Part shown: in pieces, positions 1 through 40,966 of the stretch | How positions within the stretch are numbered: position 1 is the first letter of the stretch | How the letters are laid out: every line of letters starts with the position of its first letter | The notes under the pieces: model-generated | What the model saw: only the letters and a program-made list of their open reading frames with translations | What the model was told of the DNA's origin: nothing | The model's database searches: none | Assembly (NCBI GenBank): GCA_020058315.1 | Contig: JAGVEK010000002.1 | Location: forward strand, 1 to 40,966 | Origin: Candidatus Zixiibacteriota bacterium | Lineage (GTDB): Bacteria; Zixibacteria; MSB-5A5; WJJR01 | Direction: 5' to 3' | DNA length: 40,966 nucleotides | Position numbers and translations under genes: made by a program

Positions 1-77
1 AGATCGATGCCTACGGCAAGGCGATGCTCATGGGGTGCGGCGGACTCTCCCGGCTCCGCAATTTGAAGTAGGGCCAT
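1..77 (-). CDS. hscA: Fe-S chaperone HscA, first 25 codons only (gene continues past window start)
   Basis: Reverse complement of 1-77 reads [26 protein letters not shown], the conserved HscA/Hsp70 N-terminus. It starts 6 nt after the hscB stop. It is absent from the ORF track because it is open-ended. Confidence 0.8.
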   Translation of the reverse strand, partial: [25 protein letters not shown]

Positions 78-83
78 AGTGTT

Positions 84-626
84 CTAAGCGGTGACGGCTT
101 CGAGCGCGTCGTCGATTTCGTTCAGAAGTTTTTCCTGAAACATGAGTTGTCGCACCAGATTGGCTGCAGCCGTGAAATCCTTTGCGACGTCGATCAGTTC
201 CGCAAGACGCTGATAGTCGACCTTGATCTCGTTCAGCAAACGGACACGGACCGCGTCCAGAGCCTCTTCATTGGCAGCGGTACGGGCCTCCATCACCGCT
301 TCGCGCAATTCCATCTGGCTCACGAGGAATTCCATGGGCATCGCCGTGTTGCTTTCGATCTGCGGATCGTGTCCGAGCAAACCCAGCAGATAGCGCGCGC
401 GCTTGCCGGGCGACTTGAGCGTCTGGAAGGCCTCATTGACCCGTGTCGCCCACTGCATGGCCAGACGCCGGTCGGCAGCCCCTGCATGGGCGTGCTTGTC
501 CGGATGCACCTGGGCCTGAACCGCGCGAAAGCTTTGCTCGAGACTTTCCAGATCGAGCGACTGCGCACGCGGCAAGCCAAACAGCGTGAAATGATCTGCT
601 GCGAAATTCAGGTCAAACGTGGTCAT
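84..626 (-). CDS. hscB: Fe-S co-chaperone HscB (J-domain protein)
   Basis: Within ORF 84..824. The internal Met at 626 gives MTTFDLNFAADHFTLFGLP...VHPDKH, with an HPD J-domain motif. It sits between iscA and hscA. The upstream 66 codons overlap iscA and are rejected. Confidence 0.9.
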   Translation of the reverse strand: MTTFDLNFAADHFTLFGLPRAQSLDLESLEQSFRAVQAQVHPDKHAHAGAADRRLAMQWATRVNEAFQTLKSPGKRARYLLGLLGHDPQIESNTAMPMEFLVSQMELREAVMEARTAANEEALDAVRVRLLNEIKVDYQRLAELIDVAKDFTAAANLVRQLMFQEKLLNEIDDALEAVTA

Positions 627-636
627 CGGGCGAGCA

Positions 637-1041
637 TCAGGTATTGAACGACTCGCCGCAGCCGCAGGCATCCTTGACGTTCGGATTGTTGAACTTGAAG
701 CCCTCGTTGAGGCCCTCGCGCGCATAGTCGAGCTCGGTGCCGGCCAGATAGGGCAGGCTCTTGGGATCGACCAGCACCTTGACGCCGTGGCTGATGAACT
801 CGATGTCCTCGGCGTTGGGCGCATCGGCGAATTCCAGCTTGTAGGCCATGCCCGAGCACCCCGAGGTGCGCACGCCGAGACGAATGCCGATGCCCTTGCC
901 GCGCTTGGCGATGTACTTGGCGATGTGGTCGGCGGCGCGCTCGCTGAGGGTCACCGGGCTCGCGCTTTCGCTGCCCTGCCAATTCTCCGGCGGGACTTGG
1001 GGCGCGGCGGCGGCATCAGTCGTGGTGGTGCAGGCACTCAT
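637..1041 (-). CDS. iscA: Fe-S cluster assembly scaffold/carrier IscA
   Basis: Within ORF 637..1203, start at Met 1041 (MSACTTT...). The C-terminal CGCGESF motif is typical of A-type carriers. The position is iscU-iscA-hscB. Confidence 0.9.
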
Positions 1042-1043
1042 GT

Positions 1044-1427
1044 TCAAGCTCCCTGTTTCTTTCTGTAGTCGGCCACGGCGGCCTTGATCGCATCCTCGGC
1101 GAGGATCGAGCAGTGGATTTTCACCGGCGGCAGCGCAAGTTCTTCCGCGATCTGGGTGTTCTTGATGTCGAGAGCCTGATCCAGCGTCTTGCCCTTGACC
1201 CATTCGGTCACCAGCGACGACGAGGCGATCGCCGAACCGCAGCCGTAGGTCTTGAACTTGGCATCCTCGATGATGCCGTCCTTGCTGACCTTGATCTGCA
1301 GCTTCATGACGTCGCCGCAGGCCGGCGCGCCGACCATGCCGGTGGCGATGCCTTCGTCATCCTTGCCAAAGGAACCCACGTTGCGCGGGTTTTCGTAGTG
1401 ATCCAGTACTTTTTCGCTGTATGCCAT
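1044..1427 (-). CDS. iscU: Fe-S cluster scaffold IscU
   Basis: [20 protein letters not shown]...[11 protein letters not shown]...CGSAIASSS...LPPVKIHCS are canonical IscU motifs. Confidence 0.95.
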
Positions 1428-1457
1428 GATGTTTCTCCAGTATTGCCTTGTCTGACT

Positions 1458-2681
1458 TCAGTGTGCGGCCCACTGCACGGTGCTTAAATCGACGCCTTCC
1501 TTGTACATTTCCCACAGCGGCGACAACTCGCGCAACTTGCCCAGTTTGTCGTGCAGCAGCTTGATCGTGAAATCGATTTCCTCTTCCGTCGTGAAACGGC
1601 CGAGGGTGAAGCGGATCGAACTGTGCGCCAGTTCGTCGGAACGACCCAGCGAACGCAGCACGTAGGAAGGCTCCAGGCTGGCCGAGGTGCAGGCAGAACC
1701 GCTCGATACGGCGATGTCCTTGATCGCCATGATCAGCGACTCGCCTTCGACGAAATTGAAGCTGACATTGAGATTGTGCGGCACGCGCTGCTCGATGTCG
1801 CCATTGACGTAGGTTTCCTCGATGTCCATGAGGCCCTTGAGCAACTTGTCGCGCAGCATGCGGATGCGCTCGTTCTCGGTGGCCATTTCCAGGCGCGCCA
1901 GACGGAAACATTCGCCCATGCCGATGATCTGGTGCGTCGCCAGGGTACCCGAGCGCATGCCGCGTTCGTGGCCGCCGCCATGCATCTGCGCTTCCAGCCG
2001 GACGCGCGGCTTGCGCCTCACGTAGAGCGCGCCGATGCCCTTGGGGCCGTAAGTCTTGTGCGCGCAGAAGGACATCAGGTCGACCTTCAGTTTGCCCAGA
2101 TCGATCGGCATCTTGCCGGTGGCCTGCGCCGCATCGACGTGAAACATCACGCCCTTTTCGCGGCAGATCTCGCCGATTTCGGCCAGCGGATGGATCACGC
2201 CGATCTCGTTGTTCACCGCCATCACCGACGCGACCACGGTGTCCGGACGCAAGGCCGCCTTGAACTGCTCGACGGTGATCAGGCCGTTTTCCTGCGGCAC
2301 CAGATAGGTCGCCTCGAAGCCCTGGCGTTCGAGTTCCTTGACGGTGTCCAGCACCGCCTTGTGCTCGGTGCTCACGGTAATGATGTGCTTGCCCTTGGTC
2401 CCGGCGTAAAAATGCGCGGCACCCTTGATCGCCAGGTTGTTGGATTCCGTGGCGCCCGAGGTCCAGATGATTTCCTTGGCATCTGCACCAACCAGCGCGG
2501 CGACTTCTTCGCGCGCTTCTTCGACGGCTTTTTCCGCCTCCCAGCCATAGGAATGGGAACGCGAGGCCGGGTTGCCGAAATGCTCGGTCAGCCAGGGAAT
2601 CATCTTCGCCGCTACGCGAGGATCCACCGGCGTTGTTGCCGAGTAGTCGAGATACACCGGCAGTTTCATACCTGCTGTCAT
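1458..2681 (-). CDS. iscS: Cysteine desulfurase IscS
   Basis: [19 protein letters not shown]..., the PLP lysine context [10 protein letters not shown] and the active-site loop [13 protein letters not shown] lies 9 nt upstream of the ATG at 2681. An alternative Met at 2669 matches the E. coli N-terminus. Confidence 0.95.
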
Positions 2682-2697
2682 TACCTATTTCTCCAGT

Positions 2698-3864
2698 TCA
2701 GCTTGTGAGGGACGCCAAGCTCGTTAATCCCTTGAGTTGCAAGATTGTAGTATCCAGTGCGGCCAGAAAATCACGTACCTGCGCCGCCGTATTGTCCATA
2801 CCCAGACTCACCCGCACCGCACCGCGAGCCAGCGAGGATGCGACCCCCATCGCCAGCAGCACATGCGAGGGCTCCGGATTGGCGCTGGAACAGGCCGCTC
2901 CGGCCGCCACGGCAAAGCCGGCGCGATCGAGCCTGCTCACCAGCGTCTCGCCATCGATGCCGGGACAGGCGAAGTAGCTGGTGTTGGGCAAGCGCTCTGC
3001 GGCAGCACCGAAGATCGTCGCACCCTGCGCCACCAGTCCGGCTTCGAGTTGCGCACGCATTACCGCGAGTTGCATGGCGCGGGCGTCGAGTCCGGCCACT
3101 GCCAGTTCCGCGGCGAGGCCAAAACCGACAATCGCCGCGACGTTCTCGGTACCCGAACGCAGGCCGCGTTCGTGACCGCCCCCGGCGATCAGCGGCTGCA
3201 ATTCGACGCGCTTGTCGACCACCAGCGCTCCGGCACCCTTCGGCCCGCCCAGCTTGTGCGCGGAGAGCGTCAGGGCATGTATGCCGGCACCGCTGAGCGT
3301 CCGGAAATCCAGCGGACGGCGGCCGAAAGCCTGCACTGCATCGGTGTGGAACCACGCCCGGGTCGGTTTGACCTGGGCCGCGAGCGCGGCGATGTCCTGC
3401 ACCACGCCGGTTTCGTTGTTGGCCAACATGACGGAAACCAGTGCCGGCCTTTGTTCCAGCGCTGCCTGAAAGTCGGCGCTGGCGACACGGCAATTTTCAT
3501 CCACGGCAATCTCGCGTAGCTTCCAGCCGGCGCGCTGCAAAGTTTTCGCCGGCTCGCGCACGCAGGGATGTTCAATCGCGGAAATCGCCACCGTGCCCTG
3601 CGCAAGACAGGCCGCCGCGCCCCTGATGAATAGATTGTTCGCCTCCGAACCGCCGCTGGTAAATACCACTTCAGTCGGATGGGCACCTACGGCATAGGCC
3701 ACCCGCTGCCGCGCCTCGTCGATCGCACGCCGCGCCGCGCGACCGTATTCGTGGCGACTGGAGGCATTGCCGTACTGCTCGCGCAAGTAGGGCAGCATGC
3801 CTTCCAGCACGCGCGGATCCAGCGGCGAGGTGGCGTTGTGATCGAAATAGACGGGAGCGAACAT
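2698..3864 (-). CDS. Second class-V aminotransferase / NifS-like cysteine desulfurase
   Basis: YFDHNATSPLDPRV, TSGGSEANN, SAHKLGGPKG (PLP Lys) and the GAACSS (Cys loop) motifs. It lies between iscR and iscS. Confidence 0.85.
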   Translation of the reverse strand: MFAPVYFDHNATSPLDPRVLEGMLPYLREQYGNASSRHEYGRAARRAIDEARQRVAYAVGAHPTEVVFTSGGSEANNLFIRGAAACLAQGTVAISAIEHPCVREPAKTLQRAGWKLREIAVDENCRVASADFQAALEQRPALVSVMLANNETGVVQDIAALAAQVKPTRAWFHTDAVQAFGRRPLDFRTLSGAGIHALTLSAHKLGGPKGAGALVVDKRVELQPLIAGGGHERGLRSGTENVAAIVGFGLAAELAVAGLDARAMQLAVMRAQLEAGLVAQGATIFGAAAERLPNTSYFACPGIDGETLVSRLDRAGFAVAAGAACSSANPEPSHVLLAMGVASSLARGAVRVSLGMDNTAAQVRDFLAALDTTILQLKGLTSLASLTS

Positions 3865-3882
3865 GGCAGTACCCAGGTGTCG

Positions 3883-4374
3883 TCAGGCAGCGACGAGTTC
3901 TTCGGCCGGACGACGAACGCGGCGCAACGGGCGTTCGTCGTTCATGACGGCGGCCGCGCCGGTCCTCTCGCGTTGCTGGGCCACCAGTTCAGCCAGACTG
4001 ACCGAACTCAGATAGTCGAACATCTTTTCGTTGAGGCTGGTCCACAACTCGTGGGTCATGCAGGGACGCATGTCCTCCGCGCAATTGCCCTTGCCGCCGC
4101 AGTTCGTCGCGTCGAGGGACTCATCCACGGCATGGATGATGTCAGCCACGGACACCCCTTCCAGAGGCTTGGCCAGGCAATAGCCGCCACCGGGCCCGCG
4201 CACGCTGGACACCAACTGGCGCCGCCGCAGCTTGCCGAACAGCTGCTCGAGATAGGAAAGGGAAATCTTCTGCCGTTCGCTGATGCCGGCCAGGGTTACC
4301 GGACCGGTATGTTGGCGCAAGGCAAGATCGATCATCGCGGTTACGGCAAAACGTCCTTTGGTCGTCAGTCTCAT
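3883..4374 (-). CDS. iscR: Fe-S cluster regulator IscR (Rrf2 family)
   Basis: Within ORF 3883..4437, Met at 4374 gives MRLTTKGRFAVTAMIDLAL...SLSYLEQLF. Cys residues (CGGKGNC...C) are available for a cluster. It is the first gene of the isc operon. Confidence 0.9.
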   Translation of the reverse strand: MRLTTKGRFAVTAMIDLALRQHTGPVTLAGISERQKISLSYLEQLFGKLRRRQLVSSVRGPGGGYCLAKPLEGVSVADIIHAVDESLDATNCGGKGNCAEDMRPCMTHELWTSLNEKMFDYLSSVSLAELVAQQRERTGAAAVMNDERPLRRVRRPAEELVAA

Positions 4375-4420
4375 GAGAAATCTCCGTCGGGTGGTTACGG
4401 TTGGAAACGCTTCAAGAACA

Positions 4421-4474
4421 ATACCTGAGCGTTTCAATCAACTATATTGTATCCCGATTGTTTTAGTCAACTAT
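4421..4474 (-). promoter_or_regulatory. Two tandem IscR type-1-like boxes upstream of iscR
   Basis: 4421-4445 is ATACCTGAGCGTTTCAATCAACTAT and 4450-4474 is TATCCCGATTGTTTTAGTCAACTAT. I compared them by hand with the remembered type-1 consensus ATASYYGACTRWWWYAGTCRRSTAT and found about 21/25 and 22/25 matches. They lie 47-100 nt upstream of the iscR start. Confidence 0.55.
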
Positions 4475-5215
4475 CTTCGACAAATGTTTCGGATCAAACT
4501 TGTCGGCCGTGGCCACATCGTCTTCGAGCGATACCCCTGAGTTAGCCATGGTTTTCAGCAGGGCCTCGATGCGCCGATCGGTTTCCACCGCGTGATCGAG
4601 CAATCCATGAATCGCCTGCGCCAGCGGATCGTCCTCCGTCCGCGTCACTGCATAGGCGGAGAAGCCCATCTGACCAGCCTTCACTTCGCGATCGATCTCA
4701 CTTCGGTCGTCAATGATGCGCGCCGGAATGCCGACCGCCGTGGCTCCCGGGGGCACATCGCGCACTACCACGGCATTCGAGCCGACCTTGGCACCTTGAC
4801 CCAGGGTAATCGGCCCCAGCACCTTGGCGCCGGCGCCGATCACCACGCCGCGCTGCAAGGTGGGATGCCGCTTGCCCTTGTTCCACGAGGTACCGCCGAG
4901 CGTGACGCCATGATAGAGCGTGCATTCGTCCTCGATCACCGCTGTCTCCCCGATAACCACACCCATGCCGTGGTCGATGAACACCCGGCGACCGATGGTC
5001 GCACCCGGATGAATTTCGATGCCGGTGATCCAGCGCGTGAAATGCGAAAGAAAGCGCGCCAGCCAGCGCAAACGAGCACTCCAAAGCCAATGGGAAACGC
5101 GGTGCAACGTCAGGGCGTGGAAGCCCGGATAGCAGGTCAGCACCTCCCACGTGGAACGGGCGGCGGGATCGCGTTCAAAAACGCAGGAAATATCTTCACG
5201 CAGACGGGAGACCAT
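4463..5215 (-). CDS. cysE: Serine O-acetyltransferase
   Basis: Hexapeptide-repeat region [41 protein letters not shown]...GAGAKVLG and an N-terminal SATase-like helix region. Confidence 0.9.
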
Positions 5216-5336
5216 GGATCACTCTATTGGCACTTCAGCTACGGCCGCTTCGCTTAACGCCGATGATTCCGGCGTTAGCCTGCGCTGAAACTGCGTTTTT
5301 TGAAATGGTAGAAATCCCCAGCACCGGGGTCAAGTT

Positions 5337-6101
5337 TTATTTGCATTTCGGGGCTGACGCGGCTTTTTCCAGTGCCGCAAACAGTCCGCGGAGAATATCG
5401 ACCTCTTTCTTTTCCGGCACGGCACGCGAGAACATGCGCCGCAGCCGCGAAATCAGGCGTTTCGGACTGGCCGGATCGAGGAATTCGCTGGACAGCGCCG
5501 CACGTTCGATATGCGCGATCAGGCCCTCCACCTCGTCGTGGGTCGCGAGTTCACCCGCACCCGAAATCGCCGGCGGGCGCCCGGGATCGAGCGCCGCCAG
5601 ACGCAGTTCGTAGCACATCACCTGCACCGCCGCCGCAAGGTTGAGCGAACTGAACTCCGCATTCACAGGAATCATCGCCCAACGCCGGCACATCGCCAGT
5701 TCGTCGTTGGACAGGCCCGAGGTCTCGTTGCCGAACACCAGTGCCACGTCACCGGTGGCCACCATCGCGACCAGTTCCGTCGCTCCGTCGCGGGCCCAAA
5801 CGGCCGGCACGGCCAGTTCCCGGCGGCGCGCCGTCATGGCCATCGCCAGCACGGTGCCGCTCAGTGCCTCCGTCAGCGACCCGACGACTTCGGCCTGCAC
5901 CAGTACATCAGTGGCGCCGGCCGCCATGGCATCGGCCTGCGCATCGGGAAACGCCTTGGGATTGACCAGCACCAGACGCGACAGGCCCATGGTCTTCATT
6001 GCCCGCGCCGCCGCACCTATGTTGCCTGGATGACTCGGATGGGAAAGCACCACGCGGATGCGATCCAGCACGGCAGTGGCGGACGATGGCATGTTGTTCA
6101 T
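5337..6101 (-). CDS. trmJ: tRNA (cytidine/uridine-2'-O)-methyltransferase TrmJ (SpoU/TrmH family)
   Basis: Within ORF 5337..6428, Met at 6101 (MNNMPSS...). Motifs VLSHPSHPGNIGAAARAMKTMG, LVFGNETSGLSN and IPVNAEFSSLNLAAAV. It is divergent from suhB, as in enteric bacteria. Confidence 0.85.
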   Translation of the reverse strand: MNNMPSSATAVLDRIRVVLSHPSHPGNIGAAARAMKTMGLSRLVLVNPKAFPDAQADAMAAGATDVLVQAEVVGSLTEALSGTVLAMAMTARRRELAVPAVWARDGATELVAMVATGDVALVFGNETSGLSNDELAMCRRWAMIPVNAEFSSLNLAAAVQVMCYELRLAALDPGRPPAISGAGELATHDEVEGLIAHIERAALSSEFLDPASPKRLISRLRRMFSRAVPEKKEVDILRGLFAALEKAASAPKCK

Positions 6102-6242
6102 TTTATGTCCCGGTCCCTCCGGGCCGGGACGGTATCCTAGCGATATGTCCCGGCCCCCTTGGGCCGGAACGGTATCCCGCGATAGAATTGCAGACTTCGT
6201 GCGCAATATGCGCCCTCCTGGCTTGCCCCGCCTTAAAAATCC

Positions 6243-7049
6243 ATGCATCCCACGCTGAACATAGCCGTAAAAGCCGCGCGTCGCGCCGGCCAGATCATCA
6301 ACCGCGCCAGCATGGACGTCGATAAGCTCAGGATTGACGTCAAACAGCAGAGCGATTACGTAACGGAGGTGGACCGTGCCGCGGAAGCCGCGATCCTCGA
6401 AGTACTGCGCGATGCCTATCCGACCCATGGAATTCTAGCAGAGGAGTCCGGACTGGCCGGCACCAGCGCGGACAGCGAATACCAGTGGATCATCGATCCG
6501 CTCGACGGCACCACCAACTTCATCCACGGCGTACCGCAATATGCTATTTCCATCGCTCTCGCCCACCGCGGCGTGATGACCCAAGCGGTGGTCTATGACC
6601 CCAACCGCAATGAAATCTTCACCGCCAGCAAGGGCGGCGGCGCCTTCGTGAACGAAAAGCGCATTCGCGTCGCCAAGCGGACCAAACTGGACGAGGCCCT
6701 GATCGGCACCGGCTTCCCATATCGCATGTTCGACCACATCGACGCCTACCTCGCCATTTTCCGCGACGTCGCACAAAAAACCGCCGGCATGCGCCGCCCT
6801 GGCGCCGCCGCACTGGATCTGGCCTGGGTGGCCTGCGGCCGCATGGACGGCTTCTGGGAACTCGGCCTGTCGCCCTGGGACATGGCCGCCGGCACCCTGC
6901 TGATCACCGAAGCCGGTGGCCTGGTCGGAGACTTGTCGGGCGAAGCCAACTACATGAAGACCGGCAACATCATCGGCGGCAACCCCAAGATATTTGCGCA
7001 ATTGCTGCAACTCATTGCGCCGCATCTGACCGCAAAACTCAAAGCCTGA
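6243..7049 (+). CDS. suhB: Inositol monophosphatase family protein SuhB
   Basis: [16 protein letters not shown]..., [16 protein letters not shown] and the WDMAAG motif. Confidence 0.9.
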
Positions 7050-7172
7050 CCCGAGCCTGAGGTCGGCCGCCTTGACGGCCGCCGTGATCTGAAATCCGGG
7101 GCTCAAGATTGAATAATTCCGGGCCTGGGAATACCATAAACCCCGTAATCCCATATTTACGGAGGTCCCAAA

Positions 7173-7451
7173 ATGAAAACCACCATTGAAATGCCCGATG
7201 ACCTCTTCCGCCGGGCCAAGGCCGTTGCGGCCCTGCAAGGGTTGAGCATGAAGGACTGGCTGACAAACCTCCTTCGTCGAGAAGTCGGCGCCGGCACCAC
7301 GGTGCCCCCGTCAGACCAGGTCCGGGAACAGGAAGCCGACGCATTCATTCAGGAATTGAATCGCCTGGCGTCGGATATTTCCGCTCATTGGCAGGGACCG
7401 CAAGATGCCGTTGCCGCCATACGCGAGCAACGCAGGGATCTCGGCGCATGA
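7173..7451 (+). CDS. vapB: Type II antitoxin (VapB-like)
   Basis: A 92-aa ORF beginning MKTTIEMPDDLFRRAKAVAALQGLSMKDWL, a pattern I recognise in antitoxins. GGAGG RBS. Its stop overlaps the PIN gene start in an ATGA. Confidence 0.7.
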   Translation: MKTTIEMPDDLFRRAKAVAALQGLSMKDWLTNLLRREVGAGTTVPPSDQVREQEADAFIQELNRLASDISAHWQGPQDAVAAIREQRRDLGA

Positions 7452-7870
7452 TTGTCGATGCCTCGGTGTGGGTCGCCAGCGTCCTCGACAAGGATGCGCA
7501 CCATCGAGTCAGTCTCGCGTTCATGCACCGTTTCGTCAAAGAGCGGCAGATTGCCACCGTTCCCTTGCTGGTCTGGGCGGAAATTGCAGGTGCAGTCGCC
7601 CGCCGCACGGGGGACACGACCAGGGGCATGAAGGTGGTCGAACTTGTCGCCGCGAAAATTTGGGTCAGAGGCGTGCCACTGGATACGTCTTTGGCCAGCG
7701 AATCCATGCGTCTTGCCGCCAAATTGCGACTGCGCGGAGCCGACGCCGTCTATGTCGCCCTTGCCGCCGCATGCCATGAGCCGCTGCTTACCCTGGACGC
7801 GGAAATGCTCGAACGCGCCAGTGGCGTGGCGGAAGTATTCACCCCCGAACAGTGGCTGCAGACACGTTGA
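7448..7870 (+). CDS. vapC: PIN-domain toxin VapC
   Basis: Within ORF 7388..7870, Met at 7448 gives MIVDASVWV (first PIN acidic residue). Later acidic motifs are AEIAGA, RGADAVYVALA and TLD. ATGA overlap with vapB. Confidence 0.85.
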   Translation: MIVDASVWVASVLDKDAHHRVSLAFMHRFVKERQIATVPLLVWAEIAGAVARRTGDTTRGMKVVELVAAKIWVRGVPLDTSLASESMRLAAKLRLRGADAVYVALAAACHEPLLTLDAEMLERASGVAEVFTPEQWLQTR

Positions 7871-7872
7871 CC

Positions 7873-7938
7873 GTGGTGCCAGCCAACTCTGCCGCCGAAC
7901 TGGCGGCCCACACCCCCGTAATGCAGCAGTATGTTTGA
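7873..7938 (+). pseudogene. mutS: Orphaned native 5' end of mutS (start region plus ~14-20 codons, truncated by island insertion)
   Basis: The frame reads (V)VPANSAAELAAHTPVMQQ, then YV-stop inside island DNA. HTPVMQQ duplicates the conserved MutS N-terminal motif that continues properly at 40540. Possible starts are GTG 7852, TTG 7867 and GTG 7873/7876. Confidence 0.7.
7909..7928. repeat. attL core (direct repeat CACACCCCCGTAATGCAGCA)
   Basis: An identical 20-mer occurs at 40540-40559. The flanks diverge immediately on both sides. Confidence 0.8.
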
Positions 7939-7989
7939 CTGACTTAAAAAGCCACGCCACCACAGGGTTTCCAGCAATGCATGCTGTCA

Positions 7990-8011
7990 CTGGGCTACCC
8001 ATGGGCTACCT
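7990..8011 (+). repeat. Tandem pair of GGGCTACC motifs (putative integrase arm-type sites, left arm)
   Basis: CTGGGCTACCC ATGGGCTACCT. The same tandem pair occurs at 40402-40423, and inverted copies at 40299-40309 and 40362-40372. Confidence 0.55.
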
Positions 8012-8119
8012 CGCAACGGCGTCAAATGATTATATGAGGGTGAATCCGGACCATCCGACCACCTTCACATTTTGTGGGCGGTCGAATCCGATCCATACCT
8101 GCTTGGGAACTCCGGTTTG

Positions 8120-8860
8120 TCAAACGAAGTGTAGTAGCAGCCGGCCGATTGAGTTCGTCAGGTCTCTGGCAAACACGGCCAGCCATTTCTGAGAGTCATC
8201 GGCAAAGTGTGATTCGCTGAACCCATTGCGGGAGTTGGCAACTGCATTTGTCAGCGTCGGAATTGAGTTTACTATCTGCTCGGGAAACTCGCCTCGGGCT
8301 CTCAGCTTTTCGGTGATGTCATCTTTGACCACCTTGCAAAGCTGCATAAGGTCGCTTAGGCCGATACTCTGAGGCACATGCCGCCGCACATAGGTCTTGT
8401 ACAGGCCTTCGAGGCACGTGTAGGCGAGCGTGACAGCACGATTGAACTGCTGGGCATCAATCGCATGATCAATGTCCTTGAGGCTGTTATTCAGCTTTTC
8501 GGAGTTCCAAAGGTCCACCGGCACCACGGCAGCAGGGACCGCTTGCCCTCCGCCAAACACGACGGCTCGAATTTCTTCAACCTCATCCTTGGCATACGGT
8601 TCAAGCGCATCAATCAACAGTCTGAAAAGCTGGTATTTGTGCTGCTCGGGAAGCTCCTTGACGATTTCCCAGTAGAACGATTTACGGGAGGTGCTCTTTC
8701 CCTGCTGGTTCAATATTGGGATGAGCTGTTCGTAGCTTGGAATTCCAGGGTCCACCTGCTGTGCCATGCGAAGGAAGTTTGGACCACTGTGATAGGTTGG
8801 ACCTTCCCTGTTCAACAGAATGAACAGACGGTTGTAGGCTGCTATCCAGTTGACTGACAT
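8120..8860 (-). CDS. Abi_C/HEPN-like protein (gene 4 of the four-gene cassette)
   Basis: 246 aa. The C-terminal half has the pattern ...LEGLYKTYVRRH...IPTLTNAVANSRNGFSESHF..., i.e. an R-x6-H motif in a helical context as in Abi_C/HEPN domains (recognised by eye). Its ATG directly abuts the TAA of the upstream gene (8860/8861). Confidence 0.7.
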   Translation of the reverse strand: MSVNWIAAYNRLFILLNREGPTYHSGPNFLRMAQQVDPGIPSYEQLIPILNQQGKSTSRKSFYWEIVKELPEQHKYQLFRLLIDALEPYAKDEVEEIRAVVFGGGQAVPAAVVPVDLWNSEKLNNSLKDIDHAIDAQQFNRAVTLAYTCLEGLYKTYVRRHVPQSIGLSDLMQLCKVVKDDITEKLRARGEFPEQIVNSIPTLTNAVANSRNGFSESHFADDSQKWLAVFARDLTNSIGRLLLHFV

Positions 8861-9541
8861 TTACGCTAGGGGTGCAGGCAAACTGCTTCGCAATAAGGGC
8901 AATAGTTCGTTCAGGTGGTTGGCTGAAACTTTCATCGATCCGCTGCTTGTTAGGTGAATGGGGACGATTTGCGAGCCCATCATGACTTTTACTTGGACCA
9001 TTTCCAACACGAATTTCTTCTTCACTGAAATATGCTGCAATGCCTCTCTTACATCCCTCTCCCCCCTGAGAAGAATTTTTGCCCTGACACCGTCTTCAAG
9101 CTCGAGTCCGGAGACTTGAAGTGAATCAACAAGTATCTTCTGATCAATTCTCTGTTGGAACGCCTGCACCCAATCAAGCAGGTTGACTGAAACAGGAGTG
9201 ACAGTCAGGGAGAAGTTGCAAAGCTCAAGCAGCTTGCTAACGAATTCCTTGGTACTTCTTTGGGAATTGCGAAGCTCAATATTTGGGAATTCCGAAAACA
9301 AAGTGAAGTCGACGTCACGGTAAACAACCCTGTCAAACACTTCCTGGTTGCCAAAGGGATCAGTCGTAGTCTCTTGATAGGCCAGCTTCTCAATAAAACG
9401 AGCGTCGATAGCATTATCTCGAATGCGGTCAATTACGAAGCCGTCAAAGCTATTGGGAGCGAAAAGCTGAGTCTTCATTTTCGCTCCGAGAGTTCGAATG
9501 GACACGGGCCATTTGGCGCTCAACCAACGGACACGTTTCAT
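8861..9541 (-). CDS. Hypothetical protein (gene 3 of the cassette)
   Basis: 226-aa ORF. The start at 9541 forms an ATGA overlap with the stop of the upstream gene. The alternative Met at 9478 gives MKTQLF.... No recognisable motif. Confidence 0.7.
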   Translation of the reverse strand: MKRVRWLSAKWPVSIRTLGAKMKTQLFAPNSFDGFVIDRIRDNAIDARFIEKLAYQETTTDPFGNQEVFDRVVYRDVDFTLFSEFPNIELRNSQRSTKEFVSKLLELCNFSLTVTPVSVNLLDWVQAFQQRIDQKILVDSLQVSGLELEDGVRAKILLRGERDVREALQHISVKKKFVLEMVQVKVMMGSQIVPIHLTSSGSMKVSANHLNELLPLLRSSLPAPLA

Positions 9542-10677
9542 GGATCGATTTCTCCGGGTTGGTCAGCTTCGGGAATCTCCGGTACCAAGCCCTTACGAAT
9601 CTCCGCAATGGTAGCGTTCGCAGTCTGCTCAATGAGGGACAGGAGTTTCTCTTTAGCCTCAGCATCAATGGGCCTGAGAGTCTTGGTGTATTCACCTTCT
9701 GAAAAATTCAATGCTCCACGAACCGAGTATTTGAACCCCTTGCCATCCTCCGGCTCCTCGAATGCCGCCTCAAATTCGACTATCGGATACGGAATGGTCG
9801 TCTCCTTTGCTCGCCAGATAATTGAAGTTATGAAGAACCCCTTTTTGACAAGGCTTTGATATTCCTCCGAGGCCAGCAAAGTTTCACCCTTCAAGGCCAC
9901 ATTCCTTACAAGTGCCAGCGCCTCTTGTTTGGCTTGCTCCTTGTTCTGATCATCTTCGAGGTCCAATTCGTCCTCTTCGGGCTCCCTCTTGATGGGCTCC
10001 ACCTTCACGCTGGTGACATTGTCCAGTTTGAAGCCCTTAAGCTTGCTTATCAGCGACGTGAAGAATTCGGTCCTTGATGCGGCGCTCTTGAACTCGCCAA
10101 TTTCGATTGAATCGGTTGGTATATCGGTCTTCTTCTTGCCGTCCAGTTTGCCTTTTAATTTGGAAACAACCTCCTTTGCCTTGGCATTCGATGGCATGCG
10201 AATAACCGTCTTATCGCCATCAACATGGAACTCAATACCTGCCTCCTTGGGCGTACGTTGAACGAGTCTCGTCTTGCCGTAGTCAATTTCCGAGTATTTG
10301 ACGTTAACTACAAATTGATCGGTTCCCTTTGAGTGGGAAGTAATCGTTTCATCTGCAGGCGATTCGCTGGTGTACTCCTTAACCACCTCTTTTATTTCCT
10401 CAACCGTCAAGGCGGCATTCAGGGTAACTGACGTCAACTTCTCCGACCTGCCCGCGTGCTCGCGATGGTCAAGGATGATATTTAGGTCATGGTAGTCGTG
10501 CGGAAGCAGGGACAAATAATTTACGAGTGTCTCCCTACCATCCTTTGGCGAAAGAAATATTCCTCTATCTTTCGCAAGCTCGAGAACGACACCGGCGTGA
10601 ATTCTCTGCTTTGCAGACATAAGGACATCATAGATTTCCTTGTCGGTAGCGCAGTAAAGGAGATTGTTTTTAGACAT
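9538..10677 (-). CDS. Hypothetical protein with an acidic/lysine-rich central linker (gene 2 of the cassette)
   Basis: Within ORF 9538..10734, Met at 10677 (MSKNNLLYCATDKEIY...) overlaps the upstream stop by 8 nt. No recognisable catalytic motif. Confidence 0.75.
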   Translation of the reverse strand: MSKNNLLYCATDKEIYDVLMSAKQRIHAGVVLELAKDRGIFLSPKDGRETLVNYLSLLPHDYHDLNIILDHREHAGRSEKLTSVTLNAALTVEEIKEVVKEYTSESPADETITSHSKGTDQFVVNVKYSEIDYGKTRLVQRTPKEAGIEFHVDGDKTVIRMPSNAKAKEVVSKLKGKLDGKKKTDIPTDSIEIGEFKSAASRTEFFTSLISKLKGFKLDNVTSVKVEPIKREPEEDELDLEDDQNKEQAKQEALALVRNVALKGETLLASEEYQSLVKKGFFITSIIWRAKETTIPYPIVEFEAAFEEPEDGKGFKYSVRGALNFSEGEYTKTLRPIDAEAKEKLLSLIEQTANATIAEIRKGLVPEIPEADQPGEIDP

Positions 10678-11653
10678 TTTGCATGCCCAGTTCAAGCTCG
10701 GAAAATTTGGTACGAACGTCGTTGATCTGAGCAAACTTAATGGTATTCAGCCGATCACGAATTTCGGGGCCACCTTCATACTCGTCCACATACTGATCTT
10801 TGGCCTTTTCGAAAAACGCCGCAGCGTTTGGATGAGGGTCCAGCGTCTTGACATGGACATCGGTGTCACCCACCAGAACCTGGTAGTGCATCAGGTGGTC
10901 AATTAGATATAAAAACTCTTCAACCGATTCGCCACGCTTACGGTAGAAGATAACGAAGCCCTTGCGGTTTTGCTTCTTTGGGTCAGTGTATGAAAGAATA
11001 ATCCAAGGCGCGGTAAGCATTTCCAAGGTTCCCGCCTTGGCATGCTCAGGCTGAACATTCTTCCTTCTGACTAAATGCGGGTAGAAGAATTTGCAGTGTT
11101 CCCGGTCGGGAAGCTCGCCGGCACCACCTCGCATGTAAGCAATCTCATGATGAACATTGTTCAGCCAGAAGATATCCCGTGGCCCGAACACAACGATCTT
11201 TGACTTGCTTGGAATATCTAGCTTTTCGTTCTTCACCTGTCCAAGCAGGCCACCAAAGTCCTTGTCGTATTCACCATCGTGGTTGTAGACAAAGAGAAGA
11301 CCGCAAATTTCTGGTGATACATGGTCGTGGAGAAACTTTGCCCTAAATTCATCGCTTTTTTCGGCACAGCTTAAGCCGCGCGCGAGACTCTCAATTGCTG
11401 CCCGAATGGCACCAACGGATATTGACCCCTTGGCGTAGCTTTTGAGGTCGCAGTTCACGTAGGTTCTTGCCTGTGAGTACGGCTCTTCATAGTAAAAAAC
11501 AACATCCGAGGGATGTGTTTCCGCCTTGTGCACCTCCTTATTCTCGCAAGGCCAGTTCAGATTCGTTGGACCCATCTTTTGCCATAGGAACTCTGCGAAG
11601 AGTTCCTTTGACAGTTTCTCGGCCATCTTTGCAATATTGGTAGTTTCTGCCAT
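10670..11653 (-). CDS. Hypothetical protein, possible PD-(D/E)xK nuclease fold (gene 1 of the cassette)
   Basis: 327 aa with a GAGGGAAC RBS. ...ETHPSDVVFYYEEPYSQARTYVNCDLKSY... gives P-S-D, then 18 residues, then D-L-K, as in restriction-endonuclease-like cores. The assignment is by eye only. Confidence 0.75.
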   Translation of the reverse strand: MAETTNIAKMAEKLSKELFAEFLWQKMGPTNLNWPCENKEVHKAETHPSDVVFYYEEPYSQARTYVNCDLKSYAKGSISVGAIRAAIESLARGLSCAEKSDEFRAKFLHDHVSPEICGLLFVYNHDGEYDKDFGGLLGQVKNEKLDIPSKSKIVVFGPRDIFWLNNVHHEIAYMRGGAGELPDREHCKFFYPHLVRRKNVQPEHAKAGTLEMLTAPWIILSYTDPKKQNRKGFVIFYRKRGESVEEFLYLIDHLMHYQVLVGDTDVHVKTLDPHPNAAAFFEKAKDQYVDEYEGGPEIRDRLNTIKFAQINDVRTKFSELELGMQNV

Positions 11654-11991
11654 GTTCCCTCGTCACCATGTAGGTTCGGAAATTTCGCCGAGAGGATCCA
11701 CCACTCCCTTGGCGGCATGTGAACTAAGTCCTTCGTATCGGTGGCCGAATAGCTGTTTGCCCTTCTTGCCGTCTGCAACAATCATATACCCAAAGCATGA
11801 CCGGCAATCACTGCGTCATCACGTTGACGAAGCACCATTCCGCCGAAACACAATAGGACAAAACACTACAAGAGGATGGGGGTAGCGCTGCCTAACCCCG
11901 CCTCTCACAAAGTACCGAATCACTGTCTTGGACCACACTTACAAGTCATTGCGGCTAACGTCGTAGGGGTGCGTTCATAAAAAGCGCCAAA

Positions 11992-12852
11992 TCAGGCCTG
12001 CAATTTCCTTAGGACTTTTTCAGTCGACCGAAAAATTTGCTCAGCCTCCTCCGCGGCCTCCCTCGCCTCTTTCTCGTTCGCGGACCAGCGGGCCAGACTC
12101 TCCAAATATCCCGACAGGGACATCCACTCGAACGGCTCGTCAGTGGGGCCGCAAAGCAGGGCCTGGATGAAGTCGTAAGGACGGCGGTCGGCCGGTCGGC
12201 AGAAGAGCCACTCCTCGTCGGGGTCCGCGTTTAGAAGAAAGTCCTGGAGGCTGGCGAAGAGGCAGCGGTTCGTTTGGACGGCTACGCCCATGTCCGTCAG
12301 CGCCTTGATCCTTGCGTTCTCGGCCTTCATTGATTTTGGGCCTCGCTTGCGAGGCGCTGCGGATGATGCGCCGCCGAACATCCCGAACAAGGCGGCGAGC
12401 CCCGGCGGCTCCGCCATCACGGGAGCCTCCGACACCCCCTGTCGGGATTCCGTTGCTCCCTCATCTGCCACGCTTGAACTAGGGGGCTGGAATGCCGCCC
12501 TAGGGGGCTGGAATGCCGCCCGAGGTGCCTGGTGCGCCGGCCAAGGCTCCCCTATCCTCTTGCAGAACTCATCCCCCATGAGCAAGGCCAACGTCCGCTC
12601 CGCGGCCGAGAGGCCGTTTGAGTTGTGCCTCTTGGCATATTCAAGAAGGTCGGTCACGGCATAGACGACCTTGCCGCCGCGGCGCTGAAACGGAATTTTC
12701 GCCTTGCCGTCAGGTTCCCTGCGGCTTGTCAGCCGCTGGCTTTTGAGGGCCGACACGGAAAGGTGAACCATCATCCCAGCCTGCTGTGTGTTGACCGCGC
12801 AAAACGGCCCTTCCACGGCCGCCTTGGCCATGACGTCATCAAACACTGTCAT
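11992..12852 (-). CDS. HTH-containing island protein, paralog-like of the int-adjacent 209-aa protein
   Basis: 286 aa. The N-terminal MMVHLSVSALKSQRL...GKVVYAVTDLLEY resembles AlpA/excisionase-type HTH. Its C-terminal segment (CLFASLQDF...FEWMSL) parallels MCFSTLSDF...IVWMPM of ORF 38063..38692. Confidence 0.7.
   Translation of the reverse strand: MTVFDDVMAKAAVEGPFCAVNTQQAGMMVHLSVSALKSQRLTSRREPDGKAKIPFQRRGGKVVYAVTDLLEYAKRHNSNGLSAAERTLALLMGDEFCKRIGEPWPAHQAPRAAFQPPRAAFQPPSSSVADEGATESRQGVSEAPVMAEPPGLAALFGMFGGASSAAPRKRGPKSMKAENARIKALTDMGVAVQTNRCLFASLQDFLLNADPDEEWLFCRPADRRPYDFIQALLCGPTDEPFEWMSLSGYLESLARWSANEKEAREAAEEAEQIFRSTEKVLRKLQA
12479..12520. repeat. In-frame 21-bp tandem duplication inside CDS 11992..12852
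   Basis: CTAGGGGGCTGGAATGCCGCC occurs twice and perfectly (12479-12499, 12500-12520), followed by a degenerate third copy. It encodes PRAAFQP PRAAFQP. Confidence 0.9.
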
Positions 12853-12998
12853 CGCTTACCCCCTTTTGTTCTTTTTGTCAAAACAAGGTGCCAGATTACC
12901 TCAAACGACTATAGCCGCCGGCATTTTCACCCGAGTTTCGACTCGCCCCCCCGCCATCCGGAGACTGCGTTCCTTCACCACACACAAGGAGCGCAATC

Positions 12999-14156
12999 AT
13001 GAGCAATGCAACCGCAGCAACCGCAAGAGAACTCGTTTTCGAGGTCACGGACCAAGGCGACATCACGTCCTTTATCCGCGGCAAGCCCGCAGCGACAAAC
13101 GCAAAGCCCGAAGCATGCGTGCCGCGTGAATTCCTCAACAGATTGTCGGCGGCGAATCCTGGCCTTTGGAAACTGGTCGACGATGTTCGTCGCCGGATGA
13201 TCGCCGAAAAGAAAGGGTGGCCTGAGTGGTGTTTCCTGCCGGATTGGGGATGGACGGCTGTCGCAATTGAGAACGAGACGATCAGGCACAAAGATTTTTC
13301 GCCGACGGGCACGGATTTCGTCGAACACATGTATCGGGCGAAAACCGAACAGACCTTTTTCGGAACATGGCGGCTGACCCAGGGGGCCTATCGCTTCGAT
13401 CCGACGCTTTACAAGGCCTTGCTCGAAACACCGCTGACGGGAAACATCCCTTCCGAGATTCTCACCCGCTTGCCGGAATGGGCCGTCTACATCGAGACAC
13501 CCGACATCAAGCATCCCTCGGGCATGCCGTTGGACGGATTCGGGGCGTGCCTGTGCCATGAGCCGACCCTGGGCGACTGGATCGAGTTCCACCTGTTCGT
13601 CGCCATGCCCGACGGCAGCCGCCAACGCGGGTCGCACAGCGTCGTGCTCAATGGCGGGACCATCGAGGAGTCAGGTAAATGGATTGACGGGGAAAACGCG
13701 CTTGTATCCGAATTTCTGGGCACCGCCAACCCCACGTCCCCCTTCGACGAGAAAGCCTGGACGCCATTTGTCGGAAAGCTGCTCTCACTGCTGTTGTGGC
13801 TTTGCAGCGAGGAGCCGGAAATCGGATCGGGCACGCCTCCGAAACTTCCGACGCCGGTGAGGACAAAGAAGGGTCAGCGGTTCTTCCCGGCCGCCCAACC
13901 CAAGGTTTGGGACGTCGGCGTCCGGATCGGGGCCGCCCTCAACGCCGCCGCCGCAATCGCCAAAGCCTCCGGCGACGAAGAGGACGAGGCCGACCCGCGT
14001 GCACGCCCTCGAGGACACATCAGGCGGGCTCACTGGCACACATACCGCACCGGCCCGGGGGGTTCCGTGCGAAAGCTCCGATGGATGTCACCCATCCTCG
14101 TGAACATGCGGACCTGCGACGACCTGCCGGCCGTGATCCATCCCGTAATAAACTAA
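12999..14156 (+). CDS. Hypothetical protein with a basic C-terminal HxRRAHWH motif
   Basis: 385 aa with an AAGGAG RBS. The C-terminus reads RPRGHIRRAHWHTYRTGPGGSVRKLRWMSPILVN. No family could be named from memory. Confidence 0.75.
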   Translation: MSNATAATARELVFEVTDQGDITSFIRGKPAATNAKPEACVPREFLNRLSAANPGLWKLVDDVRRRMIAEKKGWPEWCFLPDWGWTAVAIENETIRHKDFSPTGTDFVEHMYRAKTEQTFFGTWRLTQGAYRFDPTLYKALLETPLTGNIPSEILTRLPEWAVYIETPDIKHPSGMPLDGFGACLCHEPTLGDWIEFHLFVAMPDGSRQRGSHSVVLNGGTIEESGKWIDGENALVSEFLGTANPTSPFDEKAWTPFVGKLLSLLLWLCSEEPEIGSGTPPKLPTPVRTKKGQRFFPAAQPKVWDVGVRIGAALNAAAAIAKASGDEEDEADPRARPRGHIRRAHWHTYRTGPGGSVRKLRWMSPILVNMRTCDDLPAVIHPVIN

Positions 14157-14171
14157 TCCAAGGAGAATGAA

Positions 14172-14936
14172 ATGAGCAATTTTGTCGATTACGAAATTCA
14201 CATGGTCGGCACCGCCGACGCGTTGCGGGCAGCGGTCCAGGTCATTGCAACGACGGTTGCGAAACACGGCGATGGTGCTAAGCACGGAAACTGGAATTGG
14301 GGGGGAATTCCAACCATCGAGGACGGGTACTCCGATGCTGATTTCGGGTTCGTATCCTGTCGGATGCAGATTCAGGAAATTTGCAAGGGGCTGATCATTG
14401 TCTCAAAGGTATTTCCGGAAATGAAAATTTTCGTGAACGAACAATGCACCGACGGATGCGTTGAATCCCGTCTGAACTTGATCGCGAAGGGCAAGGAAAA
14501 AGGACTCCTCGAGTCTTGTAACACCCCGTTCTATCTGGAGGAATTCTTGGCGATTTTCGAATTGCGTCGCCGCAAGGACGCCGAATCGCTTGCTGGGATC
14601 ATCGGCGCGATGATCCGAACGTGCCATGCCGGAGACGACTACATGGCCCTAAGCCTCGACACCATGGCCAAGGAGGTGACGTCGGTCATCAAGAAAAACC
14701 CCGCCTTGGCGACCGATCCGCAGACCCTCGAACTTCTTCAAACGCTCTGTCCGATGCTGCAGAACCTTTGCGGACCCGATGAGGACGAATACGAAGGCAT
14801 GCGATTTAAATACGCGGAAGGGCTCGAGACCGCCTTTGAGGCCGCGGCTTTGTCACTGTCGACAAAGAAGGCCCTCAAGACCGCCGGCAAGGGGAAGGGC
14901 AGGAAATGCCGGCCAGTGTCGGAGGCCTCGGTATGA
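14172..14936 (+). CDS. Hypothetical protein
   Basis: 254 aa with an AAGGAG RBS, 15 nt after the upstream stop. Its stop overlaps the nuclease gene start (ATGA). Confidence 0.7.
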   Translation: MSNFVDYEIHMVGTADALRAAVQVIATTVAKHGDGAKHGNWNWGGIPTIEDGYSDADFGFVSCRMQIQEICKGLIIVSKVFPEMKIFVNEQCTDGCVESRLNLIAKGKEKGLLESCNTPFYLEEFLAIFELRRRKDAESLAGIIGAMIRTCHAGDDYMALSLDTMAKEVTSVIKKNPALATDPQTLELLQTLCPMLQNLCGPDEDEYEGMRFKYAEGLETAFEAAALSLSTKKALKTAGKGKGRKCRPVSEASV

Positions 14937-15421
14937 GCCGCTGGCTTTTGCTTTCCGCGGTTCTGGCCGCCACGATTCAACCGGCGTATTGCGGTACGCT
15001 TTCAGGCCGGGTCGTGGCGGTCTCCGACGGGGACACCCTCACCGTCCTCGATAGCGAAAACAGGCAACACAAAATCCGTGTCGCCGGCATCGACGCACCC
15101 GAGCGAAAGCAACCGTTCCGACAGCGTTCCAAAAGCGGGCTATCGGATTGCTCATTTGGGAAAACGGTGGAGATCGTCGGCGACAAACGGGACAAATATC
15201 GCCGGACCGTAGGCAAGGTGATCGCCGACAGCCGTGACTGCGGACTCGCTCAGGTCAATGCCGGCCTTGCTTGGCATTACAAGGCATATGAGCGGGAGCA
15301 GCCGAAGGCCGACCGTGAGGCCTATTCCCAAGCGGAGGATGCGGCCAGGAAGGCAGGGGTGGGCCTTTGGTCGGAGCCCTCCCCCGTCCCGCCATGGGAA
15401 TGGCGAAAGGGGCGGCGGTAA
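14933..15421 (+). CDS. Secreted staphylococcal-nuclease (SNase/thermonuclease)-like nuclease
   Basis: Within ORF 14906..15421, Met at 14933. It has a signal-peptide-like MSRWLLLSAVLAATIQPAYC. Then VVAVSDGDTLTV...IRVAGIDAPE...GKTV...DKYRRTVG...VNAGLAWHYKAY... matches SNase-fold motifs. The RP4 ParB nuclease belongs to this fold. Confidence 0.8.
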   Translation: MSRWLLLSAVLAATIQPAYCGTLSGRVVAVSDGDTLTVLDSENRQHKIRVAGIDAPERKQPFRQRSKSGLSDCSFGKTVEIVGDKRDKYRRTVGKVIADSRDCGLAQVNAGLAWHYKAYEREQPKADREAYSQAEDAARKAGVGLWSEPSPVPPWEWRKGRR

Positions 15422-15452
15422 CGGCGATTAAGAAGCAACTGGTCCGGCTCGC

Positions 15453-18400
15453 TCATGAGAAAAGGTATGACGCCACTTCCCATCTGCTTATGGGGTGCTC
15501 TGCGATCCATCCGGAAAGATCTTCCAAGTCGTGAAGCTCGACATGGTTCATCCTCGCCTGATACCGGGCCGTGCCGTTGAACCTGCGGTTAGTGACAGCC
15601 GCGAGGGAGAACCTCACGCCGGGAAATCTGGCCGCGTAGTCCGCGGCCCCGGCCACCACGTTCTGAATCGCCTCCCATCCGAGTTCTCGTCCGTCAACCG
15701 TCGAGCTCTTGCACTGGATGAGCACTCCCTCGGCACCGGAAATGGCGACGACGTCCACACCGCCGTCTCCGCTCCTCGGGGTCTTGATTGTCTTCGCGTA
15801 TCCACGCTTATTCCAAAGGATCGCGCACAGCGCCTCAAAGGCATCCGGATCCAGTGACTCTAAATCCGCAGCAGTGAGATGCTCGTCGCCGAACGCACTA
15901 CGCCCTCCCGGCGCGCCGAGATCGCCGAAGTCGCCCGCCTTGAGATCGCCCGTACCGTTCAGCATGTCGGTGGAAAGGGAGCGTTTCCATGTGAGCAGAA
16001 CGTCGAGCTTGGCGTCGAACGTCGTAAAGTCGTCGGCGACGACGACGGGGTAGTACACAAACACGTCGCGTGTCTGTCCGATTCGATAGGCACGGTCAGT
16101 CGCCTGGTCCTCCTTGGCGGGATTCCATGTGCGGGTGAAATGGACGACGTGGTTCGCCGCCTGGATGTTCACACCGAAGCCCACGGCAAGGGGCGAAAGA
16201 ACGATGACCCCGAAGCCCGGTTTGTCCTGGAACGCGCGGATTCTCTTCTGCCTGTTGTTCGCGTTCTCCGCCGCGGCCGACGTGTCCCCGTTGATTACGT
16301 CAGGCGTGAAGCCGAACCGCTCTAGGATCGCGCGCTGGAGTGTGCGCTGCAGATCGCGAAACTCGCAAAACACAATCGCCTTCTCGCCCTTGCTTTTTAT
16401 GCTTTCCAACTGTTTCAGGAGCCACGCCATCTTCGGTGAGTGTGCCTCGATTTCCGACAAGGTGAGCCGATCTGTCCCGATGCTTCCCGGTGGCTTAGGA
16501 TCGGAGCAAAGTCTTCGCAGGTATTGAAGCAAGCCAAGATGACTTTCAATGCCCGTCCCGGAGCCTTCGCGAGCCCGGCGGTGGAAAGCCCCGACCGCGT
16601 CGGCGTAGTGTGCCCGCTGACGCTCCGATATCGGGAGACTGCGGCATTCGGTGACCTCGATTTTTCGCGGCAGATCCTTGGCGACGTCAGCCTTCGTCCT
16701 CCTCAGGATTTGAGGCTCAATAATCTCGCGCAATTCGGCGACTCTGGCCTTCTCCTCCTCAGTCTCCGCCTCGATGGGTTTGCGGTAGCGCGTCCCGAAA
16801 TCCTTGAGCGCACCGAGCAACCCGGGTTGGACGAAGTCAAACAGACACCAAAGATCGGTGAGAGTGTTCTCGACGGGCGTCCCGGTGCAGGCGATCCTGA
16901 ACCGGGCGTTCTGTTTCTTGGCGGCGCGCGTCACCATCGCGCTTGGGTTCTTTATTTTCTGAGCCTCGTCGCAAATGATCGCGGACCACCTCTGCGCAGC
17001 CAGTGAGAACTCCAAGTCGCGAAGCGTCTCGTAGGTCGTCAGGACAACCTTGGAGTCGCCCAGCCATCCTCTCGTAAGCAGACGCGTGATTCCGGAGCCA
17101 GCCAGGTCTTCGTCCACCGCGTCGCGCGGAAGGCGCTTGCCCGCCAACGCCGGGCCGTAAAGCGTCAGCACAGGGAGAGCACCTTCGTTGAAAAACTTCC
17201 CGATCTCCTCTTTCCAATTCTCCAACAGAGACACGGGCGCCACGATCAGGAACGGAGCACTTCCCGGCTCATCCTCCAATATCCTTGCTATAAAGGTGAG
17301 CAACTGGATTGTCTTGCCCAAGCCCATGTCGTCGGCCAGCACGGCTCCGCGGCACTCCGCGGGAGACATCGACCATAGATGCTGGAGCCACGCGACGCCG
17401 TCGTTTTGGTGATCTTTGAGCGAGATGTCCGGTCTCAGCGACGACGGCAGCCTCGGGACCGAGCCGCGCGGCAGCGCGAGAGCCCCGCAGCGCTCCTCGT
17501 AGTCGAGTCTCTCGACGTTCGGTTTGACGACGAGACCCTTGCGCTCCTTGCACTTGCCCTTGGCCTTCTCCGGGTCGAACGTCCCCTTATCGACATCCCT
17601 TTTCGCGTCCGCGAGCGTGTCCAGCATGTCAGAGGCAAGATCAACAGGGACTGGCTTGGGGCAGCCGGGGAAGTCAAACGACGCGCGGCCGTCCTCCTTG
17701 GCCTTGCGGACCTCCTCGCGAAATTCCTCAATCGTCTCCGCGTTCAGCGCTACGGCGACCGTCTCTCCGTCGGCGCCCATAGTATGGAAGAAGCCGAAGT
17801 CGACGTTGTCGGGGAACCACCCGGCGTCCTCGCTCTTCCTCGCTATGAACGGCGAGTAATACGGCTTCTCGACGCCGAAACCCTCCACACGCTCGGAATA
17901 CAGCGAAAGGTCGAAAATATCCGACGCCTTGAAACCCTTCCGGCTAGAAATGTCCGCGAGGGCTAACCGGAGCAGCTCTGCCTGATCCGGGGTGTCGCCC
18001 AGAATCTCAAGGTCGTGGCCCTCCCAGTGGCAACACTGCGCGTTTGCCGCAATCCTGGAATCCAGCTTGGAAAGGAACACCGACAGATCCTTCACGCCTT
18101 CGAACCGTACGGTTTCGCCTCTCACGTCGCCGCCGATGATTTCCTGTATGAGCAGCGACACGTCGAACGGATAGCCGGACGCATCGCGTCTCACCCTGGC
18201 GGTGAAGCGGGAGAAAGGGATGCCAGCATCCTCTCTGGCCTGTTCGAATTGCTGGGCGTCGACCACCTTCTCCGCGTCCGGACCCAGCGTAGCGAACGGA
18301 TTGCGAAGGAACGCCTCGGCGCGATCACCTGCAACGCGGCGCCCCGGCATGCGCTTTATCTCTCGAAGTACGGTCGCCACCTCAGAAGATATCAGCACGT

Positions 18401-19196
18401 GGGTGAGGCCGTCGCCGTCCGGTATCTCGTAACGCCCAGGCACCGCGTCGAGACGGTCGAACATTTCAATCCAGCGGCGAGGCTGACCGGCAAAACCGGG
18501 GATAACCTCAACGAGACGATTGCCGGTCCCGTCGCCCTTGCGCAACCTGATGTCCAGCTTCTCCGGAGTCAGCACCACCGTCCTGTTGAGAAAGTCTGAC
18601 AGGTCCGCCTTCGACGACGTCGCCTTCGCCCTAATGTCGGCCCACGCCCTGCGGTTCTCATCGGCGCCACTCGCACCCGATTTTCTCTTCTCGTGAAACG
18701 ACCGCAGCGCCTTCACGGTGCTCCAAACCGCATACGGCATCAGTGCCGTCCTGCGACCCGCGGAGATAACGCCTCCGACCGTGTCCACGTTTCCTGCCGG
18801 GGCGTCGCCGTCGGGGCCTCGCCATCCCGACAGCACGATGGAAAAATCATTGTCCGTCAGCGTCCCACGGCTTTCAAGCGAGAGGCGCCAGTTCTCAAGC
18901 GGCGGAAGACCTAAAAGACGAAAACCGTCAGCGTGATCCTTTGAGGACAGGACACGATAGACGTCGTCCCATGTGAGCACCAGTGCGGCACCGTCGCGGA
19001 TTGCGTATCCCTCTTCCGCAAGTTGGGCGAGAAACCTCGCAAGCTCGGATTTCTCCTCGAACCGCTCGGGTGTTTCGAGCCAGTCGCCAGCGGGCGGGTC
19101 TGCTCGGAAGGAGACTCCGTCCCCAGACCATGCCGTCGAGATGTCAGCGGCGATTTTGTCCGCAGGACCCTTCGTTCCGAACGGGGACCAAATCAT
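15453..19196 (-). CDS. zorD: ZorD: SNF2-family helicase with C-terminal Mrr-like nuclease domain
   Basis: 1247 aa. It has LADDMGLGKTIQ (motif I), DEAQKIKN (motif II) and C-terminal helicase motifs (QATDRAYRIGQ). The C-terminus GDGGVDVVA...LIQCK is Mrr_cat-like. It is the fourth gene after zorABC. Confidence 0.85.
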   Translation of the reverse strand: MIWSPFGTKGPADKIAADISTAWSGDGVSFRADPPAGDWLETPERFEEKSELARFLAQLAEEGYAIRDGAALVLTWDDVYRVLSSKDHADGFRLLGLPPLENWRLSLESRGTLTDNDFSIVLSGWRGPDGDAPAGNVDTVGGVISAGRRTALMPYAVWSTVKALRSFHEKRKSGASGADENRRAWADIRAKATSSKADLSDFLNRTVVLTPEKLDIRLRKGDGTGNRLVEVIPGFAGQPRRWIEMFDRLDAVPGRYEIPDGDGLTHVLISSEVATVLREIKRMPGRRVAGDRAEAFLRNPFATLGPDAEKVVDAQQFEQAREDAGIPFSRFTARVRRDASGYPFDVSLLIQEIIGGDVRGETVRFEGVKDLSVFLSKLDSRIAANAQCCHWEGHDLEILGDTPDQAELLRLALADISSRKGFKASDIFDLSLYSERVEGFGVEKPYYSPFIARKSEDAGWFPDNVDFGFFHTMGADGETVAVALNAETIEEFREEVRKAKEDGRASFDFPGCPKPVPVDLASDMLDTLADAKRDVDKGTFDPEKAKGKCKERKGLVVKPNVERLDYEERCGALALPRGSVPRLPSSLRPDISLKDHQNDGVAWLQHLWSMSPAECRGAVLADDMGLGKTIQLLTFIARILEDEPGSAPFLIVAPVSLLENWKEEIGKFFNEGALPVLTLYGPALAGKRLPRDAVDEDLAGSGITRLLTRGWLGDSKVVLTTYETLRDLEFSLAAQRWSAIICDEAQKIKNPSAMVTRAAKKQNARFRIACTGTPVENTLTDLWCLFDFVQPGLLGALKDFGTRYRKPIEAETEEEKARVAELREIIEPQILRRTKADVAKDLPRKIEVTECRSLPISERQRAHYADAVGAFHRRAREGSGTGIESHLGLLQYLRRLCSDPKPPGSIGTDRLTLSEIEAHSPKMAWLLKQLESIKSKGEKAIVFCEFRDLQRTLQRAILERFGFTPDVINGDTSAAAENANNRQKRIRAFQDKPGFGVIVLSPLAVGFGVNIQAANHVVHFTRTWNPAKEDQATDRAYRIGQTRDVFVYYPVVVADDFTTFDAKLDVLLTWKRSLSTDMLNGTGDLKAGDFGDLGAPGGRSAFGDEHLTAADLESLDPDAFEALCAILWNKRGYAKTIKTPRSGDGGVDVVAISGAEGVLIQCKSSTVDGRELGWEAIQNVVAGAADYAARFPGVRFSLAAVTNRRFNGTARYQARMNHVELHDLEDLSGWIAEHPISRWEVASYLFS

Positions 19197-19199
19197 TCT

Positions 19200-20912
19200 C
19201 TACTCCTTCCACCAGCCCTTGGGGCTCTTGTAGCGGAACTGGTGAGCCGTGAGCCACTCGGACAGCATCTTGTTGCGGTCGTCGGCGATGACCCACAAGG
19301 CTCCCTGCCGATCGCGATGGTCCACCACTTCAATGCCGAGTCCCTTGATGCGGGCGAGCATCGTCGAGAGCGCCTCTCCTCCCACCGCGTTGGCTGCCCG
19401 AGCCGGCTGCCGCTGCTGAGCCGGAGCCGCGCGAGTTCCCGGTCCCGCACCTACTCTGCGCGGCGGCTCCTCGGGTCTTTGTCCTATGAGTGGGCAAATG
19501 CTCTGATCAAACTTTTGCTCCCACGTGAGACGCTTTCCGGTGCTGTCCATGTGGATGAGGCGCTCCACGTAAGAGGCGGACTTGAGCGCGGAGATATCGA
19601 CGTCGACCCTCTCCCTTCCCGATGTGAGCTTGTCGAGAAGCCTCTGCGGCAGCCTGTCCCATCTGAACAGAAAGAAGGCGTTGCCCTTGGCCCCGAATTC
19701 CACGGCCAGATACTCGCCGATACGCATGACGAACGCATTGTTGTCAGAAGTGGTCCCATCCAGATTGATGAGGCGACCCTTGGCCCTTTCCTTGAAATCG
19801 TTGTGGCTCTCGCCCCTGCGCGAGCGGGCGTCTCCCCCTAGCGCGAACCACATGTCTTCAATGAAAGGCTCGAAGCGAAGCCAATAGTCCACGCGCCGAG
19901 TGTCTCCACTCCCATCGACGCTCAGCAGCTCGAAGAAGTCCCGTATGAGGCGCTCCTTGAGCCAGCCATTGACCATTTCCCGTGCCTCCCCGTCAGGTTC
20001 GCCCCTCCGGTCGATGACCCTCGCGTCCCACTCGGCGCGTCGAAGCCAAGGGTTGCCTATCACGCCGACGGCCGCGTCCCGCAGGGCCGGGTGCTCGGGC
20101 CGATCCGGGCAGCGGGCGTAGCGCGAGACGAGCATGGCGACGCAACGCGTTTGCAGCCCCTTAGAGAAGACGATGCCTTTTTTCCCCATGGCGATGAGAA
20201 TCAGATCCGTCAGCACGCCTTTGAACTCGGCGTGACCGAGAGCCGCGGCGGCCTTCATCTGAGCCACGACGGCCTCTTCCACCACCCACGAGTCGGACGG
20301 AACCGCCAACCCCTCCATCGCCTGCCGGAGCTCCTCGTTGCTTCCCGCGAGAAGTGCCTTGCCGTATCTGTCGCAGGGCTCGTCCGCAAGAAGGTTCTTG
20401 TGCTCGGTCAAAACTTGAAACCAATGCGGTTTTGTTCCCTTGGTTCTTTCCAAAGCGAGTCTGCTGGCCGCAAGCCACGCCCTCGCGGCCAGCCATCCTT
20501 CCCTCCCCTCATCACTGGCCGACGAAAGGGGGAAGCTCCAATGGGCGAGCATAAGGGACTGGAAGCACTTCAAGCGCCGACGGAGCTCGGTCTCCTCATC
20601 CAACAGCGCGAACAGCCTTTCCCTGATGGGCTTATCGGCGACGAGGCAGCGTCCGCGCTCGTCTAGCGATTCCGCGCCGAGGCAGACGTACTTGAGGCTG
20701 CGGTATCCGTCAGGCTTCCCGGTTCTCCTGAACTCCGCCACCGCCATCGCCACGGTCTTCTTGTCCGCCTCCACGGCCGGCGAGTCGTGCCGCCCTCGAA
20801 TCGCTGCGGACATGCGCGCCGTCTCCACCTCGTCCGTCCAAGCCTCTGGCGCGCGCGGCCCTGGCGCGAAAGACGCAACGAGCATTGAGCGCAGGGAGTC
20901 GAGGTCCTTCAT
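19200..20912 (-). CDS. zorC: ZorC (EH-signature-domain-like protein)
   Basis: 570 aa. ATGA overlap with the zorB stop. It ends 3 nt before the zorD start. Size and position match type I Zorya. The domain call is by position plus a NAFVMRIGEYLAVEFGAKGNAFFLF-type segment. Confidence 0.75.
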   Translation of the reverse strand: MKDLDSLRSMLVASFAPGPRAPEAWTDEVETARMSAAIRGRHDSPAVEADKKTVAMAVAEFRRTGKPDGYRSLKYVCLGAESLDERGRCLVADKPIRERLFALLDEETELRRRLKCFQSLMLAHWSFPLSSASDEGREGWLAARAWLAASRLALERTKGTKPHWFQVLTEHKNLLADEPCDRYGKALLAGSNEELRQAMEGLAVPSDSWVVEEAVVAQMKAAAALGHAEFKGVLTDLILIAMGKKGIVFSKGLQTRCVAMLVSRYARCPDRPEHPALRDAAVGVIGNPWLRRAEWDARVIDRRGEPDGEAREMVNGWLKERLIRDFFELLSVDGSGDTRRVDYWLRFEPFIEDMWFALGGDARSRRGESHNDFKERAKGRLINLDGTTSDNNAFVMRIGEYLAVEFGAKGNAFFLFRWDRLPQRLLDKLTSGRERVDVDISALKSASYVERLIHMDSTGKRLTWEQKFDQSICPLIGQRPEEPPRRVGAGPGTRAAPAQQRQPARAANAVGGEALSTMLARIKGLGIEVVDHRDRQGALWVIADDRNKMLSEWLTAHQFRYKSPKGWWKE

Positions 20913-21652
20913 CTAACCGCCGACGCGCGGACCGACGCCGAACCGTTCGCTTGGTCAATCGGACATGAGAGCGTCGGATCCAGCGGGGCGTCGCGAATCG
21001 GATCCTTCTTCTCCTCATAGCCGAGGAACTCCAATTTCAACTCAATCCTCTGGCTCTCCGCGTCGCTCGGTTTGAGGTCGTTGAAGGATGAGCCGCCCAC
21101 GAGAAACAGGTTGCGCACGAATCTGCGGTCTTCGTCCACAAGCGGATTCTTTGCCGATGGATCTAGCAGGACGCACAGCACCCGCTCGGCTCGTTGCAGG
21201 CTGAGGTTCAGATTGTGAATGTAGGTGCCGCTCTGGCTCGCGAAACCTTCGACTATCACGCGCTTGAATACCGGCTCGCATCTTGGCGACCTTGCGAGGG
21301 CCAGTACCTTGGGGACGTATGAGCTCAACGTCTCCTTCGCCAACTCGTCAAGCTTGTGCTCGTCCCTCTTAAAAAGGGCGAGCGTCCCGAACCGGACGGA
21401 GTATCCCCTCACGTCGACGCCGGGGAACTTGGCCTTTGTCATGGAGGCGATCTCTCCCATGCAAGCGTCGATTTTCTTCCTGTGCTCCTCTGGCCCGGAT
21501 ATTACCTTCTGCGTCACTGCCATCAAGGCTACGGACATCGCCACAAGAAACAGGACCATCAATGCCGTCATCAGATCGGAGAAGGAAATCCAAAACGGCT
21601 TTTCCGCCTCGTCCTGCGCTAGCCTCGGCGGCGGAGCCTTCATGCCGAACAT
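20909..21652 (-). CDS. zorB: ZorB (MotB/OmpA-like stator subunit)
   Basis: 247 aa. A single N-terminal TM with the conserved Asp (FWISFSDLMTALMVLFLV). A C-terminal OmpA/MotB-like region (...NLNLSLQRAERV...). Confidence 0.85.
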   Translation of the reverse strand: MFGMKAPPPRLAQDEAEKPFWISFSDLMTALMVLFLVAMSVALMAVTQKVISGPEEHRKKIDACMGEIASMTKAKFPGVDVRGYSVRFGTLALFKRDEHKLDELAKETLSSYVPKVLALARSPRCEPVFKRVIVEGFASQSGTYIHNLNLSLQRAERVLCVLLDPSAKNPLVDEDRRFVRNLFLVGGSSFNDLKPSDAESQRIELKLEFLGYEEKKDPIRDAPLDPTLSCPIDQANGSASVRASAVR

Positions 21653-21658
21653 CGCCCT

Positions 21659-23686
21659 TTACCTCTTGGTCGGCAGATCGTCGAGTGTGTCCCCGAGATC
21701 CTTTATCGCGCCGGAGACCAAATTCACCGCGTCCCGCAGTTCCTGCTGGAACTGCCTGTTACCCTCGCGCAGCGTGCGGTGCACATTCTCGGAGAACGAG
21801 TCGTGAACCTTAACCAGCACTTCATTCACGCCTTTTAGGTAATCCTCAGATTGGCGCTGAGCCGTCCCAAGTTGCGCTGCCGCAGCTTCCATCTTGGAGA
21901 TTATTTCCGACGTCATCGAGGCCTCGCGCTTGGCGTTCTCCATAACGATCTTGAGCTCGCCCACCATCGTGACGAAAGCGTCTCGCGTGCGAGCGTAGTC
22001 TGCGAGAACGTCCTTCGTCGCCCCGGTCGCGGAGGCGAGAGTGCCCGACGCGTCCCTGATGAGCCCCACTGCATCGGACGAGGCTCGCATCGTGTCAGTC
22101 ACGCCCTGACCAGCCTTGGCGAAATCGGACGCCGCGACATAGAGCGTCTCCGCCCCTGCGTTCATGTCGGTGATTGCCTTGCTCGTGGCCGCCGAGAGTT
22201 TGGCGACCGTGTCCTGCAAGGAGCGGTTCGTCTCGACGGACTGCGAGAGCAACGCCTCCATCTGCGCTGACAGCGAGCCAATGACCTCGCCGGTACTTTT
22301 CTCGAAACGCTGCTGCCGGCTGCCCTGGTTCTCCGCTGCCTGCTCCGCTTGGCGGCGCAGTTCTTCCACCACGCCGGCAACCTGCTCGCCGACGGCGGCG
22401 AGCGTCTCCTGCAATTTACGCCCTGATTCGGTCTGGGATTCCGAGACCATCGTGTGTATCTGCTCGACGAATTCGCCCATCTGTTTGTTCATGATTTGCT
22501 GGCGAGCCTCCATCGAAGTGATCGCATGGTTCAGACGCTCGGCCATCGCCTCTACCGCGCCCTTGCCCGCCGAGTCCATGTTGATCGCAAGCTCACCGAA
22601 TTTTGCGGCGGTAGAGCGCATGGCCTCAGACGTCTCTTTGAGAAGATCGGTCATACCCCTCATCTGCCCGCCGAACATGTCCTCCATGCGCGCGGCGAAG
22701 CTGGCGAGCACGTCAGTAAGCATTTTATTGACCGCGTCGCCTTGGCTCGCTCCGACGCTCTTCACCGCCGCGGCAATGTCCTGCATCGGCCCGCCGAGGT
22801 TGTCGGCTATCGCTTTGCCTATCTCCTGCGATATCTGCCCGGTCTGACGCGCCTGCGCCTCCATCTGCTCGTTGAACAGGCGCGTCTGCGTTTCGACCTG
22901 CCGCGACGTCAGGGTGGTCAAAATCTCCCTCATGTCCGCGACCAATGCGTCCTTTATCTGCGAAGCCTGAGTGGCTTGGGTCTCGGAAGATTTGACAAGC
23001 CGTTCCAGATACTCCTCACCGGCCCCCGCATCGAACATGCCGTCCACCAATTGCCGCAACTCCTCAACTTGGCGATAGCGTGCAGTGACGATTGATTTCT
23101 CTATCCATGTGAAAAGCATGGCGAGGCTGATCGCTCCAGCCGACACATAAAACGCATGACCGACAGAGTCGAAGAGAGATTGCAACTGAATTTGTGCCTG
23201 CGACGGATTTGAAACGTCAAAGTTACGCAGACCAAGTATCAACCCAAGAAAGGTACCGATGATGCCGAGGCCAGTCAGTATTCCCGGTAGATGTTTGTAG
23301 AACTCCGTTTTGAGCGGCGTCCCAACGATGGCTTGCTCCGTGAAAAAAGTGGCGGCCATTGAGGTCGCGCGCCAGCGCACGATTCTGCTTTGCCCTGCGT
23401 CGTCAATCTTTCTTTCCGCGTGCAGGGTCGCCGCATACTCCCCCCAAAGATGGGAGAGCATCGGCATCAACATCGCCTCCCGCGCGATGTCGTCCAACTC
23501 GACCACGTTGCCGTCGACGCGCTTCTTTATCGAAGCCAAGGCCTTGACCGACTTGCCCAACTCCCGCCCGAGTCTCCATGCCGGCCAAACAAAACGGCCA
23601 AGGAACCCGGCTGAGATCACCGTGAGAAGGGAACCGACCACCAACACATACCAAGGCTGGTTGAGCAGAATCGCAAAATCGTTCAT
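21659..23686 (-). CDS. zorA: ZorA (MotA/ExbB-like membrane protein with long coiled-coil tail)
   Basis: Within ORF 21659..23887, Met at 23686 (MNDFAILLNQPWYVLVVGSL). It has TM helices including LPGILTGLGIIGTFLGLILGL (MotA/TolQ signature) and a ~400-aa helical tail. Confidence 0.85.
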   Translation of the reverse strand: MNDFAILLNQPWYVLVVGSLLTVISAGFLGRFVWPAWRLGRELGKSVKALASIKKRVDGNVVELDDIAREAMLMPMLSHLWGEYAATLHAERKIDDAGQSRIVRWRATSMAATFFTEQAIVGTPLKTEFYKHLPGILTGLGIIGTFLGLILGLRNFDVSNPSQAQIQLQSLFDSVGHAFYVSAGAISLAMLFTWIEKSIVTARYRQVEELRQLVDGMFDAGAGEEYLERLVKSSETQATQASQIKDALVADMREILTTLTSRQVETQTRLFNEQMEAQARQTGQISQEIGKAIADNLGGPMQDIAAAVKSVGASQGDAVNKMLTDVLASFAARMEDMFGGQMRGMTDLLKETSEAMRSTAAKFGELAINMDSAGKGAVEAMAERLNHAITSMEARQQIMNKQMGEFVEQIHTMVSESQTESGRKLQETLAAVGEQVAGVVEELRRQAEQAAENQGSRQQRFEKSTGEVIGSLSAQMEALLSQSVETNRSLQDTVAKLSAATSKAITDMNAGAETLYVAASDFAKAGQGVTDTMRASSDAVGLIRDASGTLASATGATKDVLADYARTRDAFVTMVGELKIVMENAKREASMTSEIISKMEAAAAQLGTAQRQSEDYLKGVNEVLVKVHDSFSENVHRTLREGNRQFQQELRDAVNLVSGAIKDLGDTLDDLPTKR

Positions 23687-23809
23687 CGACGTCTTTCTTT
23701 TTTTGTGTAGTCGCTTGGAACTCTGAACACCGACTTGAACCTCCCTAACTGAAAGTCCGCTTCGAGTGCCCCACGCCGCGCCTATTCTCCCTTGACGCAT
23801 AGCCCGTTG

Positions 23810-23838
23810 ATTATATGCCCACGTCAGACGGGTCAGTC
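23810..23838 (-). promoter_or_regulatory. Possible zorA promoter (perfect TATAAT, weak -35)
   Basis: The minus strand reads ...GACTGA-N17-TATAAT (the -10 is the complement of 23810-23815), ~120 nt upstream of the zorA ATG. The -35 is poor, so this is tentative. Confidence 0.3.
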
Positions 23839-24060
23839 TTTTCGCGTTCCATCGAGCCGTATGAAGTTTCTCCGCTAACAAGCTCACTGGATGAGCCAGT
23901 GAAGCGAAGTCCTGCGGGACTCACGCTTGCCGGATCAGGCATTCGCAGGAATCATTGCCAAAGAGATGGTCGACGCTTTAACTCGCGATTGCCTCATGGT
24001 CAGCATGAAAACCATTTCCCTACCGCATCTGACAATATCGGCCAGCCCATGATCAATGGC

Positions 24061-24104
24061 AAAGCCCGTAGTGGAGCGCACCAAAGCCCGTAGTCCACGG
24101 CGCC
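24061..24104 (+). repeat. Iteron pair 1 (2 x 22 bp)
   Basis: AAAGCCCGTAGTGGAGCGCACC followed by AAAGCCCGTAGTCCACGGCGCC. Same family as the repeats at 24349-24392 and 26648-26757. Confidence 0.85.
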
Positions 24105-24348
24105 ATTTGCCGATGGCAAAACAGCATGAAACGATCGCGCGGCAAGGCTTTCCACGGGTTTTTGCCTAACAGTGCGGGCGATCCACCATTTCCCGGCAGG
24201 CTCCCCCGATCCGCGCCCATCCGAATAACGTTCGCAAATCAACTATCGCCGCCAAGCCCTTGCGGCCCATGGGTTGCGACCCGTCTCAACTGAATTTACG
24301 CGATATGGACACAACCCCGTACCGAGCGAATTCACCATCGGCGGACGG

Positions 24349-24392
24349 AATGCCCGTAGTGGAACGCACCAAACCCCGTAGTCCACGGCGCC
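24349..24392 (+). repeat. Iteron pair 2 (2 x 22 bp)
   Basis: AATGCCCGTAGTGGAACGCACC followed by AAACCCCGTAGTCCACGGCGCC. Same orientation and same internal order as pair 1. Confidence 0.85.
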
Positions 24393-24434
24393 CAATTTCG
24401 CTTCGCCAATCAACAGGCACAGCGAAGTAGAGAC

Positions 24435-24450
24435 GCTCTTCGCGAAGAGC
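24435..24450. promoter_or_regulatory. Perfect 16-bp palindrome upstream of the rep operon (candidate operator)
   Basis: GCTCTTCGCGAAGAGC. A TTGACA hexamer lies at 24509-24514 and the small ORF starts at 24570. Confidence 0.4.
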
Positions 24451-24569
24451 AACGGTCCAAGGCCAACCCATCAAGATCGCCGGATAATTGAGCCAGCCAT
24501 CGCCTTGGTTGACATTTCATTCCTGATTTGAGATGACATAAGGATTCAGATTTTATTGAGTCCGAGCAA

Positions 24570-24767
24570 ATGTCAAAAACCAAGAAGCCCTTGGACGAAT
24601 ACGTCCACATCCGCTTTCCAACATCCATTAAAGAGTCGTTCCTCGAAGCCTGCGAGATTGAAAACGTCTATCAGGCCGAAATCATCCGCCGCCTGGTTTC
24701 AACGTGGACAAAAAAAGTCCTCAAGGAAGCAAGGGCTGAGAAGAAGGCTATCCATGGAAAGGAATGA
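24570..24767 (+). CDS. Small basic protein upstream of rep (possible RHH/CopG-like regulator)
   Basis: 65 aa, MSKTKKPLDEYVHIRFPTSIKESFLEACEIENVYQAEIIRRLV (a beta-strand then helix pattern like RHH). It overlaps the rep start by 14 nt. Confidence 0.55.
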   Translation: MSKTKKPLDEYVHIRFPTSIKESFLEACEIENVYQAEIIRRLVSTWTKKVLKEARAEKKAIHGKE

Positions 24768-25743
24768 AGTCTCGGCTATCGCGTTTTTCTCCGAGGACGA
24801 TGCCGATGAATGGGACACCGAACGCCACCAGCCGTCATCCAAGCCGGACAAGGCGACTTCGGTGGCAGCGGCAGTCGAGACAAAGGAATGGCCAAAGGGG
24901 CCTCACGGCACCCCGAACGCGTTCAATCGCAGTTCCCTGTTCTCCGCAGGAGGGAAGCACATCCCCAGTTCCCTACCAATGGCAAGAGGGCGGTCGTGGA
25001 TCGAAGGTGCGCTGGTCGCCTCCATGCCCAACTACGAAATCCTATACACTGGCCCGCTTCTCGACCAGCATGACAAACGCGTCTTTCAGCACATAGCGTC
25101 CATCATGCGAGAGCGGAACATCCCCGCAGGCGGAACGTTGGAAATCCCCGGATACGCACTTCTTCTATCCATGGGAAAGACCGACGGGAAGGCCAACTAC
25201 GAATCGCTTGCCGCGTCACTGAAGAGGCTTTGGGAGGGGACCATCACATTCATGAAGACGGCCTCGGGGTCGTGGACCGACGTTCGCATGCTCATCACCG
25301 GGGGGCAGGATCACCGGACCAAGGCATTTCGCATAGCCCTCCATCCCGCCATGTCGCTCCTGCATGAATACGACGTTGCAAAGATCGACCTAAAACGAAA
25401 GGCCGGACTGTCCTGCCAGCTCGCGTCCTTCCTCCACGACTTTTATTCGAGCCATCGTCTGGCCGTCCCATTTCAAGTGGCGGAGCTTCAACGGCTCAGC
25501 GGAAGGACCTGCGATTCCAAGACTTTCAGACGCGAACTCCGAAGGGCCTTGGTCGAGCTTGAAAATTGCATCCCGCCGGTATTGGCTCCTGGATCGAAAA
25601 TCGACAGAAACAACGGCGTCATCGCGAAAAAAGCGGAGTTGGCATTTGTCGTCGGCCCGGCCCAACCAACGAAGGTCGCTATCGTTCCTAACCGAGCACC
25701 CAAGAAGCCCGCCGTCAAAAAACGGAGAGCGTTCGTCCTTTAA
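24754..25743 (+). CDS. TrfA-like plasmid replication initiator
   Basis: Within ORF 24556..25743, Met at 24754 (MERNEVSAI...). The segment PNAFNRSSLFSAG and its length and organisation resemble TrfA-family Rep. It is flanked by iterons on both sides. Confidence 0.65.
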   Translation: MERNEVSAIAFFSEDDADEWDTERHQPSSKPDKATSVAAAVETKEWPKGPHGTPNAFNRSSLFSAGGKHIPSSLPMARGRSWIEGALVASMPNYEILYTGPLLDQHDKRVFQHIASIMRERNIPAGGTLEIPGYALLLSMGKTDGKANYESLAASLKRLWEGTITFMKTASGSWTDVRMLITGGQDHRTKAFRIALHPAMSLLHEYDVAKIDLKRKAGLSCQLASFLHDFYSSHRLAVPFQVAELQRLSGRTCDSKTFRRELRRALVELENCIPPVLAPGSKIDRNNGVIAKKAELAFVVGPAQPTKVAIVPNRAPKKPAVKKRRAFVL

Positions 25744-25903
25744 AAGACGGCATCCACGCTCTGGACTTCCAAACCCGCAGTGCGTCTCACCGGAGAATTT
25801 AACACCGACCCGGCGCGCGGAAATCGTTGCCGTACGAACGCTGTGCTTTACAACCGTCCTTCTCCGTGATGGAATCAACTTGAGAGACTACGGGAGAGAC
25901 GGC

Positions 25904-26143
25904 ATGAAGAAAAAGAACAATGACGGCGAATTTTCGGGTATCGACAACATCGGGACAATTCGCTCATTCGTGGGAGGCCATGAAGAACGTCCATATTTCG
26001 CAAATAGCAATCACCCCATTCCGTTGGCATCGAGCCTTAACGAAGATGTCCACTATGATCTTCCTCCGCCGTCGTTGGAGCTTGTCGCACGAATCAATGC
26101 CCTAGCCCCTGACGACTCCGAGTTGGAGCCGTTGGACGACTAA
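25904..26143 (+). CDS. Small acidic hypothetical protein (possible antitoxin partner)
   Basis: 79 aa from the Met at 25904 (MKKKNNDGEF...), GGGAGAG RBS. It ends 2 nt before the next ATG. Confidence 0.5.
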   Translation: MKKKNNDGEFSGIDNIGTIRSFVGGHEERPYFANSNHPIPLASSLNEDVHYDLPPPSLELVARINALAPDDSELEPLDD

Positions 26144-26145
26144 GC

Positions 26146-26658
26146 ATGGCACCAAAACCGTGGCCCGCCCCAAGGAAAGGCGATATTGTTAGTTGCCTCT
26201 ATCCCTTCGACGACCCAACTGGTCCTGTGTCCAAAGCCCGCCCTGCCCTTGTCATGGCGGTATTCGCCAAAAAGGACGGCAGCATTTGGGTTGATGTCGT
26301 TCCAGGAAGCGGTCAATCCACTTCCACCCAAGCGACTGCAAAGCCTCCGCAACTTTGGGAGATCGAAGAGCCAGCGGATCCGGATGGCCTAAACAAAACC
26401 AATCTACATGAGGCCACTCGATTTAATTTCTCGCACCTCAGTCGGCTCCCATACACCGGCGAGAGGTTTTCACAAGGACAGCGAGACAGCCCCGTATTTG
26501 GAAGGGAATCGACAAATCTCTTGTCATCCAAAGCGGCAGCCAAGGTTGCCGCTCAAAACGCCGACCCCGCCGTTGTGACACCACCCGTGGTGACGGTCAA
26601 GCGCTCGCGAGCAACACTCGTGGCCAATGCCGTCGAAACCCCACAATCAGACCCGTAG
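26146..26658 (+). CDS. PemK/MazF-like (SH3-fold) protein, tentative
   Basis: 170 aa. The N-terminal PRKGDIVSCLYPFDDPTGPVSKARPALVMAV resembles the GDI...RPxLV signature of PemK/MazF toxins. The C-terminal 70 aa are atypical. The stop lies inside the first iteron. Confidence 0.4.
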   Translation: MAPKPWPAPRKGDIVSCLYPFDDPTGPVSKARPALVMAVFAKKDGSIWVDVVPGSGQSTSTQATAKPPQLWEIEEPADPDGLNKTNLHEATRFNFSHLSRLPYTGERFSQGQRDSPVFGRESTNLLSSKAAAKVAAQNADPAVVTPPVVTVKRSRATLVANAVETPQSDP

Positions 26659-26757
26659 CGGAACGCACCAAAGCCCGTAGTAGAACGCGCCAAAGCCCGT
26701 AGCAGAGCGCACCAAAGCCCGTAGTAGAGCGCACCAAAGCCCGTAGTAGAGCGCACC
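26648..26757 (+). repeat. Iteron cluster (5 contiguous 22-bp repeats), core of a putative oriV
   Basis: Units at 26648, 26670, 26692, 26714 and 26736 share the consensus AAAGCCCGTAG(T/C)AGAGCGCACC. The last two are identical. They are head-to-tail with no spacers. Confidence 0.9.
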
Positions 26758-26801
26758 TTGACGCCTCGCAAACCCTGTACTGGCAACGGTTTGCGGGTGC
26801 C

Positions 26802-26847
26802 TAAGGTCTTTTAAGGCTTCTTAAGGCCTTTTAAGGCCTTTAAGAAG
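26802..26847 (+). repeat. Helically phased 10-bp repeats (TAAGGCCTTT x ~4.5) next to the iterons
   Basis: TAAGGTCTTT TAAGGCTTCT TAAGGCCTTT TAAGGCCTT TAAGAAG. Confidence 0.85.
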
Positions 26848-26906
26848 ACGAAGCGGAAGTCGTTTCCCCTACCTTACGGTAGGCTCACCGCCTCCGCCCA
26901 CCATCG

Positions 26907-26934
26907 AAAAATCAGGGTGAGGTTCCCTCACCCT
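26907..26934 (-). terminator. Rho-independent terminator for the leftward parA-cargo operon
   Basis: A 9-bp stem AGGGTGAGG/CCTCACCCT with a 3-nt loop (26914-26934). On the minus strand it is followed by GATTTTTCG. It lies ~130 nt after the stop at 27066. Confidence 0.6.
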
Positions 26935-27065
26935 TAAACCGTCACCGGGCACGGCGGGCCTTGCCGCCGCTTGCCGCCCGCATGGCGGGCGGACCATTGA
27001 GAAACCCAGCAAAAACCGCCACGCCCCCCCCAACGCTTGCGACAACAAGTTATGCAAGTGGCAAC

Positions 27066-27890
27066 TCAAATCGACAACCCTCCTCCGCCGGCCATCGACA
27101 CAACGCCTGAGGTTTTCTTCGTTCCTGCCAGCATCACCAACTCAGCACAGGCCGACTCCATGAATAAAAGACCCTCGACAGCCGTCCCATGGGTATGCCG
27201 AAGCGTTTCGGCCACCACCGGGAAACGCAGGTCAAGATCCGCCAACGCAATGGATACCGCGTCCCCCTCCTCAATGGGAGGAAGGCCCGGCCACGACTCT
27301 TTCAATGCGGCCGCCAACGAACCGCCAACAACCGAAAGAAGAAAACTCTCTCCCTCGATCGGTACGCCCCCGTACCAAGAGAGGTCATCAATTCGTTTCA
27401 CTATCGCCGACACACCCTTGGCAAAAAGCTCCAGCGTAACCCGTTCGCCGAGATCGAACACGACAAGAGCCTCGTCAAACGTGAACCCGGCGCACGAGTC
27501 GACATCGCGGACACCGCCGTCACTGACAAGGACGAACATCCAGTTCGTCTGGTCCAAAAACGGATTCATATCGGTGGCATGAAGCAGTGCCCGGAAACCC
27601 GCCTCGAGTTCGGAGAGGGCAAGCAGGTCGGAGACAATCCGGTCGATCAAGAAATGCCTGGTCGAATCGAAGCGAAATTCCACCGTCCGGCCATCGTCCG
27701 AAATGCAGGGCGCCGCCCCCCAGACCCACTCTTTGCGGTCGTCGGGGTTCTCGTCGACAATCCGCCCCAGGACCTCGACAGACCTAAGCAGAACGGACGG
27801 ATCGCCATCCATCCGAAGGCCCACGTCGAACCCAAGCCGCAAATTACCCACCTCCTCTTCGGGGAGGCCGCACTCAAATTTAATCGCCAT
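27066..27890 (-). CDS. Highly acidic hypothetical protein
   Basis: 274 aa with a GAGGG RBS. By eye there are ~50 D+E against ~20 K+R. No recognisable motif. Confidence 0.7.
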   Translation of the reverse strand: MAIKFECGLPEEEVGNLRLGFDVGLRMDGDPSVLLRSVEVLGRIVDENPDDRKEWVWGAAPCISDDGRTVEFRFDSTRHFLIDRIVSDLLALSELEAGFRALLHATDMNPFLDQTNWMFVLVSDGGVRDVDSCAGFTFDEALVVFDLGERVTLELFAKGVSAIVKRIDDLSWYGGVPIEGESFLLSVVGGSLAAALKESWPGLPPIEEGDAVSIALADLDLRFPVVAETLRHTHGTAVEGLLFMESACAELVMLAGTKKTSGVVSMAGGGGLSI

Positions 27891-28100
27891 CGAGCCCTCA
27901 CTGTCGACTGCCTGTCGGCAGATGCAAAAAGAACGCCGGCACGCCCTGTCCGGGGGGACCGCCTATGCCAACCCATATCGCAACGGACCAAGGCCTCATC
28001 CTGGATCAAAAAGGCACATATTCCGGCGAATGGAACGCCCATGCCAACGACACGGTCGGAACCATGTCGATGAAGGCGAGACTTTACGGGTAATTTGGAC

Positions 28101-29663
28101 TTACTGCTTCTCGCTAGGCACCTCGGAAGATTCTGATATCTCCTCAGCTCGTGCCGCCATTGTGAGTCGGGAAGCGAATCCGGGATAGGCAAAATTGATA
28201 TCGTCGAGCATCGAGTTGACCAATCCCATTGCGTCTGGAGCTGAATCCTCCATCAGCCGATGTGACGGAAGCGGAACCCGATGGAATCTGTGTAGCGGGT
28301 TCATGCAATTGGTTAAGTTGGTATCACGCAACGCGCCCCACTGGCCGTGCACAAATCCAGATGGCCAACCGTAGAAACGGTCGTAGTCGCCCTTTGTGCC
28401 GGAATCCTCCGCCAACTTTCGCAAATCCTTCCCGCACCAATGCCCCAGATCCATCTGAACGTATTCCTGATAGAAATCCTCGTTGGCGAGAGCCTCAAGG
28501 GTGGCCTTCATAACAAATCGCGGCTTCTCCCCAGCAGTCTCCTCAAATTTCAGCAAGGCCAATTTTGCCTGCCCTGAACCGTATTTCCTGAACTTCTCCC
28601 ACATAGCGTCGTCACCGCAGTGAACCAAATAAGCGAACGATATCCGACATTCCGCCAGCGTGCGGAGCAGGACTCGGCCCGTGATTCCAAACCCGTTCGG
28701 TACCGCCAGAATTTCCAGCAGGCAGGATAATGCGAATAAGCCAAAGCCGAATACCGCATCGTGTTTGGCGTCCACTCCACTGGTAGCAAGAGTGCATGCC
28801 CAGTGATCGATCAAAGCATCTCGCACATCTTTCAGCTGCGTTGCAAAGGCATCGAAGTCGTGTTGCGAGCGATCCACCTTTGCTGGAGGCATTGGAGGCA
28901 TAGGGAGACATTGCGTCCGGTCGAGGCACTCCTTCCAGAAAGCTTCCGGCCATTCGCTTTGCTTCTCATCTCCGTCAAGCCCCATCGAAAAAGACATTTC
29001 CGTGGATCTGATGAATGGTCTCACGGACGCCATTTCTCCCCTGTTCGGATATTCCACCAACTCGTGCCACTCTTCTCGAAGCGACTCTGGGAACCTCAGC
29101 TCCCCCAATCCAATCTTGAATAGCAAGCTCAACCACCGAACGTCGGTGGCCTCTTGTGATTGATGATCGAAAGTCTTAAGCACCGAATCCCCTAGCGTCC
29201 GCCAATCGTCGTCGGCAGGAGTGGCAGCGAGCATCGCTCGCCAGATGTCTTTGCCTGGAAGACTCTCCAACAGCAAAAGTGGCCTCAGGGCTGCATACCC
29301 AAGAGGATGACGGATTACAGTTTTTACAATGCATTCGATGATTTCAACAGGCTGGGATGGAAGTGCTGACTGATTTAGGCTCCATCCCTTGGCCTTGGCG
29401 ACTCCGCTCTCGTCCCTATATTTCATGCCGACGGCAGCGATCTCGCGAAATGCCGACAACGCAGCGGCACGAGGAAGAACAGTCACCGTTAAGCATGCCC
29501 AAAGCATCTCAGGGAGCCGTTGGTTCGCCCACGACTGGAAAGAGACGCCAGGCAAGGTCATCATCGGAGGAATGAGCGCCTTTCCTACCCGTGAGTGACC
29601 TGCTAGCGGTGTTGAAAGCTTTCCATTTCCTTGACGGTACCCCGCCTTTTTCTTTTTAGCCAT
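28101..29663 (-). CDS. Large hypothetical protein
   Basis: Within ORF 28101..29684. The ATG at 29663 (MAKKKKAGY...) is preceded by GGGAGGAG at good spacing. 520 aa. No family recognised with confidence. Confidence 0.75.
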   Translation of the reverse strand: MAKKKKAGYRQGNGKLSTPLAGHSRVGKALIPPMMTLPGVSFQSWANQRLPEMLWACLTVTVLPRAAALSAFREIAAVGMKYRDESGVAKAKGWSLNQSALPSQPVEIIECIVKTVIRHPLGYAALRPLLLLESLPGKDIWRAMLAATPADDDWRTLGDSVLKTFDHQSQEATDVRWLSLLFKIGLGELRFPESLREEWHELVEYPNRGEMASVRPFIRSTEMSFSMGLDGDEKQSEWPEAFWKECLDRTQCLPMPPMPPAKVDRSQHDFDAFATQLKDVRDALIDHWACTLATSGVDAKHDAVFGFGLFALSCLLEILAVPNGFGITGRVLLRTLAECRISFAYLVHCGDDAMWEKFRKYGSGQAKLALLKFEETAGEKPRFVMKATLEALANEDFYQEYVQMDLGHWCGKDLRKLAEDSGTKGDYDRFYGWPSGFVHGQWGALRDTNLTNCMNPLHRFHRVPLPSHRLMEDSAPDAMGLVNSMLDDINFAYPGFASRLTMAARAEEISESSEVPSEKQ

Positions 29664-29704
29664 GAAACTCCTCCCGTCTGGCACAAATAATGGACCAATA
29701 ATCC

Positions 29705-29929
29705 CTACTGGGACAACATGAGAAATCTAATGGCGTCGACATTCCCTTGCTCCGCCGCGCGTCTAATCCATCGGTCCGCTTCAACTTCATCTTTTTGCAC
29801 GCCACGTCCCAAGGTATACCGAGCCCCAAGGTGATACTGGGCCGCCGCATTCCCGCGCTCTGCCGCTTTTTTATACCAGCGAACCGCTTCAGCGTCATCA
29901 ATTTGCACACCGCGGCCATCAGCGTACAT
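29705..29929 (-). CDS. Sel1/SLR-repeat protein, two repeats only (possibly a fragment)
   Basis: YADGRGVQIDDAEAVRWYKKAAERGNAAAQYHLGARYTLGRGVQKDEVEADRWIRRAAEQGN is the canonical Sel1 repeat pattern. Confidence 0.65.
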   Translation of the reverse strand: MYADGRGVQIDDAEAVRWYKKAAERGNAAAQYHLGARYTLGRGVQKDEVEADRWIRRAAEQGNVDAIRFLMLSQ

Positions 29930-29985
29930 ACGCCCCCCTTATTGTTCTTGTTCTTTTTAGTAGTGCTGCATCGTTGGACGCGATC

Positions 29986-31131
29986 TCAATCATCTCCGGA
30001 TACCCATGGAGCAGGAAGCTTATTTTTTAACGCTCCTTTTCCTGCGGATGACACAAATTGAATGACTATCGGCAGCACGAACATCACGATGGCAACCAAT
30101 ATCTCCGCTCCTTTTCCTGCCGATACAACAAATGCCAAATACCCCCATACCGCTATTGTTTGCACCACCTGAATATTTCTCTGAAGTATCCAGTGGGCTT
30201 TCAATGATGGGAATTGGCAAGCGTTCAGCTTTGCTCTGATATAAAAAAACTTGAAGAATGAAAACAAGCCAAATGTTAAAAAATTCACCACGGAAGTGAT
30301 GAACGCTATGCCGAACATTAGCCCATACGAACGCTCAATACTTTCTGTTTCTGCGGAAAGCGCCATGTCATCTTCTCGTTTTTGGCGCTCCAAGTCATCT
30401 TCTCTCAGCCTTTCTTCATTGGCCTTTCTCTCGGCCTCCCTTCTCTCGGTTTGACGCTTGGCGAGTGTGACTTTCACATAATCCTGAACCCGAAGCTTCG
30501 TGTATGCAATACGAGTCTTGGACGTGTCGCCAAGCGACTCAACCTCCGCCCTGGCCCACAACCCACTGTCAATGTGCCCTGCCGCAATTTCCTTGGCGAC
30601 GTGGGCGTAAATCGCATTAACGATAGCCTCTGGAAGCTTGTCATCCTCAATTATTCTGGAACCCTTGGGAATGGGTACAGGGTTCGACTGAGTTTCCCCG
30701 GGAAGGCTTTCGATGGAGCCTTCCTCACGAATGACCAAACAGCCGGCCATCATGTCGTGAAGGCATTGCCTGCGTTCGGTGAACAGACTCATTAAAAAAC
30801 CAATTCCAACAATCAAAGCCGACGGCAGCTTTCCGACAGCCCGCCCCAAAGCCCTCATGAATGAAATCCGATCACCATTCATATCAACAACCTTCAAACC
30901 CATCGCCTGTTTGCCAAACGTTGCCTGTCTCGGCGAGCTCTCCATCACTGCGAAATAAATCCAGAAGATCAACATTCCAAGACCATTAGCCGCTGATTTT
31001 GGATCAGGCAAGCTGGCAATGTAATTCGCCAGAAGCCAATGACCGGCGGCGACTGGCAAAATCAAAACGAGCACATCGATAAGCACGGCCGCCACTCTTT
31101 GTCCAAACCCCCCGTATGTAAATTTTTCCAT
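29986..31131 (-). CDS. RDD-domain membrane protein with coiled-coil and C-terminal TM region
   Basis: GGFGQRVAAVLIDVLVL...ATFGKQAMGLKVVD...RQCLHDMMAGCLVI is the RDD family pattern. It has an ERREAERKANEERLREDDLERQKRED linker and hydrophobic C-terminal helices. Confidence 0.75.
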   Translation of the reverse strand: MEKFTYGGFGQRVAAVLIDVLVLILPVAAGHWLLANYIASLPDPKSAANGLGMLIFWIYFAVMESSPRQATFGKQAMGLKVVDMNGDRISFMRALGRAVGKLPSALIVGIGFLMSLFTERRQCLHDMMAGCLVIREEGSIESLPGETQSNPVPIPKGSRIIEDDKLPEAIVNAIYAHVAKEIAAGHIDSGLWARAEVESLGDTSKTRIAYTKLRVQDYVKVTLAKRQTERREAERKANEERLREDDLERQKREDDMALSAETESIERSYGLMFGIAFITSVVNFLTFGLFSFFKFFYIRAKLNACQFPSLKAHWILQRNIQVVQTIAVWGYLAFVVSAGKGAEILVAIVMFVLPIVIQFVSSAGKGALKNKLPAPWVSGDD

Positions 31132-31140
31132 CTCGCCCCT

Positions 31141-31509
31141 TTATTGTTCTTGTTTTTTTGATTGACTGTTGAGTGTTAGCCCGTCGCTTACCCCAACCGC
31201 ATACCCCACAGCACCAGCCAACGCAATCATTACCAGGATGGCCGCCGCTGCTACGAACGCTCCCTTCCTCTTTATCCACTTCAAGTCCGACACCACCGAC
31301 GACATATCCTTAGCCAAGACTTCAACCCGTTGCGAAGCCATAGTCGCTTCCCAAACCCCGACCGCTTGCCAGACGTGGGGATGCTTCAAGTCGAAGCCAT
31401 GATCCAAAGCCCACTTCATGAACTTCACACGCCGCGACTCCGGCCATCCTTTCGTGCAGGAATCGAATGCCGACGGATGAGACCTGAGTTCGTTGGGCTT
31501 TGATGGCAT
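31141..31509 (-). CDS. Small membrane-anchored hypothetical protein
   Basis: The ATG at 31509 is preceded by AAGGAGG. 122 aa with a C-terminal TM segment AFVAAAAILVMIALAGAVGYAVGV. Confidence 0.65.
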   Translation of the reverse strand: MPSKPNELRSHPSAFDSCTKGWPESRRVKFMKWALDHGFDLKHPHVWQAVGVWEATMASQRVEVLAKDMSSVVSDLKWIKRKGAFVAAAAILVMIALAGAVGYAVGVSDGLTLNSQSKKQEQ

Positions 31510-31518
31510 CAACCCTCC

Positions 31519-32304
31519 TTAGCGGCCCAGCTTCTTGGCAACCCCGTCGATGACCGAGCGCCAGATATCACCCTGCCGCGTCCGATACTCGTCAATCCAT
31601 CCCGAGGTGATCATTCCGGCAATGGGATCGGTTGCTTCCGCGATTTGGCCGCACTCCGCGAGGCTTGCCTTTTCATTGGAGGCATAGCAGTTCGCGCCTT
31701 CGGAGTGCATCGTGGCCCCGAGGGCAAACAGCACGTCGTCGGGAAGCAACCTCTTGATTTCCTCGTACCGGGCAATCATCGCCGGATCCTTGCGCGCGTT
31801 TTCACTTTTCGGGTTGCCGACCACAAGGTATTGGGTGTCGGGGCCAAACAATTCGACAATCTCCCTGGCCGCCGCGAAGCTCTCAGCCTGCTCGTCGAAA
31901 GGCAGGACCACGACAAGCCGATACCCCGATTTCTCGAAAATCCGCCTCATGACCGTCTCATTGGGGAACAGGCCCCGAAGATCCTTGTCGGCACCTCCGG
32001 CCAGGTCGACCATGACGTAATCGGCGTCATGCTGAAGAGCCATCAAAATCGCCTTGCCCTGATCAGCCGTCGGGGCGGTCAGGTATGGCACCCCGCTCCA
32101 AATCTCCTGCCGATCAGGCGGAAGCAGATCACCATTTCCATTCTTGAGCCCGTAACGATTCGCCAGAACCATGTTCCGATAGTAGGCGTCGATGGCGATG
32201 GTTTTCACGCCGTTCTCATGCCTTAGGAAATCCAGCAGACTCACGGCCAGAAAAGATTTTCCGACACCGCCCTTGCGGCTTGCGAAGACAAAGCAGATTT
32301 TCAT
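31519..32304 (-). CDS. parA: ParA/MinD-family partition ATPase
   Basis: The Met at 32304 (MKICFVFASRKGGVGKS, a deviant Walker A) is preceded by AGGGAG. Later there is a DLAGG motif. Confidence 0.85.
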   Translation of the reverse strand: MKICFVFASRKGGVGKSFLAVSLLDFLRHENGVKTIAIDAYYRNMVLANRYGLKNGNGDLLPPDRQEIWSGVPYLTAPTADQGKAILMALQHDADYVMVDLAGGADKDLRGLFPNETVMRRIFEKSGYRLVVVLPFDEQAESFAAAREIVELFGPDTQYLVVGNPKSENARKDPAMIARYEEIKRLLPDDVLFALGATMHSEGANCYASNEKASLAECGQIAEATDPIAGMITSGWIDEYRTRQGDIWRSVIDGVAKKLGR

Positions 32305-32318
32305 TTTCGAACTCCCTT

Positions 32319-32828
32319 TCACTTTGATTTATCGGCTCCAAACACTTCATCACCCCATCCCGACCCGGAGTTCCCAAGCGGGAGGTAGTCTGTTTTTTCA
32401 CCGGTCGCGCCTTTATTCGGCTCGGATTTTCCAGATGGTGCCGCCCCCTCATGGGGGCGGCCGGCGGCGTTAGCCGCCGCAGTTTTTTCCTCAATTTCTG
32501 AGTTTTTCGGCCGAGCCGAAGGCGAGGCCGGCTGCGGTAGCCCTGCCAACGATTCGATTCTGATTTGCGGCTGGTTTTTCAGGCCCTCATCGAGCATCCT
32601 CTTGGCTTGCTCGACTTTTGCCGTGTCGATGCCTTGGGCTTTCTTCGCCCTTGAAAAAACCGTACAGGCCGAACCCGATGAAACGGGATGCCCCAACGCC
32701 TCCGAAAGCCTGTCGGCAATCCACGGCCATGAGCGACCCGTTTGCCGCAATGCCTCAATCTCGTTAACCAGCTTTGAAACAGCGACCGACAATCCCAGTC
32801 CGTCAAAGCCGCTCCTGATCACGAACAT
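32319..32828 (-). CDS. Hypothetical protein upstream of parA (possible DNA-binding/partition adaptor)
   Basis: The ATG at 32828 is preceded by GAGGAG. ~169 aa with an HTH-like [30 protein letters not shown] and a low-complexity C-terminus. Its stop overlaps the upstream end of the extended parA ORF (GTG at 32322, GTGA overlap); the preferred parA ATG is at 32304. Confidence 0.65.
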   Translation of the reverse strand: MFVIRSGFDGLGLSVAVSKLVNEIEALRQTGRSWPWIADRLSEALGHPVSSGSACTVFSRAKKAQGIDTAKVEQAKRMLDEGLKNQPQIRIESLAGLPQPASPSARPKNSEIEEKTAAANAAGRPHEGAAPSGKSEPNKGATGEKTDYLPLGNSGSGWGDEVFGADKSK

Positions 32829-32889
32829 GATCACCTCCTCTTGAAACGATCCCTATGTCATCTCACCGAGACGGTCCTCAGGCAACTTG

Positions 32890-33210
32890 CTGTTATGGAT
32901 TTCTGACAAATGGTCGTGATTTGTAATGCCGGGTCGTGAAAAATCCGACTCTGTCGTTGTTTGTTAGCGTTTGTTAGATAGCCGAATCAGCATGATCCAC
33001 ATTAAAAATGCAGGCTTCGGGCGGAAGCGGCGGAGCCGTCCAGGTCGACTTTCAGGGGACTGAACACGCATCCGACGACCTTCGGACATCGACGAGTCCC
33101 GATCAGCAGCATGTTGATTCCCGCGACTCCGTGTCCTACTTTGTGAGACCCAATCCGACAAAGTCGCGGCCTGTTGGCATCTGTTATGGATTGTTAGGGT
33201 TTGTTAGATG
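32890..33210. repeat. Cluster of short direct repeats in the parA / mob divergent intergenic region (candidate centromere/oriT-accessory sites)
   Basis: TTGTTAG occurs 4 times (32961, 32971, 33191, 33201), plus a CTGTTAT variant at 32890 and 33181. The longer units are GTTTGTTAGATAGCC (32969-32983) and GTTTGTTAGATGCC (33199-33212). CTGTTATGGATT occurs twice (32890, 33181). GGTCGTGA occurs twice (32912, 32932). Confidence 0.6.
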
Positions 33211-33563
33211 CCTCAAACCATCACGGCACAACCCACCCACGCGATATGACCCGCCACTTCGATGGGAACAGAGCTCAATAGCGCCAGCGAACCACCCCAT
33301 CAGGCACCTGCAGCACCTTGAAAACCGCCCCTCGGGACACTCCCTCGGGGGCAAAGCGGCGGCGTTAACACGCCGAACAGCATATAAAAAAACCACCCCC
33401 AAAAAGCAAGGGAAAAACCAAAGGCAGGATTTCGTTACACACCATCGCAGTAAACTGCCCTGCGGGCAAAGTCAAAACCATCAACAACGCCTCCGAAACG
33501 CAGGCAGGACAAGGGTCTGACGCCCCTTGAATTACAAATAATAAAAATGCCAGTCAAATGAAG

Positions 33564-33590
33564 GCAAACCCTTATCCCATGCGGGTTTGC
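33564..33590. other. Inverted repeat GCAAACCC-N11-GGGTTTGC upstream of the mob operon (oriT-type hairpin candidate)
   Basis: 8-bp perfect arms, ~100 nt upstream of the mobC-like start. Two TTGACT hexamers follow at 33635-33670. Confidence 0.4.
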
Positions 33591-33691
33591 TGGCGAAAAC
33601 ATTTACTTTTCATAATTCATTTCGGACGGACGGCCTTGACTCCAGCACTTTCCGGCGAGAGGCTTGACTGAACCGATAAGAAAAACAACAA

Positions 33692-34159
33692 GTGGAGACC
33701 GCCTTGGAGAGCGCAAAAAGACGCGGGCGACCGAGAAGCCATGGCCCGAGAGTCGTGACGATTCAGGTCCGTCTGACAGTGGAGGAGGATGCGCGGTTTG
33801 ATGCCGAAGCCGCTTCGCTGGGTGTCGACAAGGCCGAACTCGCCCGTCGCCGCATCTTCCAGAAGGACGAATCCGACGAAAACATACGAGTCGCACGCAT
33901 CCGCGCGGAAGAGATCGCCTCGCGTGTCGAAGCCGTTGAAAAGCTCCTTATCGACGCTGCCAGCCGCAGCACCAACACTCAAAAATTCGTTCAAGGCTCG
34001 TACCACGCGATCAAGGAATTGCAGAAGTCCGCCAAAGAACTTGACGGCAAACTCTCCGGCCTTGCCACCGCAAACGACATTGAAAAGCTCGGACCGCCCC
34101 TGGCCCAAATCGCCTCGGCATCGGAGAAAATTTCCAGGAATCTCGGAAATGGACGGTAG
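33692..34159 (+). CDS. MobC/TrwA-like relaxosome accessory protein (RHH N-terminus)
   Basis: GTG start. RGRPR...VVTIQVRLTVEEDARFDAEAASLGVDKAELARRRI is the typical RHH mobilisation-protein pattern. It lies directly upstream of the relaxase. Confidence 0.65.
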   Translation: METALESAKRRGRPRSHGPRVVTIQVRLTVEEDARFDAEAASLGVDKAELARRRIFQKDESDENIRVARIRAEEIASRVEAVEKLLIDAASRSTNTQKFVQGSYHAIKELQKSAKELDGKLSGLATANDIEKLGPPLAQIASASEKISRNLGNGR

Positions 34160-34162
34160 GAA

Positions 34163-37100
34163 ATGCTGTCCATATCCACCCTCCACTCGTTCGAGTATTA
34201 CGTCTCGGAAGGTCTGAAGGAGACTTTCAGCTATTACAGCGGACGGGGTGAGAACGGTGACGAACGGGAGCGGGATCCGGCCGGAAAGTGGGTAGGGAAA
34301 TACGCCGACCGGCTCGGGCTTCCGGCGCACGCGAAGATTGAGGATTTCGCCGCCCTCTATTTCGGTTTCGACCCGAACACCGGAAAGCCGCTAACCAAAA
34401 GCGCCGACCAGACTGGATGGCAACTTTTCAAAGTCAAACAACTGCTCGCCGATGAAAACTTAACAGGACCAAAACGGTTGCGGCTTGAACGAAGGGCGAG
34501 GAAACTCTCCGCGGAAATCGCCGGGCGGGACAAGAATAGCGCGTCATCCAAGAAGGGCAATGGCGCCAAAGGCGATGACGAGGAAGTAGCCAAGCCGCGG
34601 AAAAAGTCCGTTCATCGCCCAGGCGTCGACCTTACCTTCACCCCGCCGAAGGACTTCTCGCTTCTGTTGGCCGCCTCATCCCCGGCGGACCGGAAAAGGC
34701 TCCTGGCCATCTACCGTGAAGCGGTCGAGGAGACCCTTGAAAGCGTCGAGAGGGAGTTTGCCCAAACCCGCATTGTCATCAACAAGCCCGAGGCGGAAGG
34801 CGGAAAGGTTGTCGTCGCGGAAAAGACCAAGGGGCTCGCCATCCTGATGTTCGAGCACTTGGGCGCAAGGCCCGTCGGAGACAACGCTCCCGATCCCGAC
34901 GGACACTTTCATTGCCTTGTCATGTCCCCGGTCCTTTGCCAGGACGAGAAGACGCGAGCCCTCTTCTCCGACCGCATCAAAAGGAACATCAAGGCACTGG
35001 GCGCCGAGTCTCGGGCCAGATTGGCCTTGAAGCTCGCCGAACGCGAGGGCATCGAGGTCGTGCCCGACGAGCAAAAGCGGATCACCTCGTTTCGCCTGTC
35101 CGGCGTCGATGCCAAGGACCGCGTCTTTTTCTCCAAGCGCAGGGGACAGATCGAAGCCCTTATGGCGCAAAGCGGGGAGAAGGCCGGCCTTTCGACACTG
35201 AAAACCCGCGAGACCAAAGGCGACTGGGACCGCCAGGACCTGATCGACGATTGGAAGGGGACGATGGCCCAAAGGGGGATGAGCCGCGAGAGGATGCTCG
35301 CCCCGGATGCCAAGGCAAAGGGATGGACGGCCAGGACCGACGAGCAAATCGTCGCCGCCTTGCAGGACATGAAGGTCTACTTTTCAGTTCCGGAATTGCG
35401 GCAGTCCCTTTGGGAGGAGGCCCAGTTCATCCGACCGCCCGAGGGGCAAACGCTTTCGACATGGATTGACGGGCGCTTGAATGCCATCCTCAAGAATCCC
35501 GATCTCCTGCGAATCGAGCTGCCCGAGGACAGCATCGAGCAAAGGAGCGTTCGCGGCCAAAACGCGGACCACGAGCCGATCTTCACCACGAAGAGCCTCA
35601 TCCTCCGCGAAATCGCCTTGGACAAAGCCCTCGGCGTCCTTGGCGGGTCGAACAAACACGCCATCCCATGGGAGGTCGCCCTGACGCACGTCGAGGCCTT
35701 GGAAGTACGCAAAACGGCGGACTCAAAGGACAAGTGGAGCTATCGCGACGACCAGCGGGCGGCGATTGGCCAGGTTCTTTTCGGCGCCGACATCTGCTTT
35801 GTCCAAGCCTTCGCCGGAACGGGAAAAACGACCGCCGCCGCCGCGATGTTCGAGGTTTGGAAGAGCGAGGGGAAGAAGGTCTTCGGACTGGCCCCGTCCA
35901 ACAAGGCAACGGGCCAATTGGCGGATGACTGCGACCTGACCAAAAGCGAGGCAATGACGGTCGCAAAATTCCTCTACGACGTTGAGAAGGGAAAGCTCAA
36001 GGCCAAGGACATTGCCAACTCAATAATTTTCATCGACGAGGCCAGCATGGTCGGGTTCGACGATGCCGAGAAACTCATCGAACTTTCACTGGCGAACAAG
36101 TGCAAGATCGTTTTCCAGGGCGATTCCGAGCAGTTGCCATCGGTCCCCAAGGGCCGTTTCTTCGCCAACGCCGTTGAGCAACGGCTCGGAAGCGCCGCCG
36201 CAGAGCTAACCGTCATCACGAGGCAGCGTGAGCAGTGGGCCGCGGCAGCCACCGAAGCCGCCGCCAAGGGCCTCTTCGCCGAAGCCCTCGAAGCCTATGA
36301 CCAACGCGGCCTGATCAAGGCCGAAGGCAGTGACGAAAACCTGTATGACAGAATCGTTGAGGCCCACCTTGCCGACAAGAACGACTTCAAGGACAAGATC
36401 ATCGTCGCCTCGCGAAACTCGGATGTCGACGCGATCAACGCGCGGATCCGCCTTTCCCTTGTCAAACGAGGCAGGGTCGACACGGGACACGAACTTTTCT
36501 CCACCGTCGATGGCCGCGAGAAGCCGATGATGGTCGGGGCGAGGGACCGCATCGTCTTTTGCGCCAAGGCGGAAGGCGACGGGGCCACGGCCAACAACGG
36601 CGATCTGGCAACCGTCCTGTCCGTTGGCCGCCGCGACGACGACAGCCTTGACGTGAAGGTCAGGCTCGACCGTACCGGAACGGAGTTCTCGTTCAACACC
36701 GCCGAGTTCTCCGGCATCGATCACGCCTACGCGATTACCGTGCATAAATCACAAGGCGCAACTGTCAATTCTTGCAGGTATCTGTTCTCCGACTTTGTCT
36801 CTTCCGAGCTGGCTTACGTGGGCATGTCCCGCCATCGCGACAGCCTTGAAATCTTTGTGAGGGCCGACAGGAAGGACTCCATGGCCGGCATGATGGGCAA
36901 GAAGATCGAAAAATTCTCCGCACGGGATCTCGCCGACAACGCGACACTGGCGGAATTGAACCGCGAGGCCCAAGGGCTTTACGAAAAGGCGGTCGCAGGC
37001 AAGGCGCAATCGCTTGAAAAAATGCCCGCCATTGCGCAGGCGGCAGCATCCGCGCGCCAGTCCATTTCACCGACACGCCAACCGCCCGTCAGCCAACCCG

Positions 37101-38053
37101 CCGCCTCACTCGACGGCCTTGTCGCGACCATTGAGGAACTTTCGGATCACATGAGCCTTATCGCCCACGAGTTGGCCGAGGCAGAACACGCCCGCCAAAT
37201 GACGGCGGACGCCAAGCGCAGGGCGGCCGAAAACGAGAGCAAGGCCGCCGCCGCGAGGGCTGCCGAGGCAGCGGCGCAGGAGGCAGCGAGACGCAACGCG
37301 CAGGCAACAATCGAAGCAAGGCAAGCAAGACGCATCGAGGAGGTCGGGAAAGCCGTCGGAAGGCTTTCAGAGAAGGACCGCATCGACCTTGCCTGCCATC
37401 TTGCCGGCATACCCAACCCCAAAGCAGCAGGCATGTTCAACGAGACTGAGTTCAGGCGCGACATGAAGGAGGCCGCGCTATTCGGAGCCGTCGGCAAGGT
37501 CTACACGGCGGAGACCGACAGTCAGGGTGTCCCGAACGGCTTCCTGCGCGTTTACGAGACGACTTCGGCGAGGCTCCTAACAGCCGCCGCCGACTCCATG
37601 GCGCGGAACCTGAATCCCATCTTGGCATGGGGCCAAGAAAGGGACGCGGCACGCGCGGGAAACGTCGCAGATATTTCTGGTCTAAGACGCGAGATGGCCG
37701 ACGAGATGGTCAAACTCAAACTCAACAACCCACCGAAATCGAAGACCGACGCCATCGGCATGGCGATTCACATTCGCGACATCGACCCCGGCCCGGACGG
37801 TACCATCAGCATCAAGCCAAGGTATTTCAGCGCAAACTGGGTGGTCGCCTCCCACAAAGCCGGCTGGGTCGCCATACCAAGGGCGGAATTGGAGAAATTC
37901 GGAAAAAAAGCCGAGCATCTCATGAGGGGCGTATCCCTCCCGCTGGAACGCCTCCCTGGAGGAACAGGCGTCGCCGACCCATCATCCGGCCGAACGCTGG
38001 GGGCCGGCAACTCGCTCATTCCAACACTCACGCCCAAGGAAATCGAACGCTAA
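34163..38053 (+). CDS. MOBF-family relaxase-helicase (TrwC/TraI-like)
   Basis: The N-terminus MLSISTLHSFEYYVSE...SYYSG carries the Tyr pairs. VDLTFTPPKDFS is present. The histidine triad context is DPDGHFHCLVM. There is an AAA_30-type Walker A FAGTGKTT. The helicase C-terminus reads AYAITVHKSQGATV. Confidence 0.9.
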   Translation: MLSISTLHSFEYYVSEGLKETFSYYSGRGENGDERERDPAGKWVGKYADRLGLPAHAKIEDFAALYFGFDPNTGKPLTKSADQTGWQLFKVKQLLADENLTGPKRLRLERRARKLSAEIAGRDKNSASSKKGNGAKGDDEEVAKPRKKSVHRPGVDLTFTPPKDFSLLLAASSPADRKRLLAIYREAVEETLESVEREFAQTRIVINKPEAEGGKVVVAEKTKGLAILMFEHLGARPVGDNAPDPDGHFHCLVMSPVLCQDEKTRALFSDRIKRNIKALGAESRARLALKLAEREGIEVVPDEQKRITSFRLSGVDAKDRVFFSKRRGQIEALMAQSGEKAGLSTLKTRETKGDWDRQDLIDDWKGTMAQRGMSRERMLAPDAKAKGWTARTDEQIVAALQDMKVYFSVPELRQSLWEEAQFIRPPEGQTLSTWIDGRLNAILKNPDLLRIELPEDSIEQRSVRGQNADHEPIFTTKSLILREIALDKALGVLGGSNKHAIPWEVALTHVEALEVRKTADSKDKWSYRDDQRAAIGQVLFGADICFVQAFAGTGKTTAAAAMFEVWKSEGKKVFGLAPSNKATGQLADDCDLTKSEAMTVAKFLYDVEKGKLKAKDIANSIIFIDEASMVGFDDAEKLIELSLANKCKIVFQGDSEQLPSVPKGRFFANAVEQRLGSAAAELTVITRQREQWAAAATEAAAKGLFAEALEAYDQRGLIKAEGSDENLYDRIVEAHLADKNDFKDKIIVASRNSDVDAINARIRLSLVKRGRVDTGHELFSTVDGREKPMMVGARDRIVFCAKAEGDGATANNGDLATVLSVGRRDDDSLDVKVRLDRTGTEFSFNTAEFSGIDHAYAITVHKSQGATVNSCRYLFSDFVSSELAYVGMSRHRDSLEIFVRADRKDSMAGMMGKKIEKFSARDLADNATLAELNREAQGLYEKAVAGKAQSLEKMPAIAQAAASARQSISPTRQPPVSQPAASLDGLVATIEELSDHMSLIAHELAEAEHARQMTADAKRRAAENESKAAAARAAEAAAQEAARRNAQATIEARQARRIEEVGKAVGRLSEKDRIDLACHLAGIPNPKAAGMFNETEFRRDMKEAALFGAVGKVYTAETDSQGVPNGFLRVYETTSARLLTAAADSMARNLNPILAWGQERDAARAGNVADISGLRREMADEMVKLKLNNPPKSKTDAIGMAIHIRDIDPGPDGTISIKPRYFSANWVVASHKAGWVAIPRAELEKFGKKAEHLMRGVSLPLERLPGGTGVADPSSGRTLGAGNSLIPTLTPKEIER

Positions 38054-38062
38054 TGCCAAACC

Positions 38063-38692
38063 CTACGCATTGGCGGGCAGCACTCCGGCCAAAAGCTCCG
38101 ACTCATCCTGCGCCGACCTGGCCCGACCGGCCTCGGTTTCCAACGCGAGGAGATAGGCATCGTGAAACCGCCGCCGCGTTGCCACGTCGTCCCAAGGCAA
38201 GCCCATCGCCTCGATCATCGGCATCCAGACGATTTCGAGTCCGGCCAGACTCTTGGCATTGAAGTCCGACACTGACGAGGTGAGCGAATGGGAAACGAGG
38301 CCCCCATCCGGCTTGGCCCACATCGGCTGGGGCTCGGCGAAATCGGAGAGCGTCGAGAAGCACATCCCGCGACGCTTCGCGGCCTCCATGGTCGAAGATA
38401 TCCTCTTTGACTGGTGCCAATCACGAATGTCGCCCATGCGGTATGAAACCTTGGCGTTTCTCGCTCCGGAATCCCCTTGCGAATACTGCGGCCCTGACTT
38501 GTCCGCCCGCATTTTCGCAAGCGTTTGTTCCGAGACCCGCAGATAGATTGCGGCGAGCGGAGCGTCAAGAATCGCCTCGGGCGGCATCCGGGCGAGCATG
38601 TCCATAACCTGCAACTCATGCAGCGACGGAAGGCCTGGAATCGGGGCCGTCGGCAGCGTCTCGGGGATTTGTTCGGGAAGTGTCATGGGCAT
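38063..38692 (-). CDS. HTH protein downstream of int (candidate excisionase/recombination directionality factor or regulator)
   Basis: 209 aa. AAIYLRVSEQTLAKMRADKSGPQY...VSYRMGDIRDW is AlpA/Xis-like HTH. It lies 51 nt after the int stop on the same strand. Confidence 0.6.
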   Translation of the reverse strand: MPMTLPEQIPETLPTAPIPGLPSLHELQVMDMLARMPPEAILDAPLAAIYLRVSEQTLAKMRADKSGPQYSQGDSGARNAKVSYRMGDIRDWHQSKRISSTMEAAKRRGMCFSTLSDFAEPQPMWAKPDGGLVSHSLTSSVSDFNAKSLAGLEIVWMPMIEAMGLPWDDVATRRRFHDAYLLALETEAGRARSAQDESELLAGVLPANA

Positions 38693-38743
38693 GGCGCAAA
38701 AGGCCCAATGTTATACCCGACGCCAACCCGGAACCGGAAACGT

Positions 38744-40279
38744 TCAGCCCGCCGAGGCGGCGACATCCGCCTCGCCCTTGTCCTTGCGCGGCCTTCCCGT
38801 CCTTGGCTTCACGGGAGCAAGCTTGTGTGGCTCCGGGGCCTGCAACGGCGGCCAGTCAATGGGCTTCAAGGAGTTGTAAAGATTCGGGGCCGTGGTAAGC
38901 AACGAGTTCTCGATGCGCTGCATGGCAGCCTTCAACTGCAGCCATTCGGCTTCGGTGTAGCGGTCCGTCACGTCGGTTTGCCCGTGGTTGAGCAACTCTC
39001 CGACCATCTCCTTCGAAAGGCCCGCCGCATGGACGGCAGTTGTTCCGAAGGTACGCCGCAGGTCGTGGCGTGTGAGGGTCGGGATGTCCGCCTCGACCTT
39101 CAACCTTTTAAGCAGGTCCTGAGAGTCGCTGTAATGGCCGGTTTTCGAAAAGCGGCTCTTTGCCGGAAAGACGAAACGGCGCGACTTGCCAAAGCCCCGT
39201 CTTGCGGACTCCTCCGCCGCTTCCGTTTTCCGCCGCCTCAACAGCTCCAATGCACATTCGGGCAACGGCAGGCGATGGGCCAGCCCGTTTTTTGTCCTGT
39301 GGAAAAAGACCTCGCCTCTCTCCAAGTCGACCCATGAGTTCATCCATGGATTGACCGCATCGCTCGACGGCTTCTCACCCGCCGGAGCGAGAAGCTCACG
39401 CCACACAAGGCCGGCGTGCTCGGACTTGCGGCAGCCGAGAATCAGCATCAACAGGATGTAGTCGCAACCGGTACGGTTGTCGTTCACCGCCCTCTTCGAC
39501 CAAAGGGCCTCGAGGAACCTGCCCAGCCGCTCCCTGGTCAGCGGATTGCGAACGCCCCGCTCATCGCGATCCTTCGCCAACTCGGCCCGCGTGCGATAGA
39601 CCTTCAGATGAACGAGGGCGCGGAACGGATTCGCCAACATTGACGGAACCCTTCCTTGCGACTGGGCGGTGATCGCCTCCATGGTCAACACGTGCTCGAC
39701 CGACGTCGTCGCCCAGCGAAACGCCTGCTCGGTCGACGTCCTGGCCCTCTTCGCCAACTCGTCGAACTTCCCCTTGATCTCGTCGGCTCCAAGCGACTTG
39801 ATCCGGCGATCCTTCCAGCATGACAACTTTCGTTCCGAGCGCTCGAAATTGCTGATTGTGCTTTCTTGCGCGGGGGAACTGCGGGACTTCAGGTGCTCCT
39901 TGTATTTCTCCATCGCCTGCCCGACCGTGGCCTCCGCGAGTTGAAGCCTGCGCCTCTCGGTGTTCGGATTCGATCCGGTCTCACGCATCATGACCGAAAG
40001 GCCCGCCGCCTTGTCGCGAGCGTCCTGCACCTTCACGAACTCGGCGACCTCGCCGATCTTCGATTTCATCACCCGGCCGGCGACCTTCTTTTGCATCACG
40101 TAGGTCTTCTTCGACGCCGAAACTTTCACTCCGAAACCGGTTAGCTTCGTGTCAAATACGATATACGGCGTCCTGTCGGTATTTTCCTCGAAGACGATTT
40201 CACCGCCCAGGAGTTCGACGGGCCGCTTTTCGATGCAAAGCCGGTTAAGGATGACGTCTTTGGTAAGTTCAATTTTCAT
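38744..40279 (-). CDS. int: Tyrosine recombinase / phage-type integrase
   Basis: Within ORF 38744..40297 (TTG), ATG at 40279 (MKIELTKDV...). The C-terminal catalytic region reads ...LILGCRKSEHAGLVW...LAHRLPL...TRHDLRRTFGT...ELLNH...VTDRYT. It sits at the island edge next to attR. Confidence 0.9.
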   Translation of the reverse strand: MKIELTKDVILNRLCIEKRPVELLGGEIVFEENTDRTPYIVFDTKLTGFGVKVSASKKTYVMQKKVAGRVMKSKIGEVAEFVKVQDARDKAAGLSVMMRETGSNPNTERRRLQLAEATVGQAMEKYKEHLKSRSSPAQESTISNFERSERKLSCWKDRRIKSLGADEIKGKFDELAKRARTSTEQAFRWATTSVEHVLTMEAITAQSQGRVPSMLANPFRALVHLKVYRTRAELAKDRDERGVRNPLTRERLGRFLEALWSKRAVNDNRTGCDYILLMLILGCRKSEHAGLVWRELLAPAGEKPSSDAVNPWMNSWVDLERGEVFFHRTKNGLAHRLPLPECALELLRRRKTEAAEESARRGFGKSRRFVFPAKSRFSKTGHYSDSQDLLKRLKVEADIPTLTRHDLRRTFGTTAVHAAGLSKEMVGELLNHGQTDVTDRYTEAEWLQLKAAMQRIENSLLTTAPNLYNSLKPIDWPPLQAPEPHKLAPVKPRTGRPRKDKGEADVAASAG

Positions 40280-40298
40280 CAGATTCCCCGCCTGCAAA

Positions 40299-40423
40299 AG
40301 GTAGCCCAGCGATAACGCCGAATCCGTTGCAGGACAAGGGATTCAGACTTGGAACAAAGAAAGGTAGCCCAGTGGCCGATTATAGCATCCAAACTTTGAC
40401 GCTGGGCTACCTATGGGCTACCT
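40299..40423. repeat. Four GGGCTACC motifs (two inverted, two tandem direct): putative integrase arm-type sites, right arm
   Basis: AGGTAGCCCAG at 40299-40309 and 40362-40372. CTGGGCTACCT at 40402-40412 and ATGGGCTACCT at 40413-40423. Confidence 0.55.
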
Positions 40424-40473
40424 CAGGCGTGATATCAAGTGGATTTATACGGGTTTAAACGAGATCAAAACAG

Positions 40474-40507
40474 TGGACAGAATCGGATAACTCATTGATA
40501 ATCAATG
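40474..40507 (+). promoter_or_regulatory. Outward-facing sigma70-like promoter (TGGACA-N17-GATAAT) overlapped by the 15-bp palindrome CATTGATAATCAATG
   Basis: -35 at 40474-40479, -10 at 40497-40502, palindrome at 40493-40507. It lies just upstream of the candidate hybrid mutS starts (TTG 40495, GTG 40519). Confidence 0.4.
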
Positions 40508-40518
40508 CGCAAACACAG

Positions 40519-40966
40519 GTGGCGGAAGGCATCGAAAAGCACACCCCCGTAATGCAGCAATGGCTGCGCGCCAAGGCAGAGCATGCGGACAAGCTGCTGT
40601 TTTTCCGCATGGGGGATTTCTACGAGCTGTTTTACGAAGATGCCCAGCAAGCCGCTCGCCTGCTCGACATCACGCTGACCGCGCGCGGCCAGTCGGCCGG
40701 CAAGCCGATTGCGATGGCCGGCATTCCCTACCACGCGGTCGACGGCTATCTGGCTAAGCTGGTCAAGCTCGGCGTCTCGGTGGCCATCTGCGAGCAGATC
40801 GGCGACCCTGCGCTGGCAAAGGGCCCCGTCGAGCGCGCAGTGACGCGCATCGTCACGCCGGGCACGCTGACTGATGCCAATCTCCTCGACGATCGCAACG
40901 ACAGCCTGCTGCTGGCGCTGACCATCGACCGCCAGCGCGCGGGGCTGGCCTGGCTCAACCTCGCCA
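40519..40966 (+). CDS. mutS: DNA mismatch repair protein MutS, 5' part with island-supplied start (runs off window end)
   Basis: The frame reads (V)[56 protein letters not shown]...IPYHAV...ICEQIGDP..., the canonical MutS domain I. The start is uncertain (GTG 40519, TTG 40495 or ATG 40552). It is not in the ORF track because there is no stop in the window. Confidence 0.85.
40540..40559. repeat. attR core (direct repeat CACACCCCCGTAATGCAGCA)
   Basis: Identical to 7909-7928. It lies in frame within mutS codons HTPVMQQ. Confidence 0.8.

Follow-up and report, generated by a model that had tools for sequence, protein, structure and literature searches.

A 32.6-kb element carrying defence genes lies within the first codons of mutS and brings an in-frame replacement start

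What becomes of a mismatch-repair gene when an integrase-bearing element settles among its first codons? We address this question in a window of 40,966 bp (the whole stretch of DNA analysed, JAGVEK010000002.1:1-40966), where a sequence-only reading had placed such an element inside the start of mutS. Our preferred answer, with a probability of roughly 85%, is that a 32,631-bp integrative mobilizable element occupies mutS, provides it with a replacement 5' end, could leave it in frame and without a scar, and carries anti-phage defence genes as cargo.

The element is bracketed by a 20-bp direct repeat, CACACCCCCGTAATGCAGCA, which encodes the HTPVMQQ motif of MutS and proved as perfect as the sequence-only reading had described it. 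There are exactly two copies in the window, both on the plus strand and 32,631 bp apart from repeat to repeat; no third copy appears in the window even with two mismatches allowed, and the chance expectation from 100 shuffles is 0. Identity ends at the repeat edges, with C at 7908 against G at 40539 and G at 7929 against A at 40560.

7909-7928, plus strand: attL core, left copy of the exact repeat, present once in the island-free relatives L007 and L008
40540-40559, plus strand: attR core, right copy of the exact repeat

GC content is about 0.60-0.62 in the left flank, drops to 0.47-0.52 at 8-12 kb and stays between about 0.48 and 0.65 in the rest of the element. As previously noticed, the junctions carry no tRNA or tmRNA gene: ARAGORN finds none in the whole window and Rfam gives no match in it, which rules out a genomic island of the tRNA- or tmRNA-targeting kind.

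To the left of attL, the earlier reading had recognised an abandoned beginning of mutS, and comparison with relatives agrees.

7873-7938, plus strand: orphaned native mutS start, GTG(7873)-VVPANSAAELAAHTPVMQQ-YV-stop, matching codon for codon the ATG start of L007 mutS

This stub begins 2 nt past the vapC stop codon and its frame closes at TGA 7936-7938, the final YV-stop being element DNA. Its sequence up to ELAAHTPVMQQ agrees with the MutS N-termini of close relatives (P0121-P0124), which resemble VVPANSAAELAAHTPVMQQ and not the leader found at attR. The comparison with island-free relatives proposed earlier returned the expected junction: in the metagenome contig L007 vapBC-mutS is uninterrupted and holds one 20-mer copy. 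L008, also island-free, has a single copy in an uninterrupted mutS, and one of these two relatives shares the suhB-vapBC-mutS junction. Window positions 6181-7928 align with L007 8329-10077 and positions 40539-40966 with L007 10057-10484, the two alignments overlapping at the core (L007 10057-10077). Because relatives hold the empty site and the stub matches their N-termini, the element sits in mutS codons, with the native start orphaned.

At the right end, translation bears out that the second repeat copy continues into MutS domain I.

40540-40966, plus strand: host mutS from HTPVMQQ on, domain I, running past the window end, 93.7% nucleotide identity to L007 mutS
40495-40539, plus strand: replacement mutS 5' end, with in-frame TTG 40495 or GTG 40519 (leader VAEGIEK)

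Over the 142 codons inside the window, mutS differs from its relatives at 25-26 synonymous and 2 non-synonymous codons; this fragment is under strong purifying selection. Upstream of the motif the reading frame is open from 40456. The TTG at 40495 and the GGATAA preceding it are kept in the three closest elements, and the GTG start at 40519 occurs only in the window and in L011. The sole formal promoter match is a promoter-like site at 40474-40502 (TGGACA-17-GATAAT, 10/12 consensus positions) that overlaps the TTG start candidate and is not kept in L012 and L013, relatives at 81% identity.

Such weak promoter prediction, together with the lack of a strong Shine-Dalgarno sequence at TTG 40495 or GTG 40519 and hence of a convincing ribosome-binding site at either, could mean that the replacement start is unused and that the host is a mismatch-repair-deficient mutator. 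We find this very improbable. In all ten related loci with a readable junction, the element-derived DNA ahead of the motif has kept an in-frame start codon and an open frame, a pattern that chance would not preserve; the purifying selection on mutS speaks against inactivation too, as do strains of Vibrio splendidus 12B01 that retain their mutS element and are not hypermutators (PMC5296598). Since the right end gives an in-frame start and a leader, as in the related loci examined, mutS is most likely still expressed, under element-supplied control. The earlier statement that the element cuts mutS from its expression signals thus stands for the native start, which is orphaned, but has to be amended for the right end, where a replacement start and leader are supplied.

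The recombination module lies next to this junction, with short repeats at both ends of the element.

38744-40297, minus strand: tyrosine integrase of the mutS-targeting family, Pfam Phage_integrase 1.7e-12 and Arm-DNA-bind_3
38063-38692, minus strand: 209-aa gene directly downstream of int, putative excisionase or regulator (HTH_17-like)
7985-8012, plus strand: arm-type repeat pair at the left end, GGGCTACC twice in direct orientation (repeat family D12)
40300-40422, no strand assigned: arm-type repeats of the int-mutS divergent region, GGTAGCCC at 40300 and 40363 inverted, GGGCTACC at 40404 and 40415 direct

The integrase would count 517 aa from TTG 40297, but more likely counts 511 aa from ATG 40279; its closest homologue (94% identity) is 511 aa long. 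There are 274 homologues at E<=1e-20, and the mutS-adjacent integrase of E. coli E24377A is 41% identical over the full length (E 4e-119). The gene is transcribed divergently from mutS. The same holds for every homologue whose context we read (Duganella, Polaromonas, B. glumae, Hydrogenophaga, five metagenome contigs and E. coli E24377A): all adjoin mutS at a distance of about 230-340 bp from the motif, and all show a leader that is open and in frame. Insertion in mutS, the in-frame replacement start and the link of this integrase family to mutS are demonstrated here, and the integrase-bearing 32.6-kb element first proposed is upheld by the repeat, the integrase domains and the empty site in relatives.

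The 209-aa protein has no Pfam match of its own. It is 34% identical (E 5e-26) to the product of the same-position gene in the B. glumae element, and the HTH_17 label comes from weak matches in homologues, this counterpart included; a gene of 193-209 aa holds the same position in L003-L006 and L011-L014. GGGCTACC occurs 7 times against 0.46 expected, and six of the seven occurrences lie no more than about 250 bp from an end of the element. The int-mutS repeats are invariant among elements with 81-94% identical integrases, the surrounding sequence diverging. The pair at the left end probably represents integrase arm-binding sites.

The sequence-only reading had looked to streptococcal mutS-mutL islands for a parallel; the closest precedent is instead found in the elements described by Chu et al. 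2017 (mBio 8:e02045-16, PMC5296598), which lie inside the mutS HTPMMQQ motif in hundreds of Beta- and Gammaproteobacteria. They measure from 4 to over 150 kb and have related integrases; the prototype is that of V. splendidus 12B01, and further examples come from E. coli 536 and E24377A, P. putida F1, B. multivorans CF2 and Azoarcus sp. BH72 (PMC5296598). According to the authors, promoter and start sequences are supplied by the elements, and those of the 12B01 element work, as strains keeping it show. PCR revealed excision in V. splendidus 12B01, where a 2-bp scar gave rise to the mutator phenotype, and clean, in-frame excision in E. coli 536, P. putida F1 and B. multivorans CF2; none was seen in Enterovibrio FF-162 (PMC5296598). 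Table S2 of that work places the E24377A element by CP000800.1:3020284, with a length of 12,690 bp. The repeat spacings that we find, 12,690 bp in E24377A and 14,816 bp in E. coli 536, equal the element lengths in Table S2, and both E. coli elements have the same motif-repeat layout as the window element. The mutS neighbour in E. coli 536 is a 249-aa DUF4102 protein without detectable similarity to the window integrase.

Judged by its layout, the window element belongs to this class, already described in 2017, because it is inserted in the HTPMMQQ-motif codons, leaves orphaned a start that matches relatives and encodes a homologous mutS-adjacent integrase. In common with the class it has the target codons, motif DNA repeated at either end, a stranded host mutS start upstream of the element, a tyrosine integrase that is homologous and transcribed divergently from mutS, an in-frame candidate start with a new leader, a size within the published range and a host judged to be a betaproteobacterium. 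By its nearest named MutS matches the uncultured host is related to Rhodocyclaceae, and it is absent from the published list. Unlike the 2-bp scar of 12B01, the perfect 20-bp cores of the window predict clean excision. A further difference is that the native mutS start abuts a vapBC toxin-antitoxin pair, and the gene content differs from the class in the TrfA-like replication gene with iterons, the MOBF relaxase, Zorya type I and the Hp1-3 cluster.

8861-11653, minus strand: low-GC three-gene cluster, PADLOC candidate-defence Hp3, Hp2 and Hp1 (E 2e-16, 3.4e-44 and 2.4e-63)
11992-12852, minus strand, 12999-14156, plus strand, and 14172-14936, plus strand: three ORFs with no Pfam, NCBIfam or PADLOC match
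14906-15421, plus strand: staphylococcal-nuclease-like protein, Pfam SNase 1.6e-20
15453-23887, minus strand: Zorya type I operon of four contiguous co-directional genes
15453-19196, minus strand: ZorD, PADLOC ZorD1 E=0, Pfam SNF2 and Mrr_cat
19200-20912, minus strand: ZorC, PADLOC ZorC1 5e-179, Pfam EH_Signature
20909-21652, minus strand: ZorB, Pfam OmpA and MotB_plug
21659-23887, minus strand: ZorA, PADLOC ZorA1 4.2e-241
24556-25743, plus strand: TrfA-like plasmid replication initiator, weak Pfam TrfA and RPA matches
26652-26757, plus strand: 22-bp iteron array, 4.8 copies (period 22, 91% matches), putative oriV
31519-32322, minus strand: ParA/MinD-like ATPase, putative partition protein, weak Pfam CbiA match (8.3e-05, below gathering score)
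34163-38053, plus strand: MOBF-type relaxase-helicase, Pfam TrwC 7.3e-50 and AAA_30 5.7e-41

The Zorya type I system is complete, with zorA-zorB-zorC-zorD encoding a MotAB-like pair, an EH-signature protein and an SNF2 helicase with an Mrr nuclease. The Hp cluster (GC 0.47-0.52) shows weak GapS4a similarity, well below the cut-off, and the ORF beside it at 8120-8860 has no match. Assignment of the initiator is weak: against annotated trfA on 186 plasmids it reaches about 29% identity, with a best E of 4e-21 (tblastn). Related iteron copies (family D1) stand upstream of this gene at 24061-24104 and 24349-24392. The DNA has no match among PLSDB plasmids, and Pfam scans find no phage-type genes. 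Nor did Pfam scans of the larger ORFs reveal VirB4, a coupling protein or other type IV secretion domains; several ORFs of the element lack a family match, and no oriT was recognised. Since an integrase and a TrwC relaxase are present and no conjugation machinery was detected, the whole looks like an integrative mobilizable element.

We propose the following course of events. The tyrosine integrase would recombine a 20-bp core that coincides with the HTPVMQQ codons of mutS. Integration split mutS after its 19th codon, leaving the native start at attL as a 21-codon dead-end ORF, along with any promoter driving vapBC-mutS, and fusing the mutS body at attR to element DNA that offers a new in-frame start and a short non-conserved leader peptide. 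We infer promoter activity within the 245-bp region common to mutS and the divergent integrase gene, from which the host most likely keeps a working MutS under the control of the element. As the two cores are identical, excision is predicted to restore a continuous, scar-free mutS reading frame from the native start; the integrase would carry it out, presumably helped by the conserved HTH_17-like product of the adjacent gene. The excised circle could replicate via the TrfA-like initiator and iterons, partition via the ParA-like gene and be mobilized by the TrwC relaxase with a helper conjugation system, taking along Zorya type I and the second candidate defence cluster.

Integration may also be a thing of the past, the island being now immobile and retained for its defence cargo. 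The Hydrogenophaga locus has that appearance, having only int, an HTH_17-like gene and one more ORF before transposase fragments, with no second core copy found; E. coli 536 keeps just the 249-aa stub beside mutS, and no excision was seen for the element of Enterovibrio FF-162 (PMC5296598). In the window, however, both cores are perfect, the integrase, its neighbour gene, the relaxase and the replication gene are all full-length ORFs, and arm-type repeats are intact at both ends. Another sample, moreover, has a contig, ending just past the core, whose element shares the leader and encodes an integrase 94% identical to that of the window. A fixed remnant is therefore unlikely in our view, and we infer that the integrative mobilizable element may be mobile at present and able to replicate once excised.

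In its modules and its protein-coding target the window element is like SGI1-type elements. SGI1 is an integrative mobilizable element with its own replication module, located at the trmE 3' end and bearing antibiotic-resistance cargo; it has an integrase and a putative excisionase, a relaxase and a replication initiator, with no conjugation apparatus of its own. The SXT/R391 tyrosine integrase targets a 5' coding end, where a new promoter and N-terminal codons keep the gene functional, and SXT can transfer itself by means of a full type IV secretion system. Work attributed to Hochhut and Waldor in 1999 is said to have placed these conjugative elements in the 5' end of prfC. The likeness to them consists in a targeted 5' end of a conserved housekeeping gene with a replaced start; the window element differs in its target, mutS against prfC, and in having only a relaxase against a full type IV secretion system.

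One conserved site in the 5' end of dusA defines the dusA-specific integrases, which occur in hundreds of proteobacterial genomes on islands that differ in cargo (Farrugia et al. 2015, PMC4482086). They resemble the present family in having such a site and differ in their target and in having no known link to DNA repair. The SpyCI, phage-like chromosomal islands of Streptococcus pyogenes (PMC3430984), are alike in being mobile islands whose integration and excision affect a mismatch-repair gene. They are Gram-positive, phage-like and block expression, whereas the window element interrupts mutS itself and gives the gene a new start. With mutS codons 13-19 as its target, this start and no phage-type genes in the Pfam scans, a mutL-interrupting island of the SpyCI type is rejected.

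Does the element, then, do more than land in mutS? The earlier suggestion that integration or excision may alter mutS expression is plausible. Carried further, MutS level would differ between the integrated state, with the element promoter and new leader, and the excised state, with the vapBC-linked native promoter, and stochastic or stress-induced excision would give subpopulations with altered mutation or recombination rates. Such a switch was proposed for the class by Chu et al., who showed the mutator outcome in V. splendidus 12B01 (PMC5296598). In the window every expression signal of mutS is replaced: the native start lies right against the vapC stop, and its substitute is found in the int-mutS divergent region with its arm-type repeats. 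But the 12B01 mutator came from a scar, while the identical cores here predict clean in-frame excision, and a conserved gene start may just be a safe, well-conserved landing site; we regard the switch as possible, though rather unlikely. As the 245-bp int-mutS region holds four conserved arm-type repeats just upstream of the replacement start, their occupancy by the integrase could set the MutS level, an idea we consider quite improbable. If true, host mismatch repair, together with the barrier to recombination with diverged incoming DNA, would be tied to how active this mobilizable, defence-bearing element is, and the mutS start would be more to it than a safe place to land.

The window contains two copies of the 20-mer CACACCCCCGTAATGCAGCA and no more, at 7909-7928 and 40540-40559; each is on the plus strand, and beyond the repeat the match between them breaks off on either side. 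No near-copy with up to two mismatches is found in the window, and 0 are expected by chance. The left copy (attL) stands in the frame GTG(7873)-VVPANSAAELAAHTPVMQQ-YV-stop, while the right copy (attR) reads on into MutS domain I and past the window end. The sequence-only reading, which had claimed a perfect 20-bp repeat encoding the MutS residues HTPVMQQ with neither tRNA nor tmRNA at the junctions, is borne out on both points: the frames are as described, and no tRNA, tmRNA or Rfam family was found in the window.

We then searched with a rebuilt native N-terminus, in which the attL stub runs on into the reading frame that follows at attR. Domain I of the closest MutS proteins is 94-99% identical to it (89% for P0124, the MutS protein of a relative). 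The N-termini of these relatives are of the attL stub type and unlike the attR leader, as expected from the claimed insertion in mutS that orphans its start at attL. The nearest named MutS relatives are Rhodocyclaceae, and the host would be an uncultured Rhodocyclaceae-like betaproteobacterium.

Two island-free relatives provide empty sites. The proposed uninterrupted vapBC-mutS junction with one copy of the 20-mer exists in L007, a metagenome contig of 249,928 bp with the order trmJ-like methylase, suhB, vapB, vapC, mutS; in L008, which also holds a single copy, mutS directly follows suhB without vapBC. L007 8329-10077 aligns with window 6181-7928 at 86.3% identity and L007 10057-10484 with window 40539-40966 at 93.7%, the two alignments overlapping at the core. 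Neither relative has the 32,631 bp that the repeats enclose. A coincidental repeat is rejected on the chance expectation of 0 and on these empty sites; this is a true insertion, and the earlier interpretation of it is essentially correct.

The left flank (84-7049) is ordinary core chromosome; it shares synteny with L007, with a nucleotide identity of about 83-86%. The vapBC-like pair (ParD-like antitoxin and PIN toxin; window 7173-7870, L007 9322-10019) is itself variable: it lies between suhB and mutS in these two but is absent in L008. The module map of the element is based on Pfam, PADLOC, NCBIfam and tblastn.

Features of the left flank and of the element (strand where assigned)
84-7049: left-flank genes, namely two class-V aminotransferases (IscS/NifS-like), serine-acetyltransferase-like hexapeptide protein, SpoU-family methylase, inositol monophosphatase SuhB
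8861-11653, minus: three-gene low-GC (0.47-0.52) cluster, PADLOC candidate-defence models Hp1, Hp2 and Hp3, with 8120-8860
15453-23887, minus: complete Zorya type I operon (zorA, zorB, zorC, zorD), anti-phage cargo
Further cargo: staphylococcal-nuclease-like gene
24061-24104 and 24349-24392: paired related iteron copies, upstream of rep
24556-25743: distant TrfA-family replication initiator (rep)
26652-26757: 22-bp iteron array, 4.8 copies, consensus CCCGTAGTAGAGCGCACCAAAG, downstream of the TrfA-like rep
26802-26844: short repeat array after the iterons, 4.4 copies, period 10, unit TAAGGCTTT
31519-32322: ParA-like ATPase, weak support
34163-38053: TrwC-type relaxase-helicase, 1296 aa
38063-38692: conserved 209-aa gene after int, right end
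38744-40297, minus: tyrosine integrase (int) with arm-binding domain, right end, probably 511 aa from ATG 40279

The arrangement of rep and iterons looks like a plasmid-type oriV within an integrated element. Pfam scans of the larger ORFs gave neither a type IV secretion nor a coupling-protein domain. The element is therefore best classed as an integrative mobilizable element that combines a plasmid-like maintenance module with defence cargo. A megablast of the backbone (24000-40560) against PLSDB plasmids gave no match. We rejected a prophage origin: matches to phage integrases stay at or below 25% identity, and no phage structural genes were seen. The Hp1-3 cluster has a weak, sub-threshold similarity to GapS4a, and several element ORFs have no family match in Pfam, PADLOC, NCBIfam or tblastn. 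In the B. glumae element, the homologue of the 209-aa gene at the same position weakly matches HTH_17, the fold of AlpA/Xis-type excisionases.

Among the candidates scored, 274 integrase homologues were retrieved at E<=1e-20, the named ones from Burkholderia, Paraburkholderia, Massilia, Hydrogenophaga and Albidiferax. All those with readable surroundings adjoin mutS and are divergently transcribed from it; the contexts read were Duganella, Polaromonas, B. glumae, Hydrogenophaga (three contigs) and five metagenome contigs, the integrases of the latter being 59-94% identical to that of the window. At each of these loci mutS has an open frame ahead of the motif with a start codon in it, in what must be element DNA. 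For the Duganella, Polaromonas and B. glumae islands, the fetched flanks stop short of the far end. At a small Hydrogenophaga locus (L004) neither a second core copy nor a repeat was found, and the far side consists of transposase fragments; this example is decayed or truncated. Two of the metagenome contigs, L011 (bases 1-30; integrase 94% identical) and L013 (bases 1-10; 81%), stop at the att core or a little beyond it, consistent with assembly forking at att where integrated, empty or differently hosted forms are mixed.

The motif GGGCTACC is found seven times where 0.46 are expected, and six of these copies are no more than about 250 bp from an end of the element: two direct inside attL, two inverted and two direct between int and attR. 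They are invariant across elements with 81-94% identical integrases, while the surrounding DNA diverges. Such a pattern is as expected of integrase arm-type sites.

Elements of this kind have a precedent in Chu et al. (2017, mBio, PMC5296598). In Vibrio splendidus 12B01, a 27-kb element inserted in the conserved motif at the start of mutS gives the gene a new promoter and translation start, while the host's own start is left orphaned upstream; about 1 genome in 10,000 undergoes excision, and the 2-bp frameshift that remains results in hypermutators (PMC5296598). An integrase query by the same authors returned, from hundreds of Beta- and Gammaproteobacteria, putative elements in the mutS HTPMMQQ motif that range from 4 to over 150 kb, with clean excision shown for E. 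coli 536, P. putida F1 and B. multivorans CF2 (PMC5296598). Their Table S2 includes Azoarcus sp. BH72, Methyloversatilis, Massilia, B. glumae and B. thailandensis, and places the E. coli E24377A element at CP000800.1:3020284 with a length of 12,690 bp (PMC5296598). Looking for more recent studies of the HTPMMQQ site, we found only papers citing Chu et al.; broader searches gave nothing specific to mutS.

The window element is tied directly to this published set. The E24377A integrase (486 aa, divergent from mutS) is 41% identical to that of the window over its full length (E 4e-119), and the spacing of the motif-encoding repeats, 12,690 bp in E24377A and 14,816 bp in E. coli 536, equals the published lengths. 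In E. coli 536, the sole annotated integrase-like gene adjoining mutS (NC_008253 2848976-2849725) encodes a 249-aa DUF4102 protein without catalytic domain. It has no significant similarity to the window integrase by BLASTP or profile search, so the published set is not uniform at this position; for the integrase comparison, E24377A took its place.

Cargo was also seen in relatives. In the 12.7-kb E24377A element (NC_009801 3020717-3032808) it includes the antiviral reverse transcriptases drt3a and drt3b (DRT3), a nuclease-related protein and ABC-three-component-system proteins; in that of B. glumae, a SIR2-like gene occurs along with a reverse transcriptase that is fused to a trypsin-like domain. 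Defence genes may be frequent cargo across the class.

As for mutS itself, the gene was said to be separated from its native start. This is so, but the element brings a substitute 5' end with it: at attR no stop codon interrupts the mutS frame as far back as 40456, and two in-frame start candidates lie there. TTG 40495 is kept in the three closest elements, with a conserved GGATAA 7 nt upstream; GTG 40519 (leader VAEGIEK) is shared by the window and its 94% relative alone. The sole consensus promoter match, a sigma-70-like TGGACA-17-GATAAT at 40474-40502, runs across the TTG and is not kept in the 81% relatives. We dropped the assignment of the promoter to it, as conservation gives no support, so an element-supplied mutS promoter is something we infer but do not locate. 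The native leader in relatives is 12 residues long and variable, and its replacement should thus be tolerated. Over 142 codons, the mutS fragment differs from relatives by 25-26 synonymous and only 2 non-synonymous changes, which indicates continued purifying selection in the lineage. Because the native start lies 2 nt past the vapC stop codon in both the window and L007, native mutS is probably co-transcribed with vapBC.

From the identity of the two cores, excision is predicted to restore an in-frame native mutS. The predicted attB reads ...GAACTGGCGGCC-core-ATGGCTGCGC... and the predicted attP ...GGCATCGAAAAG-CACACCCCCGTAATGCAGCA-GTATGTTTGACTGAC... The rebuilt attP (40540-40559 joined to 7929-7938) would encode a short mutS-like start followed by a stop, ending in the common MQQY form where the host has MQQW. 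It looks like a relic of an earlier host's mutS 5' end.

SXT/R391, integrated in the 5' end of prfC, is a more distant functional analogue. So are the dusA-targeting islands (PMC4482086). Streptococcal SpyCI islands integrate in mutL and block its expression (PMC3430984). The likeness to streptococcal mutS-mutL islands was drawn with the caveat of a different architecture; that difference stands, and extends to the outcome, but the precedent is the published mutS-targeting class.

A control-region swap at a mismatch-repair gene by such elements was already published in 2017 (Chu et al.), and no new question is opened. New here are the host lineage and a fully delimited example, with both att sites, empty-site controls and a full module map. 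Altogether, a member of this class can be plasmid-like, with replication initiator, iterons, partition gene and relaxase, and can carry anti-phage systems, Zorya I in the window and DRT3 in the listed E. coli element.

Follow-up and report, generated by a model that had tools for sequence, protein, structure and literature searches.

Do four tightly packed genes at the edge of a mobile element form one anti-phage system that has not been named before? The question is raised by positions 8,120 to 11,653 of a 40,966-nt contig from a Candidatus Zixiibacteriota bacterium (the whole stretch is called the window here). The preliminary description of this DNA presented them as a gapless minus-strand cassette of foreign composition, transcribed as a single operon and fitting no named defence system, with a PD-(D/E)xK-like nuclease in gene 1, orphans in genes 2 and 3, and an Abi_C/HEPN-like protein in gene 4. 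Re-reading the ORFs and their overlaps gave the packing as claimed: four ORFs, all on the minus strand, with an 8-nt overlap between genes 1 and 2 (10670-10677), an ATGA overlap between genes 2 and 3 (9538-9541), and the TAA of gene 3 abutting the ATG of gene 4 (8861/8860). The 2 motifs pointed out earlier were also located, PSD-x18-DLK in gene 1 and RNGFSESH in gene 4. The features used below are:

10670..11653, minus strand: gene 1 (Hp1), 327 aa
11441..11512, minus strand: putative Hp1 active site PSD-x18-DLK, residues 48-71
9538..10677, minus strand: gene 2 (Hp2), 379 aa counted from the ATG
8861..9541, minus strand: gene 3 (Hp3), 226 aa
8120..8860, minus strand: gene 4, putative AbiJ-like HEPN add-on, 246 aa
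8207..8230, minus strand: gene-4 motif RNGFSESH, candidate HEPN Rx4-6H catalytic motif, residues 211-218
11654..11991, minus strand: 338-nt upstream non-coding region as read from the sequence, presumed operon promoter region
7909..7928, plus strand: attL-like left copy of a 20-nt direct repeat (perfect repeat CACACCCCCGTAATGCAGCA)
40540..40559, plus strand: attR-like right copy of the same repeat, inside the mutS 5' end

For gene 2 there is an alternative TTG start at 10734, but its homologs are 379 to 380 aa long. A Shine-Dalgarno-like GAGGGAA lies immediately 5' of the gene-1 ATG, and the operon promoter is only presumed to lie in the upstream region: no match to the sigma-70 consensus was found on the minus strand. 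The packing supports a single, tightly coupled operon. Its composition is indeed foreign: the GC content of the cassette is 0.491, versus 0.61 to 0.62 in suhB, zorD and a neighbouring ORF, and our recount of the 3 lines counted by hand earlier was exact (24/60, 34/60 and 36/60). Within the cassette, gene 4 (0.524) is slightly above genes 1-3 (0.47-0.485).

That the cassette lies at the margin of a mobile element is borne out by the 20-nt perfect direct repeats, between which an island of 32.6 kb has integrated into the 5' end of mutS (window positions 40519-40965 correspond to residues 5-150 of E. coli MutS, E 2e-58), and by an integrase (38744-40297) at the island end opposite the cassette. 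The end of gene 4 lies 192 nt inward from the left repeat copy, and GGGCTACC arm-type-like motifs occur at 7992 and 8003. The complete Zorya operon mentioned earlier proved to be of type I (ZorA-D, 15453-23887), 3.8 kb from the cassette.

Genes 1-3 turned out to have a name. Gene 1 matched the PADLOC profile PDLC03004 (Hp1) over its full length (E 2.4e-63), and genes 2 and 3 matched PDLC03005 (Hp2, E 2.9e-44) and PDLC03006 (Hp3, E 2e-16) with near-full coverage of both protein and model. The PHROG matches agreed (gene 1, 7059, E 5.6e-109; gene 2, 6531, E 1e-93; gene 3, 5850, E 2.8e-36). These are the components of 3HP (Rst_3HP in DefenseFinder, 3HP in PADLOC), a three-gene system without predicted domains that protects against phage P1 (Rousset et al. 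2022), a protection reported for the E. coli 3HP only. The window trio has the 3HP layout, co-directional Hp1-Hp2-Hp3 of about 325-335, 360-380 and 226 aa, and its gene order, gene sizes and ORF overlaps recur in an E. coli P2-like element, a Klebsiella P2-like phage, a Pf-like phage and several plasmids. In tblastn searches, Hp1, Hp2 and Hp3 were 34, 32 and 22% identical over their full length to an E. coli P2-hotspot trio, which is listed in Table S5A of Rousset et al. (2022) and is not necessarily the trio that was cloned. As judged from these profile matches, genes 1-3 are a new copy of the known 3HP anti-phage system. The larger part of the gene set thus belongs to a named system with experimental validation, genes 2 and 3 are not the orphans they had seemed, and the earlier statement that the cassette belongs to no named system does not hold. 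Full-length matches to all three profiles and a mobile-element location unite the window copy with 3HP. It differs in that its identity to the E. coli and Klebsiella P2-type proteins, including the validated E. coli system, is low at 22-34%, its home is an integrative mobilisable island in mutS instead of a P2 prophage, and it carries a fourth gene that is missing from canonical 3HP.

We also found a link between 3HP and GAPS4, whose a2b2 complex becomes a non-selective DNase on sensing DNA breaks (Mahata et al. 2024-2025). Gene 1 matched the NCBIfam GapS4a family (NF047933) over residues 9-239 with 31 bits (E 1.5e-7), short of the family cut-off of 270 bits, which makes it homologous to the family but places it outside. 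Hp1 homologs of 68-84% identity carry precomputed matches to the Pfam family PDDEXK_GAPS4 (PF26115). All 20 Hp1 sequences compared, with identities as low as 34%, share P48, S49, D50, D69, L70 and K71, and the putative catalytic motif occupies the N-terminal position that it has in GAPS4a. The first half of the Hp1 motif H47-P-S-D50...D69-L-K71 resembles the HGxD of GAPS4a, in whose HGxD...SxK motif the Asp is needed for defence (Mahata et al. 2024-2025), whereas the second half has DxK in place of SxK; PSD...DLK is a canonical D...DxK. Taken together, the GAPS4a-type matches and the invariant motif identify Hp1, at the level of sequence, as a GAPS4a-type PD-(D/E)xK nuclease, which upholds the earlier assignment of gene 1 to this fold. 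Hp2 of the window did not match the NCBIfam GapS4b family (NF047934, cut-off 300 bits); 5 of 25 members of the Hp2 family did, with 25-33 bits and a best E of 3.4e-8. In one of them, residues 14-314 aligned to model positions 8-329 of 355, that is, across nearly the whole length, and one Hp2 homolog gave a faint match to GAPS4b_N (PF26110). This indicates a remote homology of Hp2 to GAPS4b and no more, and with scores of 25-33 bits against cut-offs of 270-300 the relationship of 3HP to GAPS4 is a remote one. The two also differ in architecture: 3HP always has the third gene, Hp3, a predicted RdgC-fold subunit, and GAPS4 consists of two genes (a and b, or a fusion of them). In our literature search, 3HP was not mentioned in the GAPS4 papers.

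The third subunit was modelled with AlphaFold2 (pLDDT 92, pTM 0.84). In Foldseek searches the best match of the Hp3 model was RdgC (2owl_A, E 8.1e-8, probability 1.00, TMq 0.52), followed by 2owy_A (E 1.3e-6) and then CENP-L/Iml3, and the model also matched viral RdgC-type proteins (E 7e-7 to 1e-3). RexA, which binds DNA as the sensor of Rex exclusion and has the same fold, is reported to have this very set of structural relatives. No similarity of Hp3 to RdgC, RexA or Iml3-Chl4 was detected at the sequence level, and Hp3 is unrelated to Hp2 (hhalign probability 0.2%); it stands alone in the best 150 of 792 Hp3 clusters. On the evidence of the model, Hp3 has an RdgC/RexA-type fold and is a probable DNA binder. 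Compared with known proteins of this fold it is short (226 versus about 300 aa), and TM-scores of about 0.5 with a large rmsd indicate a different domain arrangement. The annotation of Hp1 as GAPS4a-type, of Hp2 as a remote GAPS4b relative and of Hp3 as having a predicted RdgC/RexA-type fold is new in this work.

Gene 4 matched the PADLOC AbiJ model over residues 116-221 (E 2.1e-3). Three relatives of 35-45% identity matched the same model (E 1.3e-6 to 1.7e-4), and all four proteins aligned to its positions ~126-267. One divergent relative gave weak matches to Pfam HEPN families (E 0.03-0.05), and a 78%-identical homolog is named 'HEPN domain-containing protein' at NCBI. The gene-4 model is all-helical (pLDDT 76.8), with an N-terminal (~1-102) and a C-terminal (~115-245) helical domain. 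RNGFSESH (R211-x6-H218) lies in a low-confidence loop preceding the last helix of the C-terminal bundle, and none of 20 homologs departs from R211, N212 or H218, which the relatives of 35-45% identity also have. Against the PDB, Foldseek returned nothing significant for gene 4 (best E 1.5; Csm6 and AbiA at E 4-6). Pfam Abi_C did not match gene 4, and Pfam AbiJ_NTD matched neither gene 4 nor the three relatives, although of the described N-terminal domains (AbiJ-NTD1-5) NTD1 and NTD2 may be outside Pfam. AbiJ-type architectures, and HEPN genes embedded in other defence operons, have been described (Anantharaman et al. 2013). Gene 4 resembles AbiJ in its helical N-terminal domain of about 100 aa, its C-terminal helical domain with a conserved R-x6-H, its alignment to the profile in the HEPN region and its embedding in other defence operons; it differs in that its matches are weak (16-26 bits) and that identities between genera are unusually high in its family (66-85%). 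This family had no name in the defence databases searched. The weak but consistent matches suggest that gene 4 encodes an AbiJ-like HEPN protein, in line with the earlier reading of it as Abi/HEPN-like.

We then asked where gene 4 occurs. Co-occurrence of all four genes across genomes had been proposed as a check on the cassette, and it was rare. Among 36 species-level genomes with a gene-4 homolog, 3HP was absent from 33 and adjacent to gene 4 in 3. Other genes upstream of gene 4 were a GHKL ATPase (7 loci), the Shedu gene sduA and a DUF2971 gene, and homologs were also found inside BREX, between brxC and pglX; the nearest relative (85% identity) lies downstream of a GHKL ATPase. Conversely, gene 4 was found in none of 16 3HP loci fetched without reference to it, being absent from all 11 metagenomic loci, each with room downstream and two with an Hp1 79-80% identical to that of the window, and from all 5 phage or plasmid cassettes. 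DNA similarity between the window and gene-4 loci without 3HP ends at the ORF boundaries, and in 19 of 37 gene-4 loci the gene starts within 10 nt of the upstream stop codon, regardless of which gene is upstream. The order Hp1-Hp2-Hp3-gene 4 was nonetheless present in the window, in Rhodoferax, Thauera, Aromatoleum and Azoarcus, and on several metagenomic contigs, and because it recurs in some Betaproteobacteria the four-gene form is a real variant architecture. It occurs in two separate Hp1 clades with a spacing of 0-6 nt, and a rough heuristic, an equal length of the longest contig, paired at least 9 of 112 Hp3 clusters with a gene-4 cluster. In neighbour-joining trees of Hp1 and gene 4, built without support values, the 3HP-linked copies of gene 4 were not set apart from the others. 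The evidence favours gene 4 being a separate, widely travelling gene that stands behind many defence operons, independently of 3HP; its GC content above that of genes 1-3 and the described embedding of HEPN genes in other defence operons speak for this as well. As a counterpoint, selection for a partnership in function, beyond simple hitchhiking, could account for the two-clade recurrence.

The cassette therefore varies on what is already known; it does not represent a novel type of system. We consider it probable that the locus consists of two defence modules on one transcript, 3HP and an independent, hitchhiking gene 4. By analogy with GAPS4, Hp1, Hp2 and Hp3 would assemble into a complex in which recognition falls to Hp2 and a probably dimeric Hp3, the targets being DNA ends produced by the phage or intermediates of replication and recombination; Hp1 would then degrade DNA and abort the infection. 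3HP would thus probably resemble GAPS4 in its action, as a DNase that is set off by aberrant DNA, such as damage or ends, and leads to abortive infection; since GAPS4 has no third subunit, both the trigger and the part proposed for Hp3 are extrapolated. In gene 4, the N-terminal helical domain may be a sensor or inhibitor and the C-terminal domain, with RNx5H, a HEPN RNase acting as suicide effector. Gene 4 would be an autonomous, highly conserved unit the size of its ORF that repeatedly settles directly 3' of defence genes with no relation to each other, using their transcription and translation for its own expression; behind Hp3 it would add a second, RNA-directed layer without being a 3HP subunit.

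The same arrangement could be taken for one integrated four-component system, a 3HP subtype with an obligate HEPN protein in which genes 1 and 4 provide a DNA and an RNA nuclease and genes 2 and 3 are sensors or scaffolds. The conserved gene order in several genera, the 0-6 nt spacing, the link in two Hp1 clades and the heuristic pairing of Hp3 and gene-4 clusters all fit such a system, but we consider it unlikely: three genes suffice for defence in E. coli, close relatives of the window 3HP do without gene 4, gene-4 homologs of equal or higher identity stand behind unrelated genes, tight coupling is a general habit of the gene-4 family, and its tree mixes 3HP-linked and other copies. Genes 1-3 might instead serve the element itself more than defence, with a nuclease and an RdgC-like modulator of recombination that process DNA for its maintenance, replication or transfer. 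RdgC proteins do modulate RecA and replication restart, and 3HP cassettes ride on plasmids, ICE-like elements and phages; yet a family member protects against P1, the cassette fills a known defence hotspot in P2-like phages, the window copy shares its defence island with Zorya, and GAPS4, the nearest characterised relative, is an anti-phage system. We consider this reading very improbable.

For gene 4 alone, its constant position at the 3' end of operons whose enzymes could harm the cell itself (Hp1, Shedu, a GHKL ATPase whose C-terminus resembles a nuclease, BREX) and its lack of a confident HEPN fold match would suit a regulator or safeguard of the nuclease system upstream, such as an immunity protein or inhibitor keeping self-damage in check, whose R...H would be used for binding and would not cleave RNA. 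This is very improbable: the upstream partners are structurally unrelated and would hardly all be under the specific control of a single protein this conserved (66-85% identity), the majority of 3HP, Shedu and BREX loci function in its absence, and the invariant RNx5H and consistent AbiJ-model matches fit a catalytic HEPN. Our preferred reading remains that of two modules with a hitchhiking gene 4. There is a small chance that the gene-4 family provides a universal plug-in effector, coupled in translation to the defence sensor upstream and switched on by it, be this 3HP, the GHKL ATPase, Shedu or BREX. If so, the window cassette would be a true dual-effector machine acting on DNA and RNA, and the gene-4 family would be an output module common to otherwise unrelated immune systems.

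Four genes are packed on the minus strand at 8120-11653 of the window:

10670-11653, minus strand: gene 1, ORF of 327 aa
9538-10677, minus strand: gene 2, ORF of 379 aa
8861-9541, minus strand: gene 3, ORF of 226 aa
8120-8860, minus strand: gene 4, ORF of 246 aa

The preliminary description of this DNA had presented them as a translationally coupled cassette of foreign composition fitting no named defence system. Its observations on the DNA itself were reproduced: successive genes are joined by an 8-nt overlap, an ATGA overlap and a TAA abutting an ATG, its three hand counts of GC were exact on recount, and the GC of the cassette is 0.491 against about 0.61 for suhB, zorD and the adjacent ORF. 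The motifs PSD-x18-DLK (gene 1, residues 48-71) and RNGFSESH (gene 4, residues 211-218) are also present. Both GC and GC3 are higher in gene 4 than in genes 1-3. Neither a consensus promoter nor a terminator could be assigned to the operon, and no Rfam family was found in 6500-13500 of the window. A separate ORF at 11992-12852 encodes a 286-aa protein that matched no family; a perfect 21-nt tandem duplication in this ORF (12479-12520) yields the repeated peptide PRAAFQP-PRAAFQP.

Database comparison showed that genes 1, 2 and 3 correspond to Hp1, Hp2 and Hp3 of 3HP. They matched the respective PADLOC models with nearly complete coverage on both sides (E 2.4e-63, 2.9e-44 and 2e-16), as well as PHROGs 7059, 6531 and 5850 (E 5.6e-109, 1e-93 and 2.8e-36). 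3HP, or Rst_3HP, is the name given by later surveys to a three-gene anti-phage system described by Rousset et al. (2022) and validated against phage P1. Protein searches detected this trio in five further settings, with gene order, gene sizes and the overlaps between ORFs conserved.

Table. Identity of Hp1 to the Hp1 of the window
Pseudomonas nitroreducens conjugative plasmid: 65%
Filamentous Pf-like Pseudomonas phage: 54%
Klebsiella P2-like phage: 34%
E. coli P2-like element: 34%
Enterobacter plasmids: 30%

Because of these matches and shared trios, the claim that the cassette fits no named system fails for three of its four genes, and genes 2 and 3, previously considered orphans, are Hp2 and Hp3. 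Genes 1-3 thus add one more member to a system already known and validated. The E. coli trio (WP_000508501, WP_001085272, WP_000756244) appears among the P2-encoded loci tabulated by Rousset et al. When the DNA of the cassette was compared with 5,426 complete E. coli genomes there was no match, and, as judged from sequence, the kinship with E. coli 3HP is visible at the protein level only. Scans of viral contigs returned one locus with the Hp1 query and none with Hp3. In Pseudomonas phage 54-4 (comparison locus L002, OR621021.1, 485-3252), a filamentous Pf-like phage of the Tubulavirales with a genome of 13.2 kb, a complete 3HP adjoins the phage repressor and excisionase genes.

A 2024 survey considered Rst_3HP unclassifiable, with no known domain family assignable. 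Our Pfam search also gave no significant match for any of the four proteins, using a set that apparently lacked PF26115 and PF26110, families seen here only as precomputed hits. Hp1 matched NCBIfam GapS4a over residues 9-239 (E 1.5e-7; 31 bits, far under the 270-bit cut-off), and a precomputed match to PF26115 (PDDEXK_GAPS4) exists for Hp1 homologs that are 68-84% identical. Across 20 sequences, with identity as low as 34%, residues P48-S49-D50 and D69-L70-K71 do not vary. GAPS4a, from the two-gene GAPS4a/GAPS4b system, has been described as a divergent PD-(D/E)xK enzyme with an N-terminal HGxD...SxK motif, the Asp of which is essential for defence. The GapS4a and PF26115 matches, together with the invariant PSD...DLK, support the PD-(D/E)xK assignment initially proposed for gene 1. 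NCBIfam GapS4b was matched by 5 of 25 Hp2 family members (best E 3.4e-8), with residues 14-314 of the Klebsiella P2-type Hp2 aligning to positions 8-329 of the 355 in the model, and PF26110 (GAPS4b_N) gave a faint match on one Hp2 homolog. The Hp2 of the window did not match the GapS4b model, and therefore the homology between Hp2 and GAPS4b remains remote and at the level of the family.

The AlphaFold2 model of Hp3 (pLDDT 92, pTM 0.84) had as best PDB matches E. coli RdgC (2owl_A, E 8e-8, TMq 0.52) and then P. aeruginosa RdgC (2owy_A, E 1.3e-6), followed by CENP-L and Iml3; viral RdgC-type proteins also matched. This agrees with the annotation of the phage 54-4 Hp3 by its depositors as an 'RdgC-like exonuclease'. 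[quoted passage not shown] The Hp3 family comprises 792 clusters (50% identity, E up to 0.001), and the best 150 of these 792 are all stand-alone proteins of ~225 aa. Hp3 was rejected both as a detached part of GAPS4b and as an Hp2 paralog, since the hhalign probability was 0.2%, Hp2 alone covers the GapS4b model, and Hp3 relatives stand alone in those best 150 clusters. No PDB match came from profile searches with the gene-4, Hp3 and Hp2 alignments.

GAPS4 is an a2b2 complex with the b subunits in a ring, which senses DNA breaks and then acts as a non-selective DNase, leading to abortive infection. By analogy, 3HP may be a three-subunit relative of GAPS4, in which aberrant or linear DNA would be recognised by Hp2 and Hp3, with DNA degradation by Hp1 as the response. 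The links between the two systems are remote, 3HP has an added RexA/RdgC-type third subunit, and the two GAPS4 papers searched do not mention 3HP. Altogether, the comparison suggests that 3HP could be a GAPS4-like abortive DNase sensing DNA ends or damage, plus a DNA binder of the RexA/RdgC type.

The gene-4 protein has 555 detectable homologs, the best 120 of which are 72-85% identical, 246-251 aa long and mostly from Betaproteobacteria; one of these 120 is named "HEPN domain-containing protein". Its R211, N212 and H218 are invariant in 20 homologs. The protein gave a weak match to the PADLOC AbiJ model over residues 116-221 (E 2.1e-3), and relatives of 35-45% identity from Acinetobacter, Akkermansia and Bacteroidales matched the same region of the model (E 1.3e-6, 1.7e-4 and 8.9e-5), while one relative touched Pfam HEPN and HEPN_RiboL-PSP (E 0.03-0.05). 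The AlphaFold2 model (pLDDT 76.8) is all-helical with two domains, and RNGFSESH lies in the loop preceding the last helix. In Anantharaman et al. (2013) the AbiJ family has a similar layout, an N-terminal helical domain of ~100 aa and then a HEPN domain, which in gene 4 is a candidate; embedding in other defence operons is likewise common to both. The HEPN-like character proposed for gene 4 is supported, though weakly. The consistent profile matches and the motif make the AbiJ reading plausible and internally consistent, whereas the HEPN fold is still a candidate because Foldseek with the whole model gave no significant match in the PDB, nor did Pfam. We consider an AbiJ-like HEPN protein plausible, not proven. 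Gene 4 is thus of a known kind, the AbiJ-like HEPN genes embedded in defence operons, and belongs to a family that is nameless in the defence databases searched.

To place gene 4 relative to 3HP, we scanned the neighbourhoods of its homologs in one genome per species. In these samples (capped at 36 gene-4 loci and 16 3HP loci) the general co-occurrence of the four genes expected from the preliminary description did not hold. Hp1-3 lie upstream of the gene-4 homolog in only three of the 36 loci (Aromatoleum, an Azoarcus MAG and one other MAG), and the other 33 have different neighbours. A ~650-690-aa GHKL protein (HATPase_c_3, E 1e-19) is directly upstream in seven loci (L029, L031, L032, L034, L036, L040 and L068; spacing 0-4 nt), which include the closest gene-4 relative (85% identity). 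This GHKL protein carries a C-terminal nuclease-like motif, ...RPDF...VIVDLKT..., and has only weak PADLOC matches, to REase_II and MzaB; the ATPase and the gene-4 homolog may form an unnamed two-gene defence pair. Other homologs follow Shedu SduA (E 7e-160) or a DUF2971 protein, are next to HNH proteins, or lie inside BREX operons between brxC and pglX. In one BREX locus (L021; also L019, L035 and L043) the order is BrxC, a 615-625-aa protein, the gene-4 homolog, PglX, BrxHI and PglZ; the 615-625-aa protein has no PADLOC match, and the 615-aa gene shares an ATGA overlap with the gene-4 homolog. In Aromatoleum (L013, 8940-13895), a 1651-aa protein comes after the four-gene cassette; inspection by eye suggests a NERD-like N-terminus together with a protein-kinase-like region and a superfamily-1 helicase.

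The four-gene form is real and recurrent, being present in Rhodoferax, Thauera, Aromatoleum, Azoarcus and several contigs, which could reflect a functional partnership of gene 4 with 3HP. In a neighbour-joining tree without support values this form occupies two Hp1 clades, each nested among three-gene cassettes, implying at least two gains or several losses. However, all 16 3HP loci sampled without regard to gene 4 lack it: it was absent from the 11 metagenomic loci with at least 800 nt downstream, two of which have an Hp1 79-80% identical to that of the window, and no fourth gene was found in the five phage or plasmid cassettes. Moreover, close coupling to the upstream gene is general in the gene-4 family, as 19 of 37 distinct loci have the gene-4 start no more than 10 nt from the stop codon of a co-directional upstream gene, whatever that gene is, with an ATGA overlap in eight of these 19. 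DNA similarity between the window and non-3HP loci starts and stops at the boundaries of the gene-4 ORF; a mobile cassette with conserved flanks, such as an attC-like site, was discarded because the similarity is confined to the ORF. In our judgement the partnership is improbable, and gene 4 is best seen as an autonomous hitchhiker the size of its ORF, with expression borrowed from upstream defence genes.

The cassette lies at the edge of a mobile element, as initially proposed, with the end of gene 4 located 192 nt from the left copy of a perfect 20-nt direct repeat, CACACCCCCGTAATGCAGCA. The two copies (7909-7928 and 40540-40559) bracket an island of ~32.6 kb. Core genes extend up to suhB (6243-7049) and include cysteine desulfurase-type aminotransferases, a serine acetyltransferase-like gene and a SpoU methylase. 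Between the repeats the order is the cassette, an SNase-domain gene, Zorya, a replication-initiator-like gene, a ParA-like gene, the relaxase and the integrase. The main features are:

7173-7870: ParD-like antitoxin and PIN-domain toxin pair, between suhB and the left repeat, outside the island and convergent with gene 4
14906-15421: SNase-domain protein, 171 aa (Pfam SNase E 1.6e-20; PADLOC candidate C3a212 'SNc+LTD' E 2e-9), directly adjoining the zorD end of the Zorya operon
15453-23887: complete Zorya type I operon (ZorA, ZorB, ZorC, ZorD), confirming its reported proximity to the cassette
24556-25743: replication-initiator-like gene (weak replication-initiator, RPA, match), flanked by iteron-like repeats
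34163-38053: TrwC relaxase/helicase
38744-40297: tyrosine integrase with an Arm-DNA-bind_3 arm-binding domain

The right repeat copy lies within the 5' end of mutS (window 40519-40965 corresponds to E. coli MutS residues 5-150, E 2e-58), and the left copy codes for an orphaned ...HTPVMQQYV*. Therefore, the element integrates in the 5' end of mutS and gives this gene a new start; SXT at prfC is a similar case of integration supplying a new gene start. Together with the gene content of the island, the repeats identify the cassette as the leftmost cargo of a 32.6-kb integrative mobilisable element. The octamer GGGCTACC occurs seven times in the window against 0.46 expected, and six of the seven copies are within about 250 nt of the repeat copies (7992, 8003, 40300 (-), 40363 (-), 40404 and 40415), the other one being listed at 32536-. 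The copies at the island ends are likely arm-type sites for the integrase. Iteron-like 22-nt repeats, AAAGCCCGTAGTNGAGCGCACC, are located at 24061-24104, 24349-24392 and 26648-26779, five tandem copies among them, and with the initiator-like gene may constitute the replication origin of the element. A second low-GC patch (28101-31131; 0.48-0.49 around 29.5-31 kb) encodes a 527-aa DUF5677 protein and a 381-aa membrane protein of the RDD family, and may be further foreign cargo.

The four-gene arrangement is a variant 3HP architecture and nothing categorically new. For 3HP, previously without assigned domains or mechanism, the GAPS4 and RexA links suggest a testable mechanism, and those of GAPS4 type to Hp1 also point to residues for mutation. 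Gene 4 represents a strongly conserved AbiJ-like family, a promiscuous add-on that spreads as a bare ORF, docking a few nt from the stop codons of varied defence genes. It is a tidy case of second-layer effectors spreading across defence islands, and a caution that translational coupling is not proof of a shared machine.

Follow-up and report, generated by a model that had tools for sequence, protein, structure and literature searches.

The locus studied here raises the question of how mutS is transcribed and translated once an integrated island has separated it from its own start, and whether the island could thereby influence the mismatch-repair level of its host. The window, which is the whole stretch of DNA that was analysed, is 40,966 nucleotides long and ends within mutS. 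A preliminary description had proposed that the island provides mutS with a replacement promoter, an operator-like palindrome and a new start codon. All the sequence features named in it were found at their given positions. We consider it likely that mutS is re-headed by the element, with a leader probably read from a TTG codon, a promoter located in the spacer between the integrase gene (int) and attR, and an IHF-type site, not an operator, at the palindrome.

Under this explanation, the element would integrate by site-specific recombination, mediated by a tyrosine recombinase, into the codons for HTPMMQQ at the beginning of mutS. The gene would thereby be severed from its own promoter and its first ~14 codons, which would be left at attL. 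The int-proximal arm would give mutS an in-frame leader of ~15 codons, most likely beginning at TTG 40495, and a replacement promoter would lie at some point within the 260 bp between int and attR. The host would still make MutS at full length, though with a foreign N-terminus. We infer the position of the promoter, the start codon used, the binding of IHF and any effect on the MutS level from the sequence of the window and of its relatives.

The island, its borders and its relatives

The integrated mobilizable island (7929..40539, ~32.6 kb) has a relaxase, a replicon and defence cargo, together with int and an HTH gene. The G+C content is lower and uneven within the 32.6 kb between the repeats. 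The island is bordered by a perfect 20-bp direct repeat, CACACCCCCGTAATGCAGCA, of which one copy forms the attL core (7909..7928) and the second the attR core (40540..40559); both code for the HTPVMQQ residues of MutS. The orphaned 5' stump of the native mutS was located at attL (7867..7938, plus strand) and reads ..AAELAA-HTPVMQQ-YV-stop (residues before the motif, ..VVPANSAAELAA), with candidate starts at TTG 7867 and GTG 7873/7876. An in-silico join of the left flank to the sequence after attR gave an unbroken MutS N-terminus, and excision is predicted to restore an in-frame native mutS without a frameshift.

A gene pair for a ParD-like antitoxin and a PIN-domain toxin (7173-7870) was observed directly 5' of the native mutS start. 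The stump start overlaps the TGA stop (7868-7870) of the PIN-domain gene. As this stop overlaps the TTG/GTG start region, the native mutS may be co-transcribed or coupled with the toxin-antitoxin operon.

The tyrosine integrase is encoded on the minus strand (38744..40279), divergently from mutS, and is a 511-aa protein with the Pfam domains Arm-DNA-bind_3 and Phage_integrase. Directly downstream of int lies a gene for a 209-aa protein (38063..38692, minus strand), which is syntenic in the relatives. Pfam and NCBIfam searches with the window copy of this protein returned no match. Its nearest language-model clusters include HTH_17 (excisionase-type) and Cox, and a weak HTH_17 match was found in its counterparts in three relatives (L212-214). 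These similarities make it a possible directionality factor with an excisionase-type HTH, which we regard as a lead only. Paralogy between this protein and a second HTH-like protein encoded at 11992-12852 was not supported by BLASTP (E=7.5).

Judged by its flanks (1-7900 and 40540-40966), the contig is probably mis-binned in the metagenome-assembled genome (MAG). The MutS N-terminus is only 42-49% identical to MutS proteins of the same genus as the MAG, versus 77% to its counterpart in a Comamonadaceae MAG. For a SpoU methylase in the flank, a match was found in the Comamonadaceae genome (60%) and in none of the same-genus genomes. A search of 285 genomes of the class of the MAG gave neither an integrase relative nor a DNA match to the arm, which suggests that the contig probably lies outside the lineage of the MAG.

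The closest relatives of the integrase were found in metagenome assemblies (94%, 81% and 59% identity), with mutS at exactly the same junction. A genome scan with one genome per species gave 66 integrase loci of 36-58% identity in Burkholderiales, Xanthomonadales and Enterobacterales. In ~60 of the 66, the H codon of HTPMMQQ is located 180-480 bp upstream of the integrase start, in divergent orientation. Among 5,426 complete E. coli genomes, 72 have a related integrase beside mutS. One of these, UPEC132 (L206), holds a 10.4-kb mobilizable island with a relaxase between ygbA and mutS, where the two att copies can be recognised, as can the native stump MSTIENFDA-HTPMMQQ; PGAP starts its MutS at a conserved second ATG (MQESIDKDLSN-HTP). 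Full-length MutS with all domains is called in the relatives, and mutS is annotated as intact in the E. coli carriers.

E. coli 536 (L209:5977-6947) was rejected as a close homologue. Its mutS-adjacent gene encodes an unrelated 249-aa DUF4102 protein, which showed no BLASTP similarity to the window integrase, and the arm repeats of the two elements are different. The mutS site is therefore used by integrases of two or more unrelated lineages.

The leader and candidate start codons of the hybrid mutS

The hybrid mutS (40495..40966, plus strand) comprises 15 element-encoded residues followed by MutS domain I and is cut by the contig end. The ORF list shows an open frame at 40495..40965 that runs off the contig, and the Pfam domain MutS_I begins at residue 17 of the ORF from 40495, which is the T of HTPVMQQ. 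The mutS frame is open in the window from 40459. Three potential start codons lie in this frame, namely TTG (40495..40497), GTG (40519..40521) and an internal ATG at 40552. The in-frame GTG and TTG of the preliminary description were thus recovered, as were the hybrid N-terminus and the native ..AAELAA-HTPVMQQ sequence that it replaces.

An open leader that is retained across a family can point to translation. The leader analysis covered 62 distinct junctions, in which a frame was counted as open when it extended at least 33 nt into element DNA. The mutS frame was open in all 62, and the other two frames in only 24 and 28. An in-frame ATG is available in 53 of the junctions, and the remaining nine, the window included, have TTG or GTG. 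Together with the published family (PMC5296598), this supports the earlier claim that mutS takes its start codon and N-terminal residues from the island. Within 19 non-overlapping close pairs, leader substitutions at codon positions 1, 2 and 3 numbered 25, 39 and 52 (chi-square p=0.009), and the same 19 pairs gave 26 synonymous changes out of 95 in the mutS frame versus 19/97 and 13/101 in the shifted frames; the family sequences are phylogenetically related, so the junction and substitution counts overstate independence. The differences between the leaders of the window and of the 81% clade (3, 5 and 5 by codon position) show no third-position bias. The substitutions and synonymous changes within the 19 pairs are modest evidence for a leader that is translated, with relaxed constraint.

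The strength of each start signal was calculated as the energy of the anti-SD duplex, in kcal/mol, and set against random positions. The energies were -3.3 for TTG, +1.9 for GTG and -0.1 for ATG 40552, with a median of -2.4 at random positions and -6.4 at the int ATG. In agreement with the preliminary description, no clear Shine-Dalgarno (SD) sequence precedes the TTG or the GTG. The signals at the native mutS start were equally weak.

The clade of the window was compared over ten sequences, which fall into two arm types: type A (the window, L007, L210, L211, L215 and L216) and type B (L008 and L212-214). Type A members have integrases that are more than 90% identical or arms that are nearly identical, and the type B integrase is ~81% identical. 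TTG 40495 is in frame in 10/10 of the sequences and is kept in both arm types, and the GTG occurs only in the near-identical type A arms, without an SD sequence; type B has TCA at this position. Of the two alternative new starts that had been proposed, the TTG is the more likely. In the type B sequence L008, a TAA stop immediately precedes the TTG. In L212-214, the host motif is HTPVIQQ, with ATT replacing the internal ATG, and the GTG is missing as well. Up to residue ~40, these sequences thus offer no start but the TTG, which is also where the JGI annotation begins the full-length 861-aa MutS of L212. It was also observed (L212:900-990, likewise in L213 and L214) that the att core is one base off that of the window and that the internal Met is not universal.

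The 59% relatives start their leader with an ATG preceded by a GAGG SD sequence, and their leader has the same length of 27 codons. An ACG at 40459 in the window aligns with this ATG, and on this alignment the clade of the window appears to have lost an ancestral ATG start. We give the TTG at 40495 about an even chance of being the mutS start used. Use of the GTG at 40519 seems rather unlikely, and use of the ATG at 40552, which would delete the first residues of MutS domain I, less likely still.

Promoter candidates and the IHF-like site in the int-attR spacer

The upstream neighbourhood of mutS offers few sources of transcription. No plus-strand gene reads into mutS, as int and the HTH gene are both on the minus strand, and the island therefore very probably supplies the mutS promoter. 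A sigma-70-like site, TGGACA-N17-GATAAT (40474..40502, plus strand), matches the consensus at 10 of 12 positions, with TGGACA at 40474-40479, a 17-nt spacer and GATAAT at 40497-40502. It was the sole match of this kind in a promoter scan of both strands of 39800-40966 (0.3 expected), and it is the best candidate for the mutS promoter that in-silico analysis gives in the element. When the 220 nt preceding the junction were shuffled, a match of the same class arose in 16% of cases, so the site is suggestive and not compelling.

The claim of a replacement promoter is probable only in its general part. The two named hexamers are absent from the 81% clade, in which the -35 position reads CGGTCA or CAGTCA and the -10 position GAATAA. 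Within 220 nt on the mutS strand, a consensus-like promoter was found in 6/62 family junctions versus 11.2 expected, which indicates that a strong sigma-70 site is not a trait of the family. No alternative promoter common to both arm types or to the family was found by eye or with the same hexamer criteria. The scarcity of consensus-like sites was noted as a hint that elements of the family drive mutS from weak or non-canonical promoters.

The -10 hexamer overlaps the TTG, so this codon would be off the mRNA if the hexamers were used, and the two proposals exclude each other. Translation from such a transcript would have to begin at GTG 40519 or ATG 40552. Either the TTG is the start and the promoter lies upstream of it, or the type A arms gained a new promoter with a GTG or ATG 40552 start. 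We are doubtful that the TGGACA/GATAAT hexamers are the main mutS promoter, and hold it to be a tentative assignment.

A search of sequencing runs found the junction of the window in DNA metagenome runs only. The junction of a related Escherichia element was recovered from four RNA-seq runs, as assembled contigs whose flat mean depth across int and mutS marks no transcript start and to which DNA carry-over may have contributed. Leaderless mRNA was considered for the window and for the enteric TAAAAT-N4-ATG arrangement and was rejected, the spacing to the start codon being too short or too long.

An 18-nt block, GATTTATAYGGGTTTAAA, was observed at 40442-40459, just past the tandem arm repeats. 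It is common to the window and to enteric elements with integrases of no more than ~40% identity, in which it lies at about -100 to -110 from the H codon, and near-identical sister arms of the window are without it. The arms that share this block may be mosaic.

An attP site of the heterobivalent type is defined by an arm-binding integrase and by arm-type sites on both arms. The left arm of the island has a tandem pair of the arm-type repeat GGGCTACC (7992..8010, plus strand). The right arm has four arm-type repeats, GGGCTACC/GGTAGCCC (40300..40422), of which those at 40300 and 40363 are inverted and those at 40404 and 40415 form a tandem direct pair; the four repeats of the preliminary description were thereby retrieved in the int-attR spacer. 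Six copies of GGGCTACC are distributed over both arms and are kept in the relatives. Together with the Arm-DNA-bind_3 domain of the integrase, these sites give a heterobivalent (lambda/P4-like) arrangement. A metagenome pattern scan with the tandem arm repeat returned 120 stretches that were random matches, none arm-like and none with mutS. A phage collection yielded distant integrases only (25% identity or less) and no phage attP for comparison.

The palindrome CATTGATAATCAATG (40493..40507, 15 bp) has 7-bp arms (CATTGAT and ATCAATG) around a 1-nt centre (A) and, as first described, covers both the -10 hexamer and the TTG. Palindromes were counted as perfect matches with arms of at least 7 bp and a 0-1-nt centre and were compared with first-order random sequence. 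The window holds four such palindromes versus 6.8 expected, and the chance of finding one inside the 260-bp int-attR spacer is ~2.6%.

The left arm of the palindrome lies inside an IHF-like site. The IHF consensus WATCAANNNNTTR is matched perfectly on the minus strand at 40488..40500, between the arm-type repeats and the core, and the match, TATCAATGAGTTA, consists of the palindrome left arm plus the five bases to its left. The window contains three matches to the consensus versus 0.66 expected, of which this is one. Among 41 non-enteric junctions, 31 have a minus-strand match with at most one mismatch between -100 and -30, including ten perfect ones, and none has a plus-strand match; the corresponding rates in shuffles were 3.8% (at most one mismatch) and 0.2% (perfect). 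The site was absent at the junctions of the enteric relatives. On the mutS strand, the motif reads YAA-N4-TTGAW, and in the non-enteric relatives it falls in varying reading frames relative to mutS. The motif was also seen at -52, -61/-62, -70/-72 and -82 to -84 from the H codon (loci L008-L077), positions about one helical turn apart, so that it would stay in phase with the core.

In lambda attP, the IHF site H' adjoins the core and lies between the core and the arm-type Int sites. The right arm of the island resembles lambda attP in its tandem arm-type repeats and the arm-binding domain of its integrase, and it has a candidate IHF site, a consensus match, 40-50 bp from the core. It differs in that this candidate site overlaps a translation start with which the element provides a host gene. 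Given its position between the core and the tandem arm repeats, as for H', we read the left half of the palindrome as a putative architectural recombination site; its match to the consensus suggests that it would serve the attP arm as a bending site of the IHF type.

The right half of the palindrome is lineage-specific. The type A arms keep TGGACA (once TGGATA), GATAAT, the GTG and the palindrome (once with its last base changed), and this conservation tells little, as the arms are almost identical overall. They adjoin at least five different mutS alleles, with WLRAK, WFRAK, FLRIK or YLGLK as host residues after the core, which indicates a recent horizontal spread of one element type among hosts. 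In type B, only ATTG..CAAT is left of the dyad, and the syntenic HTH gene is kept. The operator reading is therefore unsupported, since the full dyad is lost in a sister clade that keeps the candidate HTH regulator. What the preliminary description had called operator-like is a dyad that is not conserved, with a left half that coincides with a family-conserved, orientation-fixed IHF-consensus site. The suggested joint control of mutS by Int, Xis or a palindrome-binding regulator is speculative.

Three other explanations were weighed against this evidence. Somewhat short of an even chance, we find it plausible that the hexamers and the palindrome arose by chance in an AT-rich attP arm, and that mutS is read from a weak, non-consensus promoter at 40400-40470, among or after the arm-type sites, with TTG 40495 as its start. 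The frequency of promoter-class matches in shuffles (16%) and the lack of palindrome enrichment in the window are consistent with this, as are the conservation of the TTG across the clade and its choice by the gene caller in L212. The relatives with an ATG at the leader start point in the same direction, since their promoter must be upstream of the homologous position, and the block GATTTATAYGGGTTTAAA at about -100 is common to the enteric elements. Against this explanation, neither inspection by eye nor the scan gave a recognisable conserved -35/-10 pair upstream, and the block is not kept in the other near-identical arms.

It is unlikely, in our estimate, that the hexamers are the working promoter, with a transcript start at ~40509-40511 and translation from GTG or ATG 40552, and that the palindrome is an operator through which Int, Xis or the HTH protein sets the mismatch-repair level. 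The site is the sole sigma-70-like match in the region (10/12), the local chance of the palindrome is low (~2.6%), the HTH gene adjoins int, and the -35, the -10, the GTG and the palindrome occur together in six near-identical arms at no fewer than five mutS alleles. However, all four features are missing in the type B sister arms, the right arm of the palindrome has already changed by one base in L211, and the conserved IHF-like site already accounts for its left arm. The GTG would have a leader of 8-10 nt and no SD sequence (+1.9), ATG 40552 is likewise without an SD sequence (-0.1) and would trim MutS domain I, and the low number of consensus-like promoters at the junctions (6/62 versus 11.2 expected) also argues against this reading.

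It is improbable that the hybrid mutS is poorly expressed or not expressed, with carriers being constitutive weak or strong mutators in which excision restores repair: the start signals are weak for every candidate, the clade is without the ATG start found in 53/62 junctions and a Vibrio splendidus element does control a mutator switch, though by a 2-bp excision scar (PMC5296598), but the mutS frame and domain I are intact, full-length MutS is called in the relatives and mutS annotated as intact in the E. coli carriers, the family-wide open leader and the codon-position bias argue for translation, and the native mutS start is equally weak in its signals.

Possible consequences and comparison with known systems

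In the betaproteobacterial branch, the IHF-type site is invariably found at the replacement mutS start or immediately ahead of it, and in the window it also overlaps the -10 of the one good promoter match. Because of this overlap with the replacement start and the -10, an excisive intasome (IHF, Int and the HTH directionality factor) assembled at attR could shut off or modulate mutS, which we regard as a long shot. If this were true, the mismatch-repair level would be coupled to the commitment of the element to excision or to host IHF levels, and hence to the growth phase. The loss of the ATG in the clade could additionally lower the MutS level in carriers. Mutation and recombination rates are set by the level of MutS, so an element in possession of the mutS promoter and start could tune the pace at which its host evolves, an idea already in print for the mutS-targeting family (2017). 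The window adds a defence-laden, mobilizable example in an uncultured betaproteobacterium, evidence for a TTG start in one clade, and an IHF-like site that overlaps the new gene start in the non-enteric family.

Chu et al. (2017, mBio) described a 27-kb element of V. splendidus 12B01 in the HTPMMQQ motif of mutS, which provides the gene with a new translation start and promoter region (PMC5296598). Excision of the 12B01 element was seen in ~1 in 10,000 genomes, and the 2-bp scar left behind produces a hypermutator; scarless excision was shown for E. coli 536, P. putida F1 and B. multivorans CF2 (PMC5296598). Elements integrated in mutS, from 4 to >150 kb, were reported in hundreds of Beta- and Gammaproteobacteria, and the authors propose that mutS changes from one of two regulatory regions to the other as the element integrates or excises (PMC5296598). 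The window has the insertion into the motif with its repeats, integrase relatives adjacent to mutS, an orphan start and an in-frame start codon. The island is an ordinary new example of this published family, a placement that rests on the site, the gene order and the host taxa.

The likeness to the family extends to the same motif, a divergent tyrosine integrase, an orphaned host start at the far end and a start and upstream region supplied by the element. Cargo and size vary in both, and the host taxa of Table S2 overlap the hosts of the integrase relatives (PMC5296598). Unlike the published elements, the clade of the window is without an ATG start and relies on TTG or GTG. The 20-bp repeats of the window are perfect and in frame, so no 2-bp scar of the 12B01 kind is predicted on excision. 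In the literature on mutS-integrated elements, we found no mapping of the replacement mutS promoter.

Tuanyok et al. (2008) described site-specific recombination at mutS for GI8c of B. pseudomallei MSHR305 and Bt-GI4 of B. thailandensis E264, with a 15-bp repeat, ACGCCGATGATGCAG, that covers the same TPMMQ codons (PMC2612704). GI8c differs in being called a prophage, and the replacement promoter and start are not addressed there (PMC2612704). A new promoter and an altered N-terminus are likewise given to prfC by SXT/R391 at its 5' end, according to the account of Hochhut and Waldor (1999) cited in PMC8409611, and to dusA by IMEVchUSA3 (Durand et al., 2021, PMC8409611). These elements share with the present one the insertion at the 5' end of a housekeeping gene and the supply of a new gene head, for SXT/R391 as far as that account describes it. 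They differ in their target genes and integrase families, and the activity of the dusA promoter was measured, whereas that of the window is a candidate from sequence.

A mismatch-repair operon is also the target of SpyCIM1, a chromosomal island in mutL of Streptococcus pyogenes; the mutation rate depends on whether this island is integrated. In its integrated state, SpyCIM1 silences mutL, and its excision restores mutL. The present family differs from it in that mutS would stay expressed while the element is integrated.
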